NCBI GenBank assembly: GCA_049970095.1
Contig: JBMFNP010000001.1
Coordinates: forward strand, 18,912 to 82,911
Origin: Thermoplasmata archaeon
GTDB lineage: Archaea > Thermoplasmatota > Thermoplasmata > Lutacidiplasmatales > SKW197
Length of the DNA stretch: 64,000 bases
Direction: 5' to 3'
This document shows positions 1-64,000 of this stretch, piece after piece. Numbering within the stretch: position 1 is the stretch's first letter; the number at the start of each line of letters is the position of its first letter. Under the pieces are notes generated by a model. The model saw nothing but the letters and a program-made list of their open reading frames with translations, was not told where the DNA came from and made no database searches. A program made the translations under genes and the position numbers.

Positions 1-3000
1 TGCTCAAGGAGTTTTTTTATGAAAAACTCAGTGGCTTCAGTGCGGGAAAATCCATGCTCTGGTGTGATTTTGAGGATTCCACCACCTGCCTCATAAACAA
101 TGTTTGTTTTGAGCATTGTACCAAGCACTGCACGAAATCTCCGATGGGAAATGGAGACAGAGGAGTAGAGTTCATCAGCAGTTTTTGGTTTATCCAGATT
201 GGAAAGGATCTCCTTCATTTCTTCAGCAATTCCCTCTGCAAATCCATAGCTCTTGATTGCCTTCAGAATGCTTATCTGCTGCTCTGTAAAGTAGCCACCC
301 CCTGAGAGTCCATAGGCATAATAGATGTTTTTAAGTTCCTCTGGATGTGCAAACCTCATTGCTCTCAGAAGCAATTCCTCTTCATTCATAACTCCGAAGT
401 ATTTTTCAATAACGGTTAAAGCATCATTGGAGAGTTTCGGAATACCTTGAAGCACAAGAACTCTTGCAAAAATTTCATCAAAAGGAAACACTTTCTCAAT
501 GTAAGGCAGTTCGGAATGAATAATTGCACTACCAGATTTGAAAAAACCTTGCTTGAAATATGTTGTAAATTCTGTTGCCCACTTACCTCCGATTTTATTC
601 AGGTGTACAATACTCACATCTCTATATTTCGCATATTTTATCAGCCAGTTCCAGATTTCAGGGAGATGAATGTAGTTTTCTTCTTTAAGCCAGATGCTGT
701 GTACCTGTAGAAAATCATCTCTCACTTCGCAATTCACAAAAGCCGCCAGTGCTGATTTGCTAACATAAACTAGATTGTATGCCTCTGAAAGCATTCCAGC
801 AATTTCTGCCCAGCGGTGTTCAAGATATGGGTCATGCGCAGAAAGCAGGATGCTCTCAGGCATTTTTCCATTCAATTTCTCATCTGAGAAGAAAACAGTT
901 CTTTCAGTACCCAGAATTTTTGCGCGTTTTATTTTATGTTTTGTAACTAGGTTGTTCACAATTGCGTCCACTTTTTCAAAGGGGAGGTTTAGATATCTGG
1001 AAAGAAAATCTACAGAAACAGCCCCAAAACCCTTCACAATTCTCTCTATGCAGATTTCTTCTGCCTCTGATATCCTCGGATACAATGGAAGGGCTTCATA
1101 AATTACTGGATCCCCATCCTTTTTTTTGAGAAGCACACCAATCTCAAGTTTATCTAGTGTCTCTCTGAGAGAGGAAATCCCAGCATATTTTTTCAATTCA
1201 GAAAAACTCATTGGTCTGGCAAGCATTTTCCATACTTTCTTCTCATTTTCTGTAAGCGGGAGTGAGTAAATCGATTGAAGGAGAGGAATATCTGAGACAT
1301 GCACAAACACACTTCTCCCTCCTATGTATTTTCCATACAATACATCATCAGGATGCCAGTTTTTTTCAAGCCCTCTTACAAAAAGCACATAGGGGTCCCT
1401 TATACCCAAAAAGTTTTGGAAGCATTCATCTATATTTTTTACCCCGAAAACTGCGGCGGAAATCCTGCTATCCATCTCTGCACGGGAAATATATTCACTG
1501 GTTTTTGCGAGCACAAATTCAAGGAAGGGAGCGCTGAGGAATTTCTCGTTACCATTAACAATCACGGGTACAATATTTCCATCTTCAAGCAGTTCCTGGA
1601 AAGTTTTCTCTACATCCCTGTGCCCTACACCTAGCATTGTGGCAACTTCTTCTGCAGTTGCTGGCATAGTTAAAATGTATTTGCAAATTTCTCTGAGGAG
1701 TTTGGATTTCAACCCCTTTTTGAGTTCCTCTAAAATTGATGATGCATCTGGGTACAGGTAAACCTTTCTTCCAGCAACATCTCCCTTGTGAATTTTCCCT
1801 TCCTTTACAAGGGCTTCAAGATTTTCATCTGGGTAATGGAAAACATGATATTTCTGCATGAATTCAAGTGCATCTTCTTTGCTTCCGAATCCAAACTTCA
1901 AAATCTCCTCATTGAGTAGGTACCTCTTTACCTCGCTTTCCTTCCTTATTCTCCTTAATTTTTCAATCCAGAAACCGCTATCCTTTGCAACAGAATTGAG
2001 AAGGGTGAGAGAAAATGGAGAAAGGTTATTGCCATTTCCATAATAAACCTGGAGTTCTCTTTTTTTTATTCTTTCAAGGAAGTTAACAGCATTTGGCAGA
2101 TCTAGTGTTTCGTACAAACTTTCCCTCATGGCTTCAATATAAATCGGATGTTTTTGGTGGATTTTTTCAAGCAGGGATTCCATCTGTCTGGAAATCCGAA
2201 ATGAAGAAGCCCGTTTTCCACGAAGATTTCTGAGAATCAAAAAACTTCTGATTGCGGATTGCTTGAATCTTGTGAGAAAAATATCCGAATTCCTAATTAA
2301 TTTTTCCATGGATGTGGTAAATACCTCAGCATTTGGTAGTGCCTCAAGAAATATTCTATCTTCAGTGAGAATTGCGAATCCGTTATCTTCTACAATCATC
2401 TCGCACGGAAGATTTAATTTACTGGCAATATATCTTGCCACCGCTTCATTCACCTTTCTTCCTGCAATTGATAGAACTACCGAGGCAATTCGCCCCTCTT
2501 CTTCCACCCACTCAACAAGGATTTTTTTGTTCCCTGGCATTCCTAATTCCTTCTGTTTTTTTATCATTGTCAGAATGTACATCACACTTTCTTCATTTGC
2601 ACATCTTCTTGAAAGATATTTTTTCAGGTTTGGCTCATCCATTTGTGAGAGCATTTCAAGTGTTTCTCCTATGGCTCTAGATAATTCTGGTGTTCTGGCA
2701 TTGATCTCCCCCACCCACGAGGGGACTGTGGCATGTTTCTGTGTGCTCTCTTTTACAAAAATCTTACTGCTGCTTCGGCGCACAAAATCATACACCCTTG
2801 CACCTAAAATGAAGGAATCACCTGGCTTCAAAAATTCTGCAAATTTTTCAGAAAGCGTACCCAGATGCTCACCATATTCGTCAAAAACCTGGTAATTTTG
2901 TTCCTGAGGAATTGTGCCTACATTCTCATAAAAGTATGTTGCAGCACTTCTTCTGGTAGTGAATTCTTCCAGTTTTGCGTGGTAATCCACTCTTCCAGTT

Positions 3001-4376
3001 TTAGGCTGCGAAAGGGCATGCAGCACACTCTCCAGTTCTTTCTTTTTAAGGTGATGGTAGGCATATGCCCTCTTCAGAATTTTCAGGGCTTCCTTTATCT
3101 TCCAGGTTCTGTGAATTCCCATTCCAATTAACACCTGTGCAAGCACATCTAAAGAGTTCACTGGAATTTCTACATGGTCCAGTTCTCTCCTTTCAATCTT
3201 TTCAATTATTGTGAAACATTCTAGAAAATCCAGGAGGTCTGTGGAAATAAAATAACCCATAGATATGCCGCCCAGTGTGTGTCCTGCCCTTCCAAATCTT
3301 TGGATTGCCTTGGAAATTGATTTTGGAGAAGAGATTTGTATTATACAGTCAACGCTGCCGATGTCAATTCCAAGTTCAAGTGAAGTAGAAGTCACTACAG
3401 CCCTCAATTCTCCTTTCTTTAAACTATCTTCCGTTTCCAGGCGTCTTTTTCTGCTCAAACTTCCATGGTGTGCATCAATGGCAGTTATGCCAAGCCCCCT
3501 CAGAACTTGCACAAGTTCTTCTGTGTGTTTCCTTGTGTTTGTGAAAATCATTACTGTGCGATGACGGTTGATAATCTCAGCACAGATTTTTGCGATCAGA
3601 AGATTTGCTTCTGCCCTTGGTTTGTTTTCTATGCCTGGCTGGTAGATTATCTGGATTTCATACTCTCTGCTGGTGTCTAAATTGAGAATTTCTACTCGTC
3701 TGGGTTTTCGGGCTGAAAAGCCTCCAAGATATTTTGCAATTTCTTCAATAGGGGACTGGGTGGCTGAGAGACCGATACGCACAAAACCTGGGGAGAGCTC
3801 CTCCAGGATTTCCAGTTCTGCAGAAAGCAAGGTTCCTCTTTTGCTGGCACAGAGTTCATGGATTTCATCAAGAATTACATATTCCACCTTATTTAGGTGT
3901 TCCTGGAATCTCCTTGAGTTTAACAGAATTGTGAAGGATTCTGGGGTGGTGATCAGAATGTGTGGTGCATTTTTTAGCATCTTGATTTTTTCTTTTTGAG
4001 GTGTGTCTCCAGTGCGCACTGAAACTCTTATGTTTCCCTCTAGCCCCATCTCTTCAAGGGGTAAAATAAGGTTTTTCCTTATGTCATTAGCCACTGCTTT
4101 GAGCGGAGAAATGTAGATGCAGTATACTCTATTTTCAAGTTTTCCCTTTTCATTGAGCGCTGCAAGATTGCTTAAAATTCCGAGGAATGCACTAAGTGTC
4201 TTGCCAGAACCCGTGGGGGCGCACACCAGCACATTTTTTCTATTCAGGATTCGCGGAATTGCCTGAATTTGTGGTTCGGAGAGTTTTCCATACTTTGATT
4301 TGAACCAGTTTCCAACATGGGGATGCAGCATTTGAATTATTATTTCCGATTGTTGTTCCACCACCACTGTGCCCAT
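1..4376 (-). CDS. lhr: Lhr-like large ATP-dependent (DEAD/DEAH-box) helicase, C-terminal end outside window (partial)
   Basis: I translated the minus strand in the frame whose codon first positions are 4376, 4373 and so on. It gives MGTVVVEQQSEIIIQMLHPHVGNWFKSKYGKLSEPQIQAIPRILNRKNVLVCAPTGSGKTLSAFLGILSNLAALNEKGK (Walker A/motif I). Further down it gives ...GELRAVVTSTSLELGIDIGSVDCIIQISSPKSISKAIQRFG (helicase C-terminal motifs). The frame stays open to position 1 with an Lhr-type C-terminal extension. It is not in the supplied ORF track, presumably because no stop codon lies inside the window. Confidence 0.85.
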   Translation of the reverse strand, partial: MGTVVVEQQSEIIIQMLHPHVGNWFKSKYGKLSEPQIQAIPRILNRKNVLVCAPTGSGKTLSAFLGILSNLAALNEKGKLENRVYCIYISPLKAVANDIRKNLILPLEEMGLEGNIRVSVRTGDTPQKEKIKMLKNAPHILITTPESFTILLNSRRFQEHLNKVEYVILDEIHELCASKRGTLLSAELEILEELSPGFVRIGLSATQSPIEEIAKYLGGFSARKPRRVEILNLDTSREYEIQIIYQPGIENKPRAEANLLIAKICAEIINRHRTVMIFTNTRKHTEELVQVLRGLGITAIDAHHGSLSRKRRLETEDSLKKGELRAVVTSTSLELGIDIGSVDCIIQISSPKSISKAIQRFGRAGHTLGGISMGYFISTDLLDFLECFTIIEKIERRELDHVEIPVNSLDVLAQVLIGMGIHRTWKIKEALKILKRAYAYHHLKKKELESVLHALSQPKTGRVDYHAKLEEFTTRRSAATYFYENVGTIPQEQNYQVFDEYGEHLGTLSEKFAEFLKPGDSFILGARVYDFVRRSSSKIFVKESTQKHATVPSWVGEINARTPELSRAIGETLEMLSQMDEPNLKKYLSRRCANEESVMYILTMIKKQKELGMPGNKKILVEWVEEEGRIASVVLSIAGRKVNEAVARYIASKLNLPCEMIVEDNGFAILTEDRIFLEALPNAEVFTTSMEKLIRNSDIFLTRFKQSAIRSFLILRNLRGKRASSFRISRQMESLLEKIHQKHPIYIEAMRESLYETLDLPNAVNFLERIKKRELQVYYGNGNNLSPFSLTLLNSVAKDSGFWIEKLRRIRKESEVKRYLLNEEILKFGFGSKEDALEFMQKYHVFHYPDENLEALVKEGKIHKGDVAGRKVYLYPDASSILEELKKGLKSKLLREICKYILTMPATAEEVATMLGVGHRDVEKTFQELLEDGNIVPVIVNGNEKFLSAPFLEFVLAKTSEYISRAEMDSRISAAVFGVKNIDECFQNFLGIRDPYVLFVRGLEKNWHPDDVLYGKYIGGRSVFVHVSDIPLLQSIYSLPLTENEKKVWKMLARPMSFSELKKYAGISSLRETLDKLEIGVLLKKKDGDPVIYEALPLYPRISEAEEICIERIVKGFGAVSVDFLSRYLNLPFEKVDAIVNNLVTKHKIKRAKILGTERTVFFSDEKLNGKMPESILLSAHDPYLEHRWAEIAGMLSEAYNLVYVSKSALAAFVNCEVRDDFLQVHSIWLKEENYIHLPEIWNWLIKYAKYRDVSIVHLNKIGGKWATEFTTYFKQGFFKSGSAIIHSELPYIEKVFPFDEIFARVLVLQGIPKLSNDALTVIEKYFGVMNEEELLLRAMRFAHPEELKNIYYAYGLSGGGYFTEQQISILKAIKSYGFAEGIAEEMKEILSNLDKPKTADELYSSVSISHRRFRAVLGTMLKTNIVYEAGGGILKITPEHGFSRTEATEFFIKKLLE

Positions 4377-4424
4377 AAATCCCAGAACAATATACAAAGG
4401 AGGATATGAATTTTTTGCGAGCGA

Positions 4425-4612
4425 GGGGAGGGGGCAGAGCCCCCTCCCCTTACGGTCGGGGTTAACACCCTACGGTACCTGTGTTAAGGGGTATCTAAAG
4501 ATACCCCGAACGCACAAACCCTCACGAGGGGGTTGCACCCCCAAATTGCTCATTCGGTAGACGGGGCTTTGCCACTTACGGTCGGGTTGCCCTCTACACT
4601 ACCTGCATATTT
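4425..4612. ncRNA. candidate structured non-coding RNA (GC-rich island in AT-rich divergent intergenic region); identity unknown
   Basis: About 190 nt of locally high GC lie between the divergent helicase and flippase starts. It contains several perfect hairpins: GGGGAGGGGG-CAGAG-CCCCCTCCCC, GGGGTATC-TAAA-GATACCCC, GGGGG-TTGCA-CCCCC and TTAACAC-N12-GTGTTAA. It also contains an imperfect ~33-nt direct repeat (cttacggtcgggg.../cttacggtcggg...). I could not recognise RNase P, SRP or tRNA consensus motifs. Confidence 0.3.
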
Positions 4613-4674
4613 TCCAGAAAGCACCAGTGTTCCTCCACACAATTGCACGAGTTAACCTTTAATACCCGAATACA

Positions 4675-6213
4675 TTGGGCTCTCAAATGCTTGCAAGAAA
4701 AACAGTGTTTGTAATCTTGAAAGAAGGGATTGCAGGTATTCTGGGCTTTATCACACTGTTTTTTGTTGCCAGATTTATGGGGGCAGAACCCCTTGGAAGC
4801 GTGGGTTTCGCATTGGCATTTGTAAATGTATTTAATATCGTGGCTGACATGGGTTTTAATGCTGCCCATGTGAAAAGGATGTCTGAAGGAAAGACACCAG
4901 AAAACTGTATTGCAGTCTATATCAGATTTAAAACCATACTCACAGTTGCAGCACTCGGCATTCTATTGCTAGTGCTTCTTGCTTTTGAGTTGCTGAAAAT
5001 ACAGTTTTATGACTCCACATACCCCGAAGTAATTTACATAATGCTCGGGTACTTCCTTCTTACCCAGATATTGTCAATCCCGAAATACACATTTGACGCC
5101 CGTCTCCAGATATACCGCGGGCAAATCGCTGCACTCGCTGGTGCAATTGGAAAAGACCTGCTTGTCATAAGTGCATCAGTGATAATGGCTGTGGGCACAT
5201 ACACCACATTTCAGAGAAGCATTGCACTTGCATGCGGGTATGTAATTGAAGTTTTAATTACAGCAATCATTCTCTATATTTTCTTTATTCGTAATGAAAA
5301 AATTGGAAAATTTGATAAAAATGTTGCAAAAACATACTTGAAATTCGCACTGCCGTTCTTTCCGATAGCGATCTTTACAATACTTTCTGTGAGTGCAGAC
5401 AGATTGACAATTGGTTATTTCTGGGATGCAAGAGAGGTTGGATATTACACAGCAGTCCAGCAGATTGCCAACATGCTTCTGGTAATCCAGAGTGCTACAA
5501 CCCTTGTGCTTTTTCCTGCAATTTCATCAGCTCATGCTAAAGGAAATAGAGAAGAAATTGTTAGATTAAGCAGTGAAGCCATCAGATACATACTCATTAT
5601 TCTGATACCCGTAGGTGCAGCAATCACTGTTTTTAGTGCGGGAATCATCCATGTGATTCTGAGTGATGAGTTTATTGTAGCAGAATACTGCTTCATATAC
5701 CTCACCTGGTATTTCATACTGGTCTCTCTAGCCAGTACTGCAGGAACAACGATTGGAGGTATGGATAGACCTGAACTTGGTGCAAAAATCACATTCGTTT
5801 CTGCGATTTCAAACATCGTTCTAAACTTCATGTTTGTGCCGCTCTGGGGGGCAACAGGTGCCGCAATAGCAACACTTATTTCAGGAGTTGTTTACTTCAC
5901 TCTGGTGAGATACTTTTCAAGAAAAATTCTTGGTTTCAACATATTTGGTTTTAGAAACCTGAAGACAGTTTTCGCAGGTATCCTTACTATTTTAGTGTTT
6001 TATGGCATAAAGATTATGTATTTTTCAAAGGTTGATGAGTTTAGATGGTACTCTCTGATTTTACTGCTAGGGGGTGTTGTGGGTTTGTTTGTTTTTATAC
6101 TCTGGCTTATTGGAGAGTTTGGCAGGAAAGAATTTGAATTTTTCGTGAAGAGCTTGCACATCGGAGAAATGCGAAAGGGAATTTTGGAAGAACTCCGTAC
6201 AAAGAATAATTAG
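4675..6213 (+). CDS. polysaccharide/oligosaccharide flippase (MOP superfamily, Wzx/PST family)
   Basis: 512-aa polytopic membrane protein (~12-14 hydrophobic helices) with the typical Wzx N-terminus (…LKEGIAGILGFITLFFVARFMGAEPLGSVGFALAF…). The true start may be the internal Met (MLARK). Confidence 0.7.
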   Translation: MGSQMLARKTVFVILKEGIAGILGFITLFFVARFMGAEPLGSVGFALAFVNVFNIVADMGFNAAHVKRMSEGKTPENCIAVYIRFKTILTVAALGILLLVLLAFELLKIQFYDSTYPEVIYIMLGYFLLTQILSIPKYTFDARLQIYRGQIAALAGAIGKDLLVISASVIMAVGTYTTFQRSIALACGYVIEVLITAIILYIFFIRNEKIGKFDKNVAKTYLKFALPFFPIAIFTILSVSADRLTIGYFWDAREVGYYTAVQQIANMLLVIQSATTLVLFPAISSAHAKGNREEIVRLSSEAIRYILIILIPVGAAITVFSAGIIHVILSDEFIVAEYCFIYLTWYFILVSLASTAGTTIGGMDRPELGAKITFVSAISNIVLNFMFVPLWGATGAAIATLISGVVYFTLVRYFSRKILGFNIFGFRNLKTVFAGILTILVFYGIKIMYFSKVDEFRWYSLILLLGGVVGLFVFILWLIGEFGRKEFEFFVKSLHIGEMRKGILEELRTKNN

Positions 6214-6218
6214 GGGTG

Positions 6219-6782
6219 TCATTTCGCTACAAATATATGGTACTTCTCCTTTGGATTTTCAAGTTCCAGTTTTATCCTATCTGCAATGAGCTTGTCAGGG
6301 GAATGAATTTTGACCCTGTTGCTGAGGTCCTCAAAGGATGTGAACTTTCCTTTCTTTCTTTCCTCCACAATCGCCCACATTGTCTTCTTCCCAAGACCAG
6401 GCAGGAGTTCAAGCATATGAAACCTTGTGGTAATTGGTTGCGCAGTATTGTAAAAATCTACAAACCGTTTTTCCTGTTCATGCACAATCTGGAGAATTAC
6501 ATAAGGGAGTTCCACCTGTGCAGTAGGTGTGAGTTCCTCATAACCGATTCTGCGTTTTATTTGGTGAATCTCTTTCCTTTGCTCTATGTTCTTTCCAATG
6601 TAAACACGGTCACCGATCGAGGGTGTTACATTCGGTTTGACAATAAGTTCAAACAATTTAAATTCCATATCCCCAATTGCAAGTGCCAGTGGTTCCCTTT
6701 TTATTCGCTTGTCATCAAATCTCCCCTGTGGCAAAAAATCAAGTATGTAGGCATACTCTTCATACCGTTCCATCAGCCTCAT
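6219..6782 (-). CDS. DUF655-family helix-hairpin-helix nucleic-acid-binding protein (conserved archaeal partner of rpoF/L21e)
   Basis: 187 aa with a C-terminal HhH motif (MLELLPGLGKKTMWAIVEERKKGKFTSFEDL). It sits immediately downstream of rpoF, as in the conserved archaeal cluster. The antisense ORF 6216..6830 is rejected. Confidence 0.7.
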   Translation of the reverse strand: MRLMERYEEYAYILDFLPQGRFDDKRIKREPLALAIGDMEFKLFELIVKPNVTPSIGDRVYIGKNIEQRKEIHQIKRRIGYEELTPTAQVELPYVILQIVHEQEKRFVDFYNTAQPITTRFHMLELLPGLGKKTMWAIVEERKKGKFTSFEDLSNRVKIHSPDKLIADRIKLELENPKEKYHIFVAK

Positions 6783-6797
6783 CTCCCAGATTTCTTT

Positions 6798-7124
6798 CTA
6801 CTCCTTCCCTGTGTATTTTTTCACAATTGAAAGAACGGTAGAAATTGTGTTCTCATCAAATGCCATCTCTTTCTGGAAAATTGCACGCACTTCTTCTGGT
6901 GTGGATGGTAAAAGGTCTGCCACCTTTACTGCATACTCCTCTTGAATTCCTGACTCCATAATTTTTTTAACAATTTCCACGGCAGTTTCCTTGCTTACTT
7001 TGGAAAAAGTGGTTGCGTGTTCCCTTGCCGTACTTGAAAATTTACCAAGTTCTCTTGTATTTGCTTCAGCATCTAGATATTCCTTTACCTCTGCGAGAGT
7101 AAGGTATTTTCGCATGAATTTCAC
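6798..7124 (-). CDS. rpoF: DNA-directed RNA polymerase subunit F (Rpb4 homologue)
   Basis: 108 aa. Its size, sequence character and position between L21e and DUF655 match the conserved archaeal L21e-rpoF-DUF655 arrangement. Confidence 0.7.
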   Translation of the reverse strand: MKFMRKYLTLAEVKEYLDAEANTRELGKFSSTAREHATTFSKVSKETAVEIVKKIMESGIQEEYAVKVADLLPSTPEEVRAIFQKEMAFDENTISTVLSIVKKYTGKE

Positions 7125-7421
7125 CTACTGAGAAACCCTTCTCAGATGTTGAGGTGCACAAATCACAACCTTGGGTTTGTTTCCCTCTCGCACCTCAACT
7201 AGATAGCATCTTCCTTGCATACCTACAATGGTTCCTGTGAGCCCGTGGAATCTTGGGTGTGGCATACCCTCAGGTGAGCTTGGTTCCAGGTGAATCGCAG
7301 CTTTTTCTCCAATTTCAAATTTCTGGAGATAGTGCGTAACAGGTGGCATGCCTCTCTCTCTTGGTTTTTTCCGAAGTATTCCGCGGGTCCTGCATCTTAT
7401 ACCTTTTGATGCCTTTACCAT
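7125..7421 (-). CDS. rpl21e: 50S ribosomal protein L21e
   Basis: 98 aa basic protein (MVKASKGIRCRTRGILRKKPRERGMPPVTHYL…GLTGTIVGMQGRCYLVEV), characteristic of L21e. Confidence 0.85.
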   Translation of the reverse strand: MVKASKGIRCRTRGILRKKPRERGMPPVTHYLQKFEIGEKAAIHLEPSSPEGMPHPRFHGLTGTIVGMQGRCYLVEVREGNKPKVVICAPQHLRRVSQ

Positions 7422-7423
7422 AC

Positions 7424-8653
7424 TTATTCCTCCAGCCCGTCATTTATCTTTATTACATCCAGTGCCTTTACCCTGCACGGAATTCCCAGTAATTCCGAAA
7501 TACTCGGAGTTGTGCGCCCCTCGTCGCCAGAGACCAATTCCTTCACATAGGTGCCTGATGCACATTCTATTTCCAGTTCTGCGGTGTTTCCGTGCAGCCA
7601 GTTAAGTTTTGCATCATGGATTCTTCTTTTTCTTGTAAGGTCTGAACGTCTGTGGAGTACTCGGTAAGGAGTTTTCTGATATATATCCTTTTCCCTGAGC
7701 TCGCAAAGAACACGCTCAAATCTTTCAGGAGACACTGGCTGATCAAATTCCACAAGTGCAATGTATCTTTTTGTGGCTTTTTCAGATTTTAATGATTCCA
7801 CATCTTTGTGTGTTGCAAATCTGAGCCCCTCTACTTCCACCATCTCCCTTGCATACTCGTTTATTTCCTCAGCAAGTTTTGCAAGGTCAAGTTTTCGTTT
7901 TACTGGCTCTCTTATTTCAAGAATAAAAGGTCTTCCATTTCCCAGCATTCTCACATCAATATCCTCCCTTCCCATTCCATGGAAAAAATGCTCTTTTCCG
8001 CCTGTTGCCTCAATAACCTTGCATGCAATGAGTTCCTGGACACTGGTCTCATACATCTTACCTGTGCCCCCGCATCTCCTGCAACCCTTGCCCCTGCAGT
8101 TTCTGCAATACCATCGGGTCTGGGGAATTCCTCGCACATATTTCCTGTATCTCCCATAAATAAATAGAGGTCTTATTTCCAGTTGAGCCACATCAAATCT
8201 TGTATCAATAATTACCACACAATCTGGCTCTGTGAAATTCACAGATTTTCCACTTATCTCTGCAATTTTTTTCCCTACTTCCCTGTTGAATTCGCTCTTG
8301 ATGGACTCTGCATTTCTGGCACCTAATTCAAGCCAGAGTTTTTCTTCGTAAGCAAGGATTTCTTCATCGTATTTTGAACCTACAAGGAATGTTTCCCATT
8401 CAACATTTTTGAGCACATTTATCCCGATTTCAGCGTATCTGTCAATTTTTCCAAATATTCCCTGACAGAGATTACACTGTGCGGGCTCCACATATTCATA
8501 AGCAGTTTCTGCAATAATCTTTGATGCACGCTGTGGATTGCTCAACCCGCTACCCACTTTTCCAAACAATCTTCCAAGGCAGTGGGCACAGAGACGCACA
8601 CCACTGGAAACTAATTTTTCAACAATTTTTTTATCTGCATCACTGAGAAACAT
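7424..8653 (-). CDS. pus10: tRNA pseudouridine(54/55) synthase Pus10
   Basis: 409 aa with an N-terminal Zn-binding THUMP-like region (CAHCLGR…CNLCQG) and a Cys cluster (CRNCRGKGCRRCGGTGK) before a TruB-like catalytic domain. It lies in the archaeal Pus10-L21e-RpoF neighbourhood. Confidence 0.8.
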   Translation of the reverse strand: MFLSDADKKIVEKLVSSGVRLCAHCLGRLFGKVGSGLSNPQRASKIIAETAYEYVEPAQCNLCQGIFGKIDRYAEIGINVLKNVEWETFLVGSKYDEEILAYEEKLWLELGARNAESIKSEFNREVGKKIAEISGKSVNFTEPDCVVIIDTRFDVAQLEIRPLFIYGRYRKYVRGIPQTRWYCRNCRGKGCRRCGGTGKMYETSVQELIACKVIEATGGKEHFFHGMGREDIDVRMLGNGRPFILEIREPVKRKLDLAKLAEEINEYAREMVEVEGLRFATHKDVESLKSEKATKRYIALVEFDQPVSPERFERVLCELREKDIYQKTPYRVLHRRSDLTRKRRIHDAKLNWLHGNTAELEIECASGTYVKELVSGDEGRTTPSISELLGIPCRVKALDVIKINDGLEE

Positions 8654-8656
8654 TTT

Positions 8657-8881
8657 TCACATCACGGTAGTGACTTCGTACCTTATATGAGTGCCTTTCA
8701 ACGCGCGGTGCATCTTGCCTATCAGTTTAAGCACATCTTCCATTTTTGCCTGTTTATTCCATTTGTATTGAAAGTCATGCATTCCAAATGCTTCCTCAAA
8801 TCCGAGTTCGTGCATTATTGGCACAATTTCCTCTGGCGATACTCCTTCAGTGCTGAAAATCATTCGTACATATGTTCTCAT
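8657..8881 (-). CDS. small hypothetical protein (74 aa), translationally coupled upstream of pus10
   Basis: Its stop codon lies 4 nt before the pus10 start. No recognisable motif. Confidence 0.4.
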   Translation of the reverse strand: MRTYVRMIFSTEGVSPEEIVPIMHELGFEEAFGMHDFQYKWNKQAKMEDVLKLIGKMHRALKGTHIRYEVTTVM

Positions 8882-9063
8882 AGCTTACACCACAAATAGT
8901 AAAGGAATATTGGTATAAATTCTTTTCTTGATGTAAAATTAGAAGACACTTCAGATTTGTTTGAGGGCGCATTCCAGTAATCTCAGAGAAAAGCAAGATT
9001 TCAACTACATCTCCAAAATCTTATAAACCCAGAGCCATATTCGGAAAAGGGGCGAAATGAAAA

Positions 9064-9708
9064 ATGTGGTTCATCAATATCCGCAGAGAACTCCAGAAAC
9101 AAATAGAAAATCTAAATCACCTGGATCCGGAGGTGCGGAGCAGTGCAGCAGATGCCATTGGTAAGATTGCGAGAAACGGACGGGCACAGGCAGTGGTGGA
9201 TGCTGGTGCAATCCCTGTACTGATCCGTGTGCTCAAGGACCCAGATGAAGATGTGCGAGAGCTGGCAGCAAGCGCCCTTGCAGAGATTGCAGATAGCGGA
9301 CATGCCAAGGCGGTGATAGATGCTGGGGCAGTTCCTGAGCTTATCCATCATGCTCTCTCGGATGGCTGTGAATTCATGGGGGAGTGGGCAAGATTCCTTC
9401 TTAATTTGATTGCGGAAAGTGGTCAAAAGCAGGCAGTGATAGATGCTAGGGTGCTCCCTGAAGTTATCCGTGCACTCTCAAATAGCGATAAGTATGTTCG
9501 GGAGTTGGCAATATATGCACTTGGTATGATAGCAGAAAGCGGATATACAGACGAAATAATCTGTAGTGGCGCACTGGAAAAACTGAAAGCGCTGGTGAAT
9601 GATAGCACGAAAGTGAGGGTTTATGATGAAGTGAGGAAAGAGTGGGTGAAAACCACCCTGGGTGCAGTTGCCAGCGACACATTGAAAAAAATAGAGAGGG
9701 CACATTAA
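9064..9708 (+). CDS. HEAT/armadillo-like repeat protein (PBS-lyase HEAT-like repeats)
   Basis: Internal ~38-aa repeats: AVVDAGAIPVLIRVLKDPDEDVRELAASALAEIADSG / AVIDAGAVPELIHHALSDG… / AVIDARVLPEVIRALSNSDKYVRELAIYALGMIAESG. Confidence 0.7.
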   Translation: MWFINIRRELQKQIENLNHLDPEVRSSAADAIGKIARNGRAQAVVDAGAIPVLIRVLKDPDEDVRELAASALAEIADSGHAKAVIDAGAVPELIHHALSDGCEFMGEWARFLLNLIAESGQKQAVIDARVLPEVIRALSNSDKYVRELAIYALGMIAESGYTDEIICSGALEKLKALVNDSTKVRVYDEVRKEWVKTTLGAVASDTLKKIERAH

Positions 9709-9750
9709 AGGCAGGCAAAACTCAAATACTCAATTAGCCTCCATTCATTC

Positions 9751-10743
9751 ATGCGAAAAATCTGCGTGATTCCTGGAGATGGTATCGGTCCGGAAGTTAT
9801 GCAGGCGTGTCTAGATGTTCTCCAGGCAGTTACCAGTGAATTCAGATTTGTGGAAACGCAGCTCGGAATAGAATCCTACAAAAAGTGCGGCAAATATCTT
9901 TCCGAGGAGACAACCCAGATTATCCAGAATACAGATGCATGTCTTTTCGGTGCAATCACAACTCCTCCAGACCCAAACTACCGTTCTCCGCTCCTTGCCC
10001 TCCGTCAAGGCATGCATCTTTATGCCAACCTGCGTCCTGTGTACCAATTCTTACCAGATAAAAAAAAGGTTGATATTGTGATCGTAAGAGAAAATACGGA
10101 GGACCTCTATGCCGGAATTGAGGCAAACCATCAAGGTTATGCTGTAGCTGCAAAAATTGTCAGCAGGGAGGCATGTGAAAGAATTATAGAATTTGCGATA
10201 GATTACGCAAAAATCCACAACAGAAAAAAAATTACCTGTGTGCACAAGGCAAATGTGCTGCGAAAAACAGATGGTCTGTTTGCTTCTGTCTTTCAGGAAA
10301 AGATGAGAAATGAAGAGCATCTAATAGGCGAGGAACTATATGTGGACACCTGCGCACTCAAACTTGTGACCGCACCCGAGAATTTTGACATGATTGTGAC
10401 CCTGAACCTTTATGGAGATATTCTATCAGACCTGGCAGCCGGGCTTATAGGAGGACTTGGGTTCGCACCCTCTGCCAATTTGGGTGAGAGTTATGCAATT
10501 TTCGAGCCTGTGCATGGAAGTGCACCAGACATCGCAGGCAAGGGCATTGCAAATCCCACGGCAATGATACTCTCAGGTGCAATGATGCTGGATTATTTTG
10601 GTTTTTATGAGGCAGCTGATAAAATCAGAAACGGAATTGCAAGTTTGTATGCGAAAGGCATAAAAACAAAGGATATAGGTGGAGAAATTGGAACAGAAAA
10701 GTTCACAGAACTACTGATTAAAGAAATAGATATGGAAAAATGA
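9751..10743 (+). CDS. isocitrate/isopropylmalate dehydrogenase family enzyme (3-isopropylmalate / homoisocitrate dehydrogenase-like)
   Basis: 330 aa. N-terminus MRKICVIPGDGIGPEV… is the family signature. DLYAGIEA, NLYGDILSDLAAGLIGGLG and HGSAPDIAGKGIANP motifs are present. Confidence 0.85.
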   Translation: MRKICVIPGDGIGPEVMQACLDVLQAVTSEFRFVETQLGIESYKKCGKYLSEETTQIIQNTDACLFGAITTPPDPNYRSPLLALRQGMHLYANLRPVYQFLPDKKKVDIVIVRENTEDLYAGIEANHQGYAVAAKIVSREACERIIEFAIDYAKIHNRKKITCVHKANVLRKTDGLFASVFQEKMRNEEHLIGEELYVDTCALKLVTAPENFDMIVTLNLYGDILSDLAAGLIGGLGFAPSANLGESYAIFEPVHGSAPDIAGKGIANPTAMILSGAMMLDYFGFYEAADKIRNGIASLYAKGIKTKDIGGEIGTEKFTELLIKEIDMEK

Positions 10744-11904
10744 TTATTGTTGGATTTTTTCCTTTTTTACAACTCTCTTTTCTGGTATCTCGGCTTTTCC
10801 AGATTCCTCTTCTAGCATCTGGTATCTTTCACCGCCTACCCTCGTAAGCTTGTCGGTCTGCTCTGCCTCTTTCTTGAATTCTTCGTCAAGTTCTTCCAGT
10901 TCACTTTCAATCTCTGAATGCTTAGGAATAGGACCGAGAACATCATCCACCTTGCCCACTGTTTTTTCAATGTCCTCTTGTTTTACTGGCTCTCGTTCAG
11001 GAACTTTCCTTCCAAGCCCGAGATATTCTGCTGCACCTTCTACCAGTTTAGTCACCTCAAAAGGAATTATGAATTTAGTGGATGCACCTTCTCCAAGTTT
11101 CTTTACTGCTTCAAGTGAAAGCACTGTAAGTGATTTCTGATCAAGCGGAATTGCACCCAGTGAAAGAATTCGGAGCCGTTGGGCTTCTCCCTGTGCCTCC
11201 AGAATTGTTCCAAGCCGATTGCCTTCTGCCACCAGAATTCTTGCCTGTCTTGTGCCCTCTGCTTCCAGAATTTTTGCTCTTTTTTTGCCTTCTGCCACCA
11301 GGATTGCAGAGCGTTTTTCTCCATCTGCACGAAGAATTGCTGCCCTTCTCTGCCTTTCAGCTGCTGTTTGTTCTTCCATTGCTGATTTTACTGGTCCAAC
11401 GGGATCAACTTCTCTTATTTCCACTGCCTCTACCTTCACACCCCATTTATCTGTTTCCTCGTCAAGAATATCTCTGAGGCGGGCATTTATTTTTGCACGG
11501 TTGTAAAGGATTTCATCCAGTTCCATGTCTCCGATCACGGATCTCAGCGTGGTCTGGGCAAGTGCAACAGTAGCGACTCTATAATTGGTCACTTCCATGT
11601 ATGCCTTTTTGGGGTCAATTACCTTGATGTAAATAATGGCGTCTACATTCGTGGGGGAATTGTCTTTTGTAATCACTTCCTGGCGTGGCACATCTAACAC
11701 CTGCGTCCTCAAATCCATTCTGATTACATCGGTTATTAGAGGCACCACGAAATTTACACCTGGATGCATGATCCCGCGGTATGTTCCCAGCACTACTTTT
11801 ATTCCCTGTTCGTACGGCGAAATTATCTTTACAGCACTTGCTGCAATTGCGAGCACCACAAAGATCAGCAGTACCGCAAGAAATATTGTCAGTACATCTA
11901 CCAT
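10744..11904 (-). CDS. SPFH/band-7 (stomatin/prohibitin-like) membrane protein
   Basis: N-terminal TM helix, then an SPFH core (…IKVIDPKKAYMEVTNYRVATVALAQTTLRSVIGDMELDEIL…). It has repeated AILxAEG units and an acidic C-terminal tail. Confidence 0.85.
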   Translation of the reverse strand: MVDVLTIFLAVLLIFVVLAIAASAVKIISPYEQGIKVVLGTYRGIMHPGVNFVVPLITDVIRMDLRTQVLDVPRQEVITKDNSPTNVDAIIYIKVIDPKKAYMEVTNYRVATVALAQTTLRSVIGDMELDEILYNRAKINARLRDILDEETDKWGVKVEAVEIREVDPVGPVKSAMEEQTAAERQRRAAILRADGEKRSAILVAEGKKRAKILEAEGTRQARILVAEGNRLGTILEAQGEAQRLRILSLGAIPLDQKSLTVLSLEAVKKLGEGASTKFIIPFEVTKLVEGAAEYLGLGRKVPEREPVKQEDIEKTVGKVDDVLGPIPKHSEIESELEELDEEFKKEAEQTDKLTRVGGERYQMLEEESGKAEIPEKRVVKKEKIQQ

Positions 11905-12044
11905 CGTTTCATCACCACCAAAGGAATAGCGCAGGGAGTATATTAACCTTTCATGGAAACATTCATGGAAAAAGGGAACTAGGGAGTTGCCGCAGGGTGC
12001 AACCCTGACAATATCTTTTTATCTGATAACTCATTTCAATACTC

Positions 12045-13952
12045 ATGGGTCTTGTCAGATTTGGGCCTCTTGTGCTTCGCTGGTGTTTGAACTGCAACAT
12101 ACCAGTAGTGGAACAGAGGGAGTGTGGAATCTGTAAATCGCAGACAGTTGAAGTTCAGGTAACCCCACCAGGGGATGTGAAAATTGCATTTAACAAGGAA
12201 CTTCGGCTTTTCAGAAAAATTCTTGATAAACAGTTTGGCAAGGGATGCGGAACAGCCCTTTTTCCAAGAAATAAACTGGTTGTCCTGAACCCTGTGCCCA
12301 GCATTGACAAGATGTATGAAGTTGTGATGGATGGGCAGGTGGTGGCATCTGTGAGGTATGATATAAAAAAAGGCTGGCAGACACTTCTGAGGATGGAAGG
12401 TGTTTTCAGAATTGAAAAAAATATCTCAAGGCAGTTTGTAGTAGCGGATGACGGTGCCATTGAACCCATCCTGAACGGAAGCAATCTGATGGCTGTCGGG
12501 GTGCTGGAAACATCAAATGATATTGCGGAAGGGGATGAGGTAATAGTTCTTGACAAAATGAAAAAGCCATTTGCAGTGGGTACTGCCAAGATGGATGCAC
12601 AAGAAATGAAATCTGCAATAAATGCGGGGGAAAAAAAAGGAGTGGCTGTGAAAGTGAGATGGAGAGAGGCATGGAGAAAAGCCAGAATCTTACAGGACAG
12701 AATTATAAGCTGGAAGCAGGTTGCAGAGGGGAGCAAAACTGCACTCCAGAACAAGGAACGGATGGCTTTGAATTTCATCCAGAATGTGGCAAAAAAATAC
12801 AACAAAGAAATCGCAGTTTCCTTTAGCGGAGGAAAAGATAGCTTGGTTACGCTTCTTCTCGTGCTGAAAGCAGGTTTTAAGCCCAGAATTTTATTTGTGG
12901 ACACGGGATTGGAACTTCCAGAAACCTTAGAATATGTGAAAAAAATTGCGGAAAAACTTGGAGTTGAAATAATAACAGAAAGTGCAGGAAACGCTTTCTG
13001 GGAAAACCTTGAGATGTTTGGTCCTCCTGGCAGGGACTTTAGATGGTGCTGCAAACTCTGCAAATTAGGTCCCACAACACGGCTAATCAGCAAAAATTTT
13101 CCAGATGGGGCTGTAGTATTTATCGGACAGAGGGTTTACGAGTCAGAACAGCGGGCACAGAAAGGCAACATATGGGAGAATCCTTGGGTCCCTGGACAGA
13201 TTGGTGCCTCCCCTGTGCAGTACTGGAATGCGCTTCACATCTGGCTCTACATTATGAAAGAAGGAATGGATGTGAATCCCTGGTATGCTGAAGGGATGGA
13301 AAGAATTGGGTGTTTTCTCTGCCCTGCATCCAGCATTGGGGACTTCATTATCATAGGCAAGAAATATGAAGGTTTAAAAAAATGGGAAAAGTACTTGAAG
13401 GAATATGCAGAAAAAAATGGTTTTGGAGAAGAATTCTTAAAGTATGCTCTCTGGAGATGGCGAAGGTTGCCCAGGGGAATAAAAGAATACATTGGAGAAT
13501 TTGAATTTGAAAGAAATGGAGCAGATGTGAAACTCAACCTTGCTGATGGTTATTCTCCATGCACCGGTGGTTATTCAATAGAAGGGGTTTACAATAGAAA
13601 ACTGGATATTGAAAGGATAGGAAACCTGCTGAATATCCTTGGAGCCTCAAAAATTGACAGAGAAAACAACCTTTGTGAGATAGAAGGCATCCAAATTTTT
13701 GCAGACGGTGCAGTAGTGGTGAAGGGAAATGATGAACAGGAGCTAAGAGCCAAGCTTACAAACATGCATTCCGTGGTAATGAAGGCACTTTTTTGCGTAA
13801 AATGTGGCATCTGTACAGGGAGATGTGCCCAGAAAGCAATCACACTTAAGGAAAAAGGCATCCACATAAATCCAGAACTCTGCATTCATTGTGGTAACTG
13901 TATCCAGCCATGTCCCGCACTGGTTTACAGGATGGATGCAGAAATCTGGTGA
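12045..13952 (+). CDS. PAPS-reductase-family PP-loop ATPase with N-terminal Zn-ribbon + PUA-like domain and C-terminal 2x[4Fe-4S] ferredoxin domain (paralogue 1)
   Basis: N-terminal Zn ribbon (WCLNCNIPVV…CGICKS). PP-loop AVSFSGGKDS. APS/PAPS-reductase-type cluster ligands RWCCKLCK…GCFLCP. C-terminal CVKCGICTGRCA…CIHCGNCIQPCP ferredoxin motifs. Confidence 0.8.
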   Translation: MGLVRFGPLVLRWCLNCNIPVVEQRECGICKSQTVEVQVTPPGDVKIAFNKELRLFRKILDKQFGKGCGTALFPRNKLVVLNPVPSIDKMYEVVMDGQVVASVRYDIKKGWQTLLRMEGVFRIEKNISRQFVVADDGAIEPILNGSNLMAVGVLETSNDIAEGDEVIVLDKMKKPFAVGTAKMDAQEMKSAINAGEKKGVAVKVRWREAWRKARILQDRIISWKQVAEGSKTALQNKERMALNFIQNVAKKYNKEIAVSFSGGKDSLVTLLLVLKAGFKPRILFVDTGLELPETLEYVKKIAEKLGVEIITESAGNAFWENLEMFGPPGRDFRWCCKLCKLGPTTRLISKNFPDGAVVFIGQRVYESEQRAQKGNIWENPWVPGQIGASPVQYWNALHIWLYIMKEGMDVNPWYAEGMERIGCFLCPASSIGDFIIIGKKYEGLKKWEKYLKEYAEKNGFGEEFLKYALWRWRRLPRGIKEYIGEFEFERNGADVKLNLADGYSPCTGGYSIEGVYNRKLDIERIGNLLNILGASKIDRENNLCEIEGIQIFADGAVVVKGNDEQELRAKLTNMHSVVMKALFCVKCGICTGRCAQKAITLKEKGIHINPELCIHCGNCIQPCPALVYRMDAEIW

Positions 13953-14004
13953 ATGAAAAGGGCAACACAAAAACTTTAAGAACAATTGTGTATTAAACTT
14001 ACAT

Positions 14005-14481
14005 TTGATAAATATGCTACCAATACCAACAAAGTTCTTCGTGACTTCTGGGAAGGCAATAAGCAAGGTATCCGACCTGAACGCATTCGACCTGGCACTG
14101 TTGAGGGCTGGGATCGGTGAGCAGAACCTGGTTTCTGTATCCTCAATTCTGCCAGTTGGAATAAAGCAGGTGGAAAAGCGAACACTTCCCATGGGTGCAA
14201 TCACATACTGCGTGCTTGCCCAGCAGCGTGGCGGTGAGGGTGAAATGATTTCTGCAGGAATTGCTTATGCATTCAGAAAAGATGGGCTCGGAGGTTATGT
14301 GGCAGAGGGGCATATGCATGGCACCCAGAAAAGTTTAAAGGAGGTGCTTCGCTGGAAGATGGAGGAGATGGCAAAGCTGCGTGGTGTAGAACTGGAAAAA
14401 ATAAATTTTAAAACAGAAGAATTGGCAATTCCAATGGACCACTATGGGGTCTGTCTTGCAGCATGTGTGTTTATATTCTGA
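14005..14481 (+). CDS. pdaD: pyruvoyl-dependent arginine decarboxylase
   Basis: 158 aa. LNAFDLALLRAGIGEQNLVSVSSILP closely matches the PdaD self-cleavage region (…[26 protein letters not shown]…), including the Ser-Ser processing site. Confidence 0.9.
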   Translation: MINMLPIPTKFFVTSGKAISKVSDLNAFDLALLRAGIGEQNLVSVSSILPVGIKQVEKRTLPMGAITYCVLAQQRGGEGEMISAGIAYAFRKDGLGGYVAEGHMHGTQKSLKEVLRWKMEEMAKLRGVELEKINFKTEELAIPMDHYGVCLAACVFIF

Positions 14482-14484
14482 GTT

Positions 14485-15366
14485 ATGAAGATAGGAATCC
14501 TTACATACGATGATGAGTGGGCTGAGGAACTCATACACAATCTGAGTGTGCTTTTACCAGATGTGAAGACTGAAATCATTGGAATTTCAAATATGAATTT
14601 GGATGCTTGCATGGAATACAGGATAATTCTAGACAGACAATCATATCTTGACCCTTATCTGAGATGTGCAATGAAGCATGCTGCAATTCATGGAACATAT
14701 GTGATAAATAACCCTTTTTCCTGCTCTCTGGATGATAAATTCTTTTTTTATGGAATTGCAAGGAAACTCAAATTTCAGGTTCCAAAAACCCTGATGCTCC
14801 CACCTTTTGACCCTGATTATGAATTCGGACATGTGATTCCGCAACTCTCATGGGAATGGGTGGAGAAGGAAATAAGATTTCCAGCTGTGCTTAAGCCTGT
14901 GAACGGGTATGCATGGAGAAATGTGTATTTTGTGAACAATATAGAGGAACTCAAAGAAATTTATAAACAGACGGGAAGCGAAACCATGCTTCTCCAGGAA
15001 AAGGTGAATTATGAGGAGTATGTGCGTGCGTTCGTAGTTGGAAAAAAGGCAGTACTTCCTGTAAAATATTTGCCATCTGAACGAAAGTATTTTTCCATGG
15101 AAAATTTTCTATGCGAAAAGATGAAGGAAAAAATCAGAAAAATCTGTGTGAAGTTAAATACAATCCTTGACTATGACATAAACACCGTGGAAATTGGAAT
15201 TGAATCAGGTATTCCTTACCTCATTGACTTCTCAAACTATGTGCCAGAAATAAAGAGATACAATCTCCCTATTGAGTGCTACCACTGGGTTGTGGATAGA
15301 ATTACTGAATTGATTGTGAATTATGCCAGAAATCCGAAAAGGAACAGGAATATGTTTCCAATCTAA
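14485..15366 (+). CDS. ATP-grasp fold protein (RimK/glutathione-synthetase-like ligase)
   Basis: 293 aa in the ATP-grasp size range. It lies 3 nt downstream of pdaD, probably in the same operon. Confidence 0.55.
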   Translation: MKIGILTYDDEWAEELIHNLSVLLPDVKTEIIGISNMNLDACMEYRIILDRQSYLDPYLRCAMKHAAIHGTYVINNPFSCSLDDKFFFYGIARKLKFQVPKTLMLPPFDPDYEFGHVIPQLSWEWVEKEIRFPAVLKPVNGYAWRNVYFVNNIEELKEIYKQTGSETMLLQEKVNYEEYVRAFVVGKKAVLPVKYLPSERKYFSMENFLCEKMKEKIRKICVKLNTILDYDINTVEIGIESGIPYLIDFSNYVPEIKRYNLPIECYHWVVDRITELIVNYARNPKRNRNMFPI

Positions 15367-15515
15367 ATTCAGGGGATGTGGAATTACTCAAGAGTGTTCC
15401 GCACTATATATATAATTTTCTACATCGCCCTAACCAAGATGCTTCGTTCTCTACATCTCCACCAAAACCTTAATTTCTGACAAAATTTTTATCACAGAAA
15501 TGCATATCTCCCCCG

Positions 15516-17462
15516 ATGGAAGTAAATACTGTTTGTGCCAGGGACTGCTATGATGCCTGTCTGATGAAGGTTATTATAGAGGAGGGAGGAATAAAGCGGG
15601 TTCAGGGAAGCAAAGCGCATCCGTTTACAAACGGATTTCTGTGTCCAAAGGGTTATAATTATATAAAATATCAGTATCATGAGGAAAGATTGCGATTTCC
15701 GATGAAAAGGTGCGGAAAAAAAGGTGAGGGAAAGTTTGAAAAAATCACATGGGAAGAGGCACTGAAAATCATTTCAGAAAAGATAAATGAAGTTTCTACA
15801 GAATTTTCTCCACTTTCTATTCTTGTGTATGAGTATGCTGGGCACATGGGGTTCCTAAGCCGTTTCTTTCCATACAGAATTTTTAACAAGCTCAATGCCT
15901 CTTTCGTAAACCATACACTCTGTGATGCTGCAGGGAACGAAGCGTTAAATCTGCACTTTGGCACCAGTTGTGGTGTCTCCCCGCTTATGCTGGAAAATGC
16001 AAAACTGATTGTTGTTTGGGGTGCAAACCTGTACAACACCTCAATTCATGCCTACCAGAAGATTTTAAGGGCAAGAAATAAAGGTGCAATTCTCATTGTT
16101 GTTGACCCTATAAAAAATAAACTTGCGGAAAATGCAGATGTGTTCCTCCAGGTAAAGCCTGGTACAGATGCGCTCCTTGCCTATTCAATTATAAAGATAC
16201 TTATTGAAAGCCAGCTAGTTGATTACGAGTTTATAAACACCTATACATCAGGGTTTGAGGAACTCAAGGCAGTATCACACACGGTTGATTTAAACCAGGC
16301 AGAGAAAATCACAGGAATTTCTGTTGAAAAACTGCGAGATGTTGCAGGCATAGTTGCATCTCTTAAACCAGCGATTTTTGTAATCGGTTATGGAATGCAG
16401 CGCAGAGCATTTGGAGGAAATGCTGTAAGGGCGGTTGCAATGCTTCCTATACTCACAGGAAATATCACCAGAGAGAGCGGAATAATCTATAACAACGCCA
16501 TAATCCCGGTGGATTTTGAGAAATTCACAGGGAAACATCTGAGAAAACTGGAACAGAGAATTTTTAACATGCAGGAACTCGGGAAAGTGCTTACAAACTC
16601 AAAATTGAATCCACCTGTAAAAATGGTGTTTGTTTACAATTCAAATCCTTGTGCTACGCTCCCAAACAGGAAAAGCGTGCTGAAGGGTTTTGAAAGAGAA
16701 GACCTTTTCACTGTGGTCCATGATATATTTCTCACAGAAACCGCACTTTATGCGGACATCCTCCTCCCTGCAAAAACCATGTTTGAGTTTGATGATGTGA
16801 TTTTCGGTTATTTTCTATCAAGTGTTGCAATTCAGAACAAAGTTGTAGATGCTGATGGAGAAGCGGTTTCCAATGCTGAGCTTGCAAGAATGTTAGCAAA
16901 GGCAATGAATTTTATTGAAAAGGAGTTATATGAGGAGGATTCAAAACTCATTGAAGAAGTCATAGAATTCGTGCCCCAGGATGCCAGAGCATTTTTAAAA
17001 AACGAGGGGTATTTGGTGCTTGAAAACAATCCTGCAATAACTGGCTTTGGTACAAAAACTGGAAAAATTGAGATTGCCTCCACTACCGCATGGAAGATAG
17101 GTGCACCCAAAGTACCTCTGCCAATATATGAAAAAACTGATGACTTCTGGCTACTCACTCCTCTCTCCAGGGACACAATTCACACCCAGTTTTCAAATAT
17201 ATCTTTGCAACCCCAAGAGATTGTTTACCTGAGCCCTGGGGATGCAGAGAGAATTGATGTGTGCAATGGAGACATTGTGGTAGTAGAGAGCATAAATGGA
17301 AAGCTTGAACTCGCAGTTGAGATCTGGGAAGCAGTGCAGCCAGGCACCGCAATAATTTTCTTTAGCAAATATGCAAATGTGCTTACTACAGATGAAAAAG
17401 CGGACCTTGGTGCTGGCTCAACATACAATTCTACACAGGTTAAGATCAAGAAAAAAACTTAA
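15516..17462 (+). CDS. molybdopterin (bis-MGD) oxidoreductase catalytic subunit, cytoplasmic, formate-dehydrogenase/formylmethanofuran-dehydrogenase-like
   Basis: N-terminal Fe4S4 motif CARDCYDAC. A long molybdopterin-binding core with a C-terminal molybdopterin dinucleotide-binding barrel. No signal peptide and no in-frame TGA. Confidence 0.75.
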   Translation: MEVNTVCARDCYDACLMKVIIEEGGIKRVQGSKAHPFTNGFLCPKGYNYIKYQYHEERLRFPMKRCGKKGEGKFEKITWEEALKIISEKINEVSTEFSPLSILVYEYAGHMGFLSRFFPYRIFNKLNASFVNHTLCDAAGNEALNLHFGTSCGVSPLMLENAKLIVVWGANLYNTSIHAYQKILRARNKGAILIVVDPIKNKLAENADVFLQVKPGTDALLAYSIIKILIESQLVDYEFINTYTSGFEELKAVSHTVDLNQAEKITGISVEKLRDVAGIVASLKPAIFVIGYGMQRRAFGGNAVRAVAMLPILTGNITRESGIIYNNAIIPVDFEKFTGKHLRKLEQRIFNMQELGKVLTNSKLNPPVKMVFVYNSNPCATLPNRKSVLKGFEREDLFTVVHDIFLTETALYADILLPAKTMFEFDDVIFGYFLSSVAIQNKVVDADGEAVSNAELARMLAKAMNFIEKELYEEDSKLIEEVIEFVPQDARAFLKNEGYLVLENNPAITGFGTKTGKIEIASTTAWKIGAPKVPLPIYEKTDDFWLLTPLSRDTIHTQFSNISLQPQEIVYLSPGDAERIDVCNGDIVVVESINGKLELAVEIWEAVQPGTAIIFFSKYANVLTTDEKADLGAGSTYNSTQVKIKKKT

Positions 17463-17510
17463 TATGGAACATAAAGACTCGGTGATCTCACATTTGCGGC
17501 AAACTGATAC

Positions 17511-17712
17511 GAGACTGTCAACTTAACACATCCTTGATCCAATAATTTGTAAACCCGACATCCTATACATGGATGGCAATGGCTTGCTCGTCATCAATAT
17601 CCCAAGCACACCATACCCTATATTCTTTCAATCATCCCATCCCTCCATAGGTAAACCTATGCTTAAGAGGGGGATGGGATTGGGAGTATTTAACCCTTAA
17701 GTTGACACTCTC
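17511..17712. repeat. 202-bp MITE-like element with 16-bp terminal inverted repeats (15/16 match) in a convergent 3' intergenic region
   Basis: Left end gagaCtgtcaacttaa (17511-17526) versus the reverse complement of the right end ttaagttgacaCtctc (17697-17712). The interior holds a ~12-bp stem (atcccatccctcc…gagggggatgggat) enclosing the palindrome ataggt-aa-acctat. Confidence 0.4.
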
Positions 17713-17735
17713 AGAATGAAAAAGGAAAAGGTTTT

Positions 17736-20700
17736 TTAGCGGACGATGGCTCCGCAGTATGGGCACACCACAAATTCGTTGCTGATTTCTTTTCCGCACT
17801 TCGGACATACCTTGCTGAGCGGTTTTTCAGGTGTTTCCATAACTGGTTCCGGTTTCCTTATCACTTTTTTCGGAGGAACAGGTGCCTGTGGTGGCGGTGG
17901 GACTTGTGCCTGCACTTCTGCCGGTGGTGAGGACTTCAAAACTACGGGTTTTGAGCGCGGTGGTGCATATGCTGGAGGTGGCTGGTATTGAGGTTGTGGG
18001 GGTGCATATTGAGGCAGGGGTTGCTGTACTGGTGGTCTATATTCTTCTGCCGGAGGTGCAGTTCTTACTGCTGGCGGTTGTTGTAGCATTGAAGTACCAC
18101 ATCTATAGCACACAGTTGCATATGCTTCATTGATGGCACCGCAACTCGGACATTTAACAGTTGCCCGTTTTGCCTTTTCTTCCTTGTTAAGCCACTGATT
18201 GTATGTCATGTATGTGGGCTGTGTTCTCCACCATCTCCAGAATGCGGCTTCAGAGAAACTTGCACCCATTTCCCTCTTTGCCTGTGCCCTGTACTTCTCA
18301 ACATATGCTTCGTATTGCTGGCGCATTGTTTTCTCATGACTCGTGGCTTCAACTTTCTTGCCAGTGAATGTTGTGCCACATTCTGGGCAAGTCTTGGCAT
18401 TTGCAGGAATCCACGCACCACACTCACTGCATCTTACTGTGCTAGTTTCGAATTCAGCACCGCATTTTGGACATTTTGTAGCATTTTCAGGAATTGGTGC
18501 ACCACATTCTCCACATTCGCCAAGTTTTCCAATACCCATTCTGGAAAGTAATAAAAGTACTACAATTACAACTACAACTATGATTATTATTATCACAATT
18601 ATAAGAATGAGCCACGATGGAATTCCTCCTTGCTGTGGTGCATTGACTTCCACCACATTGGGCACCTCGTAGGAGAGCGGGTTTACATCTGCACCCGCTA
18701 CCTCAAAATCAAGTATGTATTTGCCTGGCTTGTCAAACTTTGCATAAATTACAAACTGTCCATCCGAAGCCACAGTAGCAGGATATCTGGTTACGACATT
18801 TCCAGTGGATGCATCTTTGAGATAGAGAGTAACTCCCATCTGTATATCTAGATTTTCGGGTACCTTTACCTTCCCAACAAAGGTGCAATCTTCTGTTGTG
18901 GAGTATCCATCCGCTTTTATGAATGGCCGTGCATCCCAGTCAAGAGTCAACCTCTCTACGAAAATTGTATTGGAAGCATTCATGCCAGTATTGTTTACCT
19001 TTGCATAAATCGTGTGGCTGGCGTTGAGAAGTTTTGTGGTTACAACCCATGTGAATTCACATACAACCATACCTTTCCCTGGCACCTTCTGAATATTGGT
19101 CTTTCCAAGGAAGTTTGATTTTGTGAGACCATCAAGATAAAAGTCCACAGAAACACTTGAGGAATCAAGATCTCCGTCATTTGTGAGATTTACCCTGCAG
19201 ACAACTGTGGAACCGTACTGGGTTGAAGTGATCGGGGTGTTTTCTGTATCATAGAACCACACCTTACTCGCCATTGAGAGTTTAGCAGCGTACTTTACAT
19301 ATATATTGGTTTTAACTGCCTGTGTAGAGACGCCCTCTGTACATGAAGTTACCTGCACAGACACATTCTGGGAGCCACCTATGCCTGAGGGGATATCCCA
19401 ATTAATGCTTGCCACCGCTGTTGATTTTGCGTTTATTTTTGGAATTGTGGTTGTACCAATCTCACCAGCATCTGTGCTGAACACCACAACTACATTGGAT
19501 GCAAATCCGTTCCCATCGTTATAAATTTCCACACTGATTGTTGTGGAACCATTTTCAGTGGGTTCTGGAGATACAGTTAGGGCGCCAGCATTTATCTGCA
19601 AATCTGGGTATGTGATGATCACGGATTTTGTAGCAGTATTATCCCCCTTGTCTGAGATGGATTCTGTGGGTTCAGATGAAATTATGGATGCGGTGATTGT
19701 GTAATATGTTCCGGATGTGGGTGTCCATGAAACTTTTGCATCTCTCCTCTCTCCAATAGGGATGCTTGAAATGGTGTCTGTACCCAGATCACCGGATGCT
19801 GTACTGAATTTTACTATCACATTTCTTGCATCTCCGTCACCGCTGTTTTTAATTGTTGTGCGCACTTCTGCAGTTTGATTCACATTTACACTTTCGCTTG
19901 GTGCACCATTAACTAGCACAAATAGGAACTCAATTGAAAGAGAGGGTCTTCCTGCGATATTTAGGTTTGTGGAGTATGTGTTATCATTCTCACTCATTTC
20001 TGAAATGCTGTTATCTGGGTCCACTGTCGCATTGATGCTGAATATTCCCGATGCGTCAAAGGTGTATTGATAAACAAGATTCTGGCTTGAACCAGGTGTT
20101 ATGTCTGCAGGTAGAGAATCTCCGATGACAACACCATTTACTTCAAATCTAACAATTACACCCTTTGCCAGGGAAAGCCCATTGTTTTCTACACTCGCAG
20201 TCAGGTTGATAACATCTCCTTTTAGTGGCTGGGCAGGTGTTGTAAACAAATTGGTTATCTTCAAATTCGGAAGGTCAATTGAAATTCCTACGGGCGATGT
20301 TTCAAAGATGTTGTCTTCCTCAACCAAGTCAGGATATGGTGGGAGTGTAATGATTCCACTTCCTCTCTTAGTGTTCTGATAGGTGCAGTTTGCAATATAT
20401 GAGCCTATGAATATACTGTTTGGCAGTGTAGTCACATTAATAACATCAGAAGCCACAGGGTATCTGATTATTCCCGAAGCATCTGAGCGATTTGTTATTC
20501 CGTTTGCTGTAAGATACATTTTTATTAATGGATGTGCGTTGAGATCATTTGCAAGGGCTGCAAGGTTGTACTGGATCATAGAGGAAGAAGGAGTGTATTC
20601 CAGTGATGTGAGCTGGGCATTTTGAATTGGCATCCTATTCTGGTCATACACGGGAATCTTTGCCCAGCGGTATATAATTACCTGACTTGTGTTAAATGTA

Positions 20701-21944
20701 AAAATTGCAGGTGCATATTTCTGGCCATGGCCTGCAGCATCCAGCGGGGGTGTTTCTGCTTCATCAAATCCTACATTGAGAAGTTCCACTCTTGCGGAAT
20801 CGTAGAGCACCAGTTTATTTGATGTACCAAAAGAGAATACATTTGAATCCCAATCTATTGATATATTTGAGTTTATTACGGTCATCTGAGTGCTTCCATA
20901 CAATGTGAAGTTAAATTCATAGGCAGGCCTTACAATAACATCAAATCTTGTTATGGTTATATTTCCAGTAGTTCCATTATGGTTAAACCTGAACCTCAGT
21001 TTTTCCAGTCCCGCCAGTGTGGTTACAGAAAGCGGGATAACATCGCTCACCTGTTCACTAGCATTTGGTGTGAGCGGTAAATCCTCCCATGAAGTTCCTC
21101 CATTGTATGAAACCTCAAAACTTTTTGAACCATTATATTCTGATGTTGTGGTATAATCAATCTGGACAGATACTTTGCTGAGTTTCTCATATGCGATTTC
21201 AGTTGTATCCAACTGAGAGATGTTCAACCACTCCCCAGGATTGAGCTCTACATAACCTGGAAAGTCCTTTGGTGTAATCTGATAATCTACAATGTTTACA
21301 TTCTCATAGTATTTTTCAATTTTAGAATCTGCAATATATATCTTGGAGTTTATCGCAGTAATTACTGGTGCATCGTCATTGTCGTCTGTTTTTGCAGCAT
21401 CATTTGCCCATACAGAAGGCATTTCAGAAAGTCCTGTGATTGTGGATTCGTTCATGTACACTTCTGCTCCGTTAAGGTAGAGATATCCTGGAAACGAAAG
21501 TCTGGAATTTTTCATCACAATCTTTCCACCATTGCAGGTTAGATTGAATTTAAGATAGGGATTCACCATCATTACCGAGACGGTGATTGCACTGTCTTCC
21601 AGATATAGAATTCCACCCGAATTCACTACGAGGGTGTACTTTTTCTTTGGAGAATATGGATACACCCCACCGTCCTGAAGAAACTGAATTTCAATTCCTT
21701 TAACTGTCAGATTTCCACCAGAGTTTATTGTAATGTTTCCATCCATGCCTAAAATACCACTGGGTGCAGTTGAACGATCCAGTATTACAGTTGTATCCAC
21801 GACTAAATCATTTACAGAACTTTTGTTGCTTCCAGATTCGCTTGCCAGTATGCTCATGGAAAGCGGTAATGTGAGCAGCAATCCTATACACATTGCCCAA
21901 ACCATTTGCTCAGCTTGCTTTTTTGAATGCATCATACTTATCAT
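17736..21944 (-). CDS. giant type-I membrane surface protein: signal peptide, CARDB/beta-helix-like ectodomain, single TM, cytoplasmic tail with four double-zinc-ribbon motifs and Pro/Gln-rich linker
   Basis: 1402 aa. It has an N-terminal signal (…CIGLLLTLPLSMSILASESG) and CARDB-like repeats (e.g. LKGDVINLTASVENNGLSLAKGVIVRFEVNG). A TM helix IPSWLILIIVIIIIIVVVVIVVLLLL is followed by CGECGAPIPENATKCPKCG…CSECGAWIPANAKTCPECG…CPSCGAINEAYATVCYRCG…CPKCGKEISNEFVVCPYCG and a PPVQQPLPQYAPPQPQYQPPPAYAPP stretch. Confidence 0.8.
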   Translation of the reverse strand: MISMMHSKKQAEQMVWAMCIGLLLTLPLSMSILASESGSNKSSVNDLVVDTTVILDRSTAPSGILGMDGNITINSGGNLTVKGIEIQFLQDGGVYPYSPKKKYTLVVNSGGILYLEDSAITVSVMMVNPYLKFNLTCNGGKIVMKNSRLSFPGYLYLNGAEVYMNESTITGLSEMPSVWANDAAKTDDNDDAPVITAINSKIYIADSKIEKYYENVNIVDYQITPKDFPGYVELNPGEWLNISQLDTTEIAYEKLSKVSVQIDYTTTSEYNGSKSFEVSYNGGTSWEDLPLTPNASEQVSDVIPLSVTTLAGLEKLRFRFNHNGTTGNITITRFDVIVRPAYEFNFTLYGSTQMTVINSNISIDWDSNVFSFGTSNKLVLYDSARVELLNVGFDEAETPPLDAAGHGQKYAPAIFTFNTSQVIIYRWAKIPVYDQNRMPIQNAQLTSLEYTPSSSMIQYNLAALANDLNAHPLIKMYLTANGITNRSDASGIIRYPVASDVINVTTLPNSIFIGSYIANCTYQNTKRGSGIITLPPYPDLVEEDNIFETSPVGISIDLPNLKITNLFTTPAQPLKGDVINLTASVENNGLSLAKGVIVRFEVNGVVIGDSLPADITPGSSQNLVYQYTFDASGIFSINATVDPDNSISEMSENDNTYSTNLNIAGRPSLSIEFLFVLVNGAPSESVNVNQTAEVRTTIKNSGDGDARNVIVKFSTASGDLGTDTISSIPIGERRDAKVSWTPTSGTYYTITASIISSEPTESISDKGDNTATKSVIITYPDLQINAGALTVSPEPTENGSTTISVEIYNDGNGFASNVVVVFSTDAGEIGTTTIPKINAKSTAVASINWDIPSGIGGSQNVSVQVTSCTEGVSTQAVKTNIYVKYAAKLSMASKVWFYDTENTPITSTQYGSTVVCRVNLTNDGDLDSSSVSVDFYLDGLTKSNFLGKTNIQKVPGKGMVVCEFTWVVTTKLLNASHTIYAKVNNTGMNASNTIFVERLTLDWDARPFIKADGYSTTEDCTFVGKVKVPENLDIQMGVTLYLKDASTGNVVTRYPATVASDGQFVIYAKFDKPGKYILDFEVAGADVNPLSYEVPNVVEVNAPQQGGIPSWLILIIVIIIIIVVVVIVVLLLLSRMGIGKLGECGECGAPIPENATKCPKCGAEFETSTVRCSECGAWIPANAKTCPECGTTFTGKKVEATSHEKTMRQQYEAYVEKYRAQAKREMGASFSEAAFWRWWRTQPTYMTYNQWLNKEEKAKRATVKCPSCGAINEAYATVCYRCGTSMLQQPPAVRTAPPAEEYRPPVQQPLPQYAPPQPQYQPPPAYAPPRSKPVVLKSSPPAEVQAQVPPPPQAPVPPKKVIRKPEPVMETPEKPLSKVCPKCGKEISNEFVVCPYCGAIVR

Positions 21945-22070
21945 CCCTCTGTCTTTGTTTTTTCTCCTATATGTGTATTCTATATATATACCTTTGGCAT
22001 CACATTGCTACTTGTAGGCTTAGGGGGTATGCCAAAATGCATATATCTTTAGAGAACTTAATCCATCTGA

Positions 22071-23015
22071 ATGGAACAAATAGGGGCTCATTTGAAGGCA
22101 AAGTTGCTAGTTAGTGGTACGGTGGATGTTAAGGTAAGATTGCCAGTGGGTTATGTGTGCAGAGATGCAGCAGGACCACATGGCAACAGAAAGAGTGTGT
22201 TTGTTAAGATTGGAAACCATAAAGTGAAATTGGGCGTGGGTAGATCAAACTATTCTATTGTGTCCCGTGGAAAAGAATACTATCTTTTAGAATCAGGAAG
22301 AGAGGTCTGCAGGGTAGAATTCTTGAAGCCGGTTTTCCATGCACCGGAAATGGCATTTTTCAATCTTGTGCCATACTGTGATTACGATTGTGCATTTTGC
22401 AATTTGCCACATGGAAAACAGAAGGAAGTTCCGAGTGTGCGGTATATTGAGCTTATCAGGGGAAACATTGACAAAATCAAGAGCATCGCTGTTACATCTG
22501 GCGTTAGCAATGTAGAAACATGCGTGAAACTTACTGGCAAATTTTTAACAGAAGTAAAGCAGTTTGCACTCCCAGTTGGTGTGGAGCCCTTTGTGAGTAT
22601 GCACTTTCAAATAGACTATCTAAAAAGTTGTGGTGCAGATGAAATCAAGATAAACCTTCACTCTTTTGATCCAAATGTGCTTGAAAAATATTGCCCAGCA
22701 TTTAAAAGGAACACTTTCTCACTTCTGGAACATGCTGTGAAGGTGTTTGGCGATGGAAAGGTGTGCACAAATGTGCTTGTTGGACTGGGTGAAAATATGG
22801 AAAACACAATTGCTGGACTTGAAAAATTAACAGAAATTGGTGTGCTCGCAAATCTGAGGTATGTGCATGGTTTTGCAGGAATGCCCCCAGAAAAACTGCT
22901 TTATTTGGCTAAGGAATATAAGAAAATCCTCATAAATTCAAATCTGAAACCTGTGATGAAAACAATGTGTCTCAGATGCACAGCCTGTGATATCGTGCCC
23001 TTTGTTGACATCTGA
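22071..23015 (+). CDS. radical SAM domain protein (CX3CX2C), function unknown
   Basis: CDYDCAFC motif at about residue 103 of the called ORF. The real start is probably an internal Met (…MAFFNLVPYCDYDCAFC…). A C-terminal Cys pair CLRCTAC is present. Confidence 0.65.
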   Translation: MEQIGAHLKAKLLVSGTVDVKVRLPVGYVCRDAAGPHGNRKSVFVKIGNHKVKLGVGRSNYSIVSRGKEYYLLESGREVCRVEFLKPVFHAPEMAFFNLVPYCDYDCAFCNLPHGKQKEVPSVRYIELIRGNIDKIKSIAVTSGVSNVETCVKLTGKFLTEVKQFALPVGVEPFVSMHFQIDYLKSCGADEIKINLHSFDPNVLEKYCPAFKRNTFSLLEHAVKVFGDGKVCTNVLVGLGENMENTIAGLEKLTEIGVLANLRYVHGFAGMPPEKLLYLAKEYKKILINSNLKPVMKTMCLRCTACDIVPFVDI

Positions 23016-23016
23016 T

Positions 23017-24138
23017 TCAATCTCTTAGCATGTATTTCTCCACAATATCCCTTGCTTTCTCTCTTTTTTCCTGGTGCCTCTTTAGAAATTCCAAAACTCT
23101 TTCCGTTAGTTCTATCTTACATTCACCGCAAAGAATTTTTCCGCTGCGACAGTTTTCCTCCCGTTCCCTGAGTTTCTCGTCTATGCTTTCAAACATGAAC
23201 TGGTAGTATGCAAACACAGAGCACACATCTGGCCTACCTCCATATTTCCGCTGCTCCTCAACAGAAACTGCACCACCAGTAAATGCGTTCATGATTTTCT
23301 TTTTTGCAATTTTTGGAGTATCTGTAGTGAATACTGAGGTTTCTGGCATGGAAGCAGACATTTTTGTTTCTGCACTCTGAAGCGAGGGAAAAAGTTTACA
23401 GTGCAGAAGTGAGGGTTTCGGAAAATTGAGTTTGGGCGCAACATCCCTGCAAATGCGAAAATGGGGATCCTGGTCTATACCACATGGTATTAGTACTGGA
23501 GTCTCTTTCTCTTCCATCAATGTTGGCAAAAATGCAGGAGCTGACTGAAGCGCTGTGTAGAAAATTTCACCAATGTTGTTGCTGTTTTCCATACCAAACA
23601 CTGCTTTTACAGTGGAAAAAGTAATTTTTTTTGCTACCTTTGCAGCGATTGGGTAAAGGGTTTTGATGTATTCGGTATCTAAGAAAATTTTTGTCTTTTC
23701 AGGTGTGAAACCGAGGGCAATTATGTCTAGAATATTTTCGTATGCCATTTTTTTTGTCTCTTCCAGAGTGAGTTCCTCTTTGAAATAGAATTTTTCATCA
23801 TCCGTCAATTGAAAGAGAAGAGTTGCTCCAGTTCTGTCCTGAATATACTTTGTGAAAATCCATGGAAGAATATGCCCTAAATGTGTGTTTCCCGAAGGAC
23901 CTCGTCCTGTGTATAGATAGAATTTCTTATTGTTTTCCAGAGCATCAAGAATAAGATTAAAATCGCGGTGTGAGAAAAAGATGTTTCTCCTTAGAAAAGT
24001 GTGGAGTTCACCAAAGTCCTTTTTTATCCTTTCCTTCAAGGCATCATCGATAACTGTGGTTCCAAATTCCTGAATTAATCGGTCATAGTCCACTTTGCCT
24101 TCAACTTCCCAGGGCGTCACTTTGAAACTTTCAGCCAT
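23017..24138 (-). CDS. trpS: tryptophan--tRNA ligase (archaeal/eukaryotic type)
   Basis: Class I aaRS with HIGH-type motif GPSGNTHLGH and KMSAS, the TrpRS variant of KMSKS. 373 aa. Confidence 0.8.
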   Translation of the reverse strand: MAESFKVTPWEVEGKVDYDRLIQEFGTTVIDDALKERIKKDFGELHTFLRRNIFFSHRDFNLILDALENNKKFYLYTGRGPSGNTHLGHILPWIFTKYIQDRTGATLLFQLTDDEKFYFKEELTLEETKKMAYENILDIIALGFTPEKTKIFLDTEYIKTLYPIAAKVAKKITFSTVKAVFGMENSNNIGEIFYTALQSAPAFLPTLMEEKETPVLIPCGIDQDPHFRICRDVAPKLNFPKPSLLHCKLFPSLQSAETKMSASMPETSVFTTDTPKIAKKKIMNAFTGGAVSVEEQRKYGGRPDVCSVFAYYQFMFESIDEKLREREENCRSGKILCGECKIELTERVLEFLKRHQEKREKARDIVEKYMLRD

Positions 24139-24153
24139 GTGTACAAAGAATAC

Positions 24154-25392
24154 TCAGTGGTTGTTAAATTTTTCTGCAACTGTGGATGGTGAGATTAAAT
24201 CAAAAATTCTTTCTGCAATTTCTTCTTTTGTCCCTTTAATTTTCTGGTGTTTTCCATTTCTGTCTAAAACAAGAACCTCTCCGCTATCAGCACCTACATT
24301 CCTCAATTGATTTGCACACACATAATCTATTTTATTCTTAATCAATGCGTCATATGCTTTATTTGCCAGAATTTCTTCATTTTCAGTAGCCTCTGCCTTA
24401 AAGCCCACAATTATTGCATCGCTCTGTTTTCGCAATTCTATTATAACCTTCGGCAGGGGTTTGAGAGTAATTTCTAGCGTGCGATCAGAAGGGATTTTGC
24501 CTTTTTTCATATCTACTCCGAAATCAGAGAGGGCAGCAGGCACAAAGATATACTGAAAATCTTGAATTCTTAATTTTCCCAGTTTCTCCATGAGGTCTTC
24601 AACAGTGTGAAATCTTGTCACAGGAATATATGGAGGAACCTGGACTTCCATTCTGCCTGCGAGCATCTCTACATCTCCACCACGCTCAAATGCAGTTTTT
24701 GCAATTGCCATACTCATTTTACCAGTAGAAAGGTTTGTTATTACTCGCATCTCGTCAAGTGGCTCATAGGATGCCCCACCAATCACGAGGATTTTTTTTC
24801 CGAGATAGTCCCGTTTTCCGAGTATTCTTATCACCCATTCAACAATTTCCTCAATTTCTGGGAATTTTGCCTTTGACTCAGCAATTTTGGGGTTTATAAA
24901 GAGTACTCCTAATTTCTCCAGTTTTTTGATATTTTCCTGGAGCACTGTATGTCTGTACATCGTTTCATGCATTGCGGGTACAATCATCACAGGGATCCCA
25001 GTACCTATGGCAGTTGTAGCAAATGTGGTAACTGGCGTATCATCTATTCCTGATGCAATTTTTGAGATTGTATTGGCAGTTGCGGGTGCTATCAGGAGGA
25101 GGTCAGCACGCGTTTCTCTTGCACCGCAGTACTTCACATGTTCTACCTCACCAGATATTTCTGTAATTACCTTTTCACCTGAAGCAAAATGGAGGGCTTT
25201 TTCACCGATGATTTCCTGGGCACTTTTTGTCATTACTGGGATCACGGTGGCGCCGTGTCTTATCAGTTCTCTCACAAGTTTTACGGTTTCTACCGCAGCG
25301 ATACTTCCAGTAACTCCAAGTATAATCTTCTTACCCGAAAGTTTCTTTGATTTTGTTTCCAGTATGTCTTTTGCGGGATGCAAATCCCTCAC
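24154..25392 (-). CDS. coaBC: bifunctional phosphopantothenoylcysteine decarboxylase / phosphopantothenate--cysteine ligase
   Basis: 412 aa. N-terminal flavoprotein domain (KIILGVTGSIAAVETVKLVRELIRHGATVIPVMTKSA) followed by a CoaB-type ligase domain. Confidence 0.85.
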   Translation of the reverse strand: MRDLHPAKDILETKSKKLSGKKIILGVTGSIAAVETVKLVRELIRHGATVIPVMTKSAQEIIGEKALHFASGEKVITEISGEVEHVKYCGARETRADLLLIAPATANTISKIASGIDDTPVTTFATTAIGTGIPVMIVPAMHETMYRHTVLQENIKKLEKLGVLFINPKIAESKAKFPEIEEIVEWVIRILGKRDYLGKKILVIGGASYEPLDEMRVITNLSTGKMSMAIAKTAFERGGDVEMLAGRMEVQVPPYIPVTRFHTVEDLMEKLGKLRIQDFQYIFVPAALSDFGVDMKKGKIPSDRTLEITLKPLPKVIIELRKQSDAIIVGFKAEATENEEILANKAYDALIKNKIDYVCANQLRNVGADSGEVLVLDRNGKHQKIKGTKEEIAERIFDLISPSTVAEKFNNH

Positions 25393-26474
25393 TCCGGTGC
25401 GAATCTAACGGCAATTTTCTTATACATTTCAGAGGCTTTCAGCACATCCTCCAGTTTCACATATTCGTTTACATGATGAGAAACCTCTTCGTCTCCACAG
25501 CCGAAAAGCACTACATTTCTATTCACCTCGTAATACTTTACGAGCTCTGATGTGTACTTCAGCCCGACAAGCTGGGTTTTTGCAATTTCCAGTGTAGCAG
25601 TTATTACTTCGGATTTAGGATCTATTTCAATTGCTGGAAGTTCAAATGTTTTGTTAAGTACAAAATCTTTTTTTGCACTATGCATGTGTTTGCTTAATGC
25701 CTCGTAGATGCTTTTTACAGTGTGAGGGGGAGGAAACCGCACATCAATCATTGCATTGCATCTGTCAGCTACAACATTCACCTTCTCTCCACCATTAATC
25801 ATGCCTATGTTTATAGTCACACCACCGAGCTGTGGATGGTCTACTGTATCTTTGAAGGTTTCAAGAGTTCTTAACACTTTCATCATTTTCAATATTGCAT
25901 TTTCGCCCAGATGTGGCATTGCACCATGTGCAGCCTTTCCAAAGGTTTCTACCTGCAGGAACATGAGCCCTTTCTCTGCATAACCCACATTCAGGTTTGT
26001 GGGTTCCCCAATCACAATAATGGGTGCGTTTCTTATGGCTTTTGCCCTGGAAAGCGAAGAAGCTCCCCGCATTGTAGTCTCTTCATCAGTGGTCAGCGCA
26101 ATGGAGAAAGGAATTTTGCGCTTTACCAGTTCACTTGCGGCATTTAGCATTGCAGTGACCGAACCCTTCATGTCTGCAGCACCTCGCCCATATATTTTTC
26201 CATCTGCTGTCTGTGCCTGTGCGTATGTCCAGAATTCTCCAATCGGGCATGTATCCAGATGCCCTGCAAAAACAGCACCACCCTCACCAAACTCAGCCAG
26301 AATTGCGGGTGAGCTGTCATCCCCGTACTCCGTAATTTTCATGTTCAGGGGTTTCAGGTAATCCACAACATACCTAACAATATCCGCTTTCTCTTCTTCA
26401 AGATATGACTTGAATTTAATCAGGTCTGCCAGAGTCTCAGTAATTTGTTTTCTCATGCTTGACCAATAATACAA
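25389..26474 (-). CDS. M20-family metallopeptidase/deacylase (ArgE/DapE/LysK-like)
   Basis: 361 aa with AGHLDTCP and GRGAADMKGS motifs typical of the ArgE/DapE family. It overlaps coaBC by 4 nt, so they are probably co-transcribed. Confidence 0.8.
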   Translation of the reverse strand: MYYWSSMRKQITETLADLIKFKSYLEEEKADIVRYVVDYLKPLNMKITEYGDDSSPAILAEFGEGGAVFAGHLDTCPIGEFWTYAQAQTADGKIYGRGAADMKGSVTAMLNAASELVKRKIPFSIALTTDEETTMRGASSLSRAKAIRNAPIIVIGEPTNLNVGYAEKGLMFLQVETFGKAAHGAMPHLGENAILKMMKVLRTLETFKDTVDHPQLGGVTINIGMINGGEKVNVVADRCNAMIDVRFPPPHTVKSIYEALSKHMHSAKKDFVLNKTFELPAIEIDPKSEVITATLEIAKTQLVGLKYTSELVKYYEVNRNVVLFGCGDEEVSHHVNEYVKLEDVLKASEMYKKIAVRFAPE

Positions 26475-26572
26475 GTAGTTAATTAAAACTTTTGAAGGGT
26501 GCGGGGAGGCGATTTAAACTGAAAAATTTGGAAACAGTTAACCTAATATAATTTTCCTCTATTCTTTTATTT

Positions 26573-27910
26573 ATGAAAGCAAAGGTCCTGGTTATTGGTG
26601 GCGGAGGCAGGGAACACGCAATTGCAAGGGCACTTGTGTCCTCCGGTGCAAGGATCTATACTGTGATGCGGAACAGGAACCCTGGGATTTCAAGGATTTC
26701 TGAAAAAATAAAAGTGACGAAGGAAACTGAAATTTCTGCAGTGTGTGAATTTGCAAAAGAAAATGGTGTGGATATTGCAGTTTGTGGTCCTGAAGAACCT
26801 CTCGTGAATGGAATTGCAGATGCACTGGAGAAATTGGGAATTCCGTGTGTAGGCCCCCACAGCCGGGCAGCTATGATTGAAGGCTCCAAGATGTTTGCAA
26901 GGGAACTAATGAAAAAACACGCTATACCTGGTGCAGTAAGATTCAGGGTTGTTGGGAACATAGAGGATGCAAGATGTGCATTTGATGAATACGAAAACAA
27001 TTTTGTGATCAAACCCATTGGACTTACTGGCGGTAAAGGCGTAAAGGTGATGGGCGAACATCTGAAGGATGTGGGTGAGGCAATGGCGTATGTAAAGGAG
27101 ATAATTGAAAAAAAGATAGGAAATAGCCAGAATGTGCTCATTGAGGAAAAACTTGAGGGAGAGGAGTTTACATTGCAGGCATTTGTCAATGAAAAGACGG
27201 TGTGTTTTTCTCCGCCAGTTCAGGATCACAAACGGCTCTATGAAGGTGATTGCGGACCAAACACAGGTGGTATGGGCTCATATTCATGCGAGAATTTCCT
27301 GCTGCCCTTTCTTACTGAGGAGGACCTAACAATGGCTAGGGAGATTATAATAAAAACAGTGGCTGCGCTTAAGAAAGAGGGAACACAATACCGCGGTTTT
27401 CTCTATGGACAGTTCATGGTGGCAGCAGATGGTGTGCATGTAATTGAGTTTAACTGCAGGCTAGGTGACCCCGAAGCAATGAATATCCTCACGCTGATAA
27501 CTTCAAATTTTACAGAACTCTGCTATAAGATTGCAAACGGAGAGCATTTGCCAGCACCAGAATTCAAGCGTCTGGCTACAGTCTGCAAGTATGTGGTACC
27601 AGAAGGTTATGGTATAAACCCAAGGAGGGGAGAGGAAATAAGAATTGAGGAAGAAGGAATTCTAAAATCTGGTTGTGTTCCATATTATGCAATGGTTGAT
27701 GAGATAGACGGTAAAATTTATACAACAACATCAAGAAGCGTGGGGATTGTGGGTGCTGCACCCACTTTAAGTGAGGCAGAACAAATTACTGAGAAGGCGC
27801 TGGCGTTTATAAGTGGGAAAGTGTATGTCAGGCATGATATCGGCAAACCAGAAGTGATTGAGAAAAGAATAAATCACATGAAAGCACTGCGCTCTATGCA
27901 CTCTTCGTAA
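26573..27910 (+). CDS. purD: phosphoribosylamine--glycine ligase (GAR synthetase)
   Basis: 445 aa. MKAKVLVIGGGGREHAIARAL… N-terminus and an ATP-grasp core typical of PurD. Confidence 0.9.
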   Translation: MKAKVLVIGGGGREHAIARALVSSGARIYTVMRNRNPGISRISEKIKVTKETEISAVCEFAKENGVDIAVCGPEEPLVNGIADALEKLGIPCVGPHSRAAMIEGSKMFARELMKKHAIPGAVRFRVVGNIEDARCAFDEYENNFVIKPIGLTGGKGVKVMGEHLKDVGEAMAYVKEIIEKKIGNSQNVLIEEKLEGEEFTLQAFVNEKTVCFSPPVQDHKRLYEGDCGPNTGGMGSYSCENFLLPFLTEEDLTMAREIIIKTVAALKKEGTQYRGFLYGQFMVAADGVHVIEFNCRLGDPEAMNILTLITSNFTELCYKIANGEHLPAPEFKRLATVCKYVVPEGYGINPRRGEEIRIEEEGILKSGCVPYYAMVDEIDGKIYTTTSRSVGIVGAAPTLSEAEQITEKALAFISGKVYVRHDIGKPEVIEKRINHMKALRSMHSS

Positions 27911-28373
27911 TTTCTACATATATTCCAACACCAGGATTATATTTGCATGTAAGTGTAAGTGTGTGTAAGCCCCTTCCGAGTTGGAAGGTGTCATTTTTAT
28001 CAGAACACATTCTTACATTCGGGTTTGTGATTATTATTTTTCCTTCCCCTGCGCTTGTAAGCTTATAAATGATGGAAGTAGTTGTGGTTGTTTGGGTGAT
28101 TGGACCCCCAATTTTTATGTACTCAATTTTTGTGAAAAAACCTTCATTAATATGGAGTGTGACTTCGTCAGAACTATTAAGAGTACCGAGATACACCTTT
28201 TTCACGCTGTTTGCAAGTATATTTAGTTCATTTCGGAGTTGTTGTTCTGTGTTGAATTTATCGTATGAAAAAAACGCTCCGAAAATTAAGGGTATGGAAA
28301 TACCTAAAACTACCGCAATTATTGTCAATTGTAAAGGGAGACCTTCTAAACCCTTATAATCCCAGGCAAACAT
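27894..28373 (-). CDS. small secreted/pilin-like protein with class-III-like signal peptide
   Basis: N-terminus …YKG|LEGLPLQLTIIAVVLGISIPLIF (basic residue, Gly, then a hydrophobic stretch). It shares the LEGLPLxLxII motif with its neighbour. Thr-rich. Confidence 0.5.
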   Translation of the reverse strand: MFAWDYKGLEGLPLQLTIIAVVLGISIPLIFGAFFSYDKFNTEQQLRNELNILANSVKKVYLGTLNSSDEVTLHINEGFFTKIEYIKIGGPITQTTTTTSIIYKLTSAGEGKIIITNPNVRMCSDKNDTFQLGRGLHTLTLTCKYNPGVGIYVEITKSA

Positions 28374-28409
28374 ACAAAAACCAAAATAAAAAAAGAGTTA
28401 AATAACTTT

Positions 28410-28862
28410 TTAGTCGTGCACTGTTATAAGGCCCTGAACAATCTTCATGGTGGTACCTGTGTACTGGGCAGTCACCTTTATTTCTCCGGTATGCACATTC
28501 ATTGGAAGTGTCGGGGTCACATCAAACGCTGCCTGTCCGTTCTTGTCTGTAAGTTTCTTTTGATCCACGCCACAGCCCTCAAGGTGTATTTCTACACCCT
28601 CCAGTACTTTTCCGTTCACATCATAGGCTGTTACTGTTACTGTAACGGTGTTTCCCACTGTCAGGTCTGTATTGTCAATAGAGATATGGTCCAGTTCTGG
28701 TTTCTTTACCATGTACATCCAGCCGACAAGAATGGCAATGCCGACCGCTGCAATGATCACCATGATTATTAGGTACAGCGGAAGTCCCTCAAGTGCGCCT
28801 TTCCTGTTTACTTTGTATCGCCTCATATTTTTTATCACCGTCCAATATATGGCATTTGTCAT
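28410..28862 (-). CDS. small pilin-like protein with class-III-like signal peptide and Ig/prealbumin-like beta domain
   Basis: N-terminus …NRKG|ALEGLPLYLIIMVIIAAVGIAILVG; C-terminal TVTVTVTAYDVNGKVLEGVEIHLEG beta-rich domain. Paralogue of 27894..28373. Confidence 0.5.
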   Translation of the reverse strand: MTNAIYWTVIKNMRRYKVNRKGALEGLPLYLIIMVIIAAVGIAILVGWMYMVKKPELDHISIDNTDLTVGNTVTVTVTAYDVNGKVLEGVEIHLEGCGVDQKKLTDKNGQAAFDVTPTLPMNVHTGEIKVTAQYTGTTMKIVQGLITVHD

Positions 28863-28967
28863 ATTTAAGTTTTGTGGGGTATTGAGAATTCAACCTGAAA
28901 TTAACGACAGTATATCGTTTATATATGCTACCAGAAAACCTTAAAATCTAATAGCATATGGGGTTAT

Positions 28968-30281
28968 ATGTGGTATGTATATAGCAGTGAAATCATTCCA
29001 GAAATGGAAGGGCAGGAAGTAAAGGTTGCTGGCTGGATCGAAGAGATAAGAAATTTGGGGAGCATTGCCTTTCTTATATTGAGGGACCGCAAGGGCAGAG
29101 TCCAGTTAACTGCACTCAAGAAGGAAATGGGGAAAGAAAAATTCTTAGAGTTAGCAGGGCTTCCAAGAGAGAGTGTTATTGAGGTTACTGGAAAAGTTCA
29201 GAGAAGCAATGAAGCAAGAGCTGGATTTGAGATTATTCCAAAGAATTACCGTGTGCTTTCAACCGCAAAAACACCCCTGCCACTAGGAGTGGTAGATAAA
29301 GTGAATGCAGAACTGGACACCCGATTAGATAACCGTTTCATAGACCTGAGAAAGGATGATGTGCGCGCAATTTTTTTAATTAGAAATCTGGTATGTGCAG
29401 GCATGCGAAAGTATTTTTTTGAAAATGGATATATTGAGGTGCATACGCCAAAAATTGTTTTTGCAGGTGCAGAAGGTGGAGCTACCTTGTTTGAAATAGA
29501 ATACTTCGGGAGAAAAGCATATCTTGCCCAGAGCCCTCAACTATACAAACAAATGCTAATGGCTACAGGTCTGGACAGGATCTATGAAATTGCTCCCGCT
29601 TTTCGTGCGGAACCCTCAGATACAGTTAGACATCTCTCTGAGTTTATATCGCTTGATGTGGAAATTGCATATATCCAGGATTCTGGAGATGTAATGCGTG
29701 CATTAGAAAACCTGATAGCCAGCACACTCTCATTTGTTGCTGAACACGGGAGGAGAGAACTTGAGAAACTCAGATGTAATGTGAAGGTTCCAAGTGTTCC
29801 ATTCAGGAAAATTACCCACAGGGAATGTCTTGAAATACTTAAATCACTGGGTTGGAATGGAGGAAATACTGTAGATACAGAAGGAGAAAAACTTCTAGGC
29901 GATTATGTATTGAAAAATTATGGAGAGGAATTTTTCTTCATAACAGAGTTCCCTACTGAGGTAAAGAGAGGAACTTTCTATGCGATGAGGAAAGATGAGA
30001 ATCCAGAACTGACAGCGTATTTTGATCTTGAGTACAAGGGACAGGAACTAGTGTCTGGAGGTCAGCGAGAGCACAGATATGAAAAACTTGTTGCTCAGAT
30101 GGCTGAAAACGGAATAAATATTTCTACATTTGAGCCCTACTTGAAAGCGTTCAGATACGGAATGCCCCCACATGGTGGCTTCGGTTTGGGTATAGATAGA
30201 TTTGTGCAGAAAATGCTGAATCTTGGGAACATAAGGGAAGCTGTGCTTTTCCCGAGAGATAGGGTGAGAGTGACACCTTAA
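28968..30281 (+). CDS. aspS: aspartate--tRNA ligase (archaeal type)
   Basis: 437 aa. N-terminal OB fold (EVKVAGWIEEIRNLGSIAFLILRDRKGRVQLT) and class II motifs (FRAE, GGQREHRY, …GMPPHGGFGLGIDR). Confidence 0.9.
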   Translation: MWYVYSSEIIPEMEGQEVKVAGWIEEIRNLGSIAFLILRDRKGRVQLTALKKEMGKEKFLELAGLPRESVIEVTGKVQRSNEARAGFEIIPKNYRVLSTAKTPLPLGVVDKVNAELDTRLDNRFIDLRKDDVRAIFLIRNLVCAGMRKYFFENGYIEVHTPKIVFAGAEGGATLFEIEYFGRKAYLAQSPQLYKQMLMATGLDRIYEIAPAFRAEPSDTVRHLSEFISLDVEIAYIQDSGDVMRALENLIASTLSFVAEHGRRELEKLRCNVKVPSVPFRKITHRECLEILKSLGWNGGNTVDTEGEKLLGDYVLKNYGEEFFFITEFPTEVKRGTFYAMRKDENPELTAYFDLEYKGQELVSGGQREHRYEKLVAQMAENGINISTFEPYLKAFRYGMPPHGGFGLGIDRFVQKMLNLGNIREAVLFPRDRVRVTP

Positions 30282-30928
30282 ATTAGTGGTTCCAGAACAG
30301 GTATCAGGGCTTTCATATCAGTACTTTTTACCACAAGATCCGCATCCCTGCACACTTCTTCGTCCACCGGAGAAAATGCTATTCCATACCCGGAAACTCT
30401 GAACATCTGACAGTCTATGAAACTGTTACCAATGGAAATGATTTCCGATTTTCTAATGTTAAGGCGCCTTGCAATTTCTTTAACAGCCACATCCTTTTCT
30501 AGAAGCTTTACCCTGAGAATCCCTCTACCTGTAAGGAATCCGTTCTTATCTGTTTCCAATCCGTTTGCAAGCACCTCATGAATTCCAAGTGCTCTACCCA
30601 CCCGATTTGCAAGCAAATCAATACCACCACTTGCTATTGCAATGTACACCTTTTCTTTCCTCAAAAAATCAAAGAGCTCTGTTGCACCTTTTTTCAGGGG
30701 CACTTTTGATAGAATTTCCTCTATCTCAGAAATGTGAATTCTCCCTTTTTTTGATAGCCAGAGAGATATATCCCTTCTCATGAATTCCTCATCGTCAATA
30801 ATCCCATTCAAAAATTGATTTAGTGCCTGGTCATTGTTCACAGAGTAATGTTTGTGTACCCAAGACCATGAACTCTCAATATCTACGAGCGTACCGTCCA
30901 GGTCAAAAATGAGCAGGCGGTAGACCAT
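30278..30928 (-). CDS. HAD-superfamily hydrolase (phosphoserine-phosphatase-like)
   Basis: 216 aa. Motif I LLIFDLDGTLVD at the N-terminus, HAD architecture. Confidence 0.75.
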   Translation of the reverse strand: MVYRLLIFDLDGTLVDIESSWSWVHKHYSVNNDQALNQFLNGIIDDEEFMRRDISLWLSKKGRIHISEIEEILSKVPLKKGATELFDFLRKEKVYIAIASGGIDLLANRVGRALGIHEVLANGLETDKNGFLTGRGILRVKLLEKDVAVKEIARRLNIRKSEIISIGNSFIDCQMFRVSGYGIAFSPVDEEVCRDADLVVKSTDMKALIPVLEPLI

Positions 30929-30990
30929 ATAGCCACCAAACCTAAATTAAAATAAAATAAAAAGAGATTTTTTGTGTTTTTATATTGTTT

Positions 30991-33900
30991 TTATTTTTTC
31001 TTCTCTTTTTTCTCTTCCTTTGTTTCTTTTTCTGGCTTTTTCTTCTTAATCTTTTCCTCTTCTTCCTCTTCACCGCCTTTCCGTCTCTTGCTGACTATGT
31101 AAATTACCAGTAGGGCGATTACTACAGCTGCAATACCTCCGCCGTACATTGCGTAGGTTTTCCATGCTGCCTCGTTTACTGTAATCTCTTTCTTCATCCC
31201 ATTGTTATCTGTATAGGTGTAGTACTCCTGAGCAGAATAAACACTTACATTGAGGCTGAAAGTTCCCGCAGTGTCAGGAGTCCATCTGAATTCCACAGTC
31301 ATTGTTTCATTATATTTAAGGGCGGTACCGTTGGGGTATGTGAATGTTGTGATGTTGCCCACTTCCCTTGCATCACCAGCACTTGAAATCAGCGTGAATG
31401 AAAGGTAATTGATGACTGCACTGGAGTTTTCACCACCAATGTTTTTGATTTCCACTTTGATTGTGCACTGAGTGCCCACTTCAAATTTATCTGGCAAAGT
31501 TACATTCGTGATTTCTAAGTCAGGCCTCGCGCTGGTGTTCAGCCGCACATTCAGAACCACAGTAGTATTTTTTGAATTACCAGCAATATCCCAAACCGTT
31601 AGGGTGATGTTCCAGTCGCCAGGTTCCAAGCCATTTTCAATGAAGTATGTGGTATTGTTTGATTCATTCTGGAGGAAAATTTGACCCTTCTTTTCAACCG
31701 TCCAGTTGTATTTTACAATAGTTCCTCCATGTGGATCATAGGACTCATTTGCTTTCAATGTGAGATTTGTCTTTTCAATCACACTCGTGGTTTCTGTGTT
31801 TTCTGCGTCATACACCTTGATTACTGGTTCAGGTGCCTCAGTGTCATTTACAATCACTGTAATCGTAGTGTTTGCCCAGTTACCTGCAATATCTGTCACA
31901 TTCAGTGTCACATTGTAAATCCAGCATCCCTTTACTGTCACTGTCCTACCAGATATATTGAAGGTGGTAATATTTACATAGTTTGCTCCTCCAACAAATG
32001 TATGGGAAATGTTGTAAAGGCGATTATCCATGGTCTCAGTAACCGTGGTGTTATCACCAAAGTCCCATGCCCAACTCCTTATTGTTCCGTTTCTGTCGCT
32101 TCCTGTTATGCTGTCTGAGGAGTAAGAGCCGTTGAACACTACCGGTGTGGTTACATTCGTAAATACATAGGTTGTGTTGTTGCCATTTGCATTAATCACT
32201 GCCAAAGGCACAACGCCATCCACATGTAGCGTCATGTTAGTTGTGTTTGTCTGCCCACCACTTCCGAGCACCGTGAGTTTTACTGTAATTCTCTCCCCTG
32301 CTTTTGTGTAGGTGTGGTTGATGGTAATATTCTCTGTTGAGGTTACTGTGCCATCACCGAAATCCCATGTGTATTTTGTAATATTGCCAACAGGAATTAT
32401 GGAATTCTGGGCACTGAAAGTCACATTTTCATTTGCCTTCACGATTACAGTATAGTTTTCGTATGTAGCATTTATGATATTGTAATCTCCCCATTCTTCC
32501 GCAGTTACATTGATCACTGGCTTTACCTCGGAGAACTTCTCAAACTCCATTCTTGCAGAAGCATAAGTGTAGCCACTCCCTGTTTTTGGATCTATTTCAA
32601 ATTTTTGCCAGTTGTTTATAGGCCAGAGGTCAACAAAACCTCTGTCAAATGTGTGATCCGTAAGTACATATCCAGGTGGCAAAGTAATCTGGTATTTGTA
32701 GTCGGAAAATACACTGTCGTAGAGAAAACCAAAGTTGCATTCGTAAGCATCACTTGTGTTTATTGTAGCATCCGAGTGGAATGTATAGGTGTAATTTATG
32801 TATATGGGTGCATCGGTGGTGACATCAATAGGATTGCTTGTGTTTGTTATACCTGTATCCTTCACACTCACACTGAAGCCAGATATATTTGTGAAACTAG
32901 TAGCATTTATTTCAAATCCGAACTGGTTAGGGACATATAGAGGTCCTGCCTTTGCTAGATACTCTTTGAATGCATCCATTTCTGTCTGGCTCACCTTGAA
33001 ATCTCTGTTTCCAAATGTGAAATCAATCTGGAGTCTAAGAATGCCTGTATCTGCCAGTTCCAGCCACGGAAACGAATAATGTGGGTAAATTTTTGCCTTT
33101 GTGGTTGCAGTAAAATTGTTCATATCAGTGAGGTTGAGTTCAGTCAATATTTCTCCTTTGGTTACCTGCTTTACTTTTGCATCCTTGATCTGGAGGATTC
33201 CGCTACTTACACTCACACTCTTGTTAATGTATGTGGTGTAACCCTCAGAAGCAACAATCAGCACAAAGTTACCTGGATATGCACCGATTTCAAAGTATGG
33301 TGTGTTTTCAAATTCTCTTGTGAAAGCTTTAAGTGTGTTCTGGTCAATGAGGATTACCGTAGTATGTTTTGCATCTGTGATTATGTTGCCTTCCATATCC
33401 CTAAGCACACCTTTAATGAAGGTTTTATACAGTGTAATGTTTATATCAATTCCACCGTTCTCTGGCAGTGTCACTGTCACATTGTAGGTTGGAGAGTACT
33501 GCGGATATTCTACGATGAGGTTATATGTTCCTGGATAGAATGAGATGTTAAATCCCTGCACTTTCGGGTCGGTAACATTCACATCATTGGGCAGCGGGAT
33601 CCCATAACTTCTCGTTTCCTCACTGTACTTGTGTGCAATGTCCACAATTTTAACTGTAGCGTTGGTAGTGAAATCCCCGCCAGTTGCAAGCCGAATTGTG
33701 CCATTAACATACGCGTTCACATCCTTTTTCTCAGTTGTGAGTTCCTTCTCTACATTTTGTGTGAATACACCAAAGGGCTCAGTTTCTGTGTAAAGGAAAA
33801 CTTCATTAATTTTCTTTTGCGAATCCATCACCAGTTTATAGTAACCTGGGGATGCTGAGAAGATAAAGAAACCACCAGTCCTCGTGGTCGTGGTGCTTGT

Positions 33901-34089
33901 CACCTCTCCTTTTGCAAAAGAGTAGAGCTTGACTGTAAGTCCTTCTGGTGCAAAATCCCCATCAGTTGTGTACACGGTGCCAGATATTGTCACCGTAGGG
34001 GATGTTCCATTCGCCTTCAGCGTAGAGCACACTAGCAGTCCAAGCACCAATATTGTACCTATTATTTTCAGACACTGTTGTTGTTTCAT
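30991..34089 (-). CDS. large surface protein with signal peptide, PKD domains and C-terminal TM anchor plus Glu/Lys-rich tail
   Basis: 1032 aa. N-terminal signal; PKD signatures WDFGDGTVTS… and WAWDFGDNTTVT…; many N-glycosylation sequons. C-terminus YAMYGGGIAAVVIALLVIYIVSKRRKGGEEEEEEKIKKKK…. Confidence 0.8.
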   Translation of the reverse strand: MKQQQCLKIIGTILVLGLLVCSTLKANGTSPTVTISGTVYTTDGDFAPEGLTVKLYSFAKGEVTSTTTTRTGGFFIFSASPGYYKLVMDSQKKINEVFLYTETEPFGVFTQNVEKELTTEKKDVNAYVNGTIRLATGGDFTTNATVKIVDIAHKYSEETRSYGIPLPNDVNVTDPKVQGFNISFYPGTYNLIVEYPQYSPTYNVTVTLPENGGIDINITLYKTFIKGVLRDMEGNIITDAKHTTVILIDQNTLKAFTREFENTPYFEIGAYPGNFVLIVASEGYTTYINKSVSVSSGILQIKDAKVKQVTKGEILTELNLTDMNNFTATTKAKIYPHYSFPWLELADTGILRLQIDFTFGNRDFKVSQTEMDAFKEYLAKAGPLYVPNQFGFEINATSFTNISGFSVSVKDTGITNTSNPIDVTTDAPIYINYTYTFHSDATINTSDAYECNFGFLYDSVFSDYKYQITLPPGYVLTDHTFDRGFVDLWPINNWQKFEIDPKTGSGYTYASARMEFEKFSEVKPVINVTAEEWGDYNIINATYENYTVIVKANENVTFSAQNSIIPVGNITKYTWDFGDGTVTSTENITINHTYTKAGERITVKLTVLGSGGQTNTTNMTLHVDGVVPLAVINANGNNTTYVFTNVTTPVVFNGSYSSDSITGSDRNGTIRSWAWDFGDNTTVTETMDNRLYNISHTFVGGANYVNITTFNISGRTVTVKGCWIYNVTLNVTDIAGNWANTTITVIVNDTEAPEPVIKVYDAENTETTSVIEKTNLTLKANESYDPHGGTIVKYNWTVEKKGQIFLQNESNNTTYFIENGLEPGDWNITLTVWDIAGNSKNTTVVLNVRLNTSARPDLEITNVTLPDKFEVGTQCTIKVEIKNIGGENSSAVINYLSFTLISSAGDAREVGNITTFTYPNGTALKYNETMTVEFRWTPDTAGTFSLNVSVYSAQEYYTYTDNNGMKKEITVNEAAWKTYAMYGGGIAAVVIALLVIYIVSKRRKGGEEEEEEKIKKKKPEKETKEEKKEKKK

Positions 34090-34281
34090 TTTCCATCCTC
34101 CAATTTGGCTATGCCTGATTTTTTCAGTTTAACACCTACTCATTAATATAATTTTGCCTTCACCGGGTTTCATTGAGTGTTTCTCAAAACTGCCCTCTCA
34201 CCCAGGTACCATCTTTTTCTGCCGTCTTAGAAGTTTGAGGTCGTGGAAAAATCTATATCTCTTTGTAAACTTCGCCATTCA

Positions 34282-36135
34282 ATGCAAAAATCACATGAGC
34301 GCCGCACACAAATCTTCTGGTGCAGCAGGTGCAATGTTCCCATTCTCAGCGAAAAGTGTGGAATTTGTGGCAGCAATGGAAACAAGATTATGCTCCACCA
34401 TGGGAGAGAAATCAGGCCCGGGTTTGAGTACACGCTGAATAAAATCAACCAGATACTTGAAAAAAAGTATGGAGTGAAGGAGGCTTTGAATGGAAAACTT
34501 GTGCTTCTTCACAAAGTAGCAGGTATTGATAGGACAGAAGAAATAATTGTTGATGGAAAGATTTTTGGTACATTTTCCTACATACCTGAAGAGAGGGAAT
34601 TTCAGATTTTTCTGAGAAGTTACGGCGCTGCCTATCTGCGGGGGAAGGGAGCACATAAAAATATAGTAACTGTAAATGAGAAAGCACTGGAGAGACATCT
34701 GAAAAACACATGGATTTTTGCAGAGGAACTACTGGATATTGCAGAGATTTCTCCACATCAGGACATTATTCTCTCCATAGGTAAATACACAGGTGTAGGA
34801 ATCCCTAAATTCCATAGTAGGGAAAAAATTCCAAAAAAGTGCATAAAGGTAAGGGATATTGGGGTCTGTGAATTCCAGGAGAACAACCCTGATTTTCACA
34901 CGATAGTAAAGGCAAATGCAGATTATATTGATATTCTTGAAAAAACAGCAATATCGGAAATAAAAAGGACGCTGATGCAACATAAAAATATGAAAATTGC
35001 TGTATCTTTCAGCGGAGGTAAAGATAGTGCAGTAGCATTTCATCTTCTCAGCAAAGTGACAAGCCAGTTTGATGTTATTTTCGTGGACACAGGTCTTGAA
35101 TTTCCTGAGACGGTAGAATATGTGAAAAAAATGGCTAAGGGAAAGCCTCTCTTCATTCTGAAACCCGAACACTCATTCTGGGATCTTGTGGATTCCATGG
35201 GACCACCAGCAAAGGATTACAGATGGTGCTGCAAGGTATGCAAGTTAGCACCAGTTGCCAGCCATGTAGGTAAATATGGAGAAATTCTAACTGTTGAGGG
35301 TAGAAGAAGGGCTGAGTCCTTTGCAAGAGAGAAAATAAATTTGATTGAAAAAAATCCGTTTGTGCCAGGGCAAATACTCGTGAACCCCATAAGAAACTGG
35401 TGTGCATTTGAGATCTGGCTATACATTCTAAAAGAACATATTCCAGTGAATCCGCTTTACTTCCATGATTTTGAAAGAATTGGGTGCTATCTCTGCCCCT
35501 CTGCACATGCCTGTGAATTTGATGAGGTTGCCTCTCTCCATCCAGAAATGTATGAGCGCTGGCAGAATTATCTAAAATTTTGGGCTGAAAAAAATGGAAT
35601 GGACGAAGATTACTGGAGAAAAGGTTTATGGCGATGGAAAACTCCACCGAGGAAAATCAGGAGAGAGAAAAGCTGGGAGGAGAAAAGAAATATTCACATC
35701 AAGGAAAGCATCACATGCAATGGAGAATATTTGATTGATGGGAACTTCAATACTGGGTTGAGCCAGATAGAAATCGGAAATGCACTGGGAATCCTGGGAG
35801 AAATGAGATATCTTGAGAGCACTGGCACAATTATGATAAAGCTCAGAAAATCTAGAATTCTATTTTTTGCAAACTCTGATTTCTCTGTAGTCTCAACTAA
35901 CCGTGAGGAGGGAAGAAAACTTCTTGTAAAGATTATCCAGCAATTGCTGAGGGGGATGTTCTGCACATCCTGCATGATCTGCAAAAGGGCATGCCCAGTA
36001 GGGTGCATAGATATAAGGGATGGAAAACCAGAGTACAACCTTCAGAAATGCAAAAAATGTGGGCATTGTATTGAGGCGTGTGTTGTGGCGAGATACTGGG
36101 ACAAGCGGATTGCACTTGTTTTTTCCCACACATAA
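34282..36135 (+). CDS. PAPS-reductase-family PP-loop ATPase with N-terminal Zn-ribbon + PUA-like domain and C-terminal ferredoxin domain (paralogue 2)
   Basis: WCSRCNVPILSEKCGICGS Zn ribbon, AVSFSGGKDS PP-loop, RWCCKVCK…GCYLCP, and C-terminal CTSCMICKRACP…CKKCGHCIEAC. About 50% identical to 12045..13952 in the catalytic core. Start chosen at the Met aligned with paralogue 1 (track ORF begins at 34243). Confidence 0.8.
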   Translation: MQKSHERRTQIFWCSRCNVPILSEKCGICGSNGNKIMLHHGREIRPGFEYTLNKINQILEKKYGVKEALNGKLVLLHKVAGIDRTEEIIVDGKIFGTFSYIPEEREFQIFLRSYGAAYLRGKGAHKNIVTVNEKALERHLKNTWIFAEELLDIAEISPHQDIILSIGKYTGVGIPKFHSREKIPKKCIKVRDIGVCEFQENNPDFHTIVKANADYIDILEKTAISEIKRTLMQHKNMKIAVSFSGGKDSAVAFHLLSKVTSQFDVIFVDTGLEFPETVEYVKKMAKGKPLFILKPEHSFWDLVDSMGPPAKDYRWCCKVCKLAPVASHVGKYGEILTVEGRRRAESFAREKINLIEKNPFVPGQILVNPIRNWCAFEIWLYILKEHIPVNPLYFHDFERIGCYLCPSAHACEFDEVASLHPEMYERWQNYLKFWAEKNGMDEDYWRKGLWRWKTPPRKIRREKSWEEKRNIHIKESITCNGEYLIDGNFNTGLSQIEIGNALGILGEMRYLESTGTIMIKLRKSRILFFANSDFSVVSTNREEGRKLLVKIIQQLLRGMFCTSCMICKRACPVGCIDIRDGKPEYNLQKCKKCGHCIEACVVARYWDKRIALVFSHT

Positions 36136-36316
36136 CTCTATATAAGCCTAAAATCTTTCTGTATCAGGATACCGTCGAAGGGTCCCTCCATGAGATATGG
36201 TGTGACATCATTCTGTGAGTTGAGGACAACCCCGGTATCCAACACCCTCGAATGGGTCAGGGCAATGAGCAATGGCAGTGCCAGCAATGAAATTCCCTGT
36301 TACTTTCGAGGGACAT

Positions 36317-37381
36317 CTACAAACTTAATTTTATGTGGTGTTCGCTTCCCCTCACCACAACCTGGTATGCGGGCTCAGAAAGTGGTAAATCTAAAATCAT
36401 AAGGTCTGGTTTCTTTCCTCTATCAAAAGATTCACATTCTCCAAGGAAAAACTTTCTGGGAATATCAACACTCATTTTGAGGAGAGTTTCTGGAGAAATA
36501 TAGTGCAATGCCCTATTCTTCCTGTACAATAACTCCATTTCTCTGAAAAGCGAGGGTGTGCTGAACATTGCGTTATCTGTGCCAAGCATCACTTCAATAC
36601 CTGCATCCAGCATTTTGGGCACATCAGGAAAATTTCCAAATAGCAGATTGCTTCTTGGACACACCACAACTGGCACATTTTTTGCCGCACAGGCATCAAG
36701 GTCTTCCTTCTCTGCCTTGCACATGTGCACCAAGAAATCTGGTTTGAGCGAAAGCACCTTATCAATATCCTCTCTTGAGCGCTCTGAAGCGTGCAGGGCA
36801 AACATCTTGCTTTCTTCCCCTGCCATTCCACTAAGTTTAGAAAGATAATTGTAATCCCAGTCAGAAATAGAACTCATTGCAATCCCATCTGAGATTTTTA
36901 GGAGTTGTTTGGTTTCCTTCTCACTTCCTTCTACAGGTCTGCCAAGTGCTTTTACTTGAATGTTTATGCCCCCAAGTGCCTTTCTAAGGTTTTTCACACC
37001 CTCAATTCCTTCTTCCCTGAAATCCACAAAACATGATGTTGTGCTTTCCATCATTCTTGCAAACTTTTTCATTGCCTCAATTTTTTCAGCACTCTTTTTT
37101 TCCCTCAAAACCCTAAATTTCAACCCATCAGGTGGTGCAACCAGTTCCTCCAGAGTTCCCTTCGGTTCTATCTCTACAACTGCATCTCCAATATGCGTAT
37201 GTGCATTCACAAACCTTGGAAGCACAATACCCACATAATCTTCAGACGGAGATATCCCACTATTTATCTCTAAAATCTCATTTTCCTTTATTCTTATGTA
37301 TCCCCTGAAAAATTTTCCGCTGCCAGAATATATCATTCCCCCTATTGTCAATGCTCTTGGTGTTTTTTGAGGCATCAGCAT
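36317..37381 (-). CDS. amidohydrolase-superfamily metal-dependent hydrolase (chlorohydrolase/deaminase-like)
   Basis: 354 aa. FVNAHTHI (HxH metal-binding motif near the N-terminus) is typical of the amidohydrolase fold. Confidence 0.65.
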   Translation of the reverse strand: MLMPQKTPRALTIGGMIYSGSGKFFRGYIRIKENEILEINSGISPSEDYVGIVLPRFVNAHTHIGDAVVEIEPKGTLEELVAPPDGLKFRVLREKKSAEKIEAMKKFARMMESTTSCFVDFREEGIEGVKNLRKALGGINIQVKALGRPVEGSEKETKQLLKISDGIAMSSISDWDYNYLSKLSGMAGEESKMFALHASERSREDIDKVLSLKPDFLVHMCKAEKEDLDACAAKNVPVVVCPRSNLLFGNFPDVPKMLDAGIEVMLGTDNAMFSTPSLFREMELLYRKNRALHYISPETLLKMSVDIPRKFFLGECESFDRGKKPDLMILDLPLSEPAYQVVVRGSEHHIKLSL

Positions 37382-37427
37382 CTATAACCACCACAACATA
37401 AAAATATTTCTCCCTGTATTCCCACAC

Positions 37428-38600
37428 ATGCAAGACCCAGATTACGATGCAATCATAGTGGGTGGGGGACCTGCAGGCCTAACGCTTGGCAGGGAACTCG
37501 GTAAAAAATTTCGTGTTCTGGTTGTTGAGGAACATAAAAAGGTGGGCTTGCCTGTACAATGTGCGGGGCTAGTTTCTTCAAGGGTGCTGGAACTCACAAG
37601 ATTATGGGAGTGTGTGGTTGCAAAGCACAGGGGTGCAATTCTCTATTCCCCATCTGGTAATGCATTCGCATTTTCTGCCTATACAATTAAGGCATATGCA
37701 ATTGATCGTGAAAAATTTGACGAAAAACTCGCTGAAAAGTGCAAAAGATATGCGAAGGTTGTTACTGGTATGAAATTTCTTGGTGCAAAATATGAAGAGG
37801 GTGGAGTTGTAGTAACTGTTTCTGGGAATGGAACAGAAAAAAAACTCAAAACCAGGTTGTTAGTGGGTGCGGATGGTGTGGTAAGCAGTGTCCGAAGAGC
37901 CTTTGGGTTTGAGGAGCCAGAAGAATATATTTCTACATATGGCATGGAAGTGAAAAATTTCGGGGTTGAAAGTGTGGAAATTTACACAGGCAGAGCATAT
38001 GCACCAGGATTTTTTGGATGGGCAATTCCATGTGGTGATTTTGTGCGGCTCGGGGTAGGAAGTGCTCAGGGCCATGCAAAATTATGCTTTGACAGGTTGG
38101 TGAATGTAATTCAGCAGAGAAAAAATATTAAAATTGAGGGATTGAGGACAATCACAGGTGCAATTCCAATTGGACTTTATTCTTCGTTTACGAGAGACCA
38201 TGTGGTGCTCGTGGGTGATGCTGCAGCCCATGTAAAGCCTGTGAGTGGGGGTGGAATTTACCTTGGAATTTCGGGTGCACTCATATGTGCAGATGTGGTT
38301 GGGAGGTCACTTGCTGAGAACAATTTGAGTGGAAAAAATCTAGCAGAGTATACAAAGAGGTTCAATGCCACTTTTAAGAAAGAAATTAAATTTGGATTAA
38401 GGGCAAGGAAGTTTTTGCGGAATATCTCAGATTCAACAATTGAGAAGGCGGTAGAGATGCTAAGTTCATGTGAAAGTGCAAAAGAGGTAATTGCAAAGTA
38501 CGGAGATATAGACTATCCCTCACTTCTTCTTAAGCCGATGCTTAAAAAGTGCCCTCAGCTGATAAAACTTACCCTTCCATCTATAGGTGATATGCTCTAG
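37428..38600 (+). CDS. geranylgeranyl reductase family flavoprotein (digeranylgeranylglycerophospholipid reductase-like)
   Basis: 390 aa. FAD-binding N-terminus YDAIIVGGGPAGLTLGRELGKKFRVLVVEEH and the GDAAAHVKPVSGGGI motif. Confidence 0.85.
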   Translation: MQDPDYDAIIVGGGPAGLTLGRELGKKFRVLVVEEHKKVGLPVQCAGLVSSRVLELTRLWECVVAKHRGAILYSPSGNAFAFSAYTIKAYAIDREKFDEKLAEKCKRYAKVVTGMKFLGAKYEEGGVVVTVSGNGTEKKLKTRLLVGADGVVSSVRRAFGFEEPEEYISTYGMEVKNFGVESVEIYTGRAYAPGFFGWAIPCGDFVRLGVGSAQGHAKLCFDRLVNVIQQRKNIKIEGLRTITGAIPIGLYSSFTRDHVVLVGDAAAHVKPVSGGGIYLGISGALICADVVGRSLAENNLSGKNLAEYTKRFNATFKKEIKFGLRARKFLRNISDSTIEKAVEMLSSCESAKEVIAKYGDIDYPSLLLKPMLKKCPQLIKLTLPSIGDML

Positions 38601-39377
38601 CCATGGAAACATTCCTCGGGTCTCGTTGAGATAATACATGACTGAAAGTGTGCCAGTGGCGCCCGCAAGGACAATAAGCACAAAGAACGGAATCAAATTC
38701 GGTCCTGAGGAAACAGAAAATGAAGTATCTGGCAAAATTCCATCAACCCCCAGTCGTGTAATATTCACACCACCATGTGCACTCATATCAAAGTCAGAAA
38801 CATTGGTGGTTGCAGACTTCCACTCCTCATTTGTAAAACATCCTCTTGATTTTAAAATATGTAAATTGCCCAGTGGGTCATAGAATGTGAGTGTAAATCT
38901 GACAAAATATGTGCCCTCTGGGGTATTCTTCTGTGTGGCAATTCCCAGTGTTGCATAGTATTGGTTGTATGGCTGATTTGCATAAATGCGCCAATCGCTC
39001 CAGCTCAAAGTTGCTAATAGTTCATCAGATATCCGGAAACGCGGAGGATTCGTAAATTTGCTGTCCACATACCTCCCACTTTCAATTGTCGCATAGAAAT
39101 AGATTTCAATTTGAAGGGTGATGTTATAAACTGGTGTTGAGTAGTAGTTCCGTATTGTGAAGTTTAGAATTCCAGATTCGCCAGGCTTTATGACGGGTGT
39201 GGTGAAGTTGCCAAACAATTTGTTAACATTGCCTGGATTTGTATAATCCACACCAGAGGTTACAGTGTTAGGGGGTGCAAAGGCAACAATGGATAAGAGC
39301 ATTGCACACACAAATACCGTACTTATTCGCATTCTGCTGTAAATTACGGAGGAGGTATTTGAAACTTTACCTGGCAT
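38520..39377 (-). CDS. hypothetical secreted/membrane-anchored protein
   Basis: The internal Met gives a signal peptide (MRISTVFVCAMLLSIVAFA). It has a C-terminal TM (LIPFFVLIVLAGATGTLSVMYYL) and a basic tail. Its 3' end overlaps the geranylgeranyl reductase gene by 81 nt (convergent). Confidence 0.5.
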   Translation of the reverse strand: MPGKVSNTSSVIYSRMRISTVFVCAMLLSIVAFAPPNTVTSGVDYTNPGNVNKLFGNFTTPVIKPGESGILNFTIRNYYSTPVYNITLQIEIYFYATIESGRYVDSKFTNPPRFRISDELLATLSWSDWRIYANQPYNQYYATLGIATQKNTPEGTYFVRFTLTFYDPLGNLHILKSRGCFTNEEWKSATTNVSDFDMSAHGGVNITRLGVDGILPDTSFSVSSGPNLIPFFVLIVLAGATGTLSVMYYLNETRGMFPWLEHITYRWKGKFYQLRALFKHRLKKK

Positions 39378-39431
39378 TCACTCCCAAAAATTTATATTCG
39401 GGAAGGAAATAGTGGTAAGCGAGGTCAGAAC

Positions 39432-40490
39432 ATGGTGGATATTGATGATGTAGCAGAGATGAGGCGGATTGATAAAAGCGGATTGCTTACCCTCACAGAG
39501 CATTTCCCAGAACAGTTGGAAGAGGCGGGAAATATTGCAAGGAAGGCGCTCCAGGATTTCAATTTTAGGCCAAAAAATATTGTAATCTGCGGAATGGGGG
39601 GTTCAGCAATAGGGGGGGATATTGTAGCCACATGGGCTCTTGATAAGGCAGAGATTCCGATTTTTGTGGTGAGGGATTACTTTATTCCAGCATTCTCAGA
39701 TGAACACACCCTCGTCATTGCTGCCAGTTATTCTGGGAATACGGAAGAGACGATTTCAGCGTTCAATGATGCGCTGGCGAAGAGAGCAAAAATCGTAAGT
39801 ATTTCCTCTGGTGGAATTCTGGAAAAAATCTCAGTTGCCAATGGGGTGCCTCACATAAAAATTCCATCTGGAATGCCTCCAAGGGGTGCAACTGCATACA
39901 TGCTTGTTCCACAACTCCTTGTTCTGGGTGCGGTGGCTAATCTGGATGTTGAAAGAGAACTTGAGGAAAGTATAGATGTGTGCAGAAGAGAGAGAGAAAA
40001 TTTGAAGGCAGACACACCATTAGAGATAAATCTGTCAAAGAGGATTGCAAAGAAACTCATTGGATCAATTCCTAACATATTTGGAATGGGAATATCTGCG
40101 CCCATCGCAAAGAGATGGAGGACACAATTAAATGAGAACTCAAAGATAATTGCAAGGGAAGATGTGTTCCCGGAGATGAATCACAATGACACTGTTGGAT
40201 GGAGTGGTGACCCGAAACCAGAGAGATTCACAGCAGTGCTACTCCGCCATAAACAGGAATTTGAGCGAAATAGGATGCGCATTGAACTCACAAAGAATCT
40301 TGTGTTGAACAGGGCAAAAGAAATTATTGAGGTATGGGGGGAAGGGGAGACAGACCTCTCAAAGATGCTCTCGCTTATGTATGTAGGTGACTTTGTAAGC
40401 ATATATATCGCGATGCTGAGAGATATTGACCCAACTCCTGTTCCTGTAATAGAAAACCTCAAAAAACTTTTGGCAGAAAAAAAGGAGTGA
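39432..40490 (+). CDS. bifunctional phosphoglucose/phosphomannose isomerase (archaeal SIS-domain PGI/PMI)
   Basis: 352 aa. CGMGGSAIGGDIV SIS motif and the characteristic size of archaeal bifunctional PGI/PMI. Confidence 0.8.
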   Translation: MVDIDDVAEMRRIDKSGLLTLTEHFPEQLEEAGNIARKALQDFNFRPKNIVICGMGGSAIGGDIVATWALDKAEIPIFVVRDYFIPAFSDEHTLVIAASYSGNTEETISAFNDALAKRAKIVSISSGGILEKISVANGVPHIKIPSGMPPRGATAYMLVPQLLVLGAVANLDVERELEESIDVCRRERENLKADTPLEINLSKRIAKKLIGSIPNIFGMGISAPIAKRWRTQLNENSKIIAREDVFPEMNHNDTVGWSGDPKPERFTAVLLRHKQEFERNRMRIELTKNLVLNRAKEIIEVWGEGETDLSKMLSLMYVGDFVSIYIAMLRDIDPTPVPVIENLKKLLAEKKE

Positions 40491-40548
40491 ACCCCCTGCT
40501 GCAATTACAGAAATAAGAGGTGCAGGTTGTAAGGTGGAAGAAGTGAGT

Positions 40549-40678
40549 GGGAAACCCTAACTTTGGTTTCTAATAATCTCAGCCAGGAAACCGAGAGCCT
40601 GCCAGATAGTAATGGTAAGACCTAAGTCCAAAATTTTGAATTTTCAAACAAAACTTATGTTTCTCGGTGCTGGCAAGG
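40549..40678 (+). repeat. copy A of a ~135-bp element, inverted relative to copy B at 62974..63111; contains palindrome TTTGAATTTTCAAA (40635..40648)
   Basis: gggaaaccctaactttggtt…tctaataatctcagccaggaaaccgagagcctgccagatagtaatggtaagacctaagtccaaaattttgaattttcaaacaaaactt… is nearly identical to the reverse complement of 62974..63111. Differences are one 12-nt indel plus about 3 substitutions. Confidence 0.85.
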
Positions 40679-40949
40679 GGGTTTCTGGGAATTGCCAGGC
40701 ATATGACAGCGTGGGTGGGAACTACTGGTATTACGGTACAGGTACAGCAAAGGAAGGAAACTACTGGAGCAACTGGGATGGGAGTGGGTGGGGCACATCA
40801 AGTGCATATCCAATAGATGGGGTGCAGGTGCAAGCGATTACTATCCGCTATCAGATCCAGTAGTAAGCGAATTTTCTGGGATAACCGCAATTGCATTTTG
40901 CATTGGAATCCTAATGATTGCGATGGCACGAAAACGGAAAAAGAGGTAA
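40657..40949 (+). pseudogene. 3' remnant of a NosD-like right-handed beta-helix surface-protein gene with archaeosortase-type (PEF/PGF-like) C-terminal anchor; disrupted by a -1 frameshift near 40833 and lacking its 5' part
   Basis: Frame 1 reads …GNYWYYGTGTAKEGNYWSNWDGSGWGTSSAYPIDGVQVQ, the NosD-family C-terminal NYWS-NYDG-DGIGD-PY-I signature. The -1 frame continues SDYYPLSDPVVSEFSGITAIAFCIGILMIAMARKRKKR* (D-YPL motif, TM helix, Arg/Lys tail). The called ORF 40612..40863 starts inside repeat A. Confidence 0.55.
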
Positions 40950-41077
40950 AACAGATTTTATTTTTTCATTTTTGTTTTTTGGGGTTAATGTTTTATTCCA
41001 TAACTTCAATATATGAGCGCTATTTTCTGTTTGGGGATGGGAGAATTGTTAAATATTGGATATAGTTAAAACATCGT

Positions 41078-42259
41078 ATGCGAAAAGATAGATTGGTGCT
41101 CGGGCTCTCAATGAATATTATCCTGCTTGGAATTGTGAGTTTTCTCACTGACATGAGTACTGAGATGATTGTGCCCCTACTTCCATTTTTTCTGGTAGGG
41201 CTTGGGGCAACATACTGGTTAATTGGAGTGATCGAGGGTGTGGCAGAGAGCATTAGCAGTTTTCTTAAACTTGCGTTTGGAATTTACTCGGATAAGCTCA
41301 GAAAAAAGAAGGCATTTGTTATTTCTGGCTATTCAATAAGCAATCTTGTAAAACCCCTTCTTGCCCTTGCAACCTCACCCATGCATGTGCTTGCCATCAA
41401 GGTGACTGACCGTATAGGAAAAGGAATAAGAACAACACCTAGAGATGCCCTCATTGCAGATGCATCCAAGGCGCAAGATAGAGGAAAGGCGTTTGGGCTG
41501 CACAGGGCACTTGATACCAGCGGTGCAGTAGTGGGTCCACTCATCGCCCTGATTGTGCTTATTGCCTTCGGGTGTGCTGGTACTCTCAATAACATAGGTA
41601 TCTACCGTGTGATTTTTGCGATTTCCGCAATACCAGGCATTGCTGCAATCCTTGTGCTTTCTTTTGTGAAAGAAAGTAAAAAAATTACAAGAAAAAAATA
41701 CACTCTCTCGCTCTCAAAGTTTCCGAAAAATTTCAGAATTTTTGTGGTTGGCGTGGGAATATTCTCACTTGGAAATTTTAGCATTGCATTTTTCCTTCTG
41801 CGCTCGGAGCAAATACTCTCCATCGGGATCTGTGGAGATGTGGCACTCTATGTATTTATGAACCTCACATATGCCCTTTTATCCTTTCCATTTGGATTGG
41901 TTGCTGACAGAATTGGAAGAAAAAATATTCTGCTATCTGGCTTCATGATATTTTCTATAGTGATGCTTCTGTTTGCATTTGCAAATTCTCTGGCTGTTAT
42001 CATTCTCGGTTTTCTGCTCTTTGGAGTTTTCATGGCAATGACAGATGGAGTGATAAGGGCAATGGGTTCCGTGATGGTCCCACAGGATGTGTGTGGCTCT
42101 GCGCTTGGCATCATTAACCTCATTACAAGTATCACCATCTTCCCTGCGAATTTCATTGCAGGCATTCTCTGGGATGCGTTCGGCTCATGCTTTGCGTTCC
42201 TGCTTAGTGCTTCTCTTGGAATTATTGCCTCGCTCCTTATCGGGCTTTTTGTGCGGTGA
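41078..42259 (+). CDS. MFS transporter
   Basis: 393 aa, 12 predicted TM helices, MFS loop motif (…ATSPMHVLAIKVTDRIGKGIRTTPRDALIAD…). Confidence 0.8.
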   Translation: MRKDRLVLGLSMNIILLGIVSFLTDMSTEMIVPLLPFFLVGLGATYWLIGVIEGVAESISSFLKLAFGIYSDKLRKKKAFVISGYSISNLVKPLLALATSPMHVLAIKVTDRIGKGIRTTPRDALIADASKAQDRGKAFGLHRALDTSGAVVGPLIALIVLIAFGCAGTLNNIGIYRVIFAISAIPGIAAILVLSFVKESKKITRKKYTLSLSKFPKNFRIFVVGVGIFSLGNFSIAFFLLRSEQILSIGICGDVALYVFMNLTYALLSFPFGLVADRIGRKNILLSGFMIFSIVMLLFAFANSLAVIILGFLLFGVFMAMTDGVIRAMGSVMVPQDVCGSALGIINLITSITIFPANFIAGILWDAFGSCFAFLLSASLGIIASLLIGLFVR

Positions 42260-45200
42260 TTTTTGCTCTCTTCTAACACGCTGCAATCTTCCTGGCGCCC
42301 ACCAGTTCCATTTCTTCAGCAAAATCATCATTGAAGGCACAAGATAGATTCTCATTATTGCGGTATCTATTAGAATTCCTGCACAGAGTGCAAATCCGAA
42401 CTGGCGGAGCATTCCCATTCCAGAAATCATCATACTTCCCAGCGCCCCTGCCATAATCAATCCACAGATTGTGATTATACCACCTGTTTTTTCCACGGCA
42501 GTAACAATTGCCTCCTCATCACTCTTACCTTTAGAAACTTCTTCACGAATTCTGGTTGTAAGAAGAATATCATAGTCAAGTCCGAGACCCACGAGCACCA
42601 CAAATAGAATCAGGGGCATGAGCCAGAGCAAGGGCTGTGCAAGAATAATTGAAAATACAAACATTGTGAGGGCAAGTGTCCAGGTAGCGGTCATAAGGGT
42701 GACACCTAGCAATCTGAGGGGAATGATTACTGAACCAAGAACAACTAACAGCACAATATATGCACCCACAAGGACAATCATGACCATGTAAGGAAAGTCT
42801 TTATCCATAACCAATTTTATATCTTGCATACCTGCAGTGCTTCCTGTGAAATAAAATTCTGCGCTTCTGAAACTCTGATAGTTGCCTTTTTCTCTATTCA
42901 CAAGCTCCCTAATTTCATTTATCTTTTTGATTGCGTTTGCGTGGAATGGTTGTTCCTCAAGTACCACAGAAATCAGCAGTGTTTTTGAATTGTTGCCTAT
43001 GTTGGTGTCTATGACTGGTTTATAGAAGGAAAGCGTGTCTGGGTGTGTGTAATTAATGGGCTCTCCAAATGGACGGGTAATGCTGTAAACTTTTGTAATG
43101 CCTCCCAGTTGCTGAATTTTTGCGCAAAGGATCTCAGTGTCATTAAATACTGGCATATTGTATGTGTCCCCAAGTTTCACTGGTTCTGTTAAATTAATCA
43201 CAATATATGTGGGCATGATGTTCCCCTTACCAAAACCTGTGCCCATTGCATCCATTCCTTTTTTGCTTTCTACATCTGGCATCGTTGAAACAAAGTCGTA
43301 GCCTGTTTCAAGTGTGAGAGTGGCATAGACAGCTGGAATTGTTATCAGAAATGCCACAAGCGTTATTGCCTTTGCATGCTTGAGCGAAAATCTAGCAGCA
43401 TACCAGAAATAACTCTTTTTTATGGCACCTCCGAGTTCCAGTTTAACCTTTGATGGCCAGAAAACTCTATCCCCTACTAAAAGAATGATGGATGGGAGTA
43501 AAGTAAGTGCAGCCAGTAAGCCTATTCCAATTCCCACGAATACAATTCCACCTATTGTCTGCACGAGCGGCAGGGAACTTATCGTAAGCGCACCAAACGA
43601 GATCATCACAGTCACCCCACTTGTGGCGATACTTTCGCCAGCCCAGGTAATTGCAGTTCTTACAGACACTTCTTTCGAATGTCCCTTTCGCCTTTCTTCA
43701 CGGTACCTTGAAAGAATGAAAATTGTGTAGTCAGTGCCTGCACCCAGTAACACTGTGAACAGGAATGTGGGTACAATGTAGTAAATCCGAATAAAGAAGG
43801 TTCCAATAATGAAGATAATTGCATCGGCAATGAGAATAACTATACCCACAGCACCCAGTGGAATAAACGGTGCTACTAGTGAAAGGAAGTATATCGCCAT
43901 GAAAAGTATTGCAAACCCAATGGCAAATGAGTCAATATGGGAAACCTCGCCCCATGATGCCTTTGCAATATCATGGGAGAGGGGTACATCTCCTGTGAGG
44001 TAAATGGTGTAGTTGTAATCCTTATTCAAATTTGCAGCAATTTCTCTCAGCACAATCACATTATTGCTCACACTCTCATTTCTTGAATCTTTCAGGAAGG
44101 TAAGTGAGATGATAATTGTTTTGTTATCAGGGCTGATGAATTTGTGAATAATTGCAGGATGAATCTCTATTGGCAGGTTCCATACTCCACATGCTTCAAT
44201 TGTTTCTCTCACAATTGCTCGCAAAATGGATTCATTGTTCGCAGACACAATCCTCTCAATGTATCTATCATCTTTGAGTGGCGTGTGATTTGCTAGATAA
44301 CTGCAACTGAACTTTCTGTACTCAGTGGTGTTCCCATAATTTCTTAAATTGAACCAGTTTGCAAGTTCAAGCATAAATTTCTGTTCCTCTCCTGTGAAAA
44401 CCCTGGTTATGTGTGGAATTAAAAAGCTATCAAGCACCAACTGAGTGCGGTTAGATGTGTCATTGTATGCTGTTGCGTTCAGGTGTGTCCAGTTCTCATA
44501 GAAACTGGTAAGGTATGCAATTGTGGTATTCAGCATTTCCGGGGGTGTGCTCTGCACAACAATTTCATGCATGTAGTCATATGTAAATTTATCAATTACT
44601 GTTCGGTTGTTCCATGTGAACAGATTGAATGCGGTGGAAACATTTTCAAAGAATTCTCTAGTAGTGTTATCTGTGATGTTAGTGATGAATGAGGGTATTG
44701 TGTGATTGAGTGTGTTGAGGAGGCGTTCATATGCATTTCCAGTTGTGTGGTTCCATACATTGAAATACACTCCTGCATACTGTAGAAACATCTCTGTTGC
44801 TCCAGCAGTTGCAATCTCCATGAAAAGCTTGTATGAAAATTGGTCTATTGCTGTGGTGTTTGCATAACTGCTTCTATACCCTGTATCCTGATAATCAAAG
44901 GTTTCATTCAGTTTTGTTAGAAAATCAATGGGAGTTATATTCACATCTGGATATAGCGGTGTGGTTATATTTGCAAATTCCTCAGCCAGCACCACCTGGG
45001 ATGTATTCCCAGCATTCATTGCAGTTTCCTCAAGTGTGGAATAACTGCCAAGCATAATTGACCAATTTTCTGCGAATGCCATTATGTAATGATTTACTGG
45101 CTCAAGAAGCGCCTGCGGAATTTCTTTCGCAAACATCCCTATGTTTTCAAGAATAAGGTTTGTTGTAAAGTTGTTCAGCATTGGTGTGTTGTTCCCTTCA

Positions 45201-46225
45201 ACTATGAGTGGGGGCATGCAAAGATACCATGTATGTACATTCCAGAATTGCATGATCTTCTGGAAAAATTCTTTTTCATCAGTGGTATTGAATGTTAGAT
45301 TTACCCAGTCGTTCAGGGCATTTTGCTCTATAGCTTTCTGGGCTCTGTCTAGTGAAACATTCATATCTTCGCTTGTATTGTGTTCCGCAGCTGAAGCATT
45401 CCAATAACCTGCAAAGAGATTGTAATATGTGTGGAGCATTTCCGTCTCATTTTTACTGAGACCATACTGTGCTGCAACTCCATCAATGTTAGAGGAAATA
45501 AAAGAATATGTGCGGTTATCTTTCTCTTCCACGGTTGATCCAGGTGTCATGTTCCATTCATACACATGCGCTTTGGGAATTGAATATACAAGAGTTGCAG
45601 AGAAGTTTGTGTAATTCCAGAGTTGAGCATATTGCAATGGCATGCCATACAAAAGAAATGCAGATTGTTCTGAGATATTCCAGAGCATCACATAATTTGA
45701 GGGAAAACCGTACAGCATAAACCCTATGGATTGCGCATTACTGGCGGTTGTGTTGAAGTTATCGGGTATTCCGTAAATGAAATTTGCACTTGCATTTACA
45801 TTTGCTTCTAAGGGGGGATAGGCACTCCATACTTCTTCTGAAGATGTGTACAGAATATCTTCTGTAAGTGTGTATACAGATGTTATCTTGTCAAGAAGTG
45901 CAATATTTTCAGATTTCTTAATTCTTTCTGTGAGATTTTCAACAAAATGCTTCGTTTCCTGTGAAGAAACATTATGGTTCTGAATAACAAATACTGCAGA
46001 ACCGTTTGGTACATTACCTGGAAATTCTTTTTGAATAATTCTGTCTGCAACCTTTGACTCAAGGTTCTCTGGAGTAATTTTTGACTCTTCATAGACCAGC
46101 ACATCCCCGTATTTGAGTGCAAAGGGTACTGCTATCAACAGAAAAATTGCCCAGACCACCACTATTTTTTTGTAATTCTTTGACACTTTATTTGCAAGTT
46201 TTCCAAACATGTTTTGGCATATCAA
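42185..46225 (-). CDS. MMPL/RND-superfamily membrane transporter with large glycosylated extracytoplasmic domains
   Basis: 1346 aa. Two TM bundles, each ending in the SSD/MMPL signature (…LLGAGTDYTIFILSRYREE… and …LVGLGLDYDILLTTRIREE…). Asn-rich NxS/T ectodomain. Its 3' end overlaps the MFS gene by 75 nt (convergent). Confidence 0.8.
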   Translation of the reverse strand: MICQNMFGKLANKVSKNYKKIVVVWAIFLLIAVPFALKYGDVLVYEESKITPENLESKVADRIIQKEFPGNVPNGSAVFVIQNHNVSSQETKHFVENLTERIKKSENIALLDKITSVYTLTEDILYTSSEEVWSAYPPLEANVNASANFIYGIPDNFNTTASNAQSIGFMLYGFPSNYVMLWNISEQSAFLLYGMPLQYAQLWNYTNFSATLVYSIPKAHVYEWNMTPGSTVEEKDNRTYSFISSNIDGVAAQYGLSKNETEMLHTYYNLFAGYWNASAAEHNTSEDMNVSLDRAQKAIEQNALNDWVNLTFNTTDEKEFFQKIMQFWNVHTWYLCMPPLIVEGNNTPMLNNFTTNLILENIGMFAKEIPQALLEPVNHYIMAFAENWSIMLGSYSTLEETAMNAGNTSQVVLAEEFANITTPLYPDVNITPIDFLTKLNETFDYQDTGYRSSYANTTAIDQFSYKLFMEIATAGATEMFLQYAGVYFNVWNHTTGNAYERLLNTLNHTIPSFITNITDNTTREFFENVSTAFNLFTWNNRTVIDKFTYDYMHEIVVQSTPPEMLNTTIAYLTSFYENWTHLNATAYNDTSNRTQLVLDSFLIPHITRVFTGEEQKFMLELANWFNLRNYGNTTEYRKFSCSYLANHTPLKDDRYIERIVSANNESILRAIVRETIEACGVWNLPIEIHPAIIHKFISPDNKTIIISLTFLKDSRNESVSNNVIVLREIAANLNKDYNYTIYLTGDVPLSHDIAKASWGEVSHIDSFAIGFAILFMAIYFLSLVAPFIPLGAVGIVILIADAIIFIIGTFFIRIYYIVPTFLFTVLLGAGTDYTIFILSRYREERRKGHSKEVSVRTAITWAGESIATSGVTVMISFGALTISSLPLVQTIGGIVFVGIGIGLLAALTLLPSIILLVGDRVFWPSKVKLELGGAIKKSYFWYAARFSLKHAKAITLVAFLITIPAVYATLTLETGYDFVSTMPDVESKKGMDAMGTGFGKGNIMPTYIVINLTEPVKLGDTYNMPVFNDTEILCAKIQQLGGITKVYSITRPFGEPINYTHPDTLSFYKPVIDTNIGNNSKTLLISVVLEEQPFHANAIKKINEIRELVNREKGNYQSFRSAEFYFTGSTAGMQDIKLVMDKDFPYMVMIVLVGAYIVLLVVLGSVIIPLRLLGVTLMTATWTLALTMFVFSIILAQPLLWLMPLILFVVLVGLGLDYDILLTTRIREEVSKGKSDEEAIVTAVEKTGGIITICGLIMAGALGSMMISGMGMLRQFGFALCAGILIDTAIMRIYLVPSMMILLKKWNWWAPGRLQRVRREQKSPHKKPDKERGNNSKRSTKQERKA

Positions 46226-46304
46226 AAGGACTTTAAATTATTTTCTATTCATCCCTGGTGGATGAGCAAAATCATGATATAAAAGGAGAAAACTAAAAAT
46301 GTTA

Positions 46305-48449
46305 TCAAAATGTTTTTCTATCTGTGGCTATCGGTGAGAAGATGATGCCGGGTGGAGAAGAATGAGAATTGTAATGCTGGAGGAATTCATCCCACTGGGT
46401 TTGGTTTGTGAACACCCCTGATGAAGAATATTCCCCAAGCCAGCTTGCATCCCCATCAGGGAAGAATATACTTATGCCGTGGCAGAAGCTCACGGTCGGT
46501 GTTGCCCTGTAAACCATCACTGTAGAAGAAACTTGGCTCATCACATTTGCTGCTGCACTCTTCAAACTGCTGGAATTTGCATACTTCTGGATGTTCTCTG
46601 CAAACTGGTAGAGGTCAACAGTGTTGTAGCCAGTTGAGTCAAGGATACTCCCGCATGCCTTTCTTGCTTTGGAAATATTTTCATAATCTTTCTGTAGTTC
46701 GCTTGTTAGTGCACTTGCGAAGCTGTTAACGGCACTCACAAGCCCTGGCACCGCTGCAGCATTGTATGCGGCAATTGCCTGCGTTGTGTAACAGGCATCA
46801 TCTACAGGTGTAGCTACATTTATGATAGTAGTTGCCAGGGCACTTCCTGAGATGCTTGGGTTGGATACAATTGCTCCTACAATTCTATTCTGGGGGAACG
46901 TGGATGTCCAGCCAATAGTTTCACTTGCAACTATATAATCCACATATGGATACACCTGCGCGAGCACTTCAATTGCACCCATCAAACAGTCATCAAAATA
47001 GAGCACATCCACATTATGCCCGATGAGTTGCTTCAATGCCTCAACCCCATTAGCAATTTCTGTAAGGTCAAGGTTGTCCCCTCCGTTCGTATCATCCCAG
47101 CAACAACCAAGCCATGACCCACCATGGTCCTCCGGGTTCACCAGATAGTGGTCTGCCTGGAATCTCTGGGCACCCCAGATAAGGAAGTAAATCCAGGTAT
47201 ATCTATCTCCCATGTTAACTTCGCCCAAACTCTGTACTGCATTCTGTGGTGTGGGAGAAAGCCCTTTGGTTACAAAGTACCTGTATGCCCCACTGTTCGC
47301 ATGGTCTATCTGGACTGCGATGCTCACATCCCTTGTTGAGCCTATACTTGCAATATCATTGAAATCCTCAACCATGTAATCATCAAGGTTGTTGTCACCA
47401 TCGTAGTACATCAGCACAGTCCATTTCGCTTTCACCACTGTAAAACTCATGGTGACGCCGTTGTTACTCTCCCCAGTGCCGATATAAGTGCCCGTAGCTT
47501 TGTTCGCTTCACTCACAGCATTCGTTGTATCCACTACTACACGCACTGTATGGGTTCCTGGTGTAGATATAAAGAGAGAGGAAGAAGAGAAGGAGAAAGA
47601 GGCACCCACTGAAAGGCTAGAGGTTGTTTTTGTTCCATAGAGGGTCCCATCTACATAGATTTTGGTGTAAAATGTGGTTGATGCACTGTTATCTCCAGCG
47701 TTCTTTATTTTCGTGTAAACCTTGAACGGCTGTCCAGATGTTATGGTTGTAGTTGTGCTCCCATATGTGTCCACAATCCAGGTACTTTCCACCACAAGGT
47801 CTGGTGCTTTGAACCATACCAGGGTGGATTTTATGTTGTCGTTTTCATTGCTTTCTGGTACACTGTTTGTGGAATCGGCAATTACCATCACATTATGATA
47901 TCCAGGTCCAAGTCTGTTTGTGGTCTTATACACCGTTGTGGAAGTTTCTGGTTCAAGAACATCCACCCAGACAGTTCCAAGAGAGATATTCGTATTCCCG
48001 TATTTGCTCTTGAATTCCACTGAGAAACCTGATGCGGCAACTTCTCCGTAGTTAGTAAGGGTGGCAGTAATTGTAATTGTCTGGTAGGCAGTAGGTGTTG
48101 AGGGCGAGACGGAAATACTTTTTACTACAATATTTGCCGCTCCCCCTGCGGCGTTGATTTCTGGGGGTGTATATTCAGATACCACCTCAGGTAGATTCTC
48201 TACACTCATTTCAAAAGCAGATTCGCCAATCAATTCTGGCGATCCGATGGTCCCTTCCGAGAATTCTTTCAATAGAACTGGATTTTGTTTCACTTCCTTT
48301 TTACTGACATCTGTCCTTATTCCCTTCTCCGAGTTATTCATTCCTGACACTGAAACCGTGAAAACACCAGCTACTAGTACTACCAAGAGCATAGCACATA
48401 TCATTTTTTTAGATTTTTTAGAGTTGAACATTTTATCACCTCCTTTCAC
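46305..48449 (-). CDS. secreted CARDB-domain protein with C-terminal clostripain-like (peptidase C11) cysteine-protease domain
   Basis: Signal peptide, then CARDB-like repeats (…YQTITITATLTNYGEVAASGFSVEFKS…). C11 signatures WTVLMYYDGDNNLDDYM, EDHGGSWLG (catalytic His) and LYFDDCLMGAIEVLAQ (catalytic Cys). Confidence 0.75.
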   Translation of the reverse strand: MKGGDKMFNSKKSKKMICAMLLVVLVAGVFTVSVSGMNNSEKGIRTDVSKKEVKQNPVLLKEFSEGTIGSPELIGESAFEMSVENLPEVVSEYTPPEINAAGGAANIVVKSISVSPSTPTAYQTITITATLTNYGEVAASGFSVEFKSKYGNTNISLGTVWVDVLEPETSTTVYKTTNRLGPGYHNVMVIADSTNSVPESNENDNIKSTLVWFKAPDLVVESTWIVDTYGSTTTTITSGQPFKVYTKIKNAGDNSASTTFYTKIYVDGTLYGTKTTSSLSVGASFSFSSSSLFISTPGTHTVRVVVDTTNAVSEANKATGTYIGTGESNNGVTMSFTVVKAKWTVLMYYDGDNNLDDYMVEDFNDIASIGSTRDVSIAVQIDHANSGAYRYFVTKGLSPTPQNAVQSLGEVNMGDRYTWIYFLIWGAQRFQADHYLVNPEDHGGSWLGCCWDDTNGGDNLDLTEIANGVEALKQLIGHNVDVLYFDDCLMGAIEVLAQVYPYVDYIVASETIGWTSTFPQNRIVGAIVSNPSISGSALATTIINVATPVDDACYTTQAIAAYNAAAVPGLVSAVNSFASALTSELQKDYENISKARKACGSILDSTGYNTVDLYQFAENIQKYANSSSLKSAAANVMSQVSSTVMVYRATPTVSFCHGISIFFPDGDASWLGEYSSSGVFTNQTQWDEFLQHYNSHSSPPGIIFSPIATDRKTF

Positions 48450-48542
48450 TATGTAATATGTGGGTGTGAGTATATATATTTGTTGGGGTAACTACCACAA
48501 CTTTACCATGTAGGTAAAATTGCTATTGTGAAGTGCAAGAAT

Positions 48543-48572
48543 ACCACCACACTACCACCACACTACCACCAT
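48543..48572. repeat. tandem 11-nt repeat (ACCACCACACT x ~2.7) in divergent promoter between C11-peptidase gene and pilin-like operon
   Basis: ataccaccacactaccaccacactaccaccat. A related actaccacaac lies ~50 nt upstream. The TATA-like tttatatata follows. Confidence 0.7.
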
Positions 48573-48606
48573 ATGTTTATATATACGCTTGCAGATATAG
48601 ATTAGT

Positions 48607-48614
48607 GAGGAGGT
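48607..48614 (+). promoter_or_regulatory. Shine-Dalgarno GAGGAGGT 3 nt upstream of ATG 48618
   Basis: gaggaggtaccATG. Confidence 0.7.
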
Positions 48615-48617
48615 ACC

Positions 48618-49121
48618 ATGCACAGAAGTTTCCATAAACCGAAAAGTTTTTTATTCTCAAAAAAAGGTGCGGCGGATTTTTATGAAGAGATACCTACGGT
48701 TATCATCGCCATCACCTCAATCACGCTTTTCTTTCTCGCTGCAACAGTGGCATATGCCAATTACCAGGCAACTTACACGCACATAGACTACCGTGCAAAA
48801 TGCAATAAATTCCTGCGGGACATAAGAGGCTGGGAAAACCTAACATATGGGAACATGGAAGGGCTCTTTGATGCCAGAAAAGTGGCTACATACACACTGG
48901 ATAATCTCACCCGTGCGTTCCAGCCGGATTTTGATTTTGAGGTAAATATCACAGACACAAGCCCCTATTACTGGAAGTATAATCGTATTGTTAAAACAGG
49001 GACTATTCCTGACACCAGTTCACTCACCTACGGTGTGTATGTAATTTCATGTGGAATTGCAATATTTGTGAATGAAGAGGAAATACATGAAGGTAAATTA
49101 ACAGTAACCATCTGGAGGTGA
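48618..49121 (+). CDS. pilin-like / class-III-signal-peptide protein 1 of operon
   Basis: N-terminus …SKKG|AADFYEEIPTVIIAITSITLFFLAATVAY (basic residues, Gly, hydrophobic stretch). 167 aa, strong SD. Confidence 0.55.
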   Translation: MHRSFHKPKSFLFSKKGAADFYEEIPTVIIAITSITLFFLAATVAYANYQATYTHIDYRAKCNKFLRDIRGWENLTYGNMEGLFDARKVATYTLDNLTRAFQPDFDFEVNITDTSPYYWKYNRIVKTGTIPDTSSLTYGVYVISCGIAIFVNEEEIHEGKLTVTIWR

Positions 49122-49122
49122 G
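49115..49122 (+). promoter_or_regulatory. Shine-Dalgarno GGAGGTGA 3 nt upstream of TTG start 49126
   Basis: ctggaggtgagaaTTGaacagaaag. Confidence 0.6.
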
Positions 49123-49125
49123 AAT

Positions 49126-49644
49126 TTGAACAGAAAGAAGAGGGGACAGAGTTCACTTTTTGACATGGTTTTTTTCATTCCACTCTTAATTCTTGCGGGC
49201 TTAATACTCAATTTTTCCACAGTTAAAATTTATGACAACACCGTAAAAGACGACGAAAAAATCGTTGTGGTGTCCGAAACCCTGGAGAACATTCTCAGGG
49301 TAACAATAGACAAAGCCACATACACTGCGAGCAGTGCAACCATTCTTCTTGAGGACCAGAGTGTTCTGGAACTGATTTTTGAGGATTTGTATTTGAGAGA
49401 TAAAGGTGTGGCGGATGTGAACAATATTAAGCAGGGCATTGAGGCGAAAATAAATGCCGCAATAAGAGGTGTGGTATCTCCGGAATACCACTATAATCTT
49501 TCTGCCACTTACAAAAATGTAAATATCTGGATGTCAGATTATGGTCCCAGTCCACAGATCAAATACACCTCAACGGAATATTTCAAGATGCCATATGAAC
49601 CCACAAATGTGGTGAAGGTAACCCTTGCAATTTGGCTCCGTTAA
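49126..49644 (+). CDS. pilin-like / class-III-signal-peptide protein 2 of operon (TTG start)
   Basis: N-terminus MNRKKRG|QSSLFDMVFFIPLLILAGLILNF fits the archaeal prepilin-peptidase substrate pattern (K/R-G, then a small residue, then a hydrophobic stretch). Confidence 0.55.
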   Translation: MNRKKRGQSSLFDMVFFIPLLILAGLILNFSTVKIYDNTVKDDEKIVVVSETLENILRVTIDKATYTASSATILLEDQSVLELIFEDLYLRDKGVADVNNIKQGIEAKINAAIRGVVSPEYHYNLSATYKNVNIWMSDYGPSPQIKYTSTEYFKMPYEPTNVVKVTLAIWLR

Positions 49645-49652
49645 GGAGGTGA
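49645..49652 (+). promoter_or_regulatory. Shine-Dalgarno GGAGGTGA 5 nt upstream of ATG 49658
   Basis: ttaaggaggtgagaaaaATGaataaagg. Confidence 0.65.
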
Positions 49653-49657
49653 GAAAA

Positions 49658-52600
49658 ATGAATAAAGGAAAATTGAGAAAAATAAGAATGAATGAGAGGG
49701 GCAGAGTTCCATTTGCTCTGGTTGCACTCGTAATCCTCTCGCTTGCAACAGTAAGCACATTGTATATCGCAGAAATTGATAAGGAACGCTCAGAAAAGGT
49801 AATAGAACACTATCAGGCAGATACGAATAATATTGCGAGGGCATGTGGTGAGGAACTGGAAACAGTGGCATACTATATTCTGATGCAAGTGATTGCAGAT
49901 ATGAATAATCAGCACAATCCACCACTTGACCAGATAAACAAAAGGTTACAGGATAATTTCGCTGCGTATGTGAACACATATTATAAGCCGAAGCGGATGG
50001 ATACATACTGGATAACTGTGAAAGAACACCATGTGTATTTTATCATGGATATTTTCAATGTGAATGATTCTATAGATATCTCAAACCAGAGCAAGCCCGA
50101 GTTTTTGCTGTTTGCATCACCCAGCACAAATGAAATAGACATGACAACAAACACAATGTTAAGCCAGACAAAGAAGGTTGCATATCCGAGGGTAGCGGGA
50201 AATGTAACACTGGAATTAAAAGATGTGCGTGCAAATTACATAGTGACCAAAACAATGGAGTTTGACAAGAATCTGTATTCTGCATTGCCGATGATGCGCA
50301 GTGCCTATGACTTTCTCTCAAGAACCTCTTTTGGTGATTTTGGGGAGTTAGGAAGATTGACAAAATTCATACTTACAACGATTGCCCAGTATAGAGTACT
50401 GCTTGGTTATGCTGGTGGCGGCTATGGCATCTACACCTATCCAAAGGAACAGATACTCACGCAGGATGATGTAAAAATTGCAGTGAATGTGGCAATGCTT
50501 CTGCTCTCTGCAAGATATTTTAGAGATTATGATAAAGATGCTGCTACCCAGCTCGGTGTAAACGCATTGTTTGAGAACTGGGTGAAAAATGGAACGGTGG
50601 ATGCTGCGGACATCTGGGCGTTGTATAAGAATATCATGGACACAAAAATAGACACAGGCAAGATTTTAGCCCAGAGCATCTATTCCTTTGCAGATAGATT
50701 TGCGTATGAACTCCTGACAATATTCTGGGATCCGGACACAGATTATTTTGCAGACCCAATCTTGAAGGAGCCATTCAGGGACTGGAATGAGGCAAAGGGT
50801 AAGGGAGAGACATGGGCAAAGGCAATGCTTAAAATCTGGCTTGGAAAATTCCGTTCATGGCTGGGAATTGCAGAAAGCATTGGGGATTACGAGAGTTCAG
50901 CATATATTAACGAAATGTCTGGTTTCTATGTGGCATACTGTCCTGTGCACGATGAGATTGTTGCAGGAACCTATACAGTGTTCCCTGGTGGTACATGGTA
51001 TGTGCATGCGTACGGAGTGCCAGACACAAGAGATCTTATTCTTGGAGAATCTGGAAATCCAAATCTTGATGCTCAACCCTATAAAGTTGAGACCTGGGAT
51101 GATTTCAGTGGCATTGGAAAGAGGTTATATAATTACTATGTGGTGAAGGAATCATTGATAAAGAAACATGCACACAGTAGCACACCCTACTATGACACGC
51201 TCTATGATATTCTTGAGGCTCTGAATAGAACCATGAAAAAACTTTCACCGAGTGTAAATGACAAACCGAACAAAGGATTTATGGATTATATGGCATACGA
51301 TATCTCAAAACGGCACAATCTTGAAGATACTGGTCTACAGGTAGATCCGAGTGATAAAACCACAATTCTTCTCAACCACTCAGACTATCTGATAAACACA
51401 GGTGCAATAAAGCAGGGAATCAATGATATGGCATCCTATGCAAGTGCGTTCAATGTGAGAGATAACTGGTGGAGATATGGCGCATACCATAGAGAGCAAA
51501 CAAATCCCAAAACTGGCTATCTATATGCAATCACGCAGGAAACTGTGGACCTCTGGTACGAAATGGTAGTAAACCTCTTCATGAGTGCAATAAAGGACTT
51601 TGACCCGTTTCCCTCAAGGGGTTTCCCGCCCTCAGTACAGCGGAGCGACTGGTATAATCCAAATGGTGCCTTTAAATTCAAAAATGACTTACTGAAAGAC
51701 GCTTTCATGCGTGTGTGCATAAAGTATGCAGATCCAAGGCGTGCGTCCTGGCATGATGAGGCATGGGATGGAACCCCACCCTGCTGTTCAATTCCAAAGA
51801 TGATTATTCTTGCAGAGGTGAATGCAGAATGGACAGATCTCAATATCTGGAACCATATAATGGCTGACATACGAGAAGCAGTTGAGGATACTGTTGGAAG
51901 AAACGGGCTCTTGATGGACATTACCAGGGATATGAAAGAAAATCTTGACGAAGTTACAGACATGCATGCCTATCAAGAAAATTATTACCGATTCATAAGG
52001 GAGTACATTGGCACCAAATTCATTGGAACTTCCGGATCAAATACCTGCCTGGTTGTAGCCCTTACGAAGCAGGGTGGCTGGGTTGAGAACATAATGCAGA
52101 CCACACTTAATCACATAAGAGACAATGCGGATTTGAGCAACATTGTATTATTTGAGCAAACAAACTATAGAATGGTATATGATTTCTGGGAGAACAATCT
52201 CACCACAGCATCCCAGAATGAAAGTATCCTCCATGAGGAATTGAGGGTGAAGCAGTATCCCACAGTGCTCTCACCCGGCTCTGGAATTAATGTCCAGATC
52301 ACCATACCTACAAAGGGAGTGCATTATGTAGATGCACAGGATGTGGAGCATAACATGGGTGATGCGCCCTTCACCACCCAGTGGGATGTAACAATAACAG
52401 GCAGTGTGCGAATTACAGTGAATGCTCTCAGATACTCACTGCTAAAAGGTCCAACGCATATCCAGACAATTTACAACAATACCGTTAAAATAGACATGAA
52501 TTTTCCAGTGGTGGTTTATTCTGGATGGAATTTAGAATCAGGATGGCGCAGATATGATATTGACTATCCAATGACACGCGGATACTTTGGAATTCCACCA

Positions 52601-53872
52601 AAAGACGACTCCTTTGACCCCTGGTTTATAAGCAAGCCCTTTGTTGAGTTGATAGAAGGAATGAAGGATGCAGCGGATTGGGTAATGGACAGAGACATGC
52701 GCATGAACCTCCTGCTGATGAATTATCTGGACAAAGGTGTGGAGCAGGAAGTGCATCTTTCAAAGATAATATCAGATGTGCTGAAGACAAACTGCATTCT
52801 ATTGCGTGATGCAGCCAAATCCAACTATCTCTCCGAGTTAAGCCAGAGATTCAATGCTGTGTTCTCTGCAGGAAGGGTGAGCACATACAACATTAAATTT
52901 TATGGATTTGATGCCACCTTCAAAAGTGGCTCAAAAGTTCTGGATTACAAGAGTAAATACTTTACCACAGAGATTGACTATGCAAATCTGAAAAACCAAC
53001 TCAAGTATGAGGCAAATGATTTTGATTTCAACGACGCAAGTGAACCACTGAGTGGAACATTCGGGAAGTTCAGTTTGACTGCACACAACACATACTTCGG
53101 AGAGACATTCACCACAAACATTGAGGAACCGAGCAGGACGCCCATAAGATGCGAATGGGCAGCAACAGTTAACGGAATATATGTGCCTTACCTGCATAAG
53201 ACCATCACTCTGAATATTGGAGCGATTTTGATGGGAAGTTCCACAATGCCTTCAAGTGTGTCCAGCGCCTTCAGCAATAACGCGGTGTATTTGAAGGCAA
53301 ATATGGAAGACCTGAGTGTATTCCTCAAATACTCACTGGGAGATGTGTATTCCCACTGTGTGAATGACCTTACAAGCAGTCAGGGCTTTGGCTTCTTCTT
53401 TGAATATACAGATGGTGGAAAAACCTACAGACAGGAATATGTGATTGCACAGTTTCCAGGTGCGAGCTGGAGCGAGGGACATATAAGAACATATCTGATA
53501 TCAGTTATTAACCACATACGCCAGATTGTATATAACATAGGAAATCCAGAAATTCCCACAGCACTTTATTCCTCCTATCCCACAGATATAGGAAATGCGA
53601 TGAAAGTGCAGAATCGCTGGAAGAATTATGATTATCTGGGAGATGCTGTAACATCCGTTACAATCAATGCTCATGCATCACTGCTTGGAAAGGTGGGTGC
53701 AGGAATAGACGCAGGTATCGTGCGAATTGAGTTTGAGGTTGTGGGCAAAGACAACTGGATTGTAGAAGGGAGAACAATGAATGGCGGCAGTTCTCCGCCG
53801 CCTCCACCACCACCTCCACCACCACCGCCACCCGGTGGAAGGCTAGATGGAATTGATGTATCTAACTGGTAG
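49658..53872 (+). CDS. giant (~1400 aa) protein with pilin-like N-terminus, large domain of unknown fold, 13-residue poly-Pro linker and the first strand of a GH25 muramidase domain; terminated by TAG inside the GH25 GIDVSxWQG motif
   Basis: SD-supported start MNKGKLRKIRMNERG|RVPFALVALVILSLATVSTLYIAEI. It ends …NGGSSPPPPPPPPPPPPPGGRLDGIDVSNW-TAG. The GH25 homology continues in the same frame immediately after the TAG. Confidence 0.8.
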   Translation: MNKGKLRKIRMNERGRVPFALVALVILSLATVSTLYIAEIDKERSEKVIEHYQADTNNIARACGEELETVAYYILMQVIADMNNQHNPPLDQINKRLQDNFAAYVNTYYKPKRMDTYWITVKEHHVYFIMDIFNVNDSIDISNQSKPEFLLFASPSTNEIDMTTNTMLSQTKKVAYPRVAGNVTLELKDVRANYIVTKTMEFDKNLYSALPMMRSAYDFLSRTSFGDFGELGRLTKFILTTIAQYRVLLGYAGGGYGIYTYPKEQILTQDDVKIAVNVAMLLLSARYFRDYDKDAATQLGVNALFENWVKNGTVDAADIWALYKNIMDTKIDTGKILAQSIYSFADRFAYELLTIFWDPDTDYFADPILKEPFRDWNEAKGKGETWAKAMLKIWLGKFRSWLGIAESIGDYESSAYINEMSGFYVAYCPVHDEIVAGTYTVFPGGTWYVHAYGVPDTRDLILGESGNPNLDAQPYKVETWDDFSGIGKRLYNYYVVKESLIKKHAHSSTPYYDTLYDILEALNRTMKKLSPSVNDKPNKGFMDYMAYDISKRHNLEDTGLQVDPSDKTTILLNHSDYLINTGAIKQGINDMASYASAFNVRDNWWRYGAYHREQTNPKTGYLYAITQETVDLWYEMVVNLFMSAIKDFDPFPSRGFPPSVQRSDWYNPNGAFKFKNDLLKDAFMRVCIKYADPRRASWHDEAWDGTPPCCSIPKMIILAEVNAEWTDLNIWNHIMADIREAVEDTVGRNGLLMDITRDMKENLDEVTDMHAYQENYYRFIREYIGTKFIGTSGSNTCLVVALTKQGGWVENIMQTTLNHIRDNADLSNIVLFEQTNYRMVYDFWENNLTTASQNESILHEELRVKQYPTVLSPGSGINVQITIPTKGVHYVDAQDVEHNMGDAPFTTQWDVTITGSVRITVNALRYSLLKGPTHIQTIYNNTVKIDMNFPVVVYSGWNLESGWRRYDIDYPMTRGYFGIPPKDDSFDPWFISKPFVELIEGMKDAADWVMDRDMRMNLLLMNYLDKGVEQEVHLSKIISDVLKTNCILLRDAAKSNYLSELSQRFNAVFSAGRVSTYNIKFYGFDATFKSGSKVLDYKSKYFTTEIDYANLKNQLKYEANDFDFNDASEPLSGTFGKFSLTAHNTYFGETFTTNIEEPSRTPIRCEWAATVNGIYVPYLHKTITLNIGAILMGSSTMPSSVSSAFSNNAVYLKANMEDLSVFLKYSLGDVYSHCVNDLTSSQGFGFFFEYTDGGKTYRQEYVIAQFPGASWSEGHIRTYLISVINHIRQIVYNIGNPEIPTALYSSYPTDIGNAMKVQNRWKNYDYLGDAVTSVTINAHASLLGKVGAGIDAGIVRIEFEVVGKDNWIVEGRTMNGGSSPPPPPPPPPPPPPGGRLDGIDVSNW

Positions 53873-53974
53873 GGCACAATCAACTGGGTTTCTGTCAGGG
53901 CTGCAGGATATTACTTTGCGTTTGCAAAAGCCACGGAAGGTGTAAGTTATGTAGACCCAACTTTCAGTACAAAT

Positions 53975-54457
53975 ATGAGAAATGCCAAGGCAGCAGGAAT
54001 TTACATAGGAGCATATCATTATGCCCACCCGGACAGGAATTCAGCAATTGCAGAAGCAGACCACTTCGTGAGTGTGATAATGCCATATATCTCTACTGGC
54101 TATATGGTACCTGCGCTTGACCTGGAGGAGGGTTATTCTATCGGGAAGCCTGCGCTTTCCCAGTGGGTAAATACTTTTATGAACAGAGTGAAGGCAAGGA
54201 CAGGAGTGACACCTGTAATTTATACAAGCGCAAATTATGCAAGGAACTATCTTGATTCCTCAGTCACTGTATGGCCACTGTGGATTGCGCACTGGACATA
54301 CAATCCTGGGAGTTCCCCAAGTACGGGTGTCTGGAGTACCTGGTATTTCTGGCAGTATAGTGATAAAGGCCATGTGCCAGGCATCTCAGGCAATGTTGAT
54401 CTGGATGTTTTTAATGGAGATCTATCTGCGCTGGAAGCGAGTTTTGTAATCCATTGA
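53975..54457 (+). CDS. GH25-family lysozyme/muramidase domain, as called from an internal Met; the homology actually starts at 53846 in frame with the upstream giant ORF across TAG 53870-53872
   Basis: GRLDGIDVSNW*GTINWVSVRAAGYYFAFAKATEGVSYVDPTFSTNMRNAKAAGIYIGAYHYAHP…ALDLEEG…WIAHW…WYFWQYSDKGHVPGISGNVDLDVFNG aligns residue-for-residue with the Streptomyces GH25 (Cellosyl) pattern GIDVSHWQGSINW…AYIKATEG…GAYHFA…LDIE…FWQYS…GDVDRNKFNG. The TAG replaces the conserved Gln. Confidence 0.8.
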   Translation: MRNAKAAGIYIGAYHYAHPDRNSAIAEADHFVSVIMPYISTGYMVPALDLEEGYSIGKPALSQWVNTFMNRVKARTGVTPVIYTSANYARNYLDSSVTVWPLWIAHWTYNPGSSPSTGVWSTWYFWQYSDKGHVPGISGNVDLDVFNGDLSALEASFVIH

Positions 54458-54621
54458 TTTTCTCTAATTTTTTTGTTGCTTCTAACAAAGATTTTAAAAA
54501 TGTGCTGGTACCTGTATCAAGCACTGCGTTTGAGGGCAAGCATCTACCTAATGAGAGAATTGAGAAGGTATATCAAAAACTTTATTACACCCTTCTGATA
54601 TACCGCTCGCTGGTGAAATCT

Positions 54622-55950
54622 ATGAACAAGAAACAGAAATTTTTTTTGTTAGTTGTAATTGTATCGGTTATCATCCTCATCGGTGCCACCGCATGGTTTG
54701 CCAGCGTGCGTGAGAGTACTGAGAAACTCCAGGTAGTGGCAACTTTTTATCCACTGTATTTTTTTGCTAGTGAGGTAGGAAAGGATAAAGCGGAGGTAAG
54801 CATGTTGATTCCAGACAACAGCGAAGTGCATTCTTGGGAACCTGGAATCCCTGATATTCTCAAGGTTGAAAAAGCGAAAATTTTTATATACAACGGAGCT
54901 GGCCTTGAGCCATGGGTACCAGATGTAATTTCAGCAGTAAAGAATAGGCCCCTGATTGTTGATGCCTCCAAGGACATTTCGCTTGCGCTCTCACCAGCAA
55001 TTCAGGAAATTCTAGACACCGCTAAAAATCTGATGGAGACACAGAATTACACCACGGTTAACACCTCACAAAACCCCACGCTTTATCCCACTGAGACGCA
55101 ATACTATCAAATTATTCTCGGGCAAAACAGCACTGAATATGCTGGAACGCTAAAAATTGAAAACACACAAGGAGGAGAATTTTTCATAGGTGCAGATACA
55201 AATATTCCCTTTGATCTTCGGGTAAACGGAACCCTCCTTGTCCCCAAGATTACTGTAAACGGAACCCAGATAGAGGCGTACCCACCTCTGAAAATGGCCC
55301 AGATTTTTTCGCTTAATTCCAGTGCTATAGCTAGCATGAATATAATGGCAACTAGCCCATGTATTAATCTGACTATCTTCCAAATTAAGGAGATGGAACA
55401 TGAGAGTGAAATGCATGAACATGCACTCTATGACCCGCACATCTGGGTTGACCCAATACTCGCAAAAATCCAGGTGGATAACATTCTCAAAGCATTCATA
55501 GATACAGACCCGCAAAACTCTGATTATTACATCCAGAATGCAAAAATTCTCAAACAGAAACTTGACAAACTACACGCAGACTTTTTATCTGGTCTGAGAA
55601 ACAAGACAAAGAGTGACATTGTCTGTACACATCTAGCATTCAATTATCTCGGTAAAAGGTATGGGTTCAATGTGCATGCTGCTGTAGGAATTACCGCAGA
55701 CAAAGAACCGAGCCCCGCAGACCTTGCAAATCTCTCAGCACTCATCAGAGCACTTGGCCTGCGGTATGTTTATGTGGAACCTGGTTTTTCTGATAGATAT
55801 ATGCAAACCCTTGCGAACGAAACTGGCGCACAGATTTTGATACTGGATGCGGTACATGGTAGAACAGGAGTGCATGCAAATATGGATTATTTTCAGATAA
55901 TGTATGAAAATCTGAAGAACCTGCGCATCGGATTGGAGGTAAACCCTTGA
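54622..55950 (+). CDS. znuA: metal (Zn/Mn) ABC transporter substrate-binding protein, ZnuA/TroA-like, with ~150-aa inserted beta-rich domain and His-rich loop
   Basis: Signal/anchor MNKKQKFFLLVVIVSVIILIGATAWFA. TroA-fold N-lobe. The insertion NLMETQNYTTVNTSQ…INLTIFQIKEMEHESEMHEHALYDPHIWVDP contains the conserved DPHIW motif. The C-lobe follows. Start chosen at the internal Met (track ORF begins at 54454). Confidence 0.7.
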   Translation: MNKKQKFFLLVVIVSVIILIGATAWFASVRESTEKLQVVATFYPLYFFASEVGKDKAEVSMLIPDNSEVHSWEPGIPDILKVEKAKIFIYNGAGLEPWVPDVISAVKNRPLIVDASKDISLALSPAIQEILDTAKNLMETQNYTTVNTSQNPTLYPTETQYYQIILGQNSTEYAGTLKIENTQGGEFFIGADTNIPFDLRVNGTLLVPKITVNGTQIEAYPPLKMAQIFSLNSSAIASMNIMATSPCINLTIFQIKEMEHESEMHEHALYDPHIWVDPILAKIQVDNILKAFIDTDPQNSDYYIQNAKILKQKLDKLHADFLSGLRNKTKSDIVCTHLAFNYLGKRYGFNVHAAVGITADKEPSPADLANLSALIRALGLRYVYVEPGFSDRYMQTLANETGAQILILDAVHGRTGVHANMDYFQIMYENLKNLRIGLEVNP

Positions 55951-56723
55951 CACAACCAGTGATTGAGGTTGAACATCTTTCGGTAAGGAGGGGTAACACG
56001 ATTGTTGTAAGTGATGCAACATTCACAATCAACAGAGGAGATTATGTTGGAATTGTGGGACCGAATGGAGGGGGTAAAACAACACTTGTGGAGGCAATTC
56101 TGGGACTGCTACCCAAAGAAAGTGGGAAAATAACAATTTTAGGAAAGCCTGTTGAAGAGTTTGACATGTGGGAAAAGGTGGGTTATGTCCCACAGCATGC
56201 GATTAATTTTGACACAATGTTTCCGCTCACTGTAAAAGAACTTGTTGCTCTGGGGAGAATCGGGAGATGGAACCTCGGAAAGAAACTGAATCCTGAGGAC
56301 TGGAAAGAAATCAAGGAGGCGATGGAATTTCTTGAAATCGCCCACCTTGCAGAGAGACGGGTTGGGAAATTGTCTGGTGGGCAGATGCAGCGGGTGTTTA
56401 TTGCCCGTGCCATTACCAGAAAACCAGAAATTCTGATTCTTGATGAGCCCGTGGCAGGTATTGACCCAAGTTTGCAAGAAAGATTCTACAAACTTCTGAG
56501 CAATCTAAATCTGAAAAAAAGGACAACAATTGTTGTGGTTTCCCATGACCTATCAGTGGTATTCTGCAGGATGTCCAAAGTAATCTGCGTCAACAGAAAA
56601 ACCTATACATGCGAGGTAAATGAAACTACAGAACCCGAGAAAATATTGAGAGAGGTATATGGAGAACACTTCCATTTTGTATTTCACAAACATGAGTGCA
56701 GGGGGATTTTTGGAAATGAGTGA
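55947..56723 (+). CDS. znuC: metal ABC transporter ATP-binding protein (ZnuC-like), TTG start with SD GGAGGT
   Basis: Walker A GPNGGGKTT, ABC signature LSGGQMQRV, Walker B ILILDEP. Translationally coupled to znuA (stop/start overlap). Confidence 0.85.
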   Translation: MTQPVIEVEHLSVRRGNTIVVSDATFTINRGDYVGIVGPNGGGKTTLVEAILGLLPKESGKITILGKPVEEFDMWEKVGYVPQHAINFDTMFPLTVKELVALGRIGRWNLGKKLNPEDWKEIKEAMEFLEIAHLAERRVGKLSGGQMQRVFIARAITRKPEILILDEPVAGIDPSLQERFYKLLSNLNLKKRTTIVVVSHDLSVVFCRMSKVICVNRKTYTCEVNETTEPEKILREVYGEHFHFVFHKHECRGIFGNE

Positions 56724-57540
56724 ACTCTCATTTTTTGACATTGTTACCCTTTTCACCTACCAGTTCTTCAGGTATGCTATCATAGGTGGAATCCTTGTGG
56801 CTGTCGCATGTGCCCTAATTGGCATATTCGTTGTTCTGAGAAAACAATCAATGCTTGGAGATGGCCTTGCCCATGCCTCTTTTGGCGGAATCGCACTTGG
56901 GCTATTTATTGGGGTTCTCCCACTGATTACCGCACTCCTTGTTTCCATCATAGCAGTGCTATCCATATCATATCTGAAAAGGCATGGAATTGCACCTTCA
57001 GATGCCTCCATTGCAGTTTTTCTGGCACTGGGATTTGCAACAGGGCTGGTGCTTATAAGTTTATCTGGCGGATTTAATGTTGACCTGTTCGCCTACTTAT
57101 TCGGTTCAATTCTGACAATTGATGCCGGGGATCTGTTTCTAATCCTTATCCTCAGTGGTGTGATCATCGTGTTTATTGCAGTATTTTACAAAGAACTGGT
57201 TGCAATATGCTTTGACGAACAATATGCAAAACTCTCTGGGATTCCAGTCAATGTGCTAAACATTGTATTTGACATTCTTGTGGCAAGCACTATTGTAATT
57301 TCAATAAAAATTGTAGGTGTAATTCTAGTTTCTGCAATGATTGTTATCCCTGCACTTTCTGCCCTCCAACTGAATTTATCTTTCAAAAAAACAATAATTT
57401 CAAGTGTGGCATTTGCAATCACCAGTGTTGTAATAGGTATCATGCTCTCTGCCATTTACGGCGTGGCTACCAGTGGTGTAATTGTATTTACTGCAGGCGC
57501 AATATTTCTTATTACTGCAATTTACAAAAAACTGGAGTGA
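56716..57540 (+). CDS. znuB: metal ABC transporter permease (ZnuB-like)
   Basis: Start MSELSFFDIVTLF… overlaps the znuC stop by 8 nt. Polytopic membrane protein with a typical ZnuB/TroCD profile. Confidence 0.8.
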   Translation: MSELSFFDIVTLFTYQFFRYAIIGGILVAVACALIGIFVVLRKQSMLGDGLAHASFGGIALGLFIGVLPLITALLVSIIAVLSISYLKRHGIAPSDASIAVFLALGFATGLVLISLSGGFNVDLFAYLFGSILTIDAGDLFLILILSGVIIVFIAVFYKELVAICFDEQYAKLSGIPVNVLNIVFDILVASTIVISIKIVGVILVSAMIVIPALSALQLNLSFKKTIISSVAFAITSVVIGIMLSAIYGVATSGVIVFTAGAIFLITAIYKKLE

Positions 57541-57557
57541 AAATAGAGCATGCAAAC

Positions 57558-58082
57558 TTACAACCTCTTATCCCCTTCTCTTATGATTGCACTGATACCT
57601 GTGGGATCTTCAATTACAACCGTCAGTTTTTCGGTGCCTGCAATAATTCGCTCTATTCTTTCTTTAATATCATAATATTTTGCCAGTTCCTTTCCACTGA
57701 GCGAGGGTCTTATATTCTCCAGCACATCCTCAAATCTTCTCAGAATACCCTCCACATTTGAGATATATGTTTCGGATTCAGGACCTGGCACAATTTCAAC
57801 ACCAAGTTCCTTGAATATAATCTTAGCCTTTGAGGATTTTACCACTCTCGCATCTAAGTCTTCTGGTTTCTCAATTACAAATTCAATTTTCACTGCACCT
57901 CTATTCTCCACAGGGCTCACATCTGAGGACTTATACCCGCAATCTTTACAAATAATTGTGCTCTGGATACATGTGCCCACATATGGAATGTCTAGCAATG
58001 TGGTATGCATTGAAACCTTTTTTTTCCCACACGAGGGACAGGGAATATCCACAAATACACCGAAATCACACCCTTCAGTCAT
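57558..58082 (-). CDS. ZPR1-type zinc-finger domain protein
   Basis: 174 aa. CPSCGKKK…(26 aa)…CKDCGYKS zinc ribbon followed by a beta domain, as in archaeal ZPR1 homologues. Confidence 0.55.
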   Translation of the reverse strand: MTEGCDFGVFVDIPCPSCGKKKVSMHTTLLDIPYVGTCIQSTIICKDCGYKSSDVSPVENRGAVKIEFVIEKPEDLDARVVKSSKAKIIFKELGVEIVPGPESETYISNVEGILRRFEDVLENIRPSLSGKELAKYYDIKERIERIIAGTEKLTVVIEDPTGISAIIREGDKRL

Positions 58083-58551
58083 CCTCTCCCTTTGATAATG
58101 CCTTGAGAATATCTCCTCTTGTCACTATTCCCAGAATTTTATGGTCTCTCACAATTGGAATACGATTTACTTTGTGCTTTACCATGAGCTGAATTACCTG
58201 CCCAAGATCGTCATCTGGTGAGGCTGTGATTACATCCCTCGTCATAATTTCTTCCACTTTTGTGTTCACAAGTTCATCATACACCTCCCTTGCTTTCCTT
58301 TCTTTCGGAATTTCTACAAATCCGACGCTAATAAGTGGGAGGCTGGGAAACACAAGGTGTAATTCCCTGAATTCTGTGCGTAATTTTTCAAATATATCCG
58401 CCTCGGAAATTATTCCAAGAAGGTTTCCGTCTTTATCAGTAACTGGTGCGCCACTTATATTGTGCTTTGCAAGAATATCCACTGCCTCTTTTATGTTAGC
58501 ATTTATAGGGATGGTAATTACCTTCTTTCGCATGCATTTTGAGACTTTCAT
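58075..58551 (-). CDS. CBS-domain pair protein
   Basis: Two CBS motifs (…ISGAPVTDKDGNLLGIISEADIF… and …VNRIPIVRDHKILGIVTRGDILKAL). Start chosen at the internal Met MKVSKCMRKK; the track ORF extends to 58689. Confidence 0.7.
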   Translation of the reverse strand: MKVSKCMRKKVITIPINANIKEAVDILAKHNISGAPVTDKDGNLLGIISEADIFEKLRTEFRELHLVFPSLPLISVGFVEIPKERKAREVYDELVNTKVEEIMTRDVITASPDDDLGQVIQLMVKHKVNRIPIVRDHKILGIVTRGDILKALSKGEDD

Positions 58552-58666
58552 GGTGGAACTTATTGCACACGGGTATATGTGTGTTTCTACGGTTGGGGAT
58601 GTAGAAATTTGTTTTGGTGCCACCATAGAAAAAAATATGTGAGAGTTCTTATATATCCCAGTTGGT

Positions 58667-59413
58667 GTGAGTATGAATAAAGAACGCATAGTAATCGGAT
58701 GCTGTGGATTGCCTGTTGCCCTTGAAAAATATGCAGGGATGCTTAATGCTGTGGAGACCCAGCAGACCTTCTACCAGTTAATCCCAGAAAAAACAGCTCA
58801 GACCTGGAGGGAAAAAGCAGATAAAGTAAAATCCGGGTTTGAGTTTACAGTGAAAGCACATCAGTTCATTACACATAACCCTAATGGAAGTACCTATCTT
58901 CGTGCAGGAATTAAAATTCCTGAGGAAAAGAAACAAAATTACGGATTTTTCAAGCAAACAGAAGAAGTTTTCAGTGCATGGGAACACACTGTAAAGATTG
59001 CCACGATACTGAGGGCTAAAGCCATTTTGATCCAGTCCCCACCTCAATTCAGTGAAAAACCTGACAATGTGACAAACCTGAAGAGTTTTTTTGAAAGAGC
59101 AAAGGATTCTAACTTTTTGTTATTTTGGGAACCGCGAGGAAAATGGAAGGATGAAACCGTGAAAGAAATCTGTGCACAATATGGGGTATATCACTGTGTT
59201 GACCCCACAAGAAGAAGGCCAGTGACGGAAAAGTTCTTTTATTTCAGATTGCACGGGGGTGCGAGATACAGGGGTTCATATAGCCTGCATCAACTATCAG
59301 ATCTTGCATTAATGTTGAGGGCACTGGATGGAGAACTTGCATTTGTGTTCTTCAATAATGAATACATGCTGGCTGATGCACAGAAGTTCGTAAAAATTAT
59401 AGAAGAAATTTGA
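58667..59413 (+). CDS. DUF72 (UPF0759) family protein
   Basis: 248 aa. N-terminal IVIGCCGLPVALEKYAGMLNAVETQQTFYQ resembles the DUF72 signature (IGTSGWSY…FYP). Confidence 0.6.
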   Translation: MSMNKERIVIGCCGLPVALEKYAGMLNAVETQQTFYQLIPEKTAQTWREKADKVKSGFEFTVKAHQFITHNPNGSTYLRAGIKIPEEKKQNYGFFKQTEEVFSAWEHTVKIATILRAKAILIQSPPQFSEKPDNVTNLKSFFERAKDSNFLLFWEPRGKWKDETVKEICAQYGVYHCVDPTRRRPVTEKFFYFRLHGGARYRGSYSLHQLSDLALMLRALDGELAFVFFNNEYMLADAQKFVKIIEEI

Positions 59414-59418
59414 TACAC

Positions 59419-60279
59419 TCACATTTTTCCAGCACGCTGGAGAATTATTAACTCCTCTGTGGTAATCTTTTTACCACTCAGAAACTTCTGGTAGATCTCT
59501 TCTGCCTGCTTATCACTGTCAGATTTTGCTTCTCTTCTGGTTTTCTGCCTCAGTGCATGCACCATTTTTTCAAGGTCATGGATTTCTCTTATTTTTTCCA
59601 GATGCTTTCTGTGTGCCTCATCTGCTTCAAGTTTTGCCTTCACAAATTTTTCTTGGGCTTCATCAGCCTGTCTTCTGATGTCATCAGCCTTTGAATAGAG
59701 TTCTACCATCTTTTCATGTTCAGACTGGGCTATCTCAGCATACTCATTTACCAGCTTATGATGACGCTCTGCTTCCTCCTTTGCCTGTTCATACTCCCGC
59801 ACAAGTGCCTTTATTTCTGGATCTTCTTCAATTTCCTTTTCTCTCTTTTTTATCTCTGCCTGGATTCTTGCAATTGATTTTATGAGTTCCTCTTCCTTCT
59901 CTCTAGATAGCACTGAAGTCATCTGTTTGAACTCCAGCTCTTTAAGTTCCTTTCGCAATTTGGCAATGGAATCACCATTCTTCGGAATCTTCTTTCGTTT
60001 TGCATATCGGATTTTATCTGCCAGCTCAAATGTCTTTTTATTCCACTTCTCCCTCTCCATCTTCTCTTCCTTTACCTTGTTATTATATTCTTCCCGCTTC
60101 TTTTTGTGCTCATTTGCAGCATCTGCTAGTTTCTTTGCTTCATTGTTTAACCTGTCTCGCTCTTCTACCCATTTCCTGGCTTCATCATTTAACCTATCTC
60201 TTTCTATCCTGTATTTTTCTGCTTCTGCATTTAGATTCTGAATCTTTTTTTCCAATTCGTGAAGCACTTCATCGGGCAT
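59419..60279 (-). CDS. archaeal coiled-coil protein (Lys/Glu-rich, COG1340-like)
   Basis: 286 aa of almost uninterrupted heptad-like K/E/R-rich sequence. Real, since it sits downstream of the STAND gene on the same strand; the antisense ORF 60000..60788 is low-complexity. Confidence 0.6.
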   Translation of the reverse strand: MPDEVLHELEKKIQNLNAEAEKYRIERDRLNDEARKWVEERDRLNNEAKKLADAANEHKKKREEYNNKVKEEKMEREKWNKKTFELADKIRYAKRKKIPKNGDSIAKLRKELKELEFKQMTSVLSREKEEELIKSIARIQAEIKKREKEIEEDPEIKALVREYEQAKEEAERHHKLVNEYAEIAQSEHEKMVELYSKADDIRRQADEAQEKFVKAKLEADEAHRKHLEKIREIHDLEKMVHALRQKTRREAKSDSDKQAEEIYQKFLSGKKITTEELIILQRAGKM

Positions 60280-60336
60280 ATGTGTTCCTCTTTAGAAGTG
60301 TAAAGCACCTATACTTTCACTTATTTATAATTGTTT

Positions 60337-62937
60337 CTATCTGCACTCTGCACTCAAACTTCCTCCAAATTTTTTCACTATTTCTGCCATTGCTTCCTCA
60401 ACCTCACTCTCAATACCGATTTTTGCAGCAACTTTCCGTGCCTCCTCTATTGCCTCCATGTATTTTTCCTTATCTCCCTTCTCTGCGTAAAGTTCTGCAA
60501 TGTCTATCTGGTTGTATACAAACATCCACTTATTTCCTGTCTTATTACACAGATGCTTTGCCTCCAGATACTCTGCCAGCGCCTTTTCAAACTCATTATT
60601 TTCAAAATATACATTCCCAAGATTGTTCTTTGAGATTGCCATACCATCCAGGTCGTGAATTCTTTTCTTCAGTTCGATACTCTTCTCAAGGATTTCCCTT
60701 GCATTTTCAAAATCCTCAAGTTCATAATACACCATTCCAAGATTGTTGTAAACAAGTGAAAGTCCATAGTAATCCTTTTTCCTCATGAAAATCTCCTCGC
60801 TTTTCCTCAGATAATCCATGCTTTCAGAATATCTCCCTTCATAGTAAAGAATCGCCCCAATACGGTTATAGGCACGGGCAATTTCAACATCCATATTGTA
60901 CTTCTCAAACACCCCAATTGCTTTCTTCTGAGCCTCAATTGCTTCGGCATATCTTCCACATCTTTCATGAATATAACCCTCAGTTGCCAGTGCTTTACCC
61001 ATCTCCAGATTTTTCTCGTCCTCCGGCAGTTTTTCAAATTCTTCAAATGCAACATTTATCCTTTCAAGTGCTGCAGCATGTTCCCCCATTTTTAGCAGTA
61101 CCTCTGCAAGTGCAAGATAACCCCTTCCCTTCTCCAGTGCATTCTCACCAGCCAGATTAATTTTTTCCTCAATCTTATCAGCTGCCTCAACAAACAGCCC
61201 TGATGATATCAATATTTCCACAATTTTTTCAAGTACATCAAGTGCAATCTTTTTTTCCTGGACATTGCACTTATCCAGCACATCATACAATCTCTGCAAG
61301 ATCTCTATGGCTTCTGTGTATGCAAATCTTTCTGCAAGTTTTTCACCTGCAGCAAACCCGTACTCTTTCAACTTGTCTATTCGCCCAGCTTTCAGATAAT
61401 GATACACCATAACCAGCATTTTATCAGCATCACCTTTTTGATATTCCTCCTCAAAAATTTTACCTGCAATCTCATGAAGTGCCGTTCTCAATTCCTCTCC
61501 TAACTCATTGTAGACTACTTCGCGGATTCTTGAGGGCTCAAATTTATAAGTGTTCTTTTCATGCCTTAACAACCCATAAGCCTTCTCAATTTTTGATAAA
61601 ATCCGCAGAACAGTTACCCTGTCCATTCCAAGCATTTTTTCCAGAACATTCGCAGTGAATTCATTACCTAGAACACTAGCGCTCTCAAGAATTTCAATCT
61701 CCTCCTCATTTAGCCTGGTGAGCTTCTCCTTTATGATTTCGTAAACTCTCTCTGGCACTTTTATCTCTTTTTTGTCGTATAACCAGACGTTTCCTTCTTT
61801 TCTTAGGAATTCTTTGTCGCTCAGATACTTCAAAACCTCAATAATAAACAGAGGATTTCCTTCCGTCTCCGCATAGATTGTGTCTTTAAATTCCTGATTT
61901 ATATAACCCTCTAGCACACTTTCAATCAATTGACATACACCTTCTTTATCCAGTGGTTCAAGCGTCAAAATATCCAGCAACTCTTCCCCTCTCATGGCAT
62001 TGATCAATTCAGAAAGGGATTGCCCTCCTGCTGCCTTGATCTCATCACTTCTTACTGTTCCAAAAATTCCGATGCGCTCACTCTGGATGTCTCTCGCAAT
62101 ATAATGCAGAAGTGAGAGAGTAGAGGAGTCTGCCCACTGAAGGTCATCCATTATAATTACAACTGGCTTCTCCCGTGAAATCCTTTTGATTCCAAGAAGT
62201 ACATTCTGGAATACACCAATTTTTCTTGTGGAACTGTCTATTCCAAGCATACTTCCATCATATTTCTCGCTTTCTACAAGGGCTTTCAGATAGTGCTGAA
62301 GGATATCATTCTCTTTATCATTGTCATTGCCTACCTCTTCAACTTTTGACAGAATCGCTTTCATATCCTCTATCAGATACTCGTTCTCAATCCCATCAAC
62401 AAGGGCTACAAGGTTTATTTTTTTTCCAGGGAGATTTATGATTGTGAAATCCCCATGTCTCATCACTCCAAGTTTTCCTTCTTCAACTTCATCTGCTCTC
62501 CCAGAAATTTGGTTCATAGAATCCTTTATAAAATTTTCCACGGCAGTTACCATACCCAGAAATATATCGGAATCAATATTCTGGTTTTTTCTTTCATACT
62601 TCGCTAAAATTATTCCTCCCTTATTTACAGCATACAAAGCATCCAGAGAGGGGATACTCTCAGCAAGAAGATATTCCTTGTTTATTTCTTTCAACATCTC
62701 ATAAATAGGAGTGAATGGTGCCATCCCAGGTACACATTTTCCAGACATCACATTAACTCCTCTGCTCTCACAGATTTTTCGGAGTTCTTCCAGAAGCCGT
62801 GTTTTTCCAACACCACCCTCCCCGAGCAAGAACACGGTTCTTCCCCTGCCCTTTCCTACATCATCAACAAAATGCTCACAGAATTTGAGCTCTTTTCTCC
62901 TGTCAACAAACTCGGGTGGCAACTTCAGGATGCTCAT
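60337..62937 (-). CDS. STAND-class NTPase (AAA_16-type) with ~150-aa domain inserted between Walker A and Walker B and C-terminal TPR-repeat array
   Basis: Walker A LLGEGGVGKTRLL near the N-terminus. Walker B VVIIMDDLQWAD. Insert …GDFTIINLPGKKINLVALVDGIENEYLIEDMKAILSKVEE…. At least 8 TPR-like repeats (…AYNRIGAILYYEGRYSESMDYLRKS…). Confidence 0.8.
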   Translation of the reverse strand: MSILKLPPEFVDRRKELKFCEHFVDDVGKGRGRTVFLLGEGGVGKTRLLEELRKICESRGVNVMSGKCVPGMAPFTPIYEMLKEINKEYLLAESIPSLDALYAVNKGGIILAKYERKNQNIDSDIFLGMVTAVENFIKDSMNQISGRADEVEEGKLGVMRHGDFTIINLPGKKINLVALVDGIENEYLIEDMKAILSKVEEVGNDNDKENDILQHYLKALVESEKYDGSMLGIDSSTRKIGVFQNVLLGIKRISREKPVVIIMDDLQWADSSTLSLLHYIARDIQSERIGIFGTVRSDEIKAAGGQSLSELINAMRGEELLDILTLEPLDKEGVCQLIESVLEGYINQEFKDTIYAETEGNPLFIIEVLKYLSDKEFLRKEGNVWLYDKKEIKVPERVYEIIKEKLTRLNEEEIEILESASVLGNEFTANVLEKMLGMDRVTVLRILSKIEKAYGLLRHEKNTYKFEPSRIREVVYNELGEELRTALHEIAGKIFEEEYQKGDADKMLVMVYHYLKAGRIDKLKEYGFAAGEKLAERFAYTEAIEILQRLYDVLDKCNVQEKKIALDVLEKIVEILISSGLFVEAADKIEEKINLAGENALEKGRGYLALAEVLLKMGEHAAALERINVAFEEFEKLPEDEKNLEMGKALATEGYIHERCGRYAEAIEAQKKAIGVFEKYNMDVEIARAYNRIGAILYYEGRYSESMDYLRKSEEIFMRKKDYYGLSLVYNNLGMVYYELEDFENAREILEKSIELKKRIHDLDGMAISKNNLGNVYFENNEFEKALAEYLEAKHLCNKTGNKWMFVYNQIDIAELYAEKGDKEKYMEAIEEARKVAAKIGIESEVEEAMAEIVKKFGGSLSAECR

Positions 62938-62973
62938 TGCTGCATGTAATTACACCTGAGTATTAATTTCTTT

Positions 62974-63111
62974 CTGAGAACCGAGGAACACAAGTTTTGT
63001 TTGAAAATTCAAAATTTTTGGACTTAGGTCTTACCATTACTATCTGGCAGGCTCTCGGTTTCCTGGCTGAGATTATTAGATAAATCTCATCAACCAAAGT
63101 TAAGGTTTCCC
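62974..63111 (-). repeat. copy B of the ~135-bp element (inverted relative to copy A), in divergent promoter region between STAND ATPase and DUF2156 genes; palindrome TTTGAAAATTCAAA at 63000..63013
   Basis: Its reverse complement is cacacagggaaaccttaactttggtt[gatgagatttat]ctaataatctcagccaggaaaccgagagcctgccagatagtaatggtaagacctaagtccaaaaattttgaattttcaaacaaaacttgtgttcctcggttctcag. An AAATTAATA TATA-like box lies ~30 nt before ATG 62937. Confidence 0.85.
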
Positions 63112-63274
63112 TGTGTGCCGCGCCCACTCATTTTCTAGTGATTTTCTAGTGAATTGCAATAAATTGCACAGGGGAATTGTTTTCAATAAACTTCTGACAG
63201 CGCCTTACCAAGGCATAGAACGCACAGTTGCCTGGTTAGGAAAGAATATAACGCCCTTTGTGTTTACTCATTCA

Positions 63275-64000
63275 ATGAAAGAGTTCCCAGAGTTTGAGCC
63301 ACTTACACTGGAACATAGATATCTCCTCCGAGAATCCTTACTGAATGCAAATCCTACAATTTCTGAGATGTGCTTTGGAAACCTGTATATCTGGCAGGAC
63401 ACATATCCTGCCTATGTTTCTATGATTGAAGATAGTTACATCCTGAGAGGGGAAAATGCATTTCTGGTACCTGTTTGTGAGAGAAATCATGAAAAAACAA
63501 TACATCTCATTGAAAAAATAGAAGGATACTGCACCAACCAGAAAAAGGATGTAATCTTCAAATATACTCCTGCACAATGTGCGAATGTGCTGAAAACGCG
63601 AGGATATGAGGTAATTCCAGACAGGGACAACTGGGACTATCTGTATTTGACAGAGCACCTGGCTGAACTCCAGGGACAGAAATACTACAGCAAAAGAAAG
63701 GATATCAAGAAATTTATGGTGGCTACTAATGAAAAGGCGGAATTTCTCCCTCTTGCTGAAAATCATCTTCTGGAATGCCTTGAAATTAATAGGAACTGGT
63801 TGAAAGAAAAAAACGTGAGGATGAGAACTACCTTGCAGGGGAGCAGCTTGCACTTACCCGTGCATTGAAAGATTATTCCGCACTTGAATTTATTGGCTTT
63901 GCGGTACTGCTGGATGGAGATGTAATAGGGTTTACTATTGGAGAGCAACTTAACAGAGAAACCGTGGTAGTGCATTTTGAAAAAGGAGATTACAGGTATC
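63275..64000 (+). CDS. DUF2156-family protein (LPG-synthase C-terminal-domain-like), interrupted by a frameshift at A7 run 63807..63813; runs off the window end
   Basis: Frame A gives MKEFPEFEPLTLEHRYLLRESLLNANPTISEMCFGNLYIWQDTYPAYV… up to stop 63866-63868. The +1 register from ~63808 continues KKREDENYLAGEQLALTRALKDYSALEFIGFAVLLDGDVIGFTIGEQLNRETVVVHFEKGDYRY with no stop to the window end. The junction is A AAA AAC. Confidence 0.6.

Follow-up and report, generated by a model that had tools for sequence, protein, structure and literature searches.

Among the enzymes of DNA phosphorothioation, BrxP and BrxC are needed for the modification in vivo, and together they confer it on a host without phosphorothioation genes (PMC12914056). 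A PAPS-reductase domain followed by an alpha/beta domain and a ferredoxin has been reported as the arrangement of BrxP and of some SspD proteins (PMC12839542). The archaeal proteins described below are called "putative APS/PAPS reductases" in the literature; the archaeal homologues form two clusters, which include the APS and the PAPS reductase of M. jannaschii, and each ANME-2 genome has two copies (PMC6286981). Reduction of APS and PAPS in vitro has been reported for the M. jannaschii relatives MJ0973 and MJ0066. The Vmax and kcat of MJ0973 are described as low (PMC3448663).

Here, we examined two ORFs encoded within a 64-kb stretch of DNA (hereafter, the window, meaning the whole stretch analyzed). 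Both lie on the forward strand, and the coordinates and lengths (635 and approximately 617 aa) given for them in the initial annotation proved correct. An in-frame GTG at position 34243 would give a longer form of ORF2 (34243..36135, 630 aa); the start at ATG 34282 was judged to be the right one because a public database protein of 617 aa (P0121) is 100% identical to ORF2 from this ATG and because the resulting N-terminus matches that of ORF1. ORF1 matched the NCBIfam models NF010368 (622 bits, cut-off 588) and NF010367 (585 bits, cut-off 456) over its full length. The best NCBIfam model for ORF2 was NF010366, and because its score (552 bits) was under the cut-off of 745 yet the alignment ran end to end (11–623 of 630), ORF2 was regarded as a diverged B-type member. 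These models belong to the archaeal family PRK13795 (NF010366–NF010369), labeled "hypothetical protein" in the database. With family E-values down to 1e−187, the features of the two ORFs are not due to chance. The initial annotation knew of no characterized member with the full architecture; the family itself was already present in NCBIfam. Literature searches for the family and for PUA combined with PAPS reductase, PP-loop, or 4Fe-4S found no paper on this architecture, and PUA is nowhere mentioned in the Dnd reappraisal paper. The features of the two genes are as follows.

12045..13952 (stop codon included), + strand: ORF1, 635 aa, A-type PRK13795 member
12045..12179, + strand: ORF1 Cys4 ribbon (residues 1–45; C14, C17, C27, C30), cysteines invariant in 91/91 sequences, short strands in the model
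12180..12428, + strand: ORF1 C2 ("pre-PUA") domain (residues 46–128), as in ArcTGT/ArcS
12429..12665, + strand: ORF1 PUA domain (residues 129–207), Pfam PUA 8e−16
12801..13334, + strand: ORF1 PP-loop/PAPS-reductase-fold core (residues 253–430), PAPS_reduct 6e−43
13335..13529, + strand: ORF1 helical extension (residues 431–495), invariant W470-R471-W472
13530..13793, + strand: ORF1 small alpha/beta domain (residues 496–583), nearly invariant Cys506
13794..13949, + strand: ORF1 2x[4Fe-4S] ferredoxin domain (residues 584–635), Pfam Fer4_7 1.5e−7
34282..36135 (from ATG), + strand: ORF2, 617 aa, B-type PRK13795 member
34282..34863, + strand: ORF2 Cys4 ribbon (C14, C17, C26, C29), C2, and diverged PUA-like domain (residues 1–194)
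34987..35511, + strand: ORF2 PP-loop core (residues 236–410), Pfam PAPS_reduct 3.8e−47
35686..35961, + strand: ORF2 alpha/beta domain (residues 469–560), Cys478 equivalent to C506
35962..36132, + strand: ORF2 2x[4Fe-4S] ferredoxin domain (residues 561–617), Fer4 dicluster

In both proteins, a Cys4 ribbon and a C2+PUA module are thus followed by a PAPS-reductase-fold domain, then by a small alpha/beta domain, and finally by a 2x[4Fe-4S] ferredoxin; the AF2 models reached pLDDT 93 with pTM 0.92 (ORF1) and pLDDT 90.3 (ORF2). When residue conservation was scored over 91 family sequences, the PP-loop (SFSGGKDS, residues 259–266 of ORF1), the cysteine pair C335-C336, and C423 and C426 of the CxxC motif were invariant, as were the ferredoxin cysteines (C584, 587, 590, 594, 613, 616, 619, and 623); the ORF1 core also carries K340. 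By contrast, C339 of "CCxxC" was variable and kept in only 69–86%. The ORF2 counterparts are SGGKDS (244–249), C316-C317, C402xxC405, and the ferredoxin cysteines C561, 564, 567, 571, 590, 593, 596, and 600. Pfam matched the Fer4 dicluster in both ORFs and PUA in ORF1 only, and the NCBIfam ArcS C-terminal model matched over residues 51–205 (6.5e−12). In the B-type PUA region, which was examined with custom HMMs, the sequence signature of ORF2 is largely lost and the fold is kept in the predicted structure. The alpha/beta domain of ORF1 is predicted to have a strand-helix-four strands-helix topology, and by topology and aligned length the TBP-like fold matches appear to belong to residues 496–583. 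The ribbon, SGGKDS PP-loop, CC...CxxC, and C-terminal dicluster ferredoxin named in the initial annotation were therefore borne out by Pfam matches and by invariance in the 91 sequences, and the PUA fold that it had put forward for checking by structure prediction was predicted in both proteins. Its N-terminal ribbon and PUA-like region are present with the C2 domain between them, whereas the alpha/beta domain (about residues 496–583) had been overlooked in its three-part scheme.

The family ranges over Thermoplasmatota, Methanosarcinales, Asgard lineages, Thermococci, Thermoproteales, and Nitrososphaerota, and approximately 810 representatives at 50% identity reached E ≤ 1e−30. ORF1 and ORF2 share 31–32% identity overall and 47.7% in the PP-loop core, close to the previous estimate of about 50% for the core. 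The A/B duplication is ancient, and all catalytic residues are kept in both clades, which fits the earlier suggestion that the two paralogues have two targets. Short forms without the alpha/beta and ferredoxin domains, which stop after the helical extension and have no cysteine downstream of CxxC, are present in several lineages; these two parts are therefore not universally required.

The core, alpha/beta, and ferredoxin domains are, as judged by sequence searches in both directions, homologous to BrxP/SspD of DNA phosphorothioation. This homology of the PRK13795 proteins is a new point; the initial annotation had missed these nearest functionally studied relatives, which have all three domains in common with the family. 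The top PADLOC match was the BrxP model (203 bits for ORF1 and 179 bits for ORF2), which covered residues 220–621, i.e., the three domains, whereas CysH scored 68/91 bits and DndC 38–41 bits. In tblastn, the BrxP of a complete BREX-4 operon shared 29.5% identity across 98% of the core, and a PAPS-reductase ORF adjoining DUF4007 and a class-V aminotransferase shared 28.7%; the core was 27–30% identical to plasmid-borne BrxP/SspD-like proteins. In the reverse search, the BrxP and an SspD-like protein matched PRK13795 models best (174–198 bits), with weaker scores for DndC (43 bits for the BrxP) and CysH (56–65 bits). The PP-loop, C335, K340, R363/S367/R370, CxxC, and all eight ferredoxin cysteines are common to BrxP/SspD and the family. 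Methanosphaera BrxP differs from the PRK13795 proteins in that C336 and C506 are not kept; the absence of the latter is an observation against sulfur insertion.

The PADLOC scores and the likeness to plasmid-encoded proteins might suggest that ORF1 and ORF2 themselves modify DNA as part of a phosphorothioation-based defence (BREX type 4, Ssp, or Dnd-like), but we consider this highly improbable. BrxP carries or adjoins DUF4007 (SspB-like), as found in both the L081 and L082 loci, whereas no DUF4007 match was obtained in ORF1, ORF2, or their neighbors. BrxP also acts together with BrxC/SspC and often a cysteine desulfurase, in defence islands or on plasmids, whereas the window proteins have no such partners: the BrxC/SspC ATPase, PglZ, BrxL, DndD/E, and cysteine desulfurase were not found among the window ORFs scanned with Pfam, and BrxC/SspC, PglZ, BrxL, and cysteine desulfurase were absent from the recurrent neighbors in 80 genome loci. 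The genes flanking both ORFs are housekeeping genes, the spread across archaeal phyla and the old A/B duplication are not patchy and island-like, and the N-terminus is a predicted RNA-binding module. Because all the partner genes are missing, membership in a BREX/Ssp defence system was rejected.

According to the main rival explanation, which is the published one, the proteins are archaeal assimilatory sulfonucleotide reductases, with APS as the substrate of one paralogue, PAPS as that of the other, and sulfite as the product; the fused ferredoxin would replace thioredoxin as the electron source, and the N-terminal module would be structural or regulatory. The PAPS_reduct domain was detected in both ORFs (at about 1e−43 to 1e−47), and CC...CxxC aligns exactly with the [4Fe-4S] ligands of the APS reductases of M. 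tuberculosis ("CCRLRK...GCAPC") and P. aeruginosa ("CCGIRK...GCEPC"), with which the family likewise shares the lysine that follows CC and the R-x3-S-x2-R loop. Furthermore, the ANME-2b protein P0389, published as a "putative APS reductase", matched NF010366 (673 bits), as did ORF2, and it is through this match to the B-type model, together with the clustering in PMC6286981, that MJ0973 and MJ0066 were tentatively related to the A/B clades. Several features nevertheless make this explanation unlikely. The catalytic ECG[LI]H cysteine is absent from both proteins, the sole "ECG" being in the ORF1 ribbon. The PP-loop is complete and strictly kept, whereas true APS/PAPS reductases, which make no use of ATP, have lost it: in place of SGGKDS there is SFSGAEDV in the APS reductase of P. 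aeruginosa, SSSFGIQA in the PAPS reductase of E. coli, and ALIAGDVV in the enzyme from moss, while the ATP-using CysD retains SIGKDS. The reductase models scored far below their cut-offs for ORF1/ORF2 (PRK02090, 68/91 bits versus 154; TIGR02055, 49/74 versus 235; TIGR02057, 32/50 versus 254). The C2+PUA module is left without a role in a reductase scheme, and the BrxP/SspD homology runs on through two domains beyond the core. No sulfate-activation or sulfite-reduction gene (Sat, CysC, CysN, or Sir) was found by Pfam in 40 of the other large window ORFs or among the conserved neighbors of the 80 loci. Many host genomes have no sulfate-activation genes (PMC6286981), and M. infernus, which has related genes together with ATPS, APSK, and Fsr, does not grow on sulfate (PMC10322725). 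On these sequence features, ORF1 and ORF2 do not belong to the classical assimilatory APS/PAPS reductases that depend on thioredoxin. The initial annotation had suggested the same with regard to assimilatory PAPS reductases, and this stands on the intact PP-loop, the missing ECGLH cysteine, and the lack of sulfate-assimilation genes in the window; the clear CysH orthology in a sulfate-assimilation context that it had set down as a counter-sign was not found.

For the gene neighborhood, the ORFs of the 80 genome loci and the window were clustered by all-against-all BLAST. Synteny was lineage-specific, with the most frequent neighbor family reaching just 15/80 loci, and the neighbors that recurred were genes for a small nucleotidyltransferase, an aminotransferase of class I, MetRS, and the mevalonate pathway. 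The conserved neighbors of the 80 loci included no cysteine desulfurase, sulfur carrier, tRNA gene, or other sulfur-relay or sulfate gene, and no tRNA gene lies within the 64-kb window. The small nucleotidyltransferase, putatively RibL-like, occurs within 1–4 kb in 15/80 loci from two distant lineages. It might point to PP-loop chemistry other than sulfur insertion, such as adenylyl transfer (FAD synthase/CysD-like) or a reductive or amidating reaction that consumes ATP and acts on an RNA nucleotide or small molecule; the Fe-S clusters would then do no more than transfer electrons. Consistent with such chemistry, three Fe-S clusters in line suggest a redox reaction and would be superfluous for a plain O-to-S exchange with sulfide, and one short form (P0349) is fused to an EF-1A/CysN-like C-terminal region. 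We nevertheless hold this alternative to be improbable. The nucleotidyltransferase association is weak and lineage-specific, the relatives with three consecutive domains in common (BrxP/SspD) are sulfur-inserting enzymes, and a [4Fe-4S] cluster beside a PP-loop site is otherwise known, in these folds, from the sulfur handlers APS reductase, DndC, TtuA, NcsA, and LarE. A C-terminal cysteine desulfurase domain is also present in some homologues (PMC6286981). Among nine unusually long family members that we scanned, no such fusion was seen; they contained inserts, one doubtful primase-like N-terminus, and one EF-1A_C fusion.

On balance, we favor the reading that ORF1 and ORF2 are anciently diverged housekeeping enzymes that catalyze ATP-dependent sulfur insertion into RNA, probably tRNA, at a base or in the backbone. 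The RNA-directed, sulfur-transferring PP-loop enzyme proposed in the initial annotation has been strengthened by the intact PP-loop, the PUA fold, and the absence of ECGLH, and its function is still deduced from homology and architecture. In the mechanism that we envisage, the ribbon, C2, and PUA would grip the acceptor stem/3′ end of tRNA, as in archaeosine tRNA-guanine transglycosylase. The PP-loop (SGGKDS) would bind ATP and adenylate a target nucleotide oxygen with departure of pyrophosphate; this oxygen may be a base carbonyl (cf. TtuA/ThiI) or a non-bridging oxygen of the backbone phosphate (cf. the proposal for BrxP/SspD/DndC). Sulfide or a persulfide, the latter possibly carried on Cys506 of the alpha/beta domain, would then displace AMP beside a [4Fe-4S] cluster on C335/C336/C423/C426. 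The C-terminal ferredoxin would put this site in contact with electron carriers of low potential, for instance for reductive release of sulfide from a persulfide, and the two paralogues may serve different RNA targets or sites. Points against this reading are the in vitro activities reported for the two M. jannaschii relatives, the existence of the short forms, the four apparent cysteine ligands of the cluster, and the lack of a sulfur-relay or tRNA gene among the conserved neighbors. Nor do we know of a sulfur modification in archaeal tRNA that is still orphan and tied to the PRK13795 phyletic pattern.

In a more specific and rather doubtful form of the proposal, ORF1 and ORF2 would be RNA phosphorothioate synthases that use BrxP/SspD-like adenylate-then-sulfurate chemistry, with C2+PUA aimed at the tRNA backbone. 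To our knowledge, the backbone phosphorothioate reported in RNA is enzymatically orphan. Under this form of the proposal, PRK13795 would supply its missing enzymes and might be the ancestral stock of the DNA-phosphorothioation defence enzymes, with a separate site or RNA class for each of the two paralogues.

At stake is the annotation of an ancient, archaea-wide family (approximately 810 clusters at 50% identity) that is labeled "PAPS reductase" everywhere, a label that has entered the pathways of sulfate assimilation reconstructed for methanogens, ANME, Thermococcales, and Asgard archaea. The combination of a BrxP/SspD sulfur-insertion module with a tRNA-binding module recasts the question as one of RNA modification. 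If base thiolation is true, the family would represent tRNA thiolases of a new class, with the ferredoxin built in; should the sulfur go into the backbone, it would contain the first RNA phosphorothioate synthase and the evolutionary source of DNA-phosphorothioation defence. If neither is true, a widespread mis-annotation is still corrected.

When compared with known systems, ORF1 and ORF2 differ from CysH, which has the ECG[LI]H cysteine and a degenerate PP-loop and lacks their four extra domains. The tRNA thiolases TtuA/NcsA/TtcA have, like PRK13795 (SGGKDS in 91/91), a canonical SGGxDS PP-loop. However, together with archaeal ThiI (TtuI), they constitute another branch of the PP-loop superfamily (TtuA model, 31 bits for ORF2 against a cut-off of 450), and they have neither a PUA module nor a fused ferredoxin. 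At the cluster, TtuA/NcsA/TtcA have three cysteines and a free iron, whereas PRK13795 has four candidate ligands, as in APS reductase, and therefore no obvious free iron for sulfide. BrxP and a subset of SspD resemble ORF1 and ORF2 in the PAPS-reductase-fold with SGGKDS, the small alpha/beta domain, and the C-terminal eight-cysteine ferredoxin-type region; the window proteins are distinguished by the N-terminal ribbon, C2, and PUA and by their archaea-wide housekeeping spread. The catalytic domain of ORF1 and ORF2 is unrelated to the TGT domain of ArcTGT, and the C2+PUA tandem, C-terminal in ArcTGT/ArcS, is N-terminal here and preceded by the Cys4 ribbon. Nevertheless, like ArcTGT/ArcS, both proteins have C2 and PUA domains in tandem, from which tRNA binding is predicted.

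The two paralogues are both encoded on the forward strand, as follows:

12045–13952, +: ORF1, 635 aa, with Pfam matches to PUA (8e-16, residues 132–202), PAPS_reduct (6e-43), and the 4Fe-4S dicluster
34243 (GTG start, 630 aa) or 34282 (ATG start, 617 aa), +: ORF2, open reading frame with Pfam matches to PAPS_reduct (4e-47) and the 4Fe-4S dicluster, and none to PUA

The 617-aa form of ORF2 is present unchanged in public data (protein P0121), and its start aligned with the N-terminus of ORF1. The two proteins aligned end to end with 31% identity (E 5e-97), which was 47.7% in the PP-loop core, approximately 10% in the linker helix, and 25–30% elsewhere. In an alignment of 91 sequences from the A-type clade (ORF1) and B-type clade (ORF2), the four ribbon Cys, S-F/Y-S-G-G-K-D-S, C335-C336, C423/C426, and the eight ferredoxin Cys were invariant, and C506 was an additional conserved Cys (100%/97%). 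Because the ORFs, Pfam matches, and invariant motifs all agree with it, the domain and motif description in the initial annotation was correct for the parts it named, but it omitted the C2 domain and an extra alpha/beta domain. TBP-like structural matches fit, by topology and length, a strand-helix-four strands-helix unit at residues ~509–583. A PUA region had also been assigned to both copies; this overstated the signal for ORF2, although structure comparison of both models predicts a PUA fold in each. The A-type PUA HMM matched only 16 of the 78 B-type sequences, whereas the C2 HMM matched all 78 and the alpha/beta-domain HMM matched 74. No solved structure of a full-length relative was found.

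The PRK13795 family is already in databases, with its function uncharacterised. ORF1 exceeded the cut-offs of NCBIfam NF010368 and NF010367 (PRK13795 “hypothetical protein” equivalogs), and ORF2 matched NF010366 over its full length, under the cut-off. Homologues number in the thousands (~810 clusters at 50% identity and E ≤ 1e-30 in an exhaustive profile search), and the sole name given to them is “PAPS reductase family protein.” In reference genomes, they range across Thermoplasmatota, Methanosarcinales, Asgard lineages, Thermococci, Thermoproteales, and Nitrososphaerota. The A/B duplication is old and both copies have been maintained, because both types occur in Thermoplasmatota and Methanosarcinales and family members are paired in two loci: adjacent, divergent A-type and B-type genes in Methanoperedens (L051; 2797–4719, −, and 5989–7833, +) and two adjacent, divergent members in Methanomethylophilaceae (L060; 4070–5905, −, and 5998–7908, +). 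These pairs could reflect joint regulation or a heteromeric enzyme. Short forms of 470–500 aa, which end after the WRW motif and have neither the alpha/beta nor the ferredoxin domain, occur in ANME-2, Methanoregula, Hodarchaeota, and Methanomassiliicoccales. One short form (P0349, 733 aa) is fused C-terminally to an EF-1A/CysN-like region (Pfam GTP-eEF1A_C, 5e-20), which could be genuine, in which case it recalls CysD-CysN, or an error of gene calling. The family is otherwise archaeal, but a B-type member also lies on a 6183-base contig (CAVHHN010000115.1, locus L080) of an assembly labelled “Faecalibacterium sp. CAG:74”; mis-binning of a gut Methanomassiliicoccales contig, not a bacterial gene, is the probable explanation.

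In the analysis of Yu et al., archaeal homologues formed two clusters together with the APS and PAPS reductases of M. jannaschii, and each copy was proposed to act on one of the two substrates (PMC6286981). Additional Fe-S domains were pointed out, as were a cysteine desulfurase domain at the C-terminus of some homologues and the lack of sulfate-activation genes in many host genomes; the PUA module went unnoticed (PMC6286981). P0389, their ANME-2b “putative APS reductase,” belongs to the B type and is short (NF010366, 673 bits). The cluster site is genuinely APS-reductase-like, its CC...CxxC Cys aligning at residue level with the cluster ligands of the M. tuberculosis and P. aeruginosa APS reductases, and we therefore retain the proposal that the homologues are APS and PAPS reductases, but as an improbable one. 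At the position of the family SFSGGKDS, the P. aeruginosa APS reductase has SFSGAEDV, the E. coli PAPS reductase SSSFGIQA, and the moss enzyme ALIAGDVV, whereas ATP-using CysD retains SIGKDS. ORF1 and ORF2 lack the C-terminal ECG[LI]H Cys on which CysH enzymes carry the sulfo-intermediate, and CysH-type models scored the two proteins at 49–91 bits against cut-offs of 154–254. The M. jannaschii APS reductase has a low Vmax and kcat (PMC3448663). M. infernus possesses homologues together with ATP sulfurylase, APS kinase, and Fsr but fails to grow on sulfate, and the physiological role of its homologues was called open by the authors (PMC10322725).

No sulfate-assimilation genes lie beside ORF1 or ORF2. 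ORF1 is flanked by an SPFH protein and an arginine decarboxylase, and ORF2 by a large surface protein and an amidohydrolase. Immediately 3′ of ORF1 on the same strand are the following:

14005–14481, +: pyruvoyl-dependent arginine decarboxylase (agmatine synthesis)
14485–15366, +: weakly ATP-grasp-like protein, 4 bases from the decarboxylase gene

This pair did not recur next to the family gene in 80 related loci, across which no neighbour occurred in more than 15. In two distant lineages, a putative RibL/FAD-synthetase-like nucleotidyltransferase of ~150 aa lies within 1–4 kb of the family gene (loci L006, L007, L009, L012, L014, L019, and L020; Asgard loci L027–L029, L035, L036, L040, L046, and L054), accompanied in the Thermoplasmatota loci (mostly Methanomassiliicoccales) by a RibB-like gene. 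The remaining window is housekeeping (Pus10, Trp/Tyr-RS, Asp/Asn-type aaRS, CoaBC, PurD, and transporters). Its translation-related genes (7424–8653, −; 22071–23015, +; 23017–24138, −; 28968–30281, +), none of which adjoins either paralogue, comprise Pus10 (tRNA pseudouridine 54/55 synthase), a radical SAM protein beside a Trp/Tyr-type tRNA synthetase, and an Asp/Asn-type class II synthetase. The window also encodes very large predicted surface proteins at 17736–21944 (−), 30991–34089 (−), and 46305–48449 (−); one of 1402 aa has CARDB repeats and several zinc ribbons, one of 1032 aa is Asn/Thr-rich and carries a membrane anchor at its C-terminus and a Lys/Glu tail, and another is a clostripain (C11) peptidase that has CARDB domains too. 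At 53975–54457 (+), directly upstream of a ZnuA/ABC zinc-uptake operon, this archaeal genome encodes a protein that has a glycoside hydrolase family 25 (lysozyme-type muramidase) domain (8.5e-35) and may be an antibacterial enzyme. A 1415-aa ORF (49625–53872, +) had no Pfam match at 1e-6, nor did the small ORFs upstream of it (48618–49121 and 49126–49644).

Against the PADLOC BrxP model, ORF1 scored 203 bits (E 2e-60) and ORF2 179 bits over residues 220–621, that is, the core, alpha/beta domain, and ferredoxin; the SspD and DndC models gave 48–64 and 38–41 bits, respectively. This architecture agrees with the literature on BrxP and some SspD (PMC12839542). When plasmids were searched by tblastn with the core-to-ferredoxin region, three proteins covered at least 95% of the query. 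The first is the BrxP of a complete Methanosphaera BREX-4 operon (BrxP, 1186-aa BrxC-like protein, PglZ “BREX-4,” and BrxL). The second is an unannotated Treponema ORF that heads an Ssp-type cluster, with DUF4007, a 1201-aa protein, and a class-V aminotransferase encoded after it. The third is encoded by a stand-alone gene of the 18-kb Methanobacterium congolense plasmid II (L083, 7980–9125) and, at 381 aa, consists of the core, alpha/beta domain, and ferredoxin; it adjoins a CARDB protein and an Hjc resolvase, and has no ribbon/PUA module, DUF4007, or BREX or Ssp partners. In a joint alignment with the BrxP/SspD-like proteins, the PP-loop, C335, K340, R363/E366/S367/R370, R420-G-C423-x-x-C426-P, and the eight ferredoxin Cys were invariant, whereas the Methanosphaera BrxP has Thr at the position of C336, and among the plasmid relatives only the Treponema protein has a Cys aligned with C506. 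Reciprocally, the best matches of the BrxP/SspD-like proteins were the PRK13795 models (174–198 bits, through the ferredoxin end), with well lower scores for DndC (43 bits, BrxP) and CysH (56–65 bits). In Bacteroides, DNA phosphorothioation needs BrxP with BrxC; together they confer it on a host without phosphorothioation genes, and a route through an adenylated intermediate is cited there (PMC12914056).

ORF1 and ORF2 each have a tRNA-type binding module joined to the nucleic-acid sulfur-insertion core of BrxP/SspD. The simplest reading, every functional step of which we infer, is ATP-dependent sulfur insertion into RNA, in which sulfur and electrons would be managed by the [4Fe-4S] site and ferredoxin domain, and each of the two paralogues would have its own target. 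The earlier interpretation as an RNA thiolation-type enzyme or redox-coupled sulfonucleotide reductase is partly supported and, for the function we infer, sharpened by the BrxP/SspD link. The target atom would be either the carbonyl of a base, by chemistry of the TtuA/ThiI type, or a phosphate oxygen of the backbone, the BrxP/SspD option. By analogy with the latter, ORF1 and ORF2 may put sulfur into the RNA backbone phosphate, which is the most novel option because an RNA backbone phosphorothioate has been reported whose enzyme is not known (PMC8341892). The family supplies a concrete enzyme candidate for an orphan RNA modification, and bears on the acknowledged question of what “APS/PAPS reductase” homologues do in archaea unable to assimilate sulfate. 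Compared with CysH, the family has the same CC...CxxC cluster ligands as the APS reductases, but keeps a full PP-loop, altered in the CysH enzymes compared, and lacks ECG[LI]H. With BrxP/SspD, it shares the sulfur-insertion core, but every DNA-system partner is missing from the window and a tRNA-type binding module is present. The family is a variant of the PP-loop/[4Fe-4S] nucleic-acid sulfurtransferase theme that is new relative to the known systems.

Follow-up and report, generated by a model that had tools for sequence, protein, structure and literature searches.

What occupies the spacer between two convergent genes in this Thermoplasmata genome, a mobile DNA or a structured RNA? The question concerns a 202-bp segment at positions 17511 to 17712 of the 64,000-nucleotide stretch of DNA analyzed here (referred to as the window), for which the initial annotation had proposed either a miniature inverted-repeat transposable element (MITE) or a small RNA. 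As described there, the segment lies between two convergent stops, at 17462 and 17736. The molybdopterin oxidoreductase gene (15516 to 17462, plus strand; Pfam PF00384, PF01568, and PF04879) ends 48 nt before the element, and proteins identical to its product are labelled as belonging to Thermoplasmata archaeon MAGs. On the other side, the gene coding for a 1402-aa CARDB and multi-zinc-ribbon protein (17736 to 21944, minus strand) has its stop 23 nt from the element, and a T-rich tract (CCTTTTCCTTTTTC, on the strand of this gene) is located in between.

Both neighborhoods show further features. The 1402-aa protein carries three CARDB domains and several zinc-ribbon or double-zinc-ribbon modules at its C-terminal end; it is full length in a closely related strain (L058; collected loci are given as L numbers), and short-read assemblies break within or beside its gene. 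Upstream of the oxidoreductase gene, an ATP-grasp-like ORF of 293 aa (14485 to 15366, also present in L059) is represented by two genes of 101 and 190 aa in the otherwise identical L001 and L002 (L001, 6423 to 7300), a discrepancy that points to a frameshift between the sequences or to a faulty assembly.

Inverted repeats and fold of the spacer element

The two ends of the element, GAGACTGTCAACTTAA (17511 to 17526) and TTAAGTTGACACTCTC (17697 to 17712), are complementary at 15 of 16 positions (94%) and lie 170 nt apart, exactly as first reported. The interior contains a hairpin at 17634 to 17680, assigned to neither strand, with arms at 17634 to 17646 and 17667 to 17680. Its loop holds the palindrome ATAGGT-AA-ACCTAT (17647 to 17660), which was likewise confirmed. 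For the inner stem, a length of 12 bp had been given: ATCCCATCCC (17634 to 17643) and GGGATGGGAT (17671 to 17680) do pair perfectly over 10 positions, and the rest of the stem, up to about 12 pairs, is imperfect. On both strands, the element folds better than its shuffled counterparts (z = -4.5 and -3.95), largely through pairing of the terminal inverted repeats (TIRs) and the inner stem. The longest ORF inside the element is 43 aa, and the internal ORFs yielded no Pfam family match. No transposase match was obtained in the 64-kb window by tblastn with the transposase of the family described below.

By itself, the inverted repeat does not go beyond what chance would produce in 64 kb. When the window was shuffled by mononucleotides, 7 of the 20 shuffles contained at least one 16-nt inverted repeat with at most one mismatch within 400 nt. 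The repeat gains its significance only from an external match to an insertion sequence (IS) family. The window also contains a weak look-alike of the TIR, GAGAGTGACACCTTAA (30266 to 30281), that has 2 to 3 mismatches and no partner and sits where two convergent ORFs overlap at their ends; it recurs in L057 and is most likely a product of chance.

The insertion sequence family sharing the element's ends

Databases containing one genome per prokaryotic species were scanned with a 23-nt degenerate pattern covering both element ends. Six genomic loci were recovered, all of them in archaeal MAGs labelled Thaumarchaeota, Nitrososphaera, or "archaeon." The same pattern found 45 loci in JGI metagenomes (51 together with the genome loci) and none in viral contigs. 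The scan loci that carry the exact 16-mer GAGACTGTCAACTTAA are hot-spring-type archaeal MAGs and metagenomes, and the 16-mer occurs in them as inverted pairs with a span of 140 to 825 bp.

These data bear directly on whether the segment could be an accidental inverted repeat next to an ordinary hairpin, with no biological identity. The frequency of comparable repeats in shuffled windows would fit such a view. However, the termini of a single IS family are matched by both an exact 16-mer and its 15/16 partner, and these two are correctly inverted relative to each other; the 23-nt pattern is expected only about twice in 596 Gb, as estimated from its information content; and all of the pattern matches are in archaeal IS or MITE copies. 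A chance origin, to which we give a negligible probability, is effectively refuted.

An intact parent-type IS was found at 2947 to 3640 of L060. It is 694 bp long, is bounded by perfect 19-bp TIRs, and contains a single ORF of 210 aa (P0121) that starts with a GTG at 3001 and stops inside the right repeat (IRR; ..GCC TTA AGT TGA). The transposase frame is also uninterrupted in L050 and L038, and it is frameshifted in L033 and L042. The family transposase matched the NCBIfam model NF033587 (IS6 family) with E values of 6e-30 to 3e-33 over model positions 1 to 196 of 202, at scores of 94 to 115 bits, which lie under the curated cutoff of 125, and it matched Pfam PF13610 (DDE_Tnp_IS240) at 27.9 to 39.7 bits, with a gathering cutoff of 27. 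Its nearest annotated relatives are PGAP-annotated haloarchaeal IS6 transposases (27 to 33% identity over >90% of the length), and its motif IESWFSKLKRR conforms to E--F---K-R, which Harmer & Hall described as the signature of archaeal IS6 members (PMC6807381). The models that best match the parent IS are, accordingly, those of the IS6 family.

Target duplications adjoining the GAGAC tips were found for several copies: GTCTTTAG (8 bp, L035), CTTTATGA (8 bp, L042), TTTTTCA (7 bp, L018), and AAGCTG (6 bp, L017). Target repeats of 8 bp are typical of IS6 elements (PMC7986276). In most of the family copies inspected, the intact L060 copy included, there is no target duplication. With 694 bp, one 210-aa ORF, TIRs of 16 to 19 bp, and 8-bp duplications in L035 and L042, the parent IS has the size and structure of an IS6 element. 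Compared with the IS6 consensus TIR (GG tip, cTGTt, and caaa), GAGACTGTCAACTTAA shows CTGTC and, at position 7, the G; its tip, however, is GA, and caaa is missing. Deviations from the TIR consensus have been reported for archaeal IS6 members (PMC6807381).

As for distribution, the named transposase matches all derive from MAGs of Nitrososphaerota, "Ca. Caldarchaeum," Thermoproteota, or Korarchaeota, and a parent transposase was detected in Thermoplasmata neither by single-sequence nor by profile searches. A haloarchaeal IS6 copy (L061), read for TIRs, showed no clear terminal repeats. A literature search with the terminal sequence returned unrelated primers only, and it appears that this IS/MITE family is not described in the searchable literature.

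Individual full-length copies differ in their coding start and surroundings. The 696-bp copy at 313 to 1008 of L050 has an open frame but no in-frame ATG, GTG, or TTG before codon ~170; in other copies, GTG or another start codon lies a few codons upstream of ..VSIGQLY. The intact L060 copy is situated about 175 bp from a Cas10/Cmr2-type gene of a type III CRISPR-Cas system (L060, 1 to 2771) and upstream of a PIN/MazE toxin-antitoxin pair. When a 656-bp copy in L014 (3146 to 3801) was compared with those in L024 (7031 to 7686) and L051 (5250 to 5905), one flank was identical and the other unrelated, and one flank of this copy recurs in L025 (1207), shifted by 4 nt. The switch of flank between L014 and L024/L051 could be an IS-mediated rearrangement, as expected for IS6-type elements, or could result from assembly chimeras at repeats.

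The flanks of the family also contain a weak positional motif, A-T-A-A-n-T-T-T-T-n-C, which resembles a TATA box (e.g., TATATAAATTTTTC). It is located at -23 to -13 from the tips, about 12 nt outside, and is present on either side in roughly 12 to 15 of the 63 distinct flanks (family copies L003 to L053 and L060). In L060, it occurs on both sides at equal distance, as an outer inverted repeat, and in the right flank of the window element, CCTTTTCCTTTTTC lies at a distance similar to that of the motif in the family flanks. The motif could reflect a target preference near promoters, or it could be another repeat. A reverse-complement 8-mer at the left-repeat (IRL) flanks of L036 and L040, considered as a signature of inversion, was compatible with chance and was dropped.

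Besides full-length copies, the family includes internally deleted derivatives (MITEs) of ~140 to 240 bp at several different loci. Elements of 141 to 238 bp retain pieces of the transposase frame, consisting of N-terminal codons in L003, L036, L040, L027, and L029 and C-terminal codons in L032. Three loci whose flanks are unrelated share one form of 141 to 148 bp (93 to 97% identity). The short derivatives are proliferating products of internal deletion. There are also many partly deleted copies of intermediate size (403 to 656 bp). In L007 (SJ3.Bin70), two family elements, one at 130 to 331 and the other from 338 onward, are only 6 bp apart, either in tandem or nested, and the tip of the second is degenerate (TTGACTGCCAACTTAA).

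From 11 long IS copies, we then prepared a DNA profile and matched it to the window element with nhmmer. HMM positions 1 to 28 aligned to 17712 through 17685 (E = 0.023) and positions 648 to 677 to 17539 through 17511 (E = 1.1). Since the IRL end of the profile falls at 17712 and the IRR end at 17511, the element, with the parent IS taken as reference, is on the minus strand. Its IRR-equivalent TIR, GAGACTGTCAACTTAA (17511 to 17526, plus strand), is identical at 16 of 16 positions to the IS-copy termini in L003 to L053 and L060. Its IRL-equivalent end, which includes subterminal similarity (GAGAGTGTCAACTTAAGGGTTAAATACT; 17685 to 17712, minus strand), matches the family terminus at 15 of 16 positions within the 16-nt TIR proper (17697 to 17712); over its first 24 positions, 22 agree with the IS consensus GAGACTGTCAACTTAAGGCTTAAA. 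The TIRs of the intact L060 copy, like those of dozens of further copies, thus agree with the two element termini (16/16 and 15/16), which are also correctly inverted relative to each other. Moreover, the right end of the element, on the minus strand, reads ..GAT GTG TTA AGT TGA (D V L S stop), parallel to ..W V A L S stop in the parent.

The match is limited to the ends. For the 170-nt interior, nhmmer detected no homology to the IS profile, and the sequence of the internal hairpin is lineage specific and absent from the Caldarchaeales IS copies. Within the interior, the word TAAGCATAGG (17656 to 17665, minus strand) may be left over from the sequence surrounding the start of the parent transposase (..K V S I G..). 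Seventeen family ends have it 69 to 75 nt from the IRL, and in the window element its distance from the tip is 49 nt. In 12% of shuffles, a word of 10 nt or more was also shared with some part of the IS, and TAAGCATAGG is only suggestive of such a remnant. The interior also seemed similar to a truncated element of L004 (common AGAGGGGGATGG), but with the TIR removed this similarity was not significant, and it was set aside.

Mobility, copy number, and strain differences of the window copy

The proposed MITE identity held for the origin of the element, both of whose termini are IS6-family TIRs with full-length and short copies elsewhere, but the hallmarks of mobility sought for this particular copy, a target duplication and a second copy in the window, were not obtained. 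The 8-mers that adjoin the element, ACTGATAC and AGAATGAA, agree at 2 of 8 positions and do not form a target-site duplication. By sensitive blastn, the spacer occurred only once in the 64-kb window; ~40 kb from additional contigs of this species contained no copy, and the genome and metagenome scans contained no other copy of the exact 202-bp element. In IS6 elements, duplications are frequently lost when transposition is replicative and intramolecular or when copies recombine with each other (PMC7986276). Considering this frequent loss and the many family copies that have no duplication, a missing duplication does not weigh heavily against an IS6 origin.

Assembly records offer information on copy number. 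Two contigs, CAZHTK010000040.1 (9499 bp) and NODE_4158 of ERZ3623746 (6016 bp), both end at position 17565, which is base 55 of the element. When a SPAdes-type de Bruijn assembler with a final k of 55 passes from unique sequence into a repeat, the contig stops at the repeat's first k-mer. Contigs ending at the first 55-mer of the element therefore suggest that it has at least two genomic contexts. With the assumption of k = 55, a low coverage (2.4x), and records that are possibly non-independent, this hints that the element is multicopy.

The same observations have to be weighed for another explanation, namely, that a full-length IS6-type insertion decayed in place by internal deletion and never moved as a short element, leaving a single-copy, immobile fossil. 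Such a fossil would have the same ends, and it would agree with the missing duplication, with the failure to find a second copy in the window or another exact copy in the scans, and with an interior diverged past recognition; the partly deleted copies of 403 to 656 bp indicate that decay in place is common in this family. However, both tips are almost perfect despite the unrecognizable interior, the two contigs stop exactly 55 nt into the element as if it had at least two contexts, and a 97-bp Thermoplasmata element with the same subterminal sequence is present at a different locus. We regard decay in place as unlikely.

This 97-bp element was found at 4287 to 4383 of L055 (GCA_038896575.1, Thermoplasmata archaeon), a locus whose oxidoreductase is 69% identical to that of the window. 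It has variant ends (GAGACCATCAACTTAA and GAGACCTTCAACTTAA) and is at a nonorthologous site. Its left end, GAGACCATCAACTTAACACCTCC, has the subterminal CAC(A/C)TCC in common with the element of the window and L058, unlike the Caldarchaeales IS. In L062 and L054, the flank is homologous to that of L055 up to the insertion point, the element is absent, and the sequence beyond that point cannot be aligned, so that neither locus provides a clean empty site. The 97-bp element (subterminal CACCTCC) is directly upstream of a tyrosine-recombinase gene, the called start codon of which is inside the repeat; it has no target duplication, and a contig end in L056 was likewise noted.

Conservation in a relative had been named as evidence against mobility, and the strain represented by L058, 99.75% identical to the window over 12.1 kb, does keep the element at the same site. 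An empty orthologous site was not found, as relatives at 65 to 70% amino acid identity are not syntenic downstream and L058 is occupied. Exact-protein lookups for further contigs (with the internal 43-aa ORF, the giant protein, and the radical-SAM neighbor) returned no record, and a contig found through the tRNA-synthetase neighbor stops before the element.

The two strains nevertheless differ within the spacer. Of 29 differences in 12.1 kb, 7 are in the 275-nt spacer, including all 3 indels. Inside the element, there are 2 substitutions and 2 indels, one of which breaks a predicted pair, and L058 has a 2-nt deletion in the hairpin loop region that leaves the stem intact. This excess of strain differences is consistent with a lack of functional constraint, and there is no sign of selection. 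An additional difference was observed at L058 2070 to 2146 (window 17452 to 17526), where a 1-nt deletion in the A-run before the oxidoreductase stop causes a frameshift. The L058 oxidoreductase call is 21 codons longer as a result (669 versus 648 aa) and ends at a TAA inside the left TIR, so the element supplies the stop codon of this gene in L058.

The distribution of the differences is relevant to the second half of the original proposal, that is, a gene for a structured small RNA, or else a cis-acting 3' untranslated RNA element, in which the long terminal helix would be functional. A fold that surpasses shuffled sequences on both strands, within a spacer between convergent genes, would suit such an RNA. 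Yet strain differences are concentrated in this spacer, with indels and a broken predicted pair among them, and the helix-forming ends are explained as transposase-binding TIRs that are common to protein-coding IS copies. Searches of the whole window with Rfam covariance models gave no hit at the gathering score and, at E values up to 10, only noise (eukaryotic lncRNA and miRNA models at E = 0.5 to 7). No tRNA or tmRNA was found in the scan for these genes. Scanning for sigma-70 promoters and intrinsic terminators, with a consensus that is of the bacterial type and not designed for archaea, also detected no promoter- or terminator-like site. An RNA identity is, in our opinion, very improbable.

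We also considered an inverton, i.e., a DNA segment that a site-specific recombinase inverts at two inverted repeats. The element is intergenic, its repeats flank a segment of ~170 bp, and it has no target duplication, all of which would suit an inverton. But the segment has a single orientation in the window, in L058, and, for its first 55 nt, in the L001 and L002 assemblies. Furthermore, it is placed between two 3' ends, where a switchable promoter would have no obvious target, and the repeats belong to an IS with a DDE transposase. The probability of this explanation is close to nil.

Interpretation and comparison with IS6-type systems

Taken together, the 202-bp sequence at 17511 to 17712 is probably a MITE, a noncoding, nonautonomous derivative of an archaeal IS6-family insertion sequence from which the transposase gene has been lost. 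Its ends match those of an IS family in which an intact parent-type IS, proliferating short derivatives, and 8-bp duplications were all observed. We infer that the window copy arrived by transposition and that it is multicopy in its host. With both IS ends kept and the transposase gene lost, the element would be a mobile-element relic, that is, parasitic DNA of an ordinary kind and neither a novel RNA nor a novel regulatory device. Where it now lies, 48 nt and 23 nt past two convergent stops, the element is most likely a neutral passenger.

By analogy with known IS6 elements, the two retained ends of ~16 to 24 nt, in inverted orientation, would serve as sites for the DDE transposase of the family, and the element would move only when this enzyme is provided in trans by a full-length copy elsewhere in the cell. 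The transposase would nick at the GAGAC tips, which would then be joined to a target opened by a staggered 8-bp cut, and the resulting cointegrate would then be resolved by host recombination. Intramolecular events, or recombination between copies, could give rise to copies without matching 8-bp flanks, such as the one in the window.

A wider reading is possible, although we hold it only tentatively and consider it doubtful: the window element could be the first sign of an undescribed archaeal group of IS6-like IS and MITEs with near-identical 16-nt ends across phyla (Thermoplasmata versus Caldarchaeales/Nitrososphaerota, Thermoproteota, and Korarchaeota) and with a possible preference for insertion ~12 nt downstream of TATA-box-like motifs (TATAAATTTTTC). 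If true, this would mean recent inter-phylum transfer among coresident thermophiles and insertion at transcription start regions, with derivatives that occasionally provide neighbors with stop codons or hairpins, as in L058.

For annotation purposes, our results turn an odd structured spacer into mobile-element debris instead of a candidate regulatory RNA. The GAGACNNTCAACTTAA ends, together with a transposase that terminates in ..(A/V)LS with its stop inside the right end, provide a search signature for IS6-type elements and MITEs in MAGs of thermophilic archaea, the short-read assemblies of which are fragmented by such repeats. With an intact 694-bp IS, several proliferating MITEs, and near-identical ends in two archaeal phyla, the family is of modest interest for work on archaeal mobile elements.

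Three known systems are suitable for comparison. IS26 and IS257, the bacterial archetypes of IS6, presumably share their mechanism with the family described here, in which replicative cointegrates and 8-bp duplications are involved, and in these two elements direct repeats are frequently missing after intramolecular transposition or recombination (PMC7986276). Unlike IS26 and IS257, the archaeal IS has a TIR sequence that is only loosely related to theirs, and the mechanism of archaeal members would be the same by inference.

Archaeal IS6 elements have reportedly been sorted into clades Ai to Aiv by Varani et al. in 2021 and into clades a to d by Harmer & Hall in 2019. The archaeal branch (ISC774, ISPfu, and ISH14/ISH29-type elements) resembles the parent IS in its length of ~694 bp, in one DDE ORF of ~210 aa with the E--F---K-R signature, in TIRs of 16 to 19 bp with CTGT and a G at position 7, and in 8-bp duplications; like that branch, the parent IS matches the NCBIfam IS6 and ISC774 models and Pfam DDE_Tnp_IS240. 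In contrast to the branch, its scores of 94 to 115 bits stay below the curated cutoff of 125, its identity to haloarchaeal IS6 is 27 to 33%, its tip is GA instead of GG, its length of 694 bp is slightly under the quoted 700 to 890 bp, and its stop codon lies within the IRR. Archaeal members, as Harmer & Hall have argued, may not belong in IS6/IS26 proper (PMC6807381).

The third comparison concerns the IS6-family MITEs listed in ISfinder, MITEBth2 and MITEHarch3, which are 227 and 336 bp long (PMC6807381, PMC7986276). Compared by description, the window element is distinct from both in its lineage and terminal sequence (GAGACTGTCAACTTAA, with a GA rather than a GG tip), in its Thermoplasmata MAG host, and in having no target-site duplication. 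Like them, it is a short element that carries both IS6-type DDE ends with no ORF between them, and at 202 bp it falls into the same size class.

Follow-up and report, generated by a model that had tools for sequence, protein, structure and literature searches.

An inverted repeat pair in a Thermoplasmata chromosome as a possible scar of old rearrangement

Introduction

In the 64-kb window analyzed here, that is, the whole stretch of Thermoplasmata DNA under study, one short non-coding sequence occurs twice, in opposite orientation and with ~22 kb between the copies. Does such a pair delimit a mobile island, duplicate a promoter, serve as a recombination substrate, or record a past event? Short prokaryotic repeats of such size and identity are usually mobile elements, which weighs against the reading that we nevertheless find best, namely that the pair marks old rearrangement junctions in ordinary chromosomal DNA and neither the border of a mobile island nor a shared promoter.

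Two near-identical intergenic copies in inverted orientation

The two copies, A and B, and the segments by which they are compared lie as follows.

40549..40671, + strand: copy A of the repeat (123 nt), flanked by the PGI stop codon at 40490 on one side and a NosD-like remnant on the other
62977..63111, - strand: copy B of the repeat (135 nt), in the intergenic region that separates the divergent STAND ATPase (-) and DUF2156 (+) genes
40569..40629, + strand: exact 61-nt core in copy A, the reverse complement of 63020-63080
63020..63080, - strand: exact 61-nt core in copy B
63081..63091, - strand: B-specific 11-nt segment GATGAGATTTA, missing from A

Alignment of copy A with the reverse complement of copy B gives 119 identical bases out of 123 aligned (96.7%), so that the near-identical inverted pair of the preliminary description, with ~97% identity over ~130 nt, is real. 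The copies differ by four substitutions, a 1-nt indel in an A-run and an 11-nt indel; the latter is the B-only indel previously given as 12 nt, the length of which turned on an ambiguous T. The core occurs twice in the window compared with an expectation of 0 from 100 shuffles, and the divergence between the copies (3.3% plus indels) is several times that seen at strain level, which makes the underlying event old and blurs its mechanism.

Neither copy is coding, as every reading frame of the element is interrupted by stop codons or copy-specific frameshifts, and the sequences beyond the repeat ends show no significant similarity between A and B. A marginal upstream extension of the homology, including TGAGTGGG (p about 0.01-0.09), was not accepted. 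The element has no terminal inverted repeats (TIRs), its ends, GGGAAACC... and ...CTCGGTNCT, not being complementary, and the sole GAAACCC/GGGTTTC match lies in the NosD-derived flank of A and is missing at B. There is no target-site duplication (TSD) at either copy (flanks GAGT/GGCA at A and CACA/CAGA at B) and no direct repeat around the whole 22.5-kb unit, and inspection by eye revealed no inverted TSDs across both copies of the pattern expected from intramolecular replicative transposition.

Copy A adjoins a truncated surface-protein gene

40666..40949, + strand: 3' end left over from a gene for a NosD/right-handed beta-helix surface protein, with the last ~50-aa module, a frameshift and a C-terminal membrane anchor

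The NosD homology starts exactly at position 40666, at the conserved GAGKGV, and the 5' part of the gene, amounting to at least 540 aa, is gone; the frameshift near 40821-40824 is present too in the short-read contig L022. This confirms that copy A abuts a gene remnant deprived of its 5' part. The accompanying claim that A is oriented toward an adjacent gene start fails, since the remnant has no start codon, and the next one, that of the MFS gene, lies 406 nt from copy A across the pseudogene. The first 6 nt of the remnant (40666-40671, codons G-A of GAGKGV) fall inside the A/B similarity, where A reads GGTGCT and B reads GGTTCT, identical at 5/6 positions with a chance of about 0.005-0.02. 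This overlap with NosD codons looks like a microhomology join, which predicts it, whereas transposase-mediated insertion would not. An overlap of 6 nt could also be chance.

We tentatively propose that A and B go back to an inverted duplication within the local intergenic DNA, which illegitimate recombination either created or cut back. A non-coding intergenic stretch of ~125-135 bp would have been copied locally in inverted orientation, the direction being from B, which sits in the intact divergent DUF2156/STAND intergenic region, to A; copy A would have been deposited, or afterwards trimmed, by illegitimate, microhomology-type recombination, and the same rearrangement would have deleted the 5' part of the NosD-like gene (at least 540 codons) beside PGI. 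If the recombination that made or trimmed A also cut the NosD-like gene, the pair would be a rearrangement scar in an often-reshuffled region of the chromosome. We infer the joining by microhomology and the lack of function, and likewise where the left junction lies and which way the sequence was copied. The missing 5' part of the NosD-like gene is not found at the other breakpoint, so that a simple single inversion would leave something unexplained.

Resemblance to mobile repeats and search for further copies

The main rival to local duplication is a decayed, non-autonomous mobile repeat without TIRs, of the PATE/IS200-IS605-like or another TIR-less family and multicopy elsewhere in the genome, in which case the deletion that shortened the NosD-like gene would have been brought about by copy A or a lost neighboring copy. 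We consider this unlikely, though a serious contender in view of the sharp ends of the copies and their about 97% identity in otherwise unrelated intergenic settings, the cut of the NosD-like gene exactly at the element, and the palindromic hairpins near both ends, which follow roughly the IS605 geometry (PMC3119063), the first hairpin lying 23 nt from the 5' end of the reverse strand and the last 1-2 nt from its 3' end. PATEs, the palindrome-associated transposable elements that derive from IS200/IS605-type transposons in haloarchaea (Haloquadratum walsbyi, PMC3119063), are likewise archaeal and non-coding, measure about 50-300 bp and have copies that are >90% identical (PMC3119063); as in A and B, there is no TIR and no target duplication, hairpin-forming palindromes lie near the ends, and the element is too short for a transposase. 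However, PATEs come in tens to hundreds of copies with strain-specific insertions, their end palindromes match a resident IS605-type element, and they adjoin a conserved 4-6-nt target (PMC3119063). None of this is seen for our pair: A and B share no flanking target oligonucleotide on either strand, and their near-terminal palindromes are unlike each other, the 3' TTTGAA/TTCAAA being unrelated to the 5' hairpin GGAAACC/GGTTTC (itself weaker in B), whereas those of homogeneous PATEs are similar (PMC3119063).

Multiplicity is equally wanting in the data searched, as just two copies were found in the 64-kb window and another 3.8 kb of conspecific sequence. A and B were combined into a covariance model, which was run on the window and on 22 related or conspecific loci; across the window and ~400 kb of related Thermoplasmata loci it returned just A, B and the counterpart of B in contig L028, with no homologue in related species. 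Exact scans gave 0 matches for one 22-mer in the GTDB species representatives, for two 22-mers in the JGI metagenomes, and for a 24-mer and a 25-mer in IMG/VR, and blastn of the element in 'distant' mode matched no plasmid or phage. A 293-aa query, joined from the open stretches in six frames of both copies and meant to catch spurious ORFs on other copies, had no match at E<=10 among 5.8 billion proteins, and exact look-up of an 83-aa chimeric ORF found nothing on record. The lack of TIRs and TSDs, and of any transposase or TnpB in the 64 kb, further argues against a mobile repeat.

Two other repeat classes invite comparison. TIR-type MITEs (such as those that are Tc1/mariner/IS630-derived and TA-targeting) resemble the pair in size, intergenic site and lack of coding capacity, but A and B have no TIRs, no duplication of TA or any other target, and no single long hairpin; a MITE of this type, or its parent, is instead the element that is polymorphic among conspecific MAGs at 13 bp from copy B. 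Of the earlier suggestion that the copies are MITE or solo-IS ends, the truncation of the NosD-like gene at A stands, while a TIR, a TSD, an empty site and, in the data searched, a further copy are all lacking. Enterobacterial ERIC/REP-type repeats are high-copy and conserved across genera; the present element shares with them a length of about 125 bp, a structured intergenic character and occurrence in either orientation, but differs in having two known copies in one species.

Both copies are fixed among conspecific assemblies

60337..62937, - strand: gene for a STAND-type ATPase (AAA_16 + TPR), with copy B upstream of it
62964..62965, strand not applicable: TA dinucleotide, the empty target site in the window of a TIR-bearing insertion in two conspecific MAGs

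Among conspecific contigs, L001 carries the 5' part of copy A (100% identical) and L022 its 3' part; copy B is found whole and identical in L028 (GCA_049699375.1) and by its 3' part in L023. In all covering conspecific contigs (L001, L022, L023 and L028) both copies occupy the same sites and carry the same copy-specific variants, and no empty site or insertion polymorphism for A or B exists among the four conspecific assemblies that cover the sites, contrary to what a mobile repeat would suggest. Two conspecific MAGs do carry a TIR-bearing transposon between B and STAND, polymorphic and 13 bp from B. Active transposition in the population, evidenced by this TA insertion, is in keeping with a mobile repeat, as are the short-read contigs of other MAGs, which end or start within the 61-nt core of the element; the fixed state of A and B at the same conspecific sites, unlike that of the neighboring transposon, counts for a rearrangement scar.

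The inverted orientation and the 61-bp exact core could also point to a switch, in which A and B recombine, homologously or site-specifically, so as to flip 22.3 kb in part of the population and swap the contexts of STAND and of the NosD remnant/MFS. Indeed, the orientation of DUF7121-DUF72 relative to the PAPS-reductase gene (12045-13952) is opposite to that in two related species, but the difference spans 45 kb versus 2.4 kb amid many other rearrangements, which leaves it a coin-flip observation. Moreover, L028, the sole contig to run through an entire copy, carries B-type markers to either side of the core and hence has the configuration of the window, no recombinase gene lies nearby, and A and B have become different both before and after the core, where frequent exchange would homogenize them. 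We regard such a switch as very improbable. Inversion by recombination between the copies is physically possible, as the inverted homology, perfect over 61 bp and near-perfect over ~120 bp, could support it occasionally; it would bring the STAND ATPase gene to a position right behind PGI and the MFS/MMPL end beside DUF2156. The present-day activity of the pair is likely only passive, in that the intervening 22.3 kb could now and then be inverted by homologous recombination.

Synteny breaks at copy B in all three related species examined, which favors a rearrangement scar. For a synteny test of the inversion, the nearest other species (PGI 73%, DUF2156 58% and DUF7121 86-88% aa identity, on separate contigs with different neighbors) are too rearranged.

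Palindrome, fold and promoter context

40635..40648, strand not applicable: palindrome TTTGAA-TT-TTCAAA in copy A
63000..63013, strand not applicable: the same TTTGAA-N2-TTCAAA palindrome in copy B

What might have been duplicated, so that two loci answer a common signal, is a functional module: a small structured RNA, as gene or leader, or an upstream TTTGAA-N2-TTCAAA platform for a dimeric regulator. Each copy faces a downstream gene on the same strand, neither shows strain-level variation, and the 6-2-6 palindrome is perfect in both, as originally reported. Elsewhere in the 64-kb window, other promoters included, the palindrome does not occur, which speaks against a regulatory platform, and with up to 1 mismatch ~1 chance match is expected per window.

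Folding of the element gave z-scores of -1.6 to -3.0 relative to shuffled sequence (-2.3 to -3.0 for the core), and an 83-nt core on the sense strand adopts the same predicted closed multi-hairpin structure in A and B (z -2.7 and -2.35, respectively). This modest excess of folding in the core over shuffled sequence is not predicted by a neutral scar and counts against it. However, with two sequences only, 0/29 predicted pairs vary on both sides, and a T-to-C difference between the copies disrupts one predicted base pair. Rfam 15 yielded no match at gathering score across the whole window and, at E<=10 around copy A, just chance-level miRNA/lncRNA matches (E 1-9), and ARAGORN found no tRNA or tmRNA. 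Scans for bacterial sigma-70 promoters and terminators were empty, which is irrelevant to an archaeon.

The promoter context is equally at odds with a shared module. From copy B it is 39 nt downstream to the start codon of the STAND ATPase, and the TATA-like box AAATTAATA, at about 62962-62970 (about -34 of STAND), lies outside the repeat and exists at B alone. No conserved TATA/BRE is found upstream of or inside the repeat, the flanks of A and B differ, and a separate proximal TATA is present at each of MFS, STAND and DUF2156. Copy A precedes a dead gene fragment, the MFS gene following some 400 nt further on, and in two strains the transposon separates B from STAND. The shared promoter or leader originally envisaged is thus not borne out, and together with the lack of a homologue in related species these data make a functional module rather improbable. 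Less probable still, in our estimation, is the speculation that the pair founds an undescribed TIR-less family of structured mobile or RNA-encoding repeats in one uncultured hot-spring Thermoplasmata lineage and keeps the 22-kb segment invertible.

The enclosed segment resembles ordinary chromosomal DNA

57558..60279, - strand: core cluster ZPR1-CBS-DUF72-DUF7121, conserved and syntenic in related species

Inverted copies around several transporter and secreted-protein genes have the geometry that TIRs would have in a 22.5-kb mobile island, such as a composite transposon or a casposon-like element. Beyond this geometry the data point the other way. GC content is the same in the 22.3-kb block and its flanks (0.39-0.44 throughout), and codon usage inside and outside does not diverge significantly (permutation p=0.20). 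A Pfam scan of all window ORFs of at least 150 aa detected no integrase, transposase, TnpB, IS605-type element, Cas1, PolB or recombinase, the unit has no flanking direct repeat, and PADLOC made no defense-system assignment for the STAND ATPase or the ORFs of unknown function. The block had been described as holding only accessory genes, yet ZPR1-CBS-DUF72-DUF7121, a core cluster whose synteny extends to three related species (54-88% aa identity), lies within it, and the block is present and colinear in conspecific MAGs, as on contig 11 of GCA_049971275.1. The mobile-island reading, and with it the notion of the copies as island boundaries, is effectively refuted.

Discussion

Inverted duplications at the breakpoints of inversions or rearrangements (staggered-break model), and template switching mediated by microhomology or templated patches (FoSTeS/MMBIR), are documented mainly in eukaryotes. 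The scar that we favor resembles them in several respects: exactly two inverted copies, as far as detected here, lie at the ends of a segment, gene order is disrupted at each of them, the one readable junction (40666-40671) shows a few bases of microhomology, and transposase signatures are absent.

If this reading is correct, the pair would represent a small, well-resolved microhomology-type rearrangement with an inverted duplicate in an archaeal chromosome, and it would explain why the short-read MAGs of this species are fragmented at the sites of the two copies. It also cautions that inverted repeats around accessory-looking genes need not mean a mobile island. The element would gain greater weight if it proved multicopy, and thus a new TIR-less archaeal mobile repeat, if transcription of it yielded a new RNA, or if flipping of the 22-kb segment did take place in the population.

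Extent and setting of the inverted pair

Local alignment pairs copy A, on the plus strand, with the reverse complement of copy B, and 119 of the 123 aligned bases are the same, which confirms the near-identical inverted pair of the preliminary description. The copies further differ by an 11-nt segment found only in B (GATGAGATTTA, 63081-63091) and by an A-run that is one A longer in B, and they share an exact 61-nt core (40569-40629, the reverse complement of 63020-63080) with two occurrences in the window versus none in 100 shuffles. The features concerned are as follows.

Copies A and B and their immediate neighbours (TATA positions relative to start codons)
40549-40671, plus strand: copy A, preceded by the stop codon of the phosphoglucose isomerase (PGI) gene at 40490 and followed by a gene fragment and an MFS gene (41078; TATA box TTAAATAT at -32)
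62977-63111, minus strand: copy B, in a 337-nt divergent intergenic region between the STAND and DUF2156 genes
Start codon 62937, minus strand: STAND-type ATPase (AAA_16 + TPR; TATA box AAATTAATA at -34)
Start codon 63275, plus strand: DUF2156/LPG-synthase-C gene (TATA box AAGAATATAA at -33)

A repeat search and blastn (word size 7) found no third copy in the 64-kb window. The 6-2-6 palindrome TTTGAA-N2-TTCAAA is indeed present in each copy and nowhere else in the window; given that about one match per window arises by chance once a single mismatch is allowed, it is unremarkable by itself. No significant similarity continues past the repeat ends, a candidate upstream extension (TGAGTGGG, with a 14-nt indel and CCCCTG-TGCAATT) reaching p of about 0.01-0.09 depending on the scoring scheme. 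Just outside the 5' end of B, an 11-mer stands twice in perfect tandem (63130-63151, ATTTTCTAGTG); the conspecific contig L028 has this duplication as well. The DUF2156 gene is frameshifted in the window at 63800-63806, where an A-run is 1 nt shorter (A7) than the A8 of L028, whose product is an intact 297 aa; the window copy may be a genuine pseudogene, or the assembly may have miscounted the homopolymer.

The block between the copies

The window comes from an uncultured Thermoplasmata archaeon and is unexceptional chromosomal DNA; the closest GTDB representatives show 73% amino acid identity on PGI. Housekeeping genes (Pus10, IPMDH, two aminoacyl-tRNA synthetases, PurD, CoaBC and PGI) flank the block on both sides. 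GC content is 0.39-0.44 over the entire window and codon usage inside and outside the block does not differ (permutation p = 0.20). A Pfam scan of ORFs of at least 150 aa in the block and both flanks returned no integrase, transposase, Cas1 or other recombinase family, and the 22.5-kb unit has no flanking direct repeat. The block had been described as holding accessory genes only; its right part is a conserved cluster, ZPR1-CBS-DUF72-DUF7121 (57558-60279), whose DUF7121-DUF72 pair is kept in three related species (54-88% amino acid identity) and which is syntenic as a whole in one of the three. Furthermore, 40725-59722 is colinear on a single contig of a conspecific MAG at 99.5-99.8% identity. 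With composition like that of the flanks, no mobility genes, a conserved cluster inside and a colinear conspecific, we reject the genomic-island reading, and that A and B mark the ends of an island or composite transposon is scarcely credible.

Elsewhere in the block, three consecutive ORFs upstream of a GH25 muramidase (48618-53872; 167, 172 and 1415 aa) have no Pfam or PADLOC match. Outside it, three tandem units of ~120 nt, 71-73% identical (9165-9469), are an ordinary coding repeat within an Arm/HEAT-repeat protein gene (9064-9708).

Promoters and an insertion beside copy B

TATA boxes of the TTTATATA/ATATATA type stand ~25-45 nt before start codons in this genome, and those of the MFS, DUF2156 and STAND genes all lie outside the repeat (3/3); nothing at A corresponds to the TATA-like box of the preliminary description. 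A start codon follows B after 39 nt, and behind A the next one comes 406 nt further on, past a dead gene fragment. In addition, foreign DNA separates B from the STAND gene in two conspecific MAGs (GCA_049971275.1 and GCA_049699375.1; L003:1-27 and L028:1-52). It is inserted at TA 62964-62965, with B 13 bp away on one side and the STAND start codon 27 bp downstream on the other, which shows that the gene does not require an adjacent B. On these three grounds we discard the proposal of a shared promoter. The ends of the insertion form imperfect inverted repeats (TAGTTCAACGCAAAAC... / ...GCGTCTAACTA; about 21/25 for TAGTTCAACGCAAAACTTTTTATAC... / ...GTATAAAAAATTATGCGTCTAACTA), the TA is duplicated on either side and the window represents the empty site; the insertion resembles a Tc1/mariner/IS630-type element, or the MITE of one, that is active in the population. 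The STAND gene of GCA_049971275.1 is 99.9% identical to that of the window, and the 78 nt after its stop codon (L003:2655-2732, just below window position 60337) are unrelated to the window and match nothing in it, reflecting a second insertion specific to this strain or else another genomic setting of the gene.

Copy A at a truncated NosD-like gene

An 83-aa ORF (40612-40863) begins within A and runs into the NosD remnant, matching from residue 19 onward a ~50-aa module of NosD/right-handed beta-helix proteins of 600-3400 aa; these proteins contain up to several copies of the module, the final one close to the C-terminus. By tblastn, the homology starts at 40666 and the window holds no further NosD-like pieces. 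The remnant is frameshifted near 40821 and continues as a C-terminal membrane anchor to about 40949; the frameshift is real, since it recurs in a short-read contig from a different sample. An identical 83-aa protein is listed in a public protein library (P0012), which shows that annotation pipelines take this chimeric ORF, an artefact, for a gene.

At the module start the family reads ...HHNYFxxNN/GAGKGV and the window ...KLMFL/GAGKGV (slash, join). The A/B similarity closes with six bases that are at once the first two NosD codons kept, GGT GCT (40666-40671; GGTTCT in B). An overlap of 5/6 placed exactly at the join would arise by chance with a probability of about 0.005-0.02. The overlap was therefore probably left by a microhomology-mediated join rather than by a transposase. 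Thus, while its island and promoter readings fall, the preliminary description was right about the truncation at A, which can be refined to a probable microhomology junction.

Copy B at a recurrent synteny breakpoint

Gene order in the nearest other species has changed too much for a 22-kb inversion to be tested. Two of them share the order PAPS reductase (+), DUF835 (-), DUF7121 (+), DUF72 (-), followed in one by CBS (+) and ZPR1 (+), and a third has other genes ahead of DUF7121. In the window, the STAND gene and B occupy the position upstream of DUF7121 where relatives carry other genes, which places B at a recurrent breakpoint; the cluster is oriented oppositely relative to the PAPS gene and lies 45 kb from it, versus 2.4 kb in the relatives. 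Gene content upstream of DUF7121 varies between all the species examined (loci L030, L031-L034 and L035-L039).

The window holds two paralogous PUA + PAPS-reductase + 4Fe-4S genes 22 kb apart (12045-13952 and 34243-36135; patches of 73-79% nucleotide identity, listed as direct repeats D2 and D4), of which only 12045-13952 is the orthologue (70% amino acid identity) of the gene beside DUF7121 in related species. In the 73%-identity relative, isolate SKW197 (L005:6222-13542), a tandem array of three STAND-type ATPase paralogues, encoded on the opposite strand, follows PGI and one further gene, indicating that STAND genes expand near PGI in this lineage.

Origin of the pair

Contigs of four other assemblies of the species cover the A or B sites.

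Conspecific contigs at the copies (window coordinates)
L001 (GCA_049971275.1): 31336 to 40629, stopping where the 61-nt core ends
L022 (ERZ3623746): from 40599 on into the NosD remnant, MFS and MMPL
L023 (GCA_964535255.1): from 63017 through STAND to DUF72
L028 (GCA_049699375.1): the whole of B, same as the window, joined to DUF2156

This coverage indicates that A and B are fixed, each with its own variants. Three contigs end within the element, as a repeat predicts; many others end elsewhere in these low-coverage assemblies, which makes the ends inside it uninformative on copy number beyond two. Of these contigs only L028 runs across a whole copy; its markers are B-type to the left and right of the core, as in the window. 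An actively inverting segment is very improbable.

Exact sub-patterns had no match in GTDB representatives, JGI metagenomes or IMG/VR, plasmids and phages gave no blastn match, and a concatenated six-frame peptide query matched no protein. Searched over ~400 kb of related and conspecific loci, a covariance model of the pair recovered A, B and the B of L028 alone, and Rfam had no match. In A and B alike, the sense strand of an 83-nt core is predicted to form three hairpins around a junction closed by a stem (ACCGAG/CTCGGT) that ends at the 3' boundary of the repeat; fold z-scores are -2.7 and -2.35 (sense) and -1.9 and -2.3 (antisense) for the core, and -3.0 (A) and -1.6 (B) for the whole element. 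Of the four A/B substitutions, one disrupts a predicted pair and another is tolerated as a G-U pair, and the two sequences show no covariation. Such weak support for a structure would fit RNA or single-stranded DNA hairpins alike, and we consider a functional RNA or regulatory module improbable.

A classical MITE is argued against by the absence of TIRs, a TSD, an empty site or a further copy in the sequences searched. Somewhat less doubtful, yet still unlikely, is a decayed TIR-less mobile repeat of the PATE/IS200-IS605 kind (as defined in PMC3119063): the two near-terminal palindromes of the element are unlike each other, no target oligonucleotide is common to both copies and an IS605-type partner is absent from the window. 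Local duplication without a transposase fits better than a dispersed family, because the junction overlaps NosD codons and both known copies lie within 22 kb, at rearrangement junctions. We therefore lean, tentatively, towards a two-copy inverted duplication, which would have been made or trimmed by illegitimate recombination. The feature is thus real, with a mostly ordinary explanation: A lies at a truncation scar and B at a recurrent break in synteny, no single event being reconstructable. Whatever the origin of the pair, its 61 bp of perfect inverted homology could on rare occasions let the segment invert by homologous recombination.

Follow-up and report, generated by a model that had tools for sequence, protein, structure and literature searches.

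A frameshifted, 5'-truncated remnant of a beta-helix surface-protein gene beside a short inverted repeat in a Thermoplasmata archaeon

Positions 40666–40949 of the Thermoplasmata DNA analyzed here (a stretch of 64,000 nucleotides, called the window throughout) encode, in two reading frames, the last ~94 residues of a multi-copy Thermoplasmata surface-protein family. We consider this feature to be a non-functional 3' fragment of one member of that large, fast-evolving paralogous family, with a probability of roughly 0.85. Compared with intact homologues, essential parts of the gene are lost and the frame is disrupted, and the feature is therefore a genuine but ordinary pseudogene fragment. An earlier note, made from the letters of the window alone, had proposed a frameshifted, 5'-truncated beta-helix remnant. 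Our analysis supports this interpretation, with corrections to the coordinates and a weaker claim for the C-terminal sorting signal.

The locus and its annotated open reading frame

The fragment lies in a 587-nt spacer that separates a PGI-like gene (39432..40490, SIS/bact-PGI_C) from an MFS transporter gene (41078..42259). The annotated 83-aa open reading frame described in the earlier note is present in this spacer (40612..40863, + strand) and is identical to the NCBI entry "hypothetical protein ACP5LE_00250" from a Thermoplasmata MAG (P0006). The features of the locus, together with the distant second copy of the adjoining repeat, are as follows.

40544..40665, + strand: repeat A, left copy, non-coding and species-specific, found as inverted-repeat pairs I1/I2; similarity to the right copy extends to 40671
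40612..40863, + strand: 83-aa ORF ACP5LE_00250, a gene-caller chimera of 18 repeat codons, 52 remnant codons and 13 out-of-frame codons
40666..40668, + strand: truncation junction, GGT, from alignment to paralogues L007, L005, L006 and L004 and to the right repeat copy
40666..40821, + strand: first frame of the remnant, GAGKGVSGNCQAYDSVGGNYWYYGTGTAKEGNYWSNWDGSGWGTSSAYPIDG, the conserved C-terminal module after the last beta-helix coil, from homologues, profile search and tblastn
40735..40746, + strand: in-frame tandem duplication GGTACA GGTACA, present in three of three assemblies
40819..40822, + strand: G4 tract, site of a 1-nt deletion; G5 in the sister MAG and in paralogue L007
40821..40949, + strand: second frame of the remnant, GAGASDYYPLSDPVVSEFSGITAIAFCIGILMIAMARKRKKR and stop, from homologues and the tail pattern across 94 family members
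62977..63130, − strand: repeat A, right copy, inverted, 22.3 kb from the left copy and upstream of an 866-aa AAA_16/TPR gene

The 83-aa ORF takes its ATG and its first 18 codons from the left copy of repeat A; its frame reads ...LMFLGAGKGVSGNCQAYDSVGGNYWYYGTGTAKEGNYWSNWDGSGWGTSSAYPIDG before passing into 13 unrelated, out-of-frame codons. The earlier note had counted 15 repeat codons; alignments of the repeat and of the paralogues give 18 and place the boundary at 40665/40666 rather than 40656/40657. The annotated "hypothetical protein" is thus a gene-caller artefact starting in repeat A. The practical value of this finding is mostly for annotation, and ACP5LE_00250 should carry a pseudogene-fragment flag. 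The second frame contains D-x-YPL (40836–40850), SEF (40866–40874), a 17-residue hydrophobic stretch (40878–40928), RKRKKR (40929–40946) and the stop codon (40947–40949). Within the first frame, the GGTACA duplication yields YYGTGTAKEG where the family equivalent is Y(D/N)NTxxEG.

The surface-protein family and its C-terminal tails

When the two frames were joined into a repaired 98-aa query, a search of a 5.8-billion-protein database returned 24 protein matches with E values from 6e-43 to 4e-4. All 24 read YPIDGG(A/K)(G)A(S/Y)DxYPL in a single frame, and nearly all come from Thermoplasmata MAGs or metagenomes. As judged from these alignments, the homology of the remnant is far above chance level. 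The earlier note had staked its reading on similarity of the two frames to beta-helix C-termini, and such similarity is clear (E down to 6e-43). A profile search with the module found 2349 cluster representatives at E ≤ 1e-3, 709 of them at E ≤ 1e-10. Among the 150 profile matches listed, the module mostly forms the extreme C-terminus of proteins of ~350–3400 aa.

Full-length members show what the fragment derives from. PF05048 (NosD) and PF13229 (Beta_helix) score above threshold in ten of ten full-length homologues tested, and the fragment matches the C-termini of proteins annotated or scanned as NosD/beta-helix (E 6e-43 to 1e-15). The proposed origin from the C-terminus of a NosD-type beta-helix protein is therefore borne out, the remnant being the extreme C-terminus of such proteins. 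The fragment itself, as separate frames or repaired, had no match at E ≤ 10 among the beta-helix models of Pfam and NCBIfam, so the HMM search that the earlier note had suggested for both frames finds its domains in the full-length homologues and not in the remnant. Since the fragment has no detectable domain while its full-length homologues do, it is a derivative of the family rather than a domain-bearing member.

The known proteins closest to this family are the NosD/beta-helix surface proteins (PF05048, PF13229 and the TIGR03804 repeat), whose domains occur in every full-length relative of the fragment; the window fragment differs in retaining no Pfam-detectable beta-helix. The NosD Pfam profile ends within the conserved module of the family, near GNYWSNW, and the generic motif GNYWSDY...D.YPL also occurs in PDB 2kzw_A (E 0.0065). 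Unlike the NosD of nitrous-oxide-reductase maturation, the full-length relatives fall below the cut-off of the true-NosD model TIGR04247 (48–190 bits against 300), and by this score the family is not true NosD. Intact members start with a signal anchor, continue with right-handed beta-helix repeats of the NosD/PF13229 type in varying number and a C-terminal module with the conserved pattern GNCQAYD...GNYWSNWDG...AYPIDGGAGASDxYPL, and end in a three-part tail made up of a (P/x)E(F/L) motif, a single membrane helix and a cluster of Arg/Lys. A complete 416-aa member (L025, 268..1518) has the signal anchor, beta-helix repeats, module and anchor tail, and the shortest full-length members are ~380–430 aa long.

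The family is present in at least 13 and at least 11 copies in two related MAGs that are GTDB representatives. The closest paralogues share 79–81% identity with the fragment, and the proper frames of the fragment contain no internal stop. Therefore, either the truncation is recent or the fragment is not entirely neutral. Many homologues start at VNGNCQ, and we considered whether this point is a recurrent breakpoint or the start of a mobile C-terminal cassette. This was rejected because the frame at L005 continues upstream of VNGNCQ into beta-helix repeats, and the VNGNCQ starts are gene-calling artefacts. A module copy of 74% identity was also seen at the end of a 1.5-kb contig labelled Candidatus Micrarchaeia (L027, JBMFNT010000054.1), which is probably a mis-binned Thermoplasmata contig.

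The remnant ends at its extreme C-terminus with SEF, then GITAIAFCIGILMIAMA, then RKRKKR and the stop. This is the generic exosortase/archaeosortase layout of a motif, a hydrophobic helix of ~20 residues and a basic cluster, and the same tripartite layout is seen across 94 family tails. The motif just before the helix is PE[FLYI] in 29 of the 94 and xE[FL] in 25. AlphaFold2, run on the module alignment, gave a pLDDT of 49.5 and a confident prediction for the C-terminal helix only.

Curated sorting-signal models recognize few of these tails. PEF-CTERM (TIGR03024, cut-off 23 bits) did not match the window tail, whose motif is SEF, and PGF-CTERM matched neither the window tail nor any of 93 family tails. 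The sole model match of the window tail is to VPEID-CTERM and is sub-threshold, at 17.7 bits against 33. Among the 93 family tails, two match PEF-CTERM at E ≤ 0.01 (E down to 1.7e-5), and PEFG-CTERM, Loki-CTERM and Heimdall-CTERM are each matched by three. P0080 scores 18.2 bits with PEF-CTERM, below the cut-off of 23. With 17.1 bits against 16, the tail of one relative exceeds the cut-off of the generic PEP-CTERM model. Most anchor tails of the family thus escape the curated models, and the (P/x)E(F/L) tails may represent a class of archaeosortase signal that current models miss.

The earlier note had described D-YPL, then (P/S)EF, a transmembrane segment and an Arg/Lys tail, and had likened it to the PEF/PGF, ArtA-type signals. 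The layout stands; the class has no model match. With no curated PGF-CTERM or PEF-CTERM match, only a generic archaeosortase-type architecture is supported. Furthermore, PGF-CTERM pairs with archaeosortase A and PEF-CTERM with archaeosortase C (PMC5244752), so the ArtA-type label is unsupported. The window tail shares with both signals the short motif, hydrophobic helix and basic cluster at the C-terminus but carries SEF in place of PEF or PGF, and "PEF-like", which denotes a resemblance and assigns no class, is the defensible wording. No archaeosortase candidate was found within the 64-kb window. Only two window ORFs of 180–420 aa have at least five predicted membrane helices, namely the MFS gene and an ORF adjoining ZnuA, which by its position is probably an ABC permease. 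Near the family gene at L021 is a multi-pass membrane ORF whose motifs, we presume, resemble a CPBP-type protease rather than an archaeosortase. At L039, an unrelated 1089-aa secreted protein adjoining the PGI gene (139..3408) ends in ...PPVPEINALPILILLCALSLLIGSF, followed by a basic stretch that extends for ~20 residues up to the C-terminus. The arrangement of PE(F/I/L), helix and basic cluster is therefore not confined to the beta-helix family.

Truncation and frameshift

We searched the window with full-length family members using tblastn. Only their last ~85–95 residues matched, as the proposed 5' truncation predicts, and nothing else in the 64 kb was recovered. For example, residues 502–583 of the 594-residue open frame at L016 were aligned. 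The matches divide between two frames at 40821. Nothing of the gene's upstream part was found in the 64-kb window, and because the PGI-like gene ends at 40490, there is no room for it upstream. Relative to intact homologues, the start codon, signal anchor and beta-helix are missing. The earlier note had estimated that ~400 or more residues were gone; the large N-terminal loss is confirmed, and its size is at least ~250–330 aa and usually far more.

The nucleotide homology to four paralogues (L007, L005, L006 and L004) begins abruptly at ~40666 (40665–40667), at GGTGC, and the sequence to the left (40544–40665) belongs to repeat A. At the junction, the right repeat copy reads ...CTCGGTTCT, the left copy ...CTCGGTGCTGGC and the paralogues ...AATGGTGCGGGC. 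Repeat and gene overlap only in GGT (40666–40668), which is both the inner end of repeat A and the Gly codon of NNGAGKG in the paralogues. A microhomology of 3 nt points to illegitimate joining and is too short for a k-mer mis-join. The abutment on the repeat, as claimed earlier, recurs in a second assembly, made independently from a different sample: its contig ERZ3623746 NODE_7758 (3590 bp) starts at 40599 and matches the window through the junction without difference. In the sister MAG, contig 59 (JBMFLI010000059.1) has the PGI gene followed by repeat A, as in the window. The truncation is common to all three assemblies covering the fragment or the junction.

Sister MAG GCA_049971275.1 (JBMFLI010000011.1) is identical to the window from 40725 onward except for two differences. 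One is GATGGGGGT (G5) in the sister versus GATGGGGT (G4, 40819–40822) in the window, and the other is a C/T SNP at 40894 (Ala/Val). The in-frame G5 version is also found in paralogues, L007 included. Because G5 occurs in both the sister MAG and the paralogues, it is ancestral and the window carries a 1-nt deletion; and because the sister strain is still in frame, the frameshift is a later, polymorphic event. A −1 shift had been reported near 40833. The shift is real, but it lies in the G tract at 40819–40822. ERZ3623746 NODE_7758 has G4 with T at 40894, so that three allele combinations are seen: G4 with C in the window, G4 with T in ERZ3623746 and G5 with T in the sister. Since the same junction and the same G4 recur in ERZ3623746, neither the truncation nor the frameshift stems from faulty assembly or sequencing. 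Alignment of the window to the sister MAG over ~23.5 kb shows ~43 SNPs and a single indel, which is G4/G5, and of the ~419 homopolymer runs of at least four in this alignment, six are in the fragment. The position of the sole indel among so few runs is more readily explained by a genuine mutation in sequence free of constraint than by a random read error, and the G4/G5 polymorphism is consistent with relaxed constraint on the fragment.

We infer the following course of events. An illegitimate recombination or deletion through the GGT microhomology would have fused repeat A, at its inner end, to the Gly codon of NNGAGKG, removing the promoter, the signal peptide and the whole beta-helix. Either insertion of repeat A or a deletion ending at it could have produced this truncation. 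The truncated state is the one shared by the three assemblies, and a later loss of one G from G5 in some strains would have left the fragment in two frames.

Repeat A, relatives and rival explanations

Repeat A is ~125–155 nt long, and the two copies seen (40544–40671, + strand, and 62977–63130, − strand) are inverted relative to each other. They are 91–93% identical, with indels of 11 nt and ~14 nt and an exact core of ~64 nt, and a 1-nt indel leaves the reading frame unconserved between them. Rfam gave nothing at the gathering threshold across the whole window and nothing meaningful around the locus at E ≤ 10, no tRNA was found, and the folding z-scores of repeat A are −0.6 to −1.5. With no Rfam family, no tRNA and ordinary folding energies, we rejected repeat A as an RNA gene. 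A 23-nt stretch of its core has no exact match in GTDB representative genomes (596 Gb) and none in JGI metagenomes, and blastn of repeat A against all loci fetched returned only same-species contigs. No target-site duplication is visible around the copies. The 22-kb segment between them carries MFS, MMPL, Peptidase_C11, GH25, ZnuA, ZPR1, CBS, DUF72 and DUF7121 genes, and no recombinase, integrase or transposase gene was found in it. A foreign origin of the segment was rejected on its uniform GC content and lack of mobility genes.

Both copies adjoin places where strains or assemblies differ. Other same-species assemblies break in or beside the left copy: the sister contigs leave a gap between 40629 and 40725, and L003 stops at 40513. 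One of these breaks coincides exactly with the end of the exact core. The inner end of the right copy is 12–18 nt from a strain-specific breakpoint (62965/62966). Here, the 866-aa AAA_16/TPR gene (60337–62965, − strand) is 99.9% identical in sister L008 (JBMFLI010000163.1), with identity spanning only from 27 nt upstream of the ATG to the stop codon and both flanks differing, a pattern resembling a precise, cassette-like exchange of the gene's surroundings between strains. Taken together, the truncated gene at the left copy and the strain breakpoint at the right copy indicate that repeat A marks rearrangement-prone spots. In a separate observation, the 27-nt motif GGGGATGTRGAATTACTCAAGAGTGTT lies directly after the stop of ORF 14485..15366 (15372–15398, + strand) and, in the sister, directly after the stop of the 866-aa gene (L008, 2654–2680); no further copy was found within the window.

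The earlier note had also suggested looking for relatives with a full-length gene at this position. We carried out this search and found none with such a gene between PGI and MFS; in the relatives found through the PGI gene or the family module, the neighbors differ from those in the window. In the best relative, L039, whose PGI is 70% identical, PGI is followed by a different secreted protein and by two homologues of the 866-aa gene; in L042 a homologue of the 286-aa gene comes 3.6 kb after PGI. These arrangements hint that ~40.5–59.4 kb of the window was inserted or expanded between old neighbors. At L025, a full-length family gene lies near homologues of the 285-aa and 390-aa genes, in the opposite orientation and separated from them by two ORFs resembling hydrogenase subunits. 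Since there are at least 13 family copies per genome, this proximity is weak evidence.

Other copies of the family, in further Thermoplasmata MAGs and metagenome contigs, have also decayed. We found a 74-aa open frame at L032 (2249–2473), a frameshifted module at L033 (~5007–5326) and a collapsed helix with stops at L006 (~1400–2252). Truncated copies at L004 (2182–2514) and L029 (83–556) share upstream sequence and are probably orthologous decaying copies rather than a repeat-plus-module unit. Fragments like the one in the window are a normal by-product of turnover in this family. The window fragment resembles ordinary pseudogenes from multi-copy surface-protein turnover in its truncation at an illegitimate junction, homopolymer frameshift, strain polymorphism and sibling fragments. 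Its sole particular feature is the junction partner, a short repeat with an inverted second copy 22 kb away. The fragment documents rapid turnover, by truncation, homopolymer frameshifts and internal collapse, in a beta-helix family of an uncultured Thermoplasmata lineage, and it marks a strain-variable rearrangement point beside a short repeat. It leaves the current understanding of these systems unchanged.

Three other explanations were weighed. A contig mis-joined at repeat A or at the module shared by paralogues, combined with a homopolymer error, could conceal an intact full-length gene. This possibility needed attention because contig ends leave most homologues in related MAGs "partial", and because two other assemblies have a break within repeat A or beside it; the ~64-nt exact core in both copies also means that the orientation of the 22-kb segment could be mis-resolved. 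However, both the junction and G4 recur unchanged in ERZ3623746 NODE_7758, whose SNP background differs. The overlap of repeat and gene at the join amounts to just 3 nt, and the strains differ by a single indel in ~23.5 kb. We rejected an artefact on the strength of this independent assembly and give it hardly any credence. A small independent gene is highly improbable as well. Under this explanation, G5 strains would encode a ~112-aa tail-anchored protein from the 40612 ATG, with G4/G5 acting as a slipped-strand phase-variation switch. The earlier note had named a contiguous ORF as the sign of such a gene, and the sister MAG does carry the in-frame G5 allele. An uninterrupted sister ORF of 112 codons from the 40612 ATG to the stop can be deduced if repeat A is assumed upstream, as the sister contig starts at 40725. 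G4 and G5 also coexist with the 40894 C/T SNP in three combinations, and the tail would form a confidently predicted helix. Such a protein would nevertheless lack a signal peptide, although all intact relatives have the module outside the cell. Repeat sequence makes up its first 18 codons, and the other repeat copy does not keep that frame; the homology also begins mid-domain, exactly at the join to unrelated sequence. Similar fragments in other genomes decay differently, and a tract of four to five G is short for phase variation.

It is very unlikely that the fragment is a silent 3' cassette serving as a recombination donor for surface-protein variation, or the scar of a 22-kb invertible or mobile segment bounded by repeat A. 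In favor of this reading, the family has many copies that are conserved at the ends and variable in the middle, and the inner ends of both repeat copies adjoin rearrangement junctions, with sister identity on the right side starting only at 62965. A few kb at most separate PGI from downstream homologues of the 866-aa and 286-aa genes in relatives, suggesting that 40.5–59.4 kb was inserted or expanded. Against this, the segment is without a recombinase, integrase or transposase, its GC content is uniform with no visible target-site duplication, and the repeat core is absent from the 596 Gb of genomes and the JGI metagenomes searched. A frameshifted donor of 94 codons, ~20% diverged from the paralogues, would also make a poor cassette. 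A further proposal makes the inverted copies the termini of a 22-kb segment, inverting or moving through recombination at their inner ends, and takes the truncated gene and the right junction as its scars; we consider it very unlikely. If true, the segment would be a previously undescribed recombination element in Thermoplasmata. A non-functional fragment from ordinary family turnover remains our preferred reading.

A few further features of the window were recorded. Direct repeats D2/D4 (12889–13068 and 35075–35248) are 73–79% identical, lie 22.2 kb apart and fall inside paralogous ORFs of ~630 aa (12045..13952 and 34243..36135). Because the sister MAG annotation identifies ORF 34243..36135 as a PAPS_reduct gene, these ORFs are ordinary paralogues. 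At 9165–9469, inside ORF 9064..9708, three tandem units of ~120 nt (71–73% identical) look like protein-level repeats, which we take to be HEAT/ARM-like, rather than a DNA element. Lastly, an in-frame TAG at 53870–53872 (within 49625..54457, + strand) interrupts a GH25 muramidase domain (GIDVSNW*GTINW...) where the GIDVSxxQG motif leads one to expect Gln. The frame downstream matches PF01183 over positions 8–180 of 180. The TAG separates the C-terminal lysozyme domain from the rest, a 1415-aa surface protein, and the length of the sister gene (1407 aa) implies the same stop.
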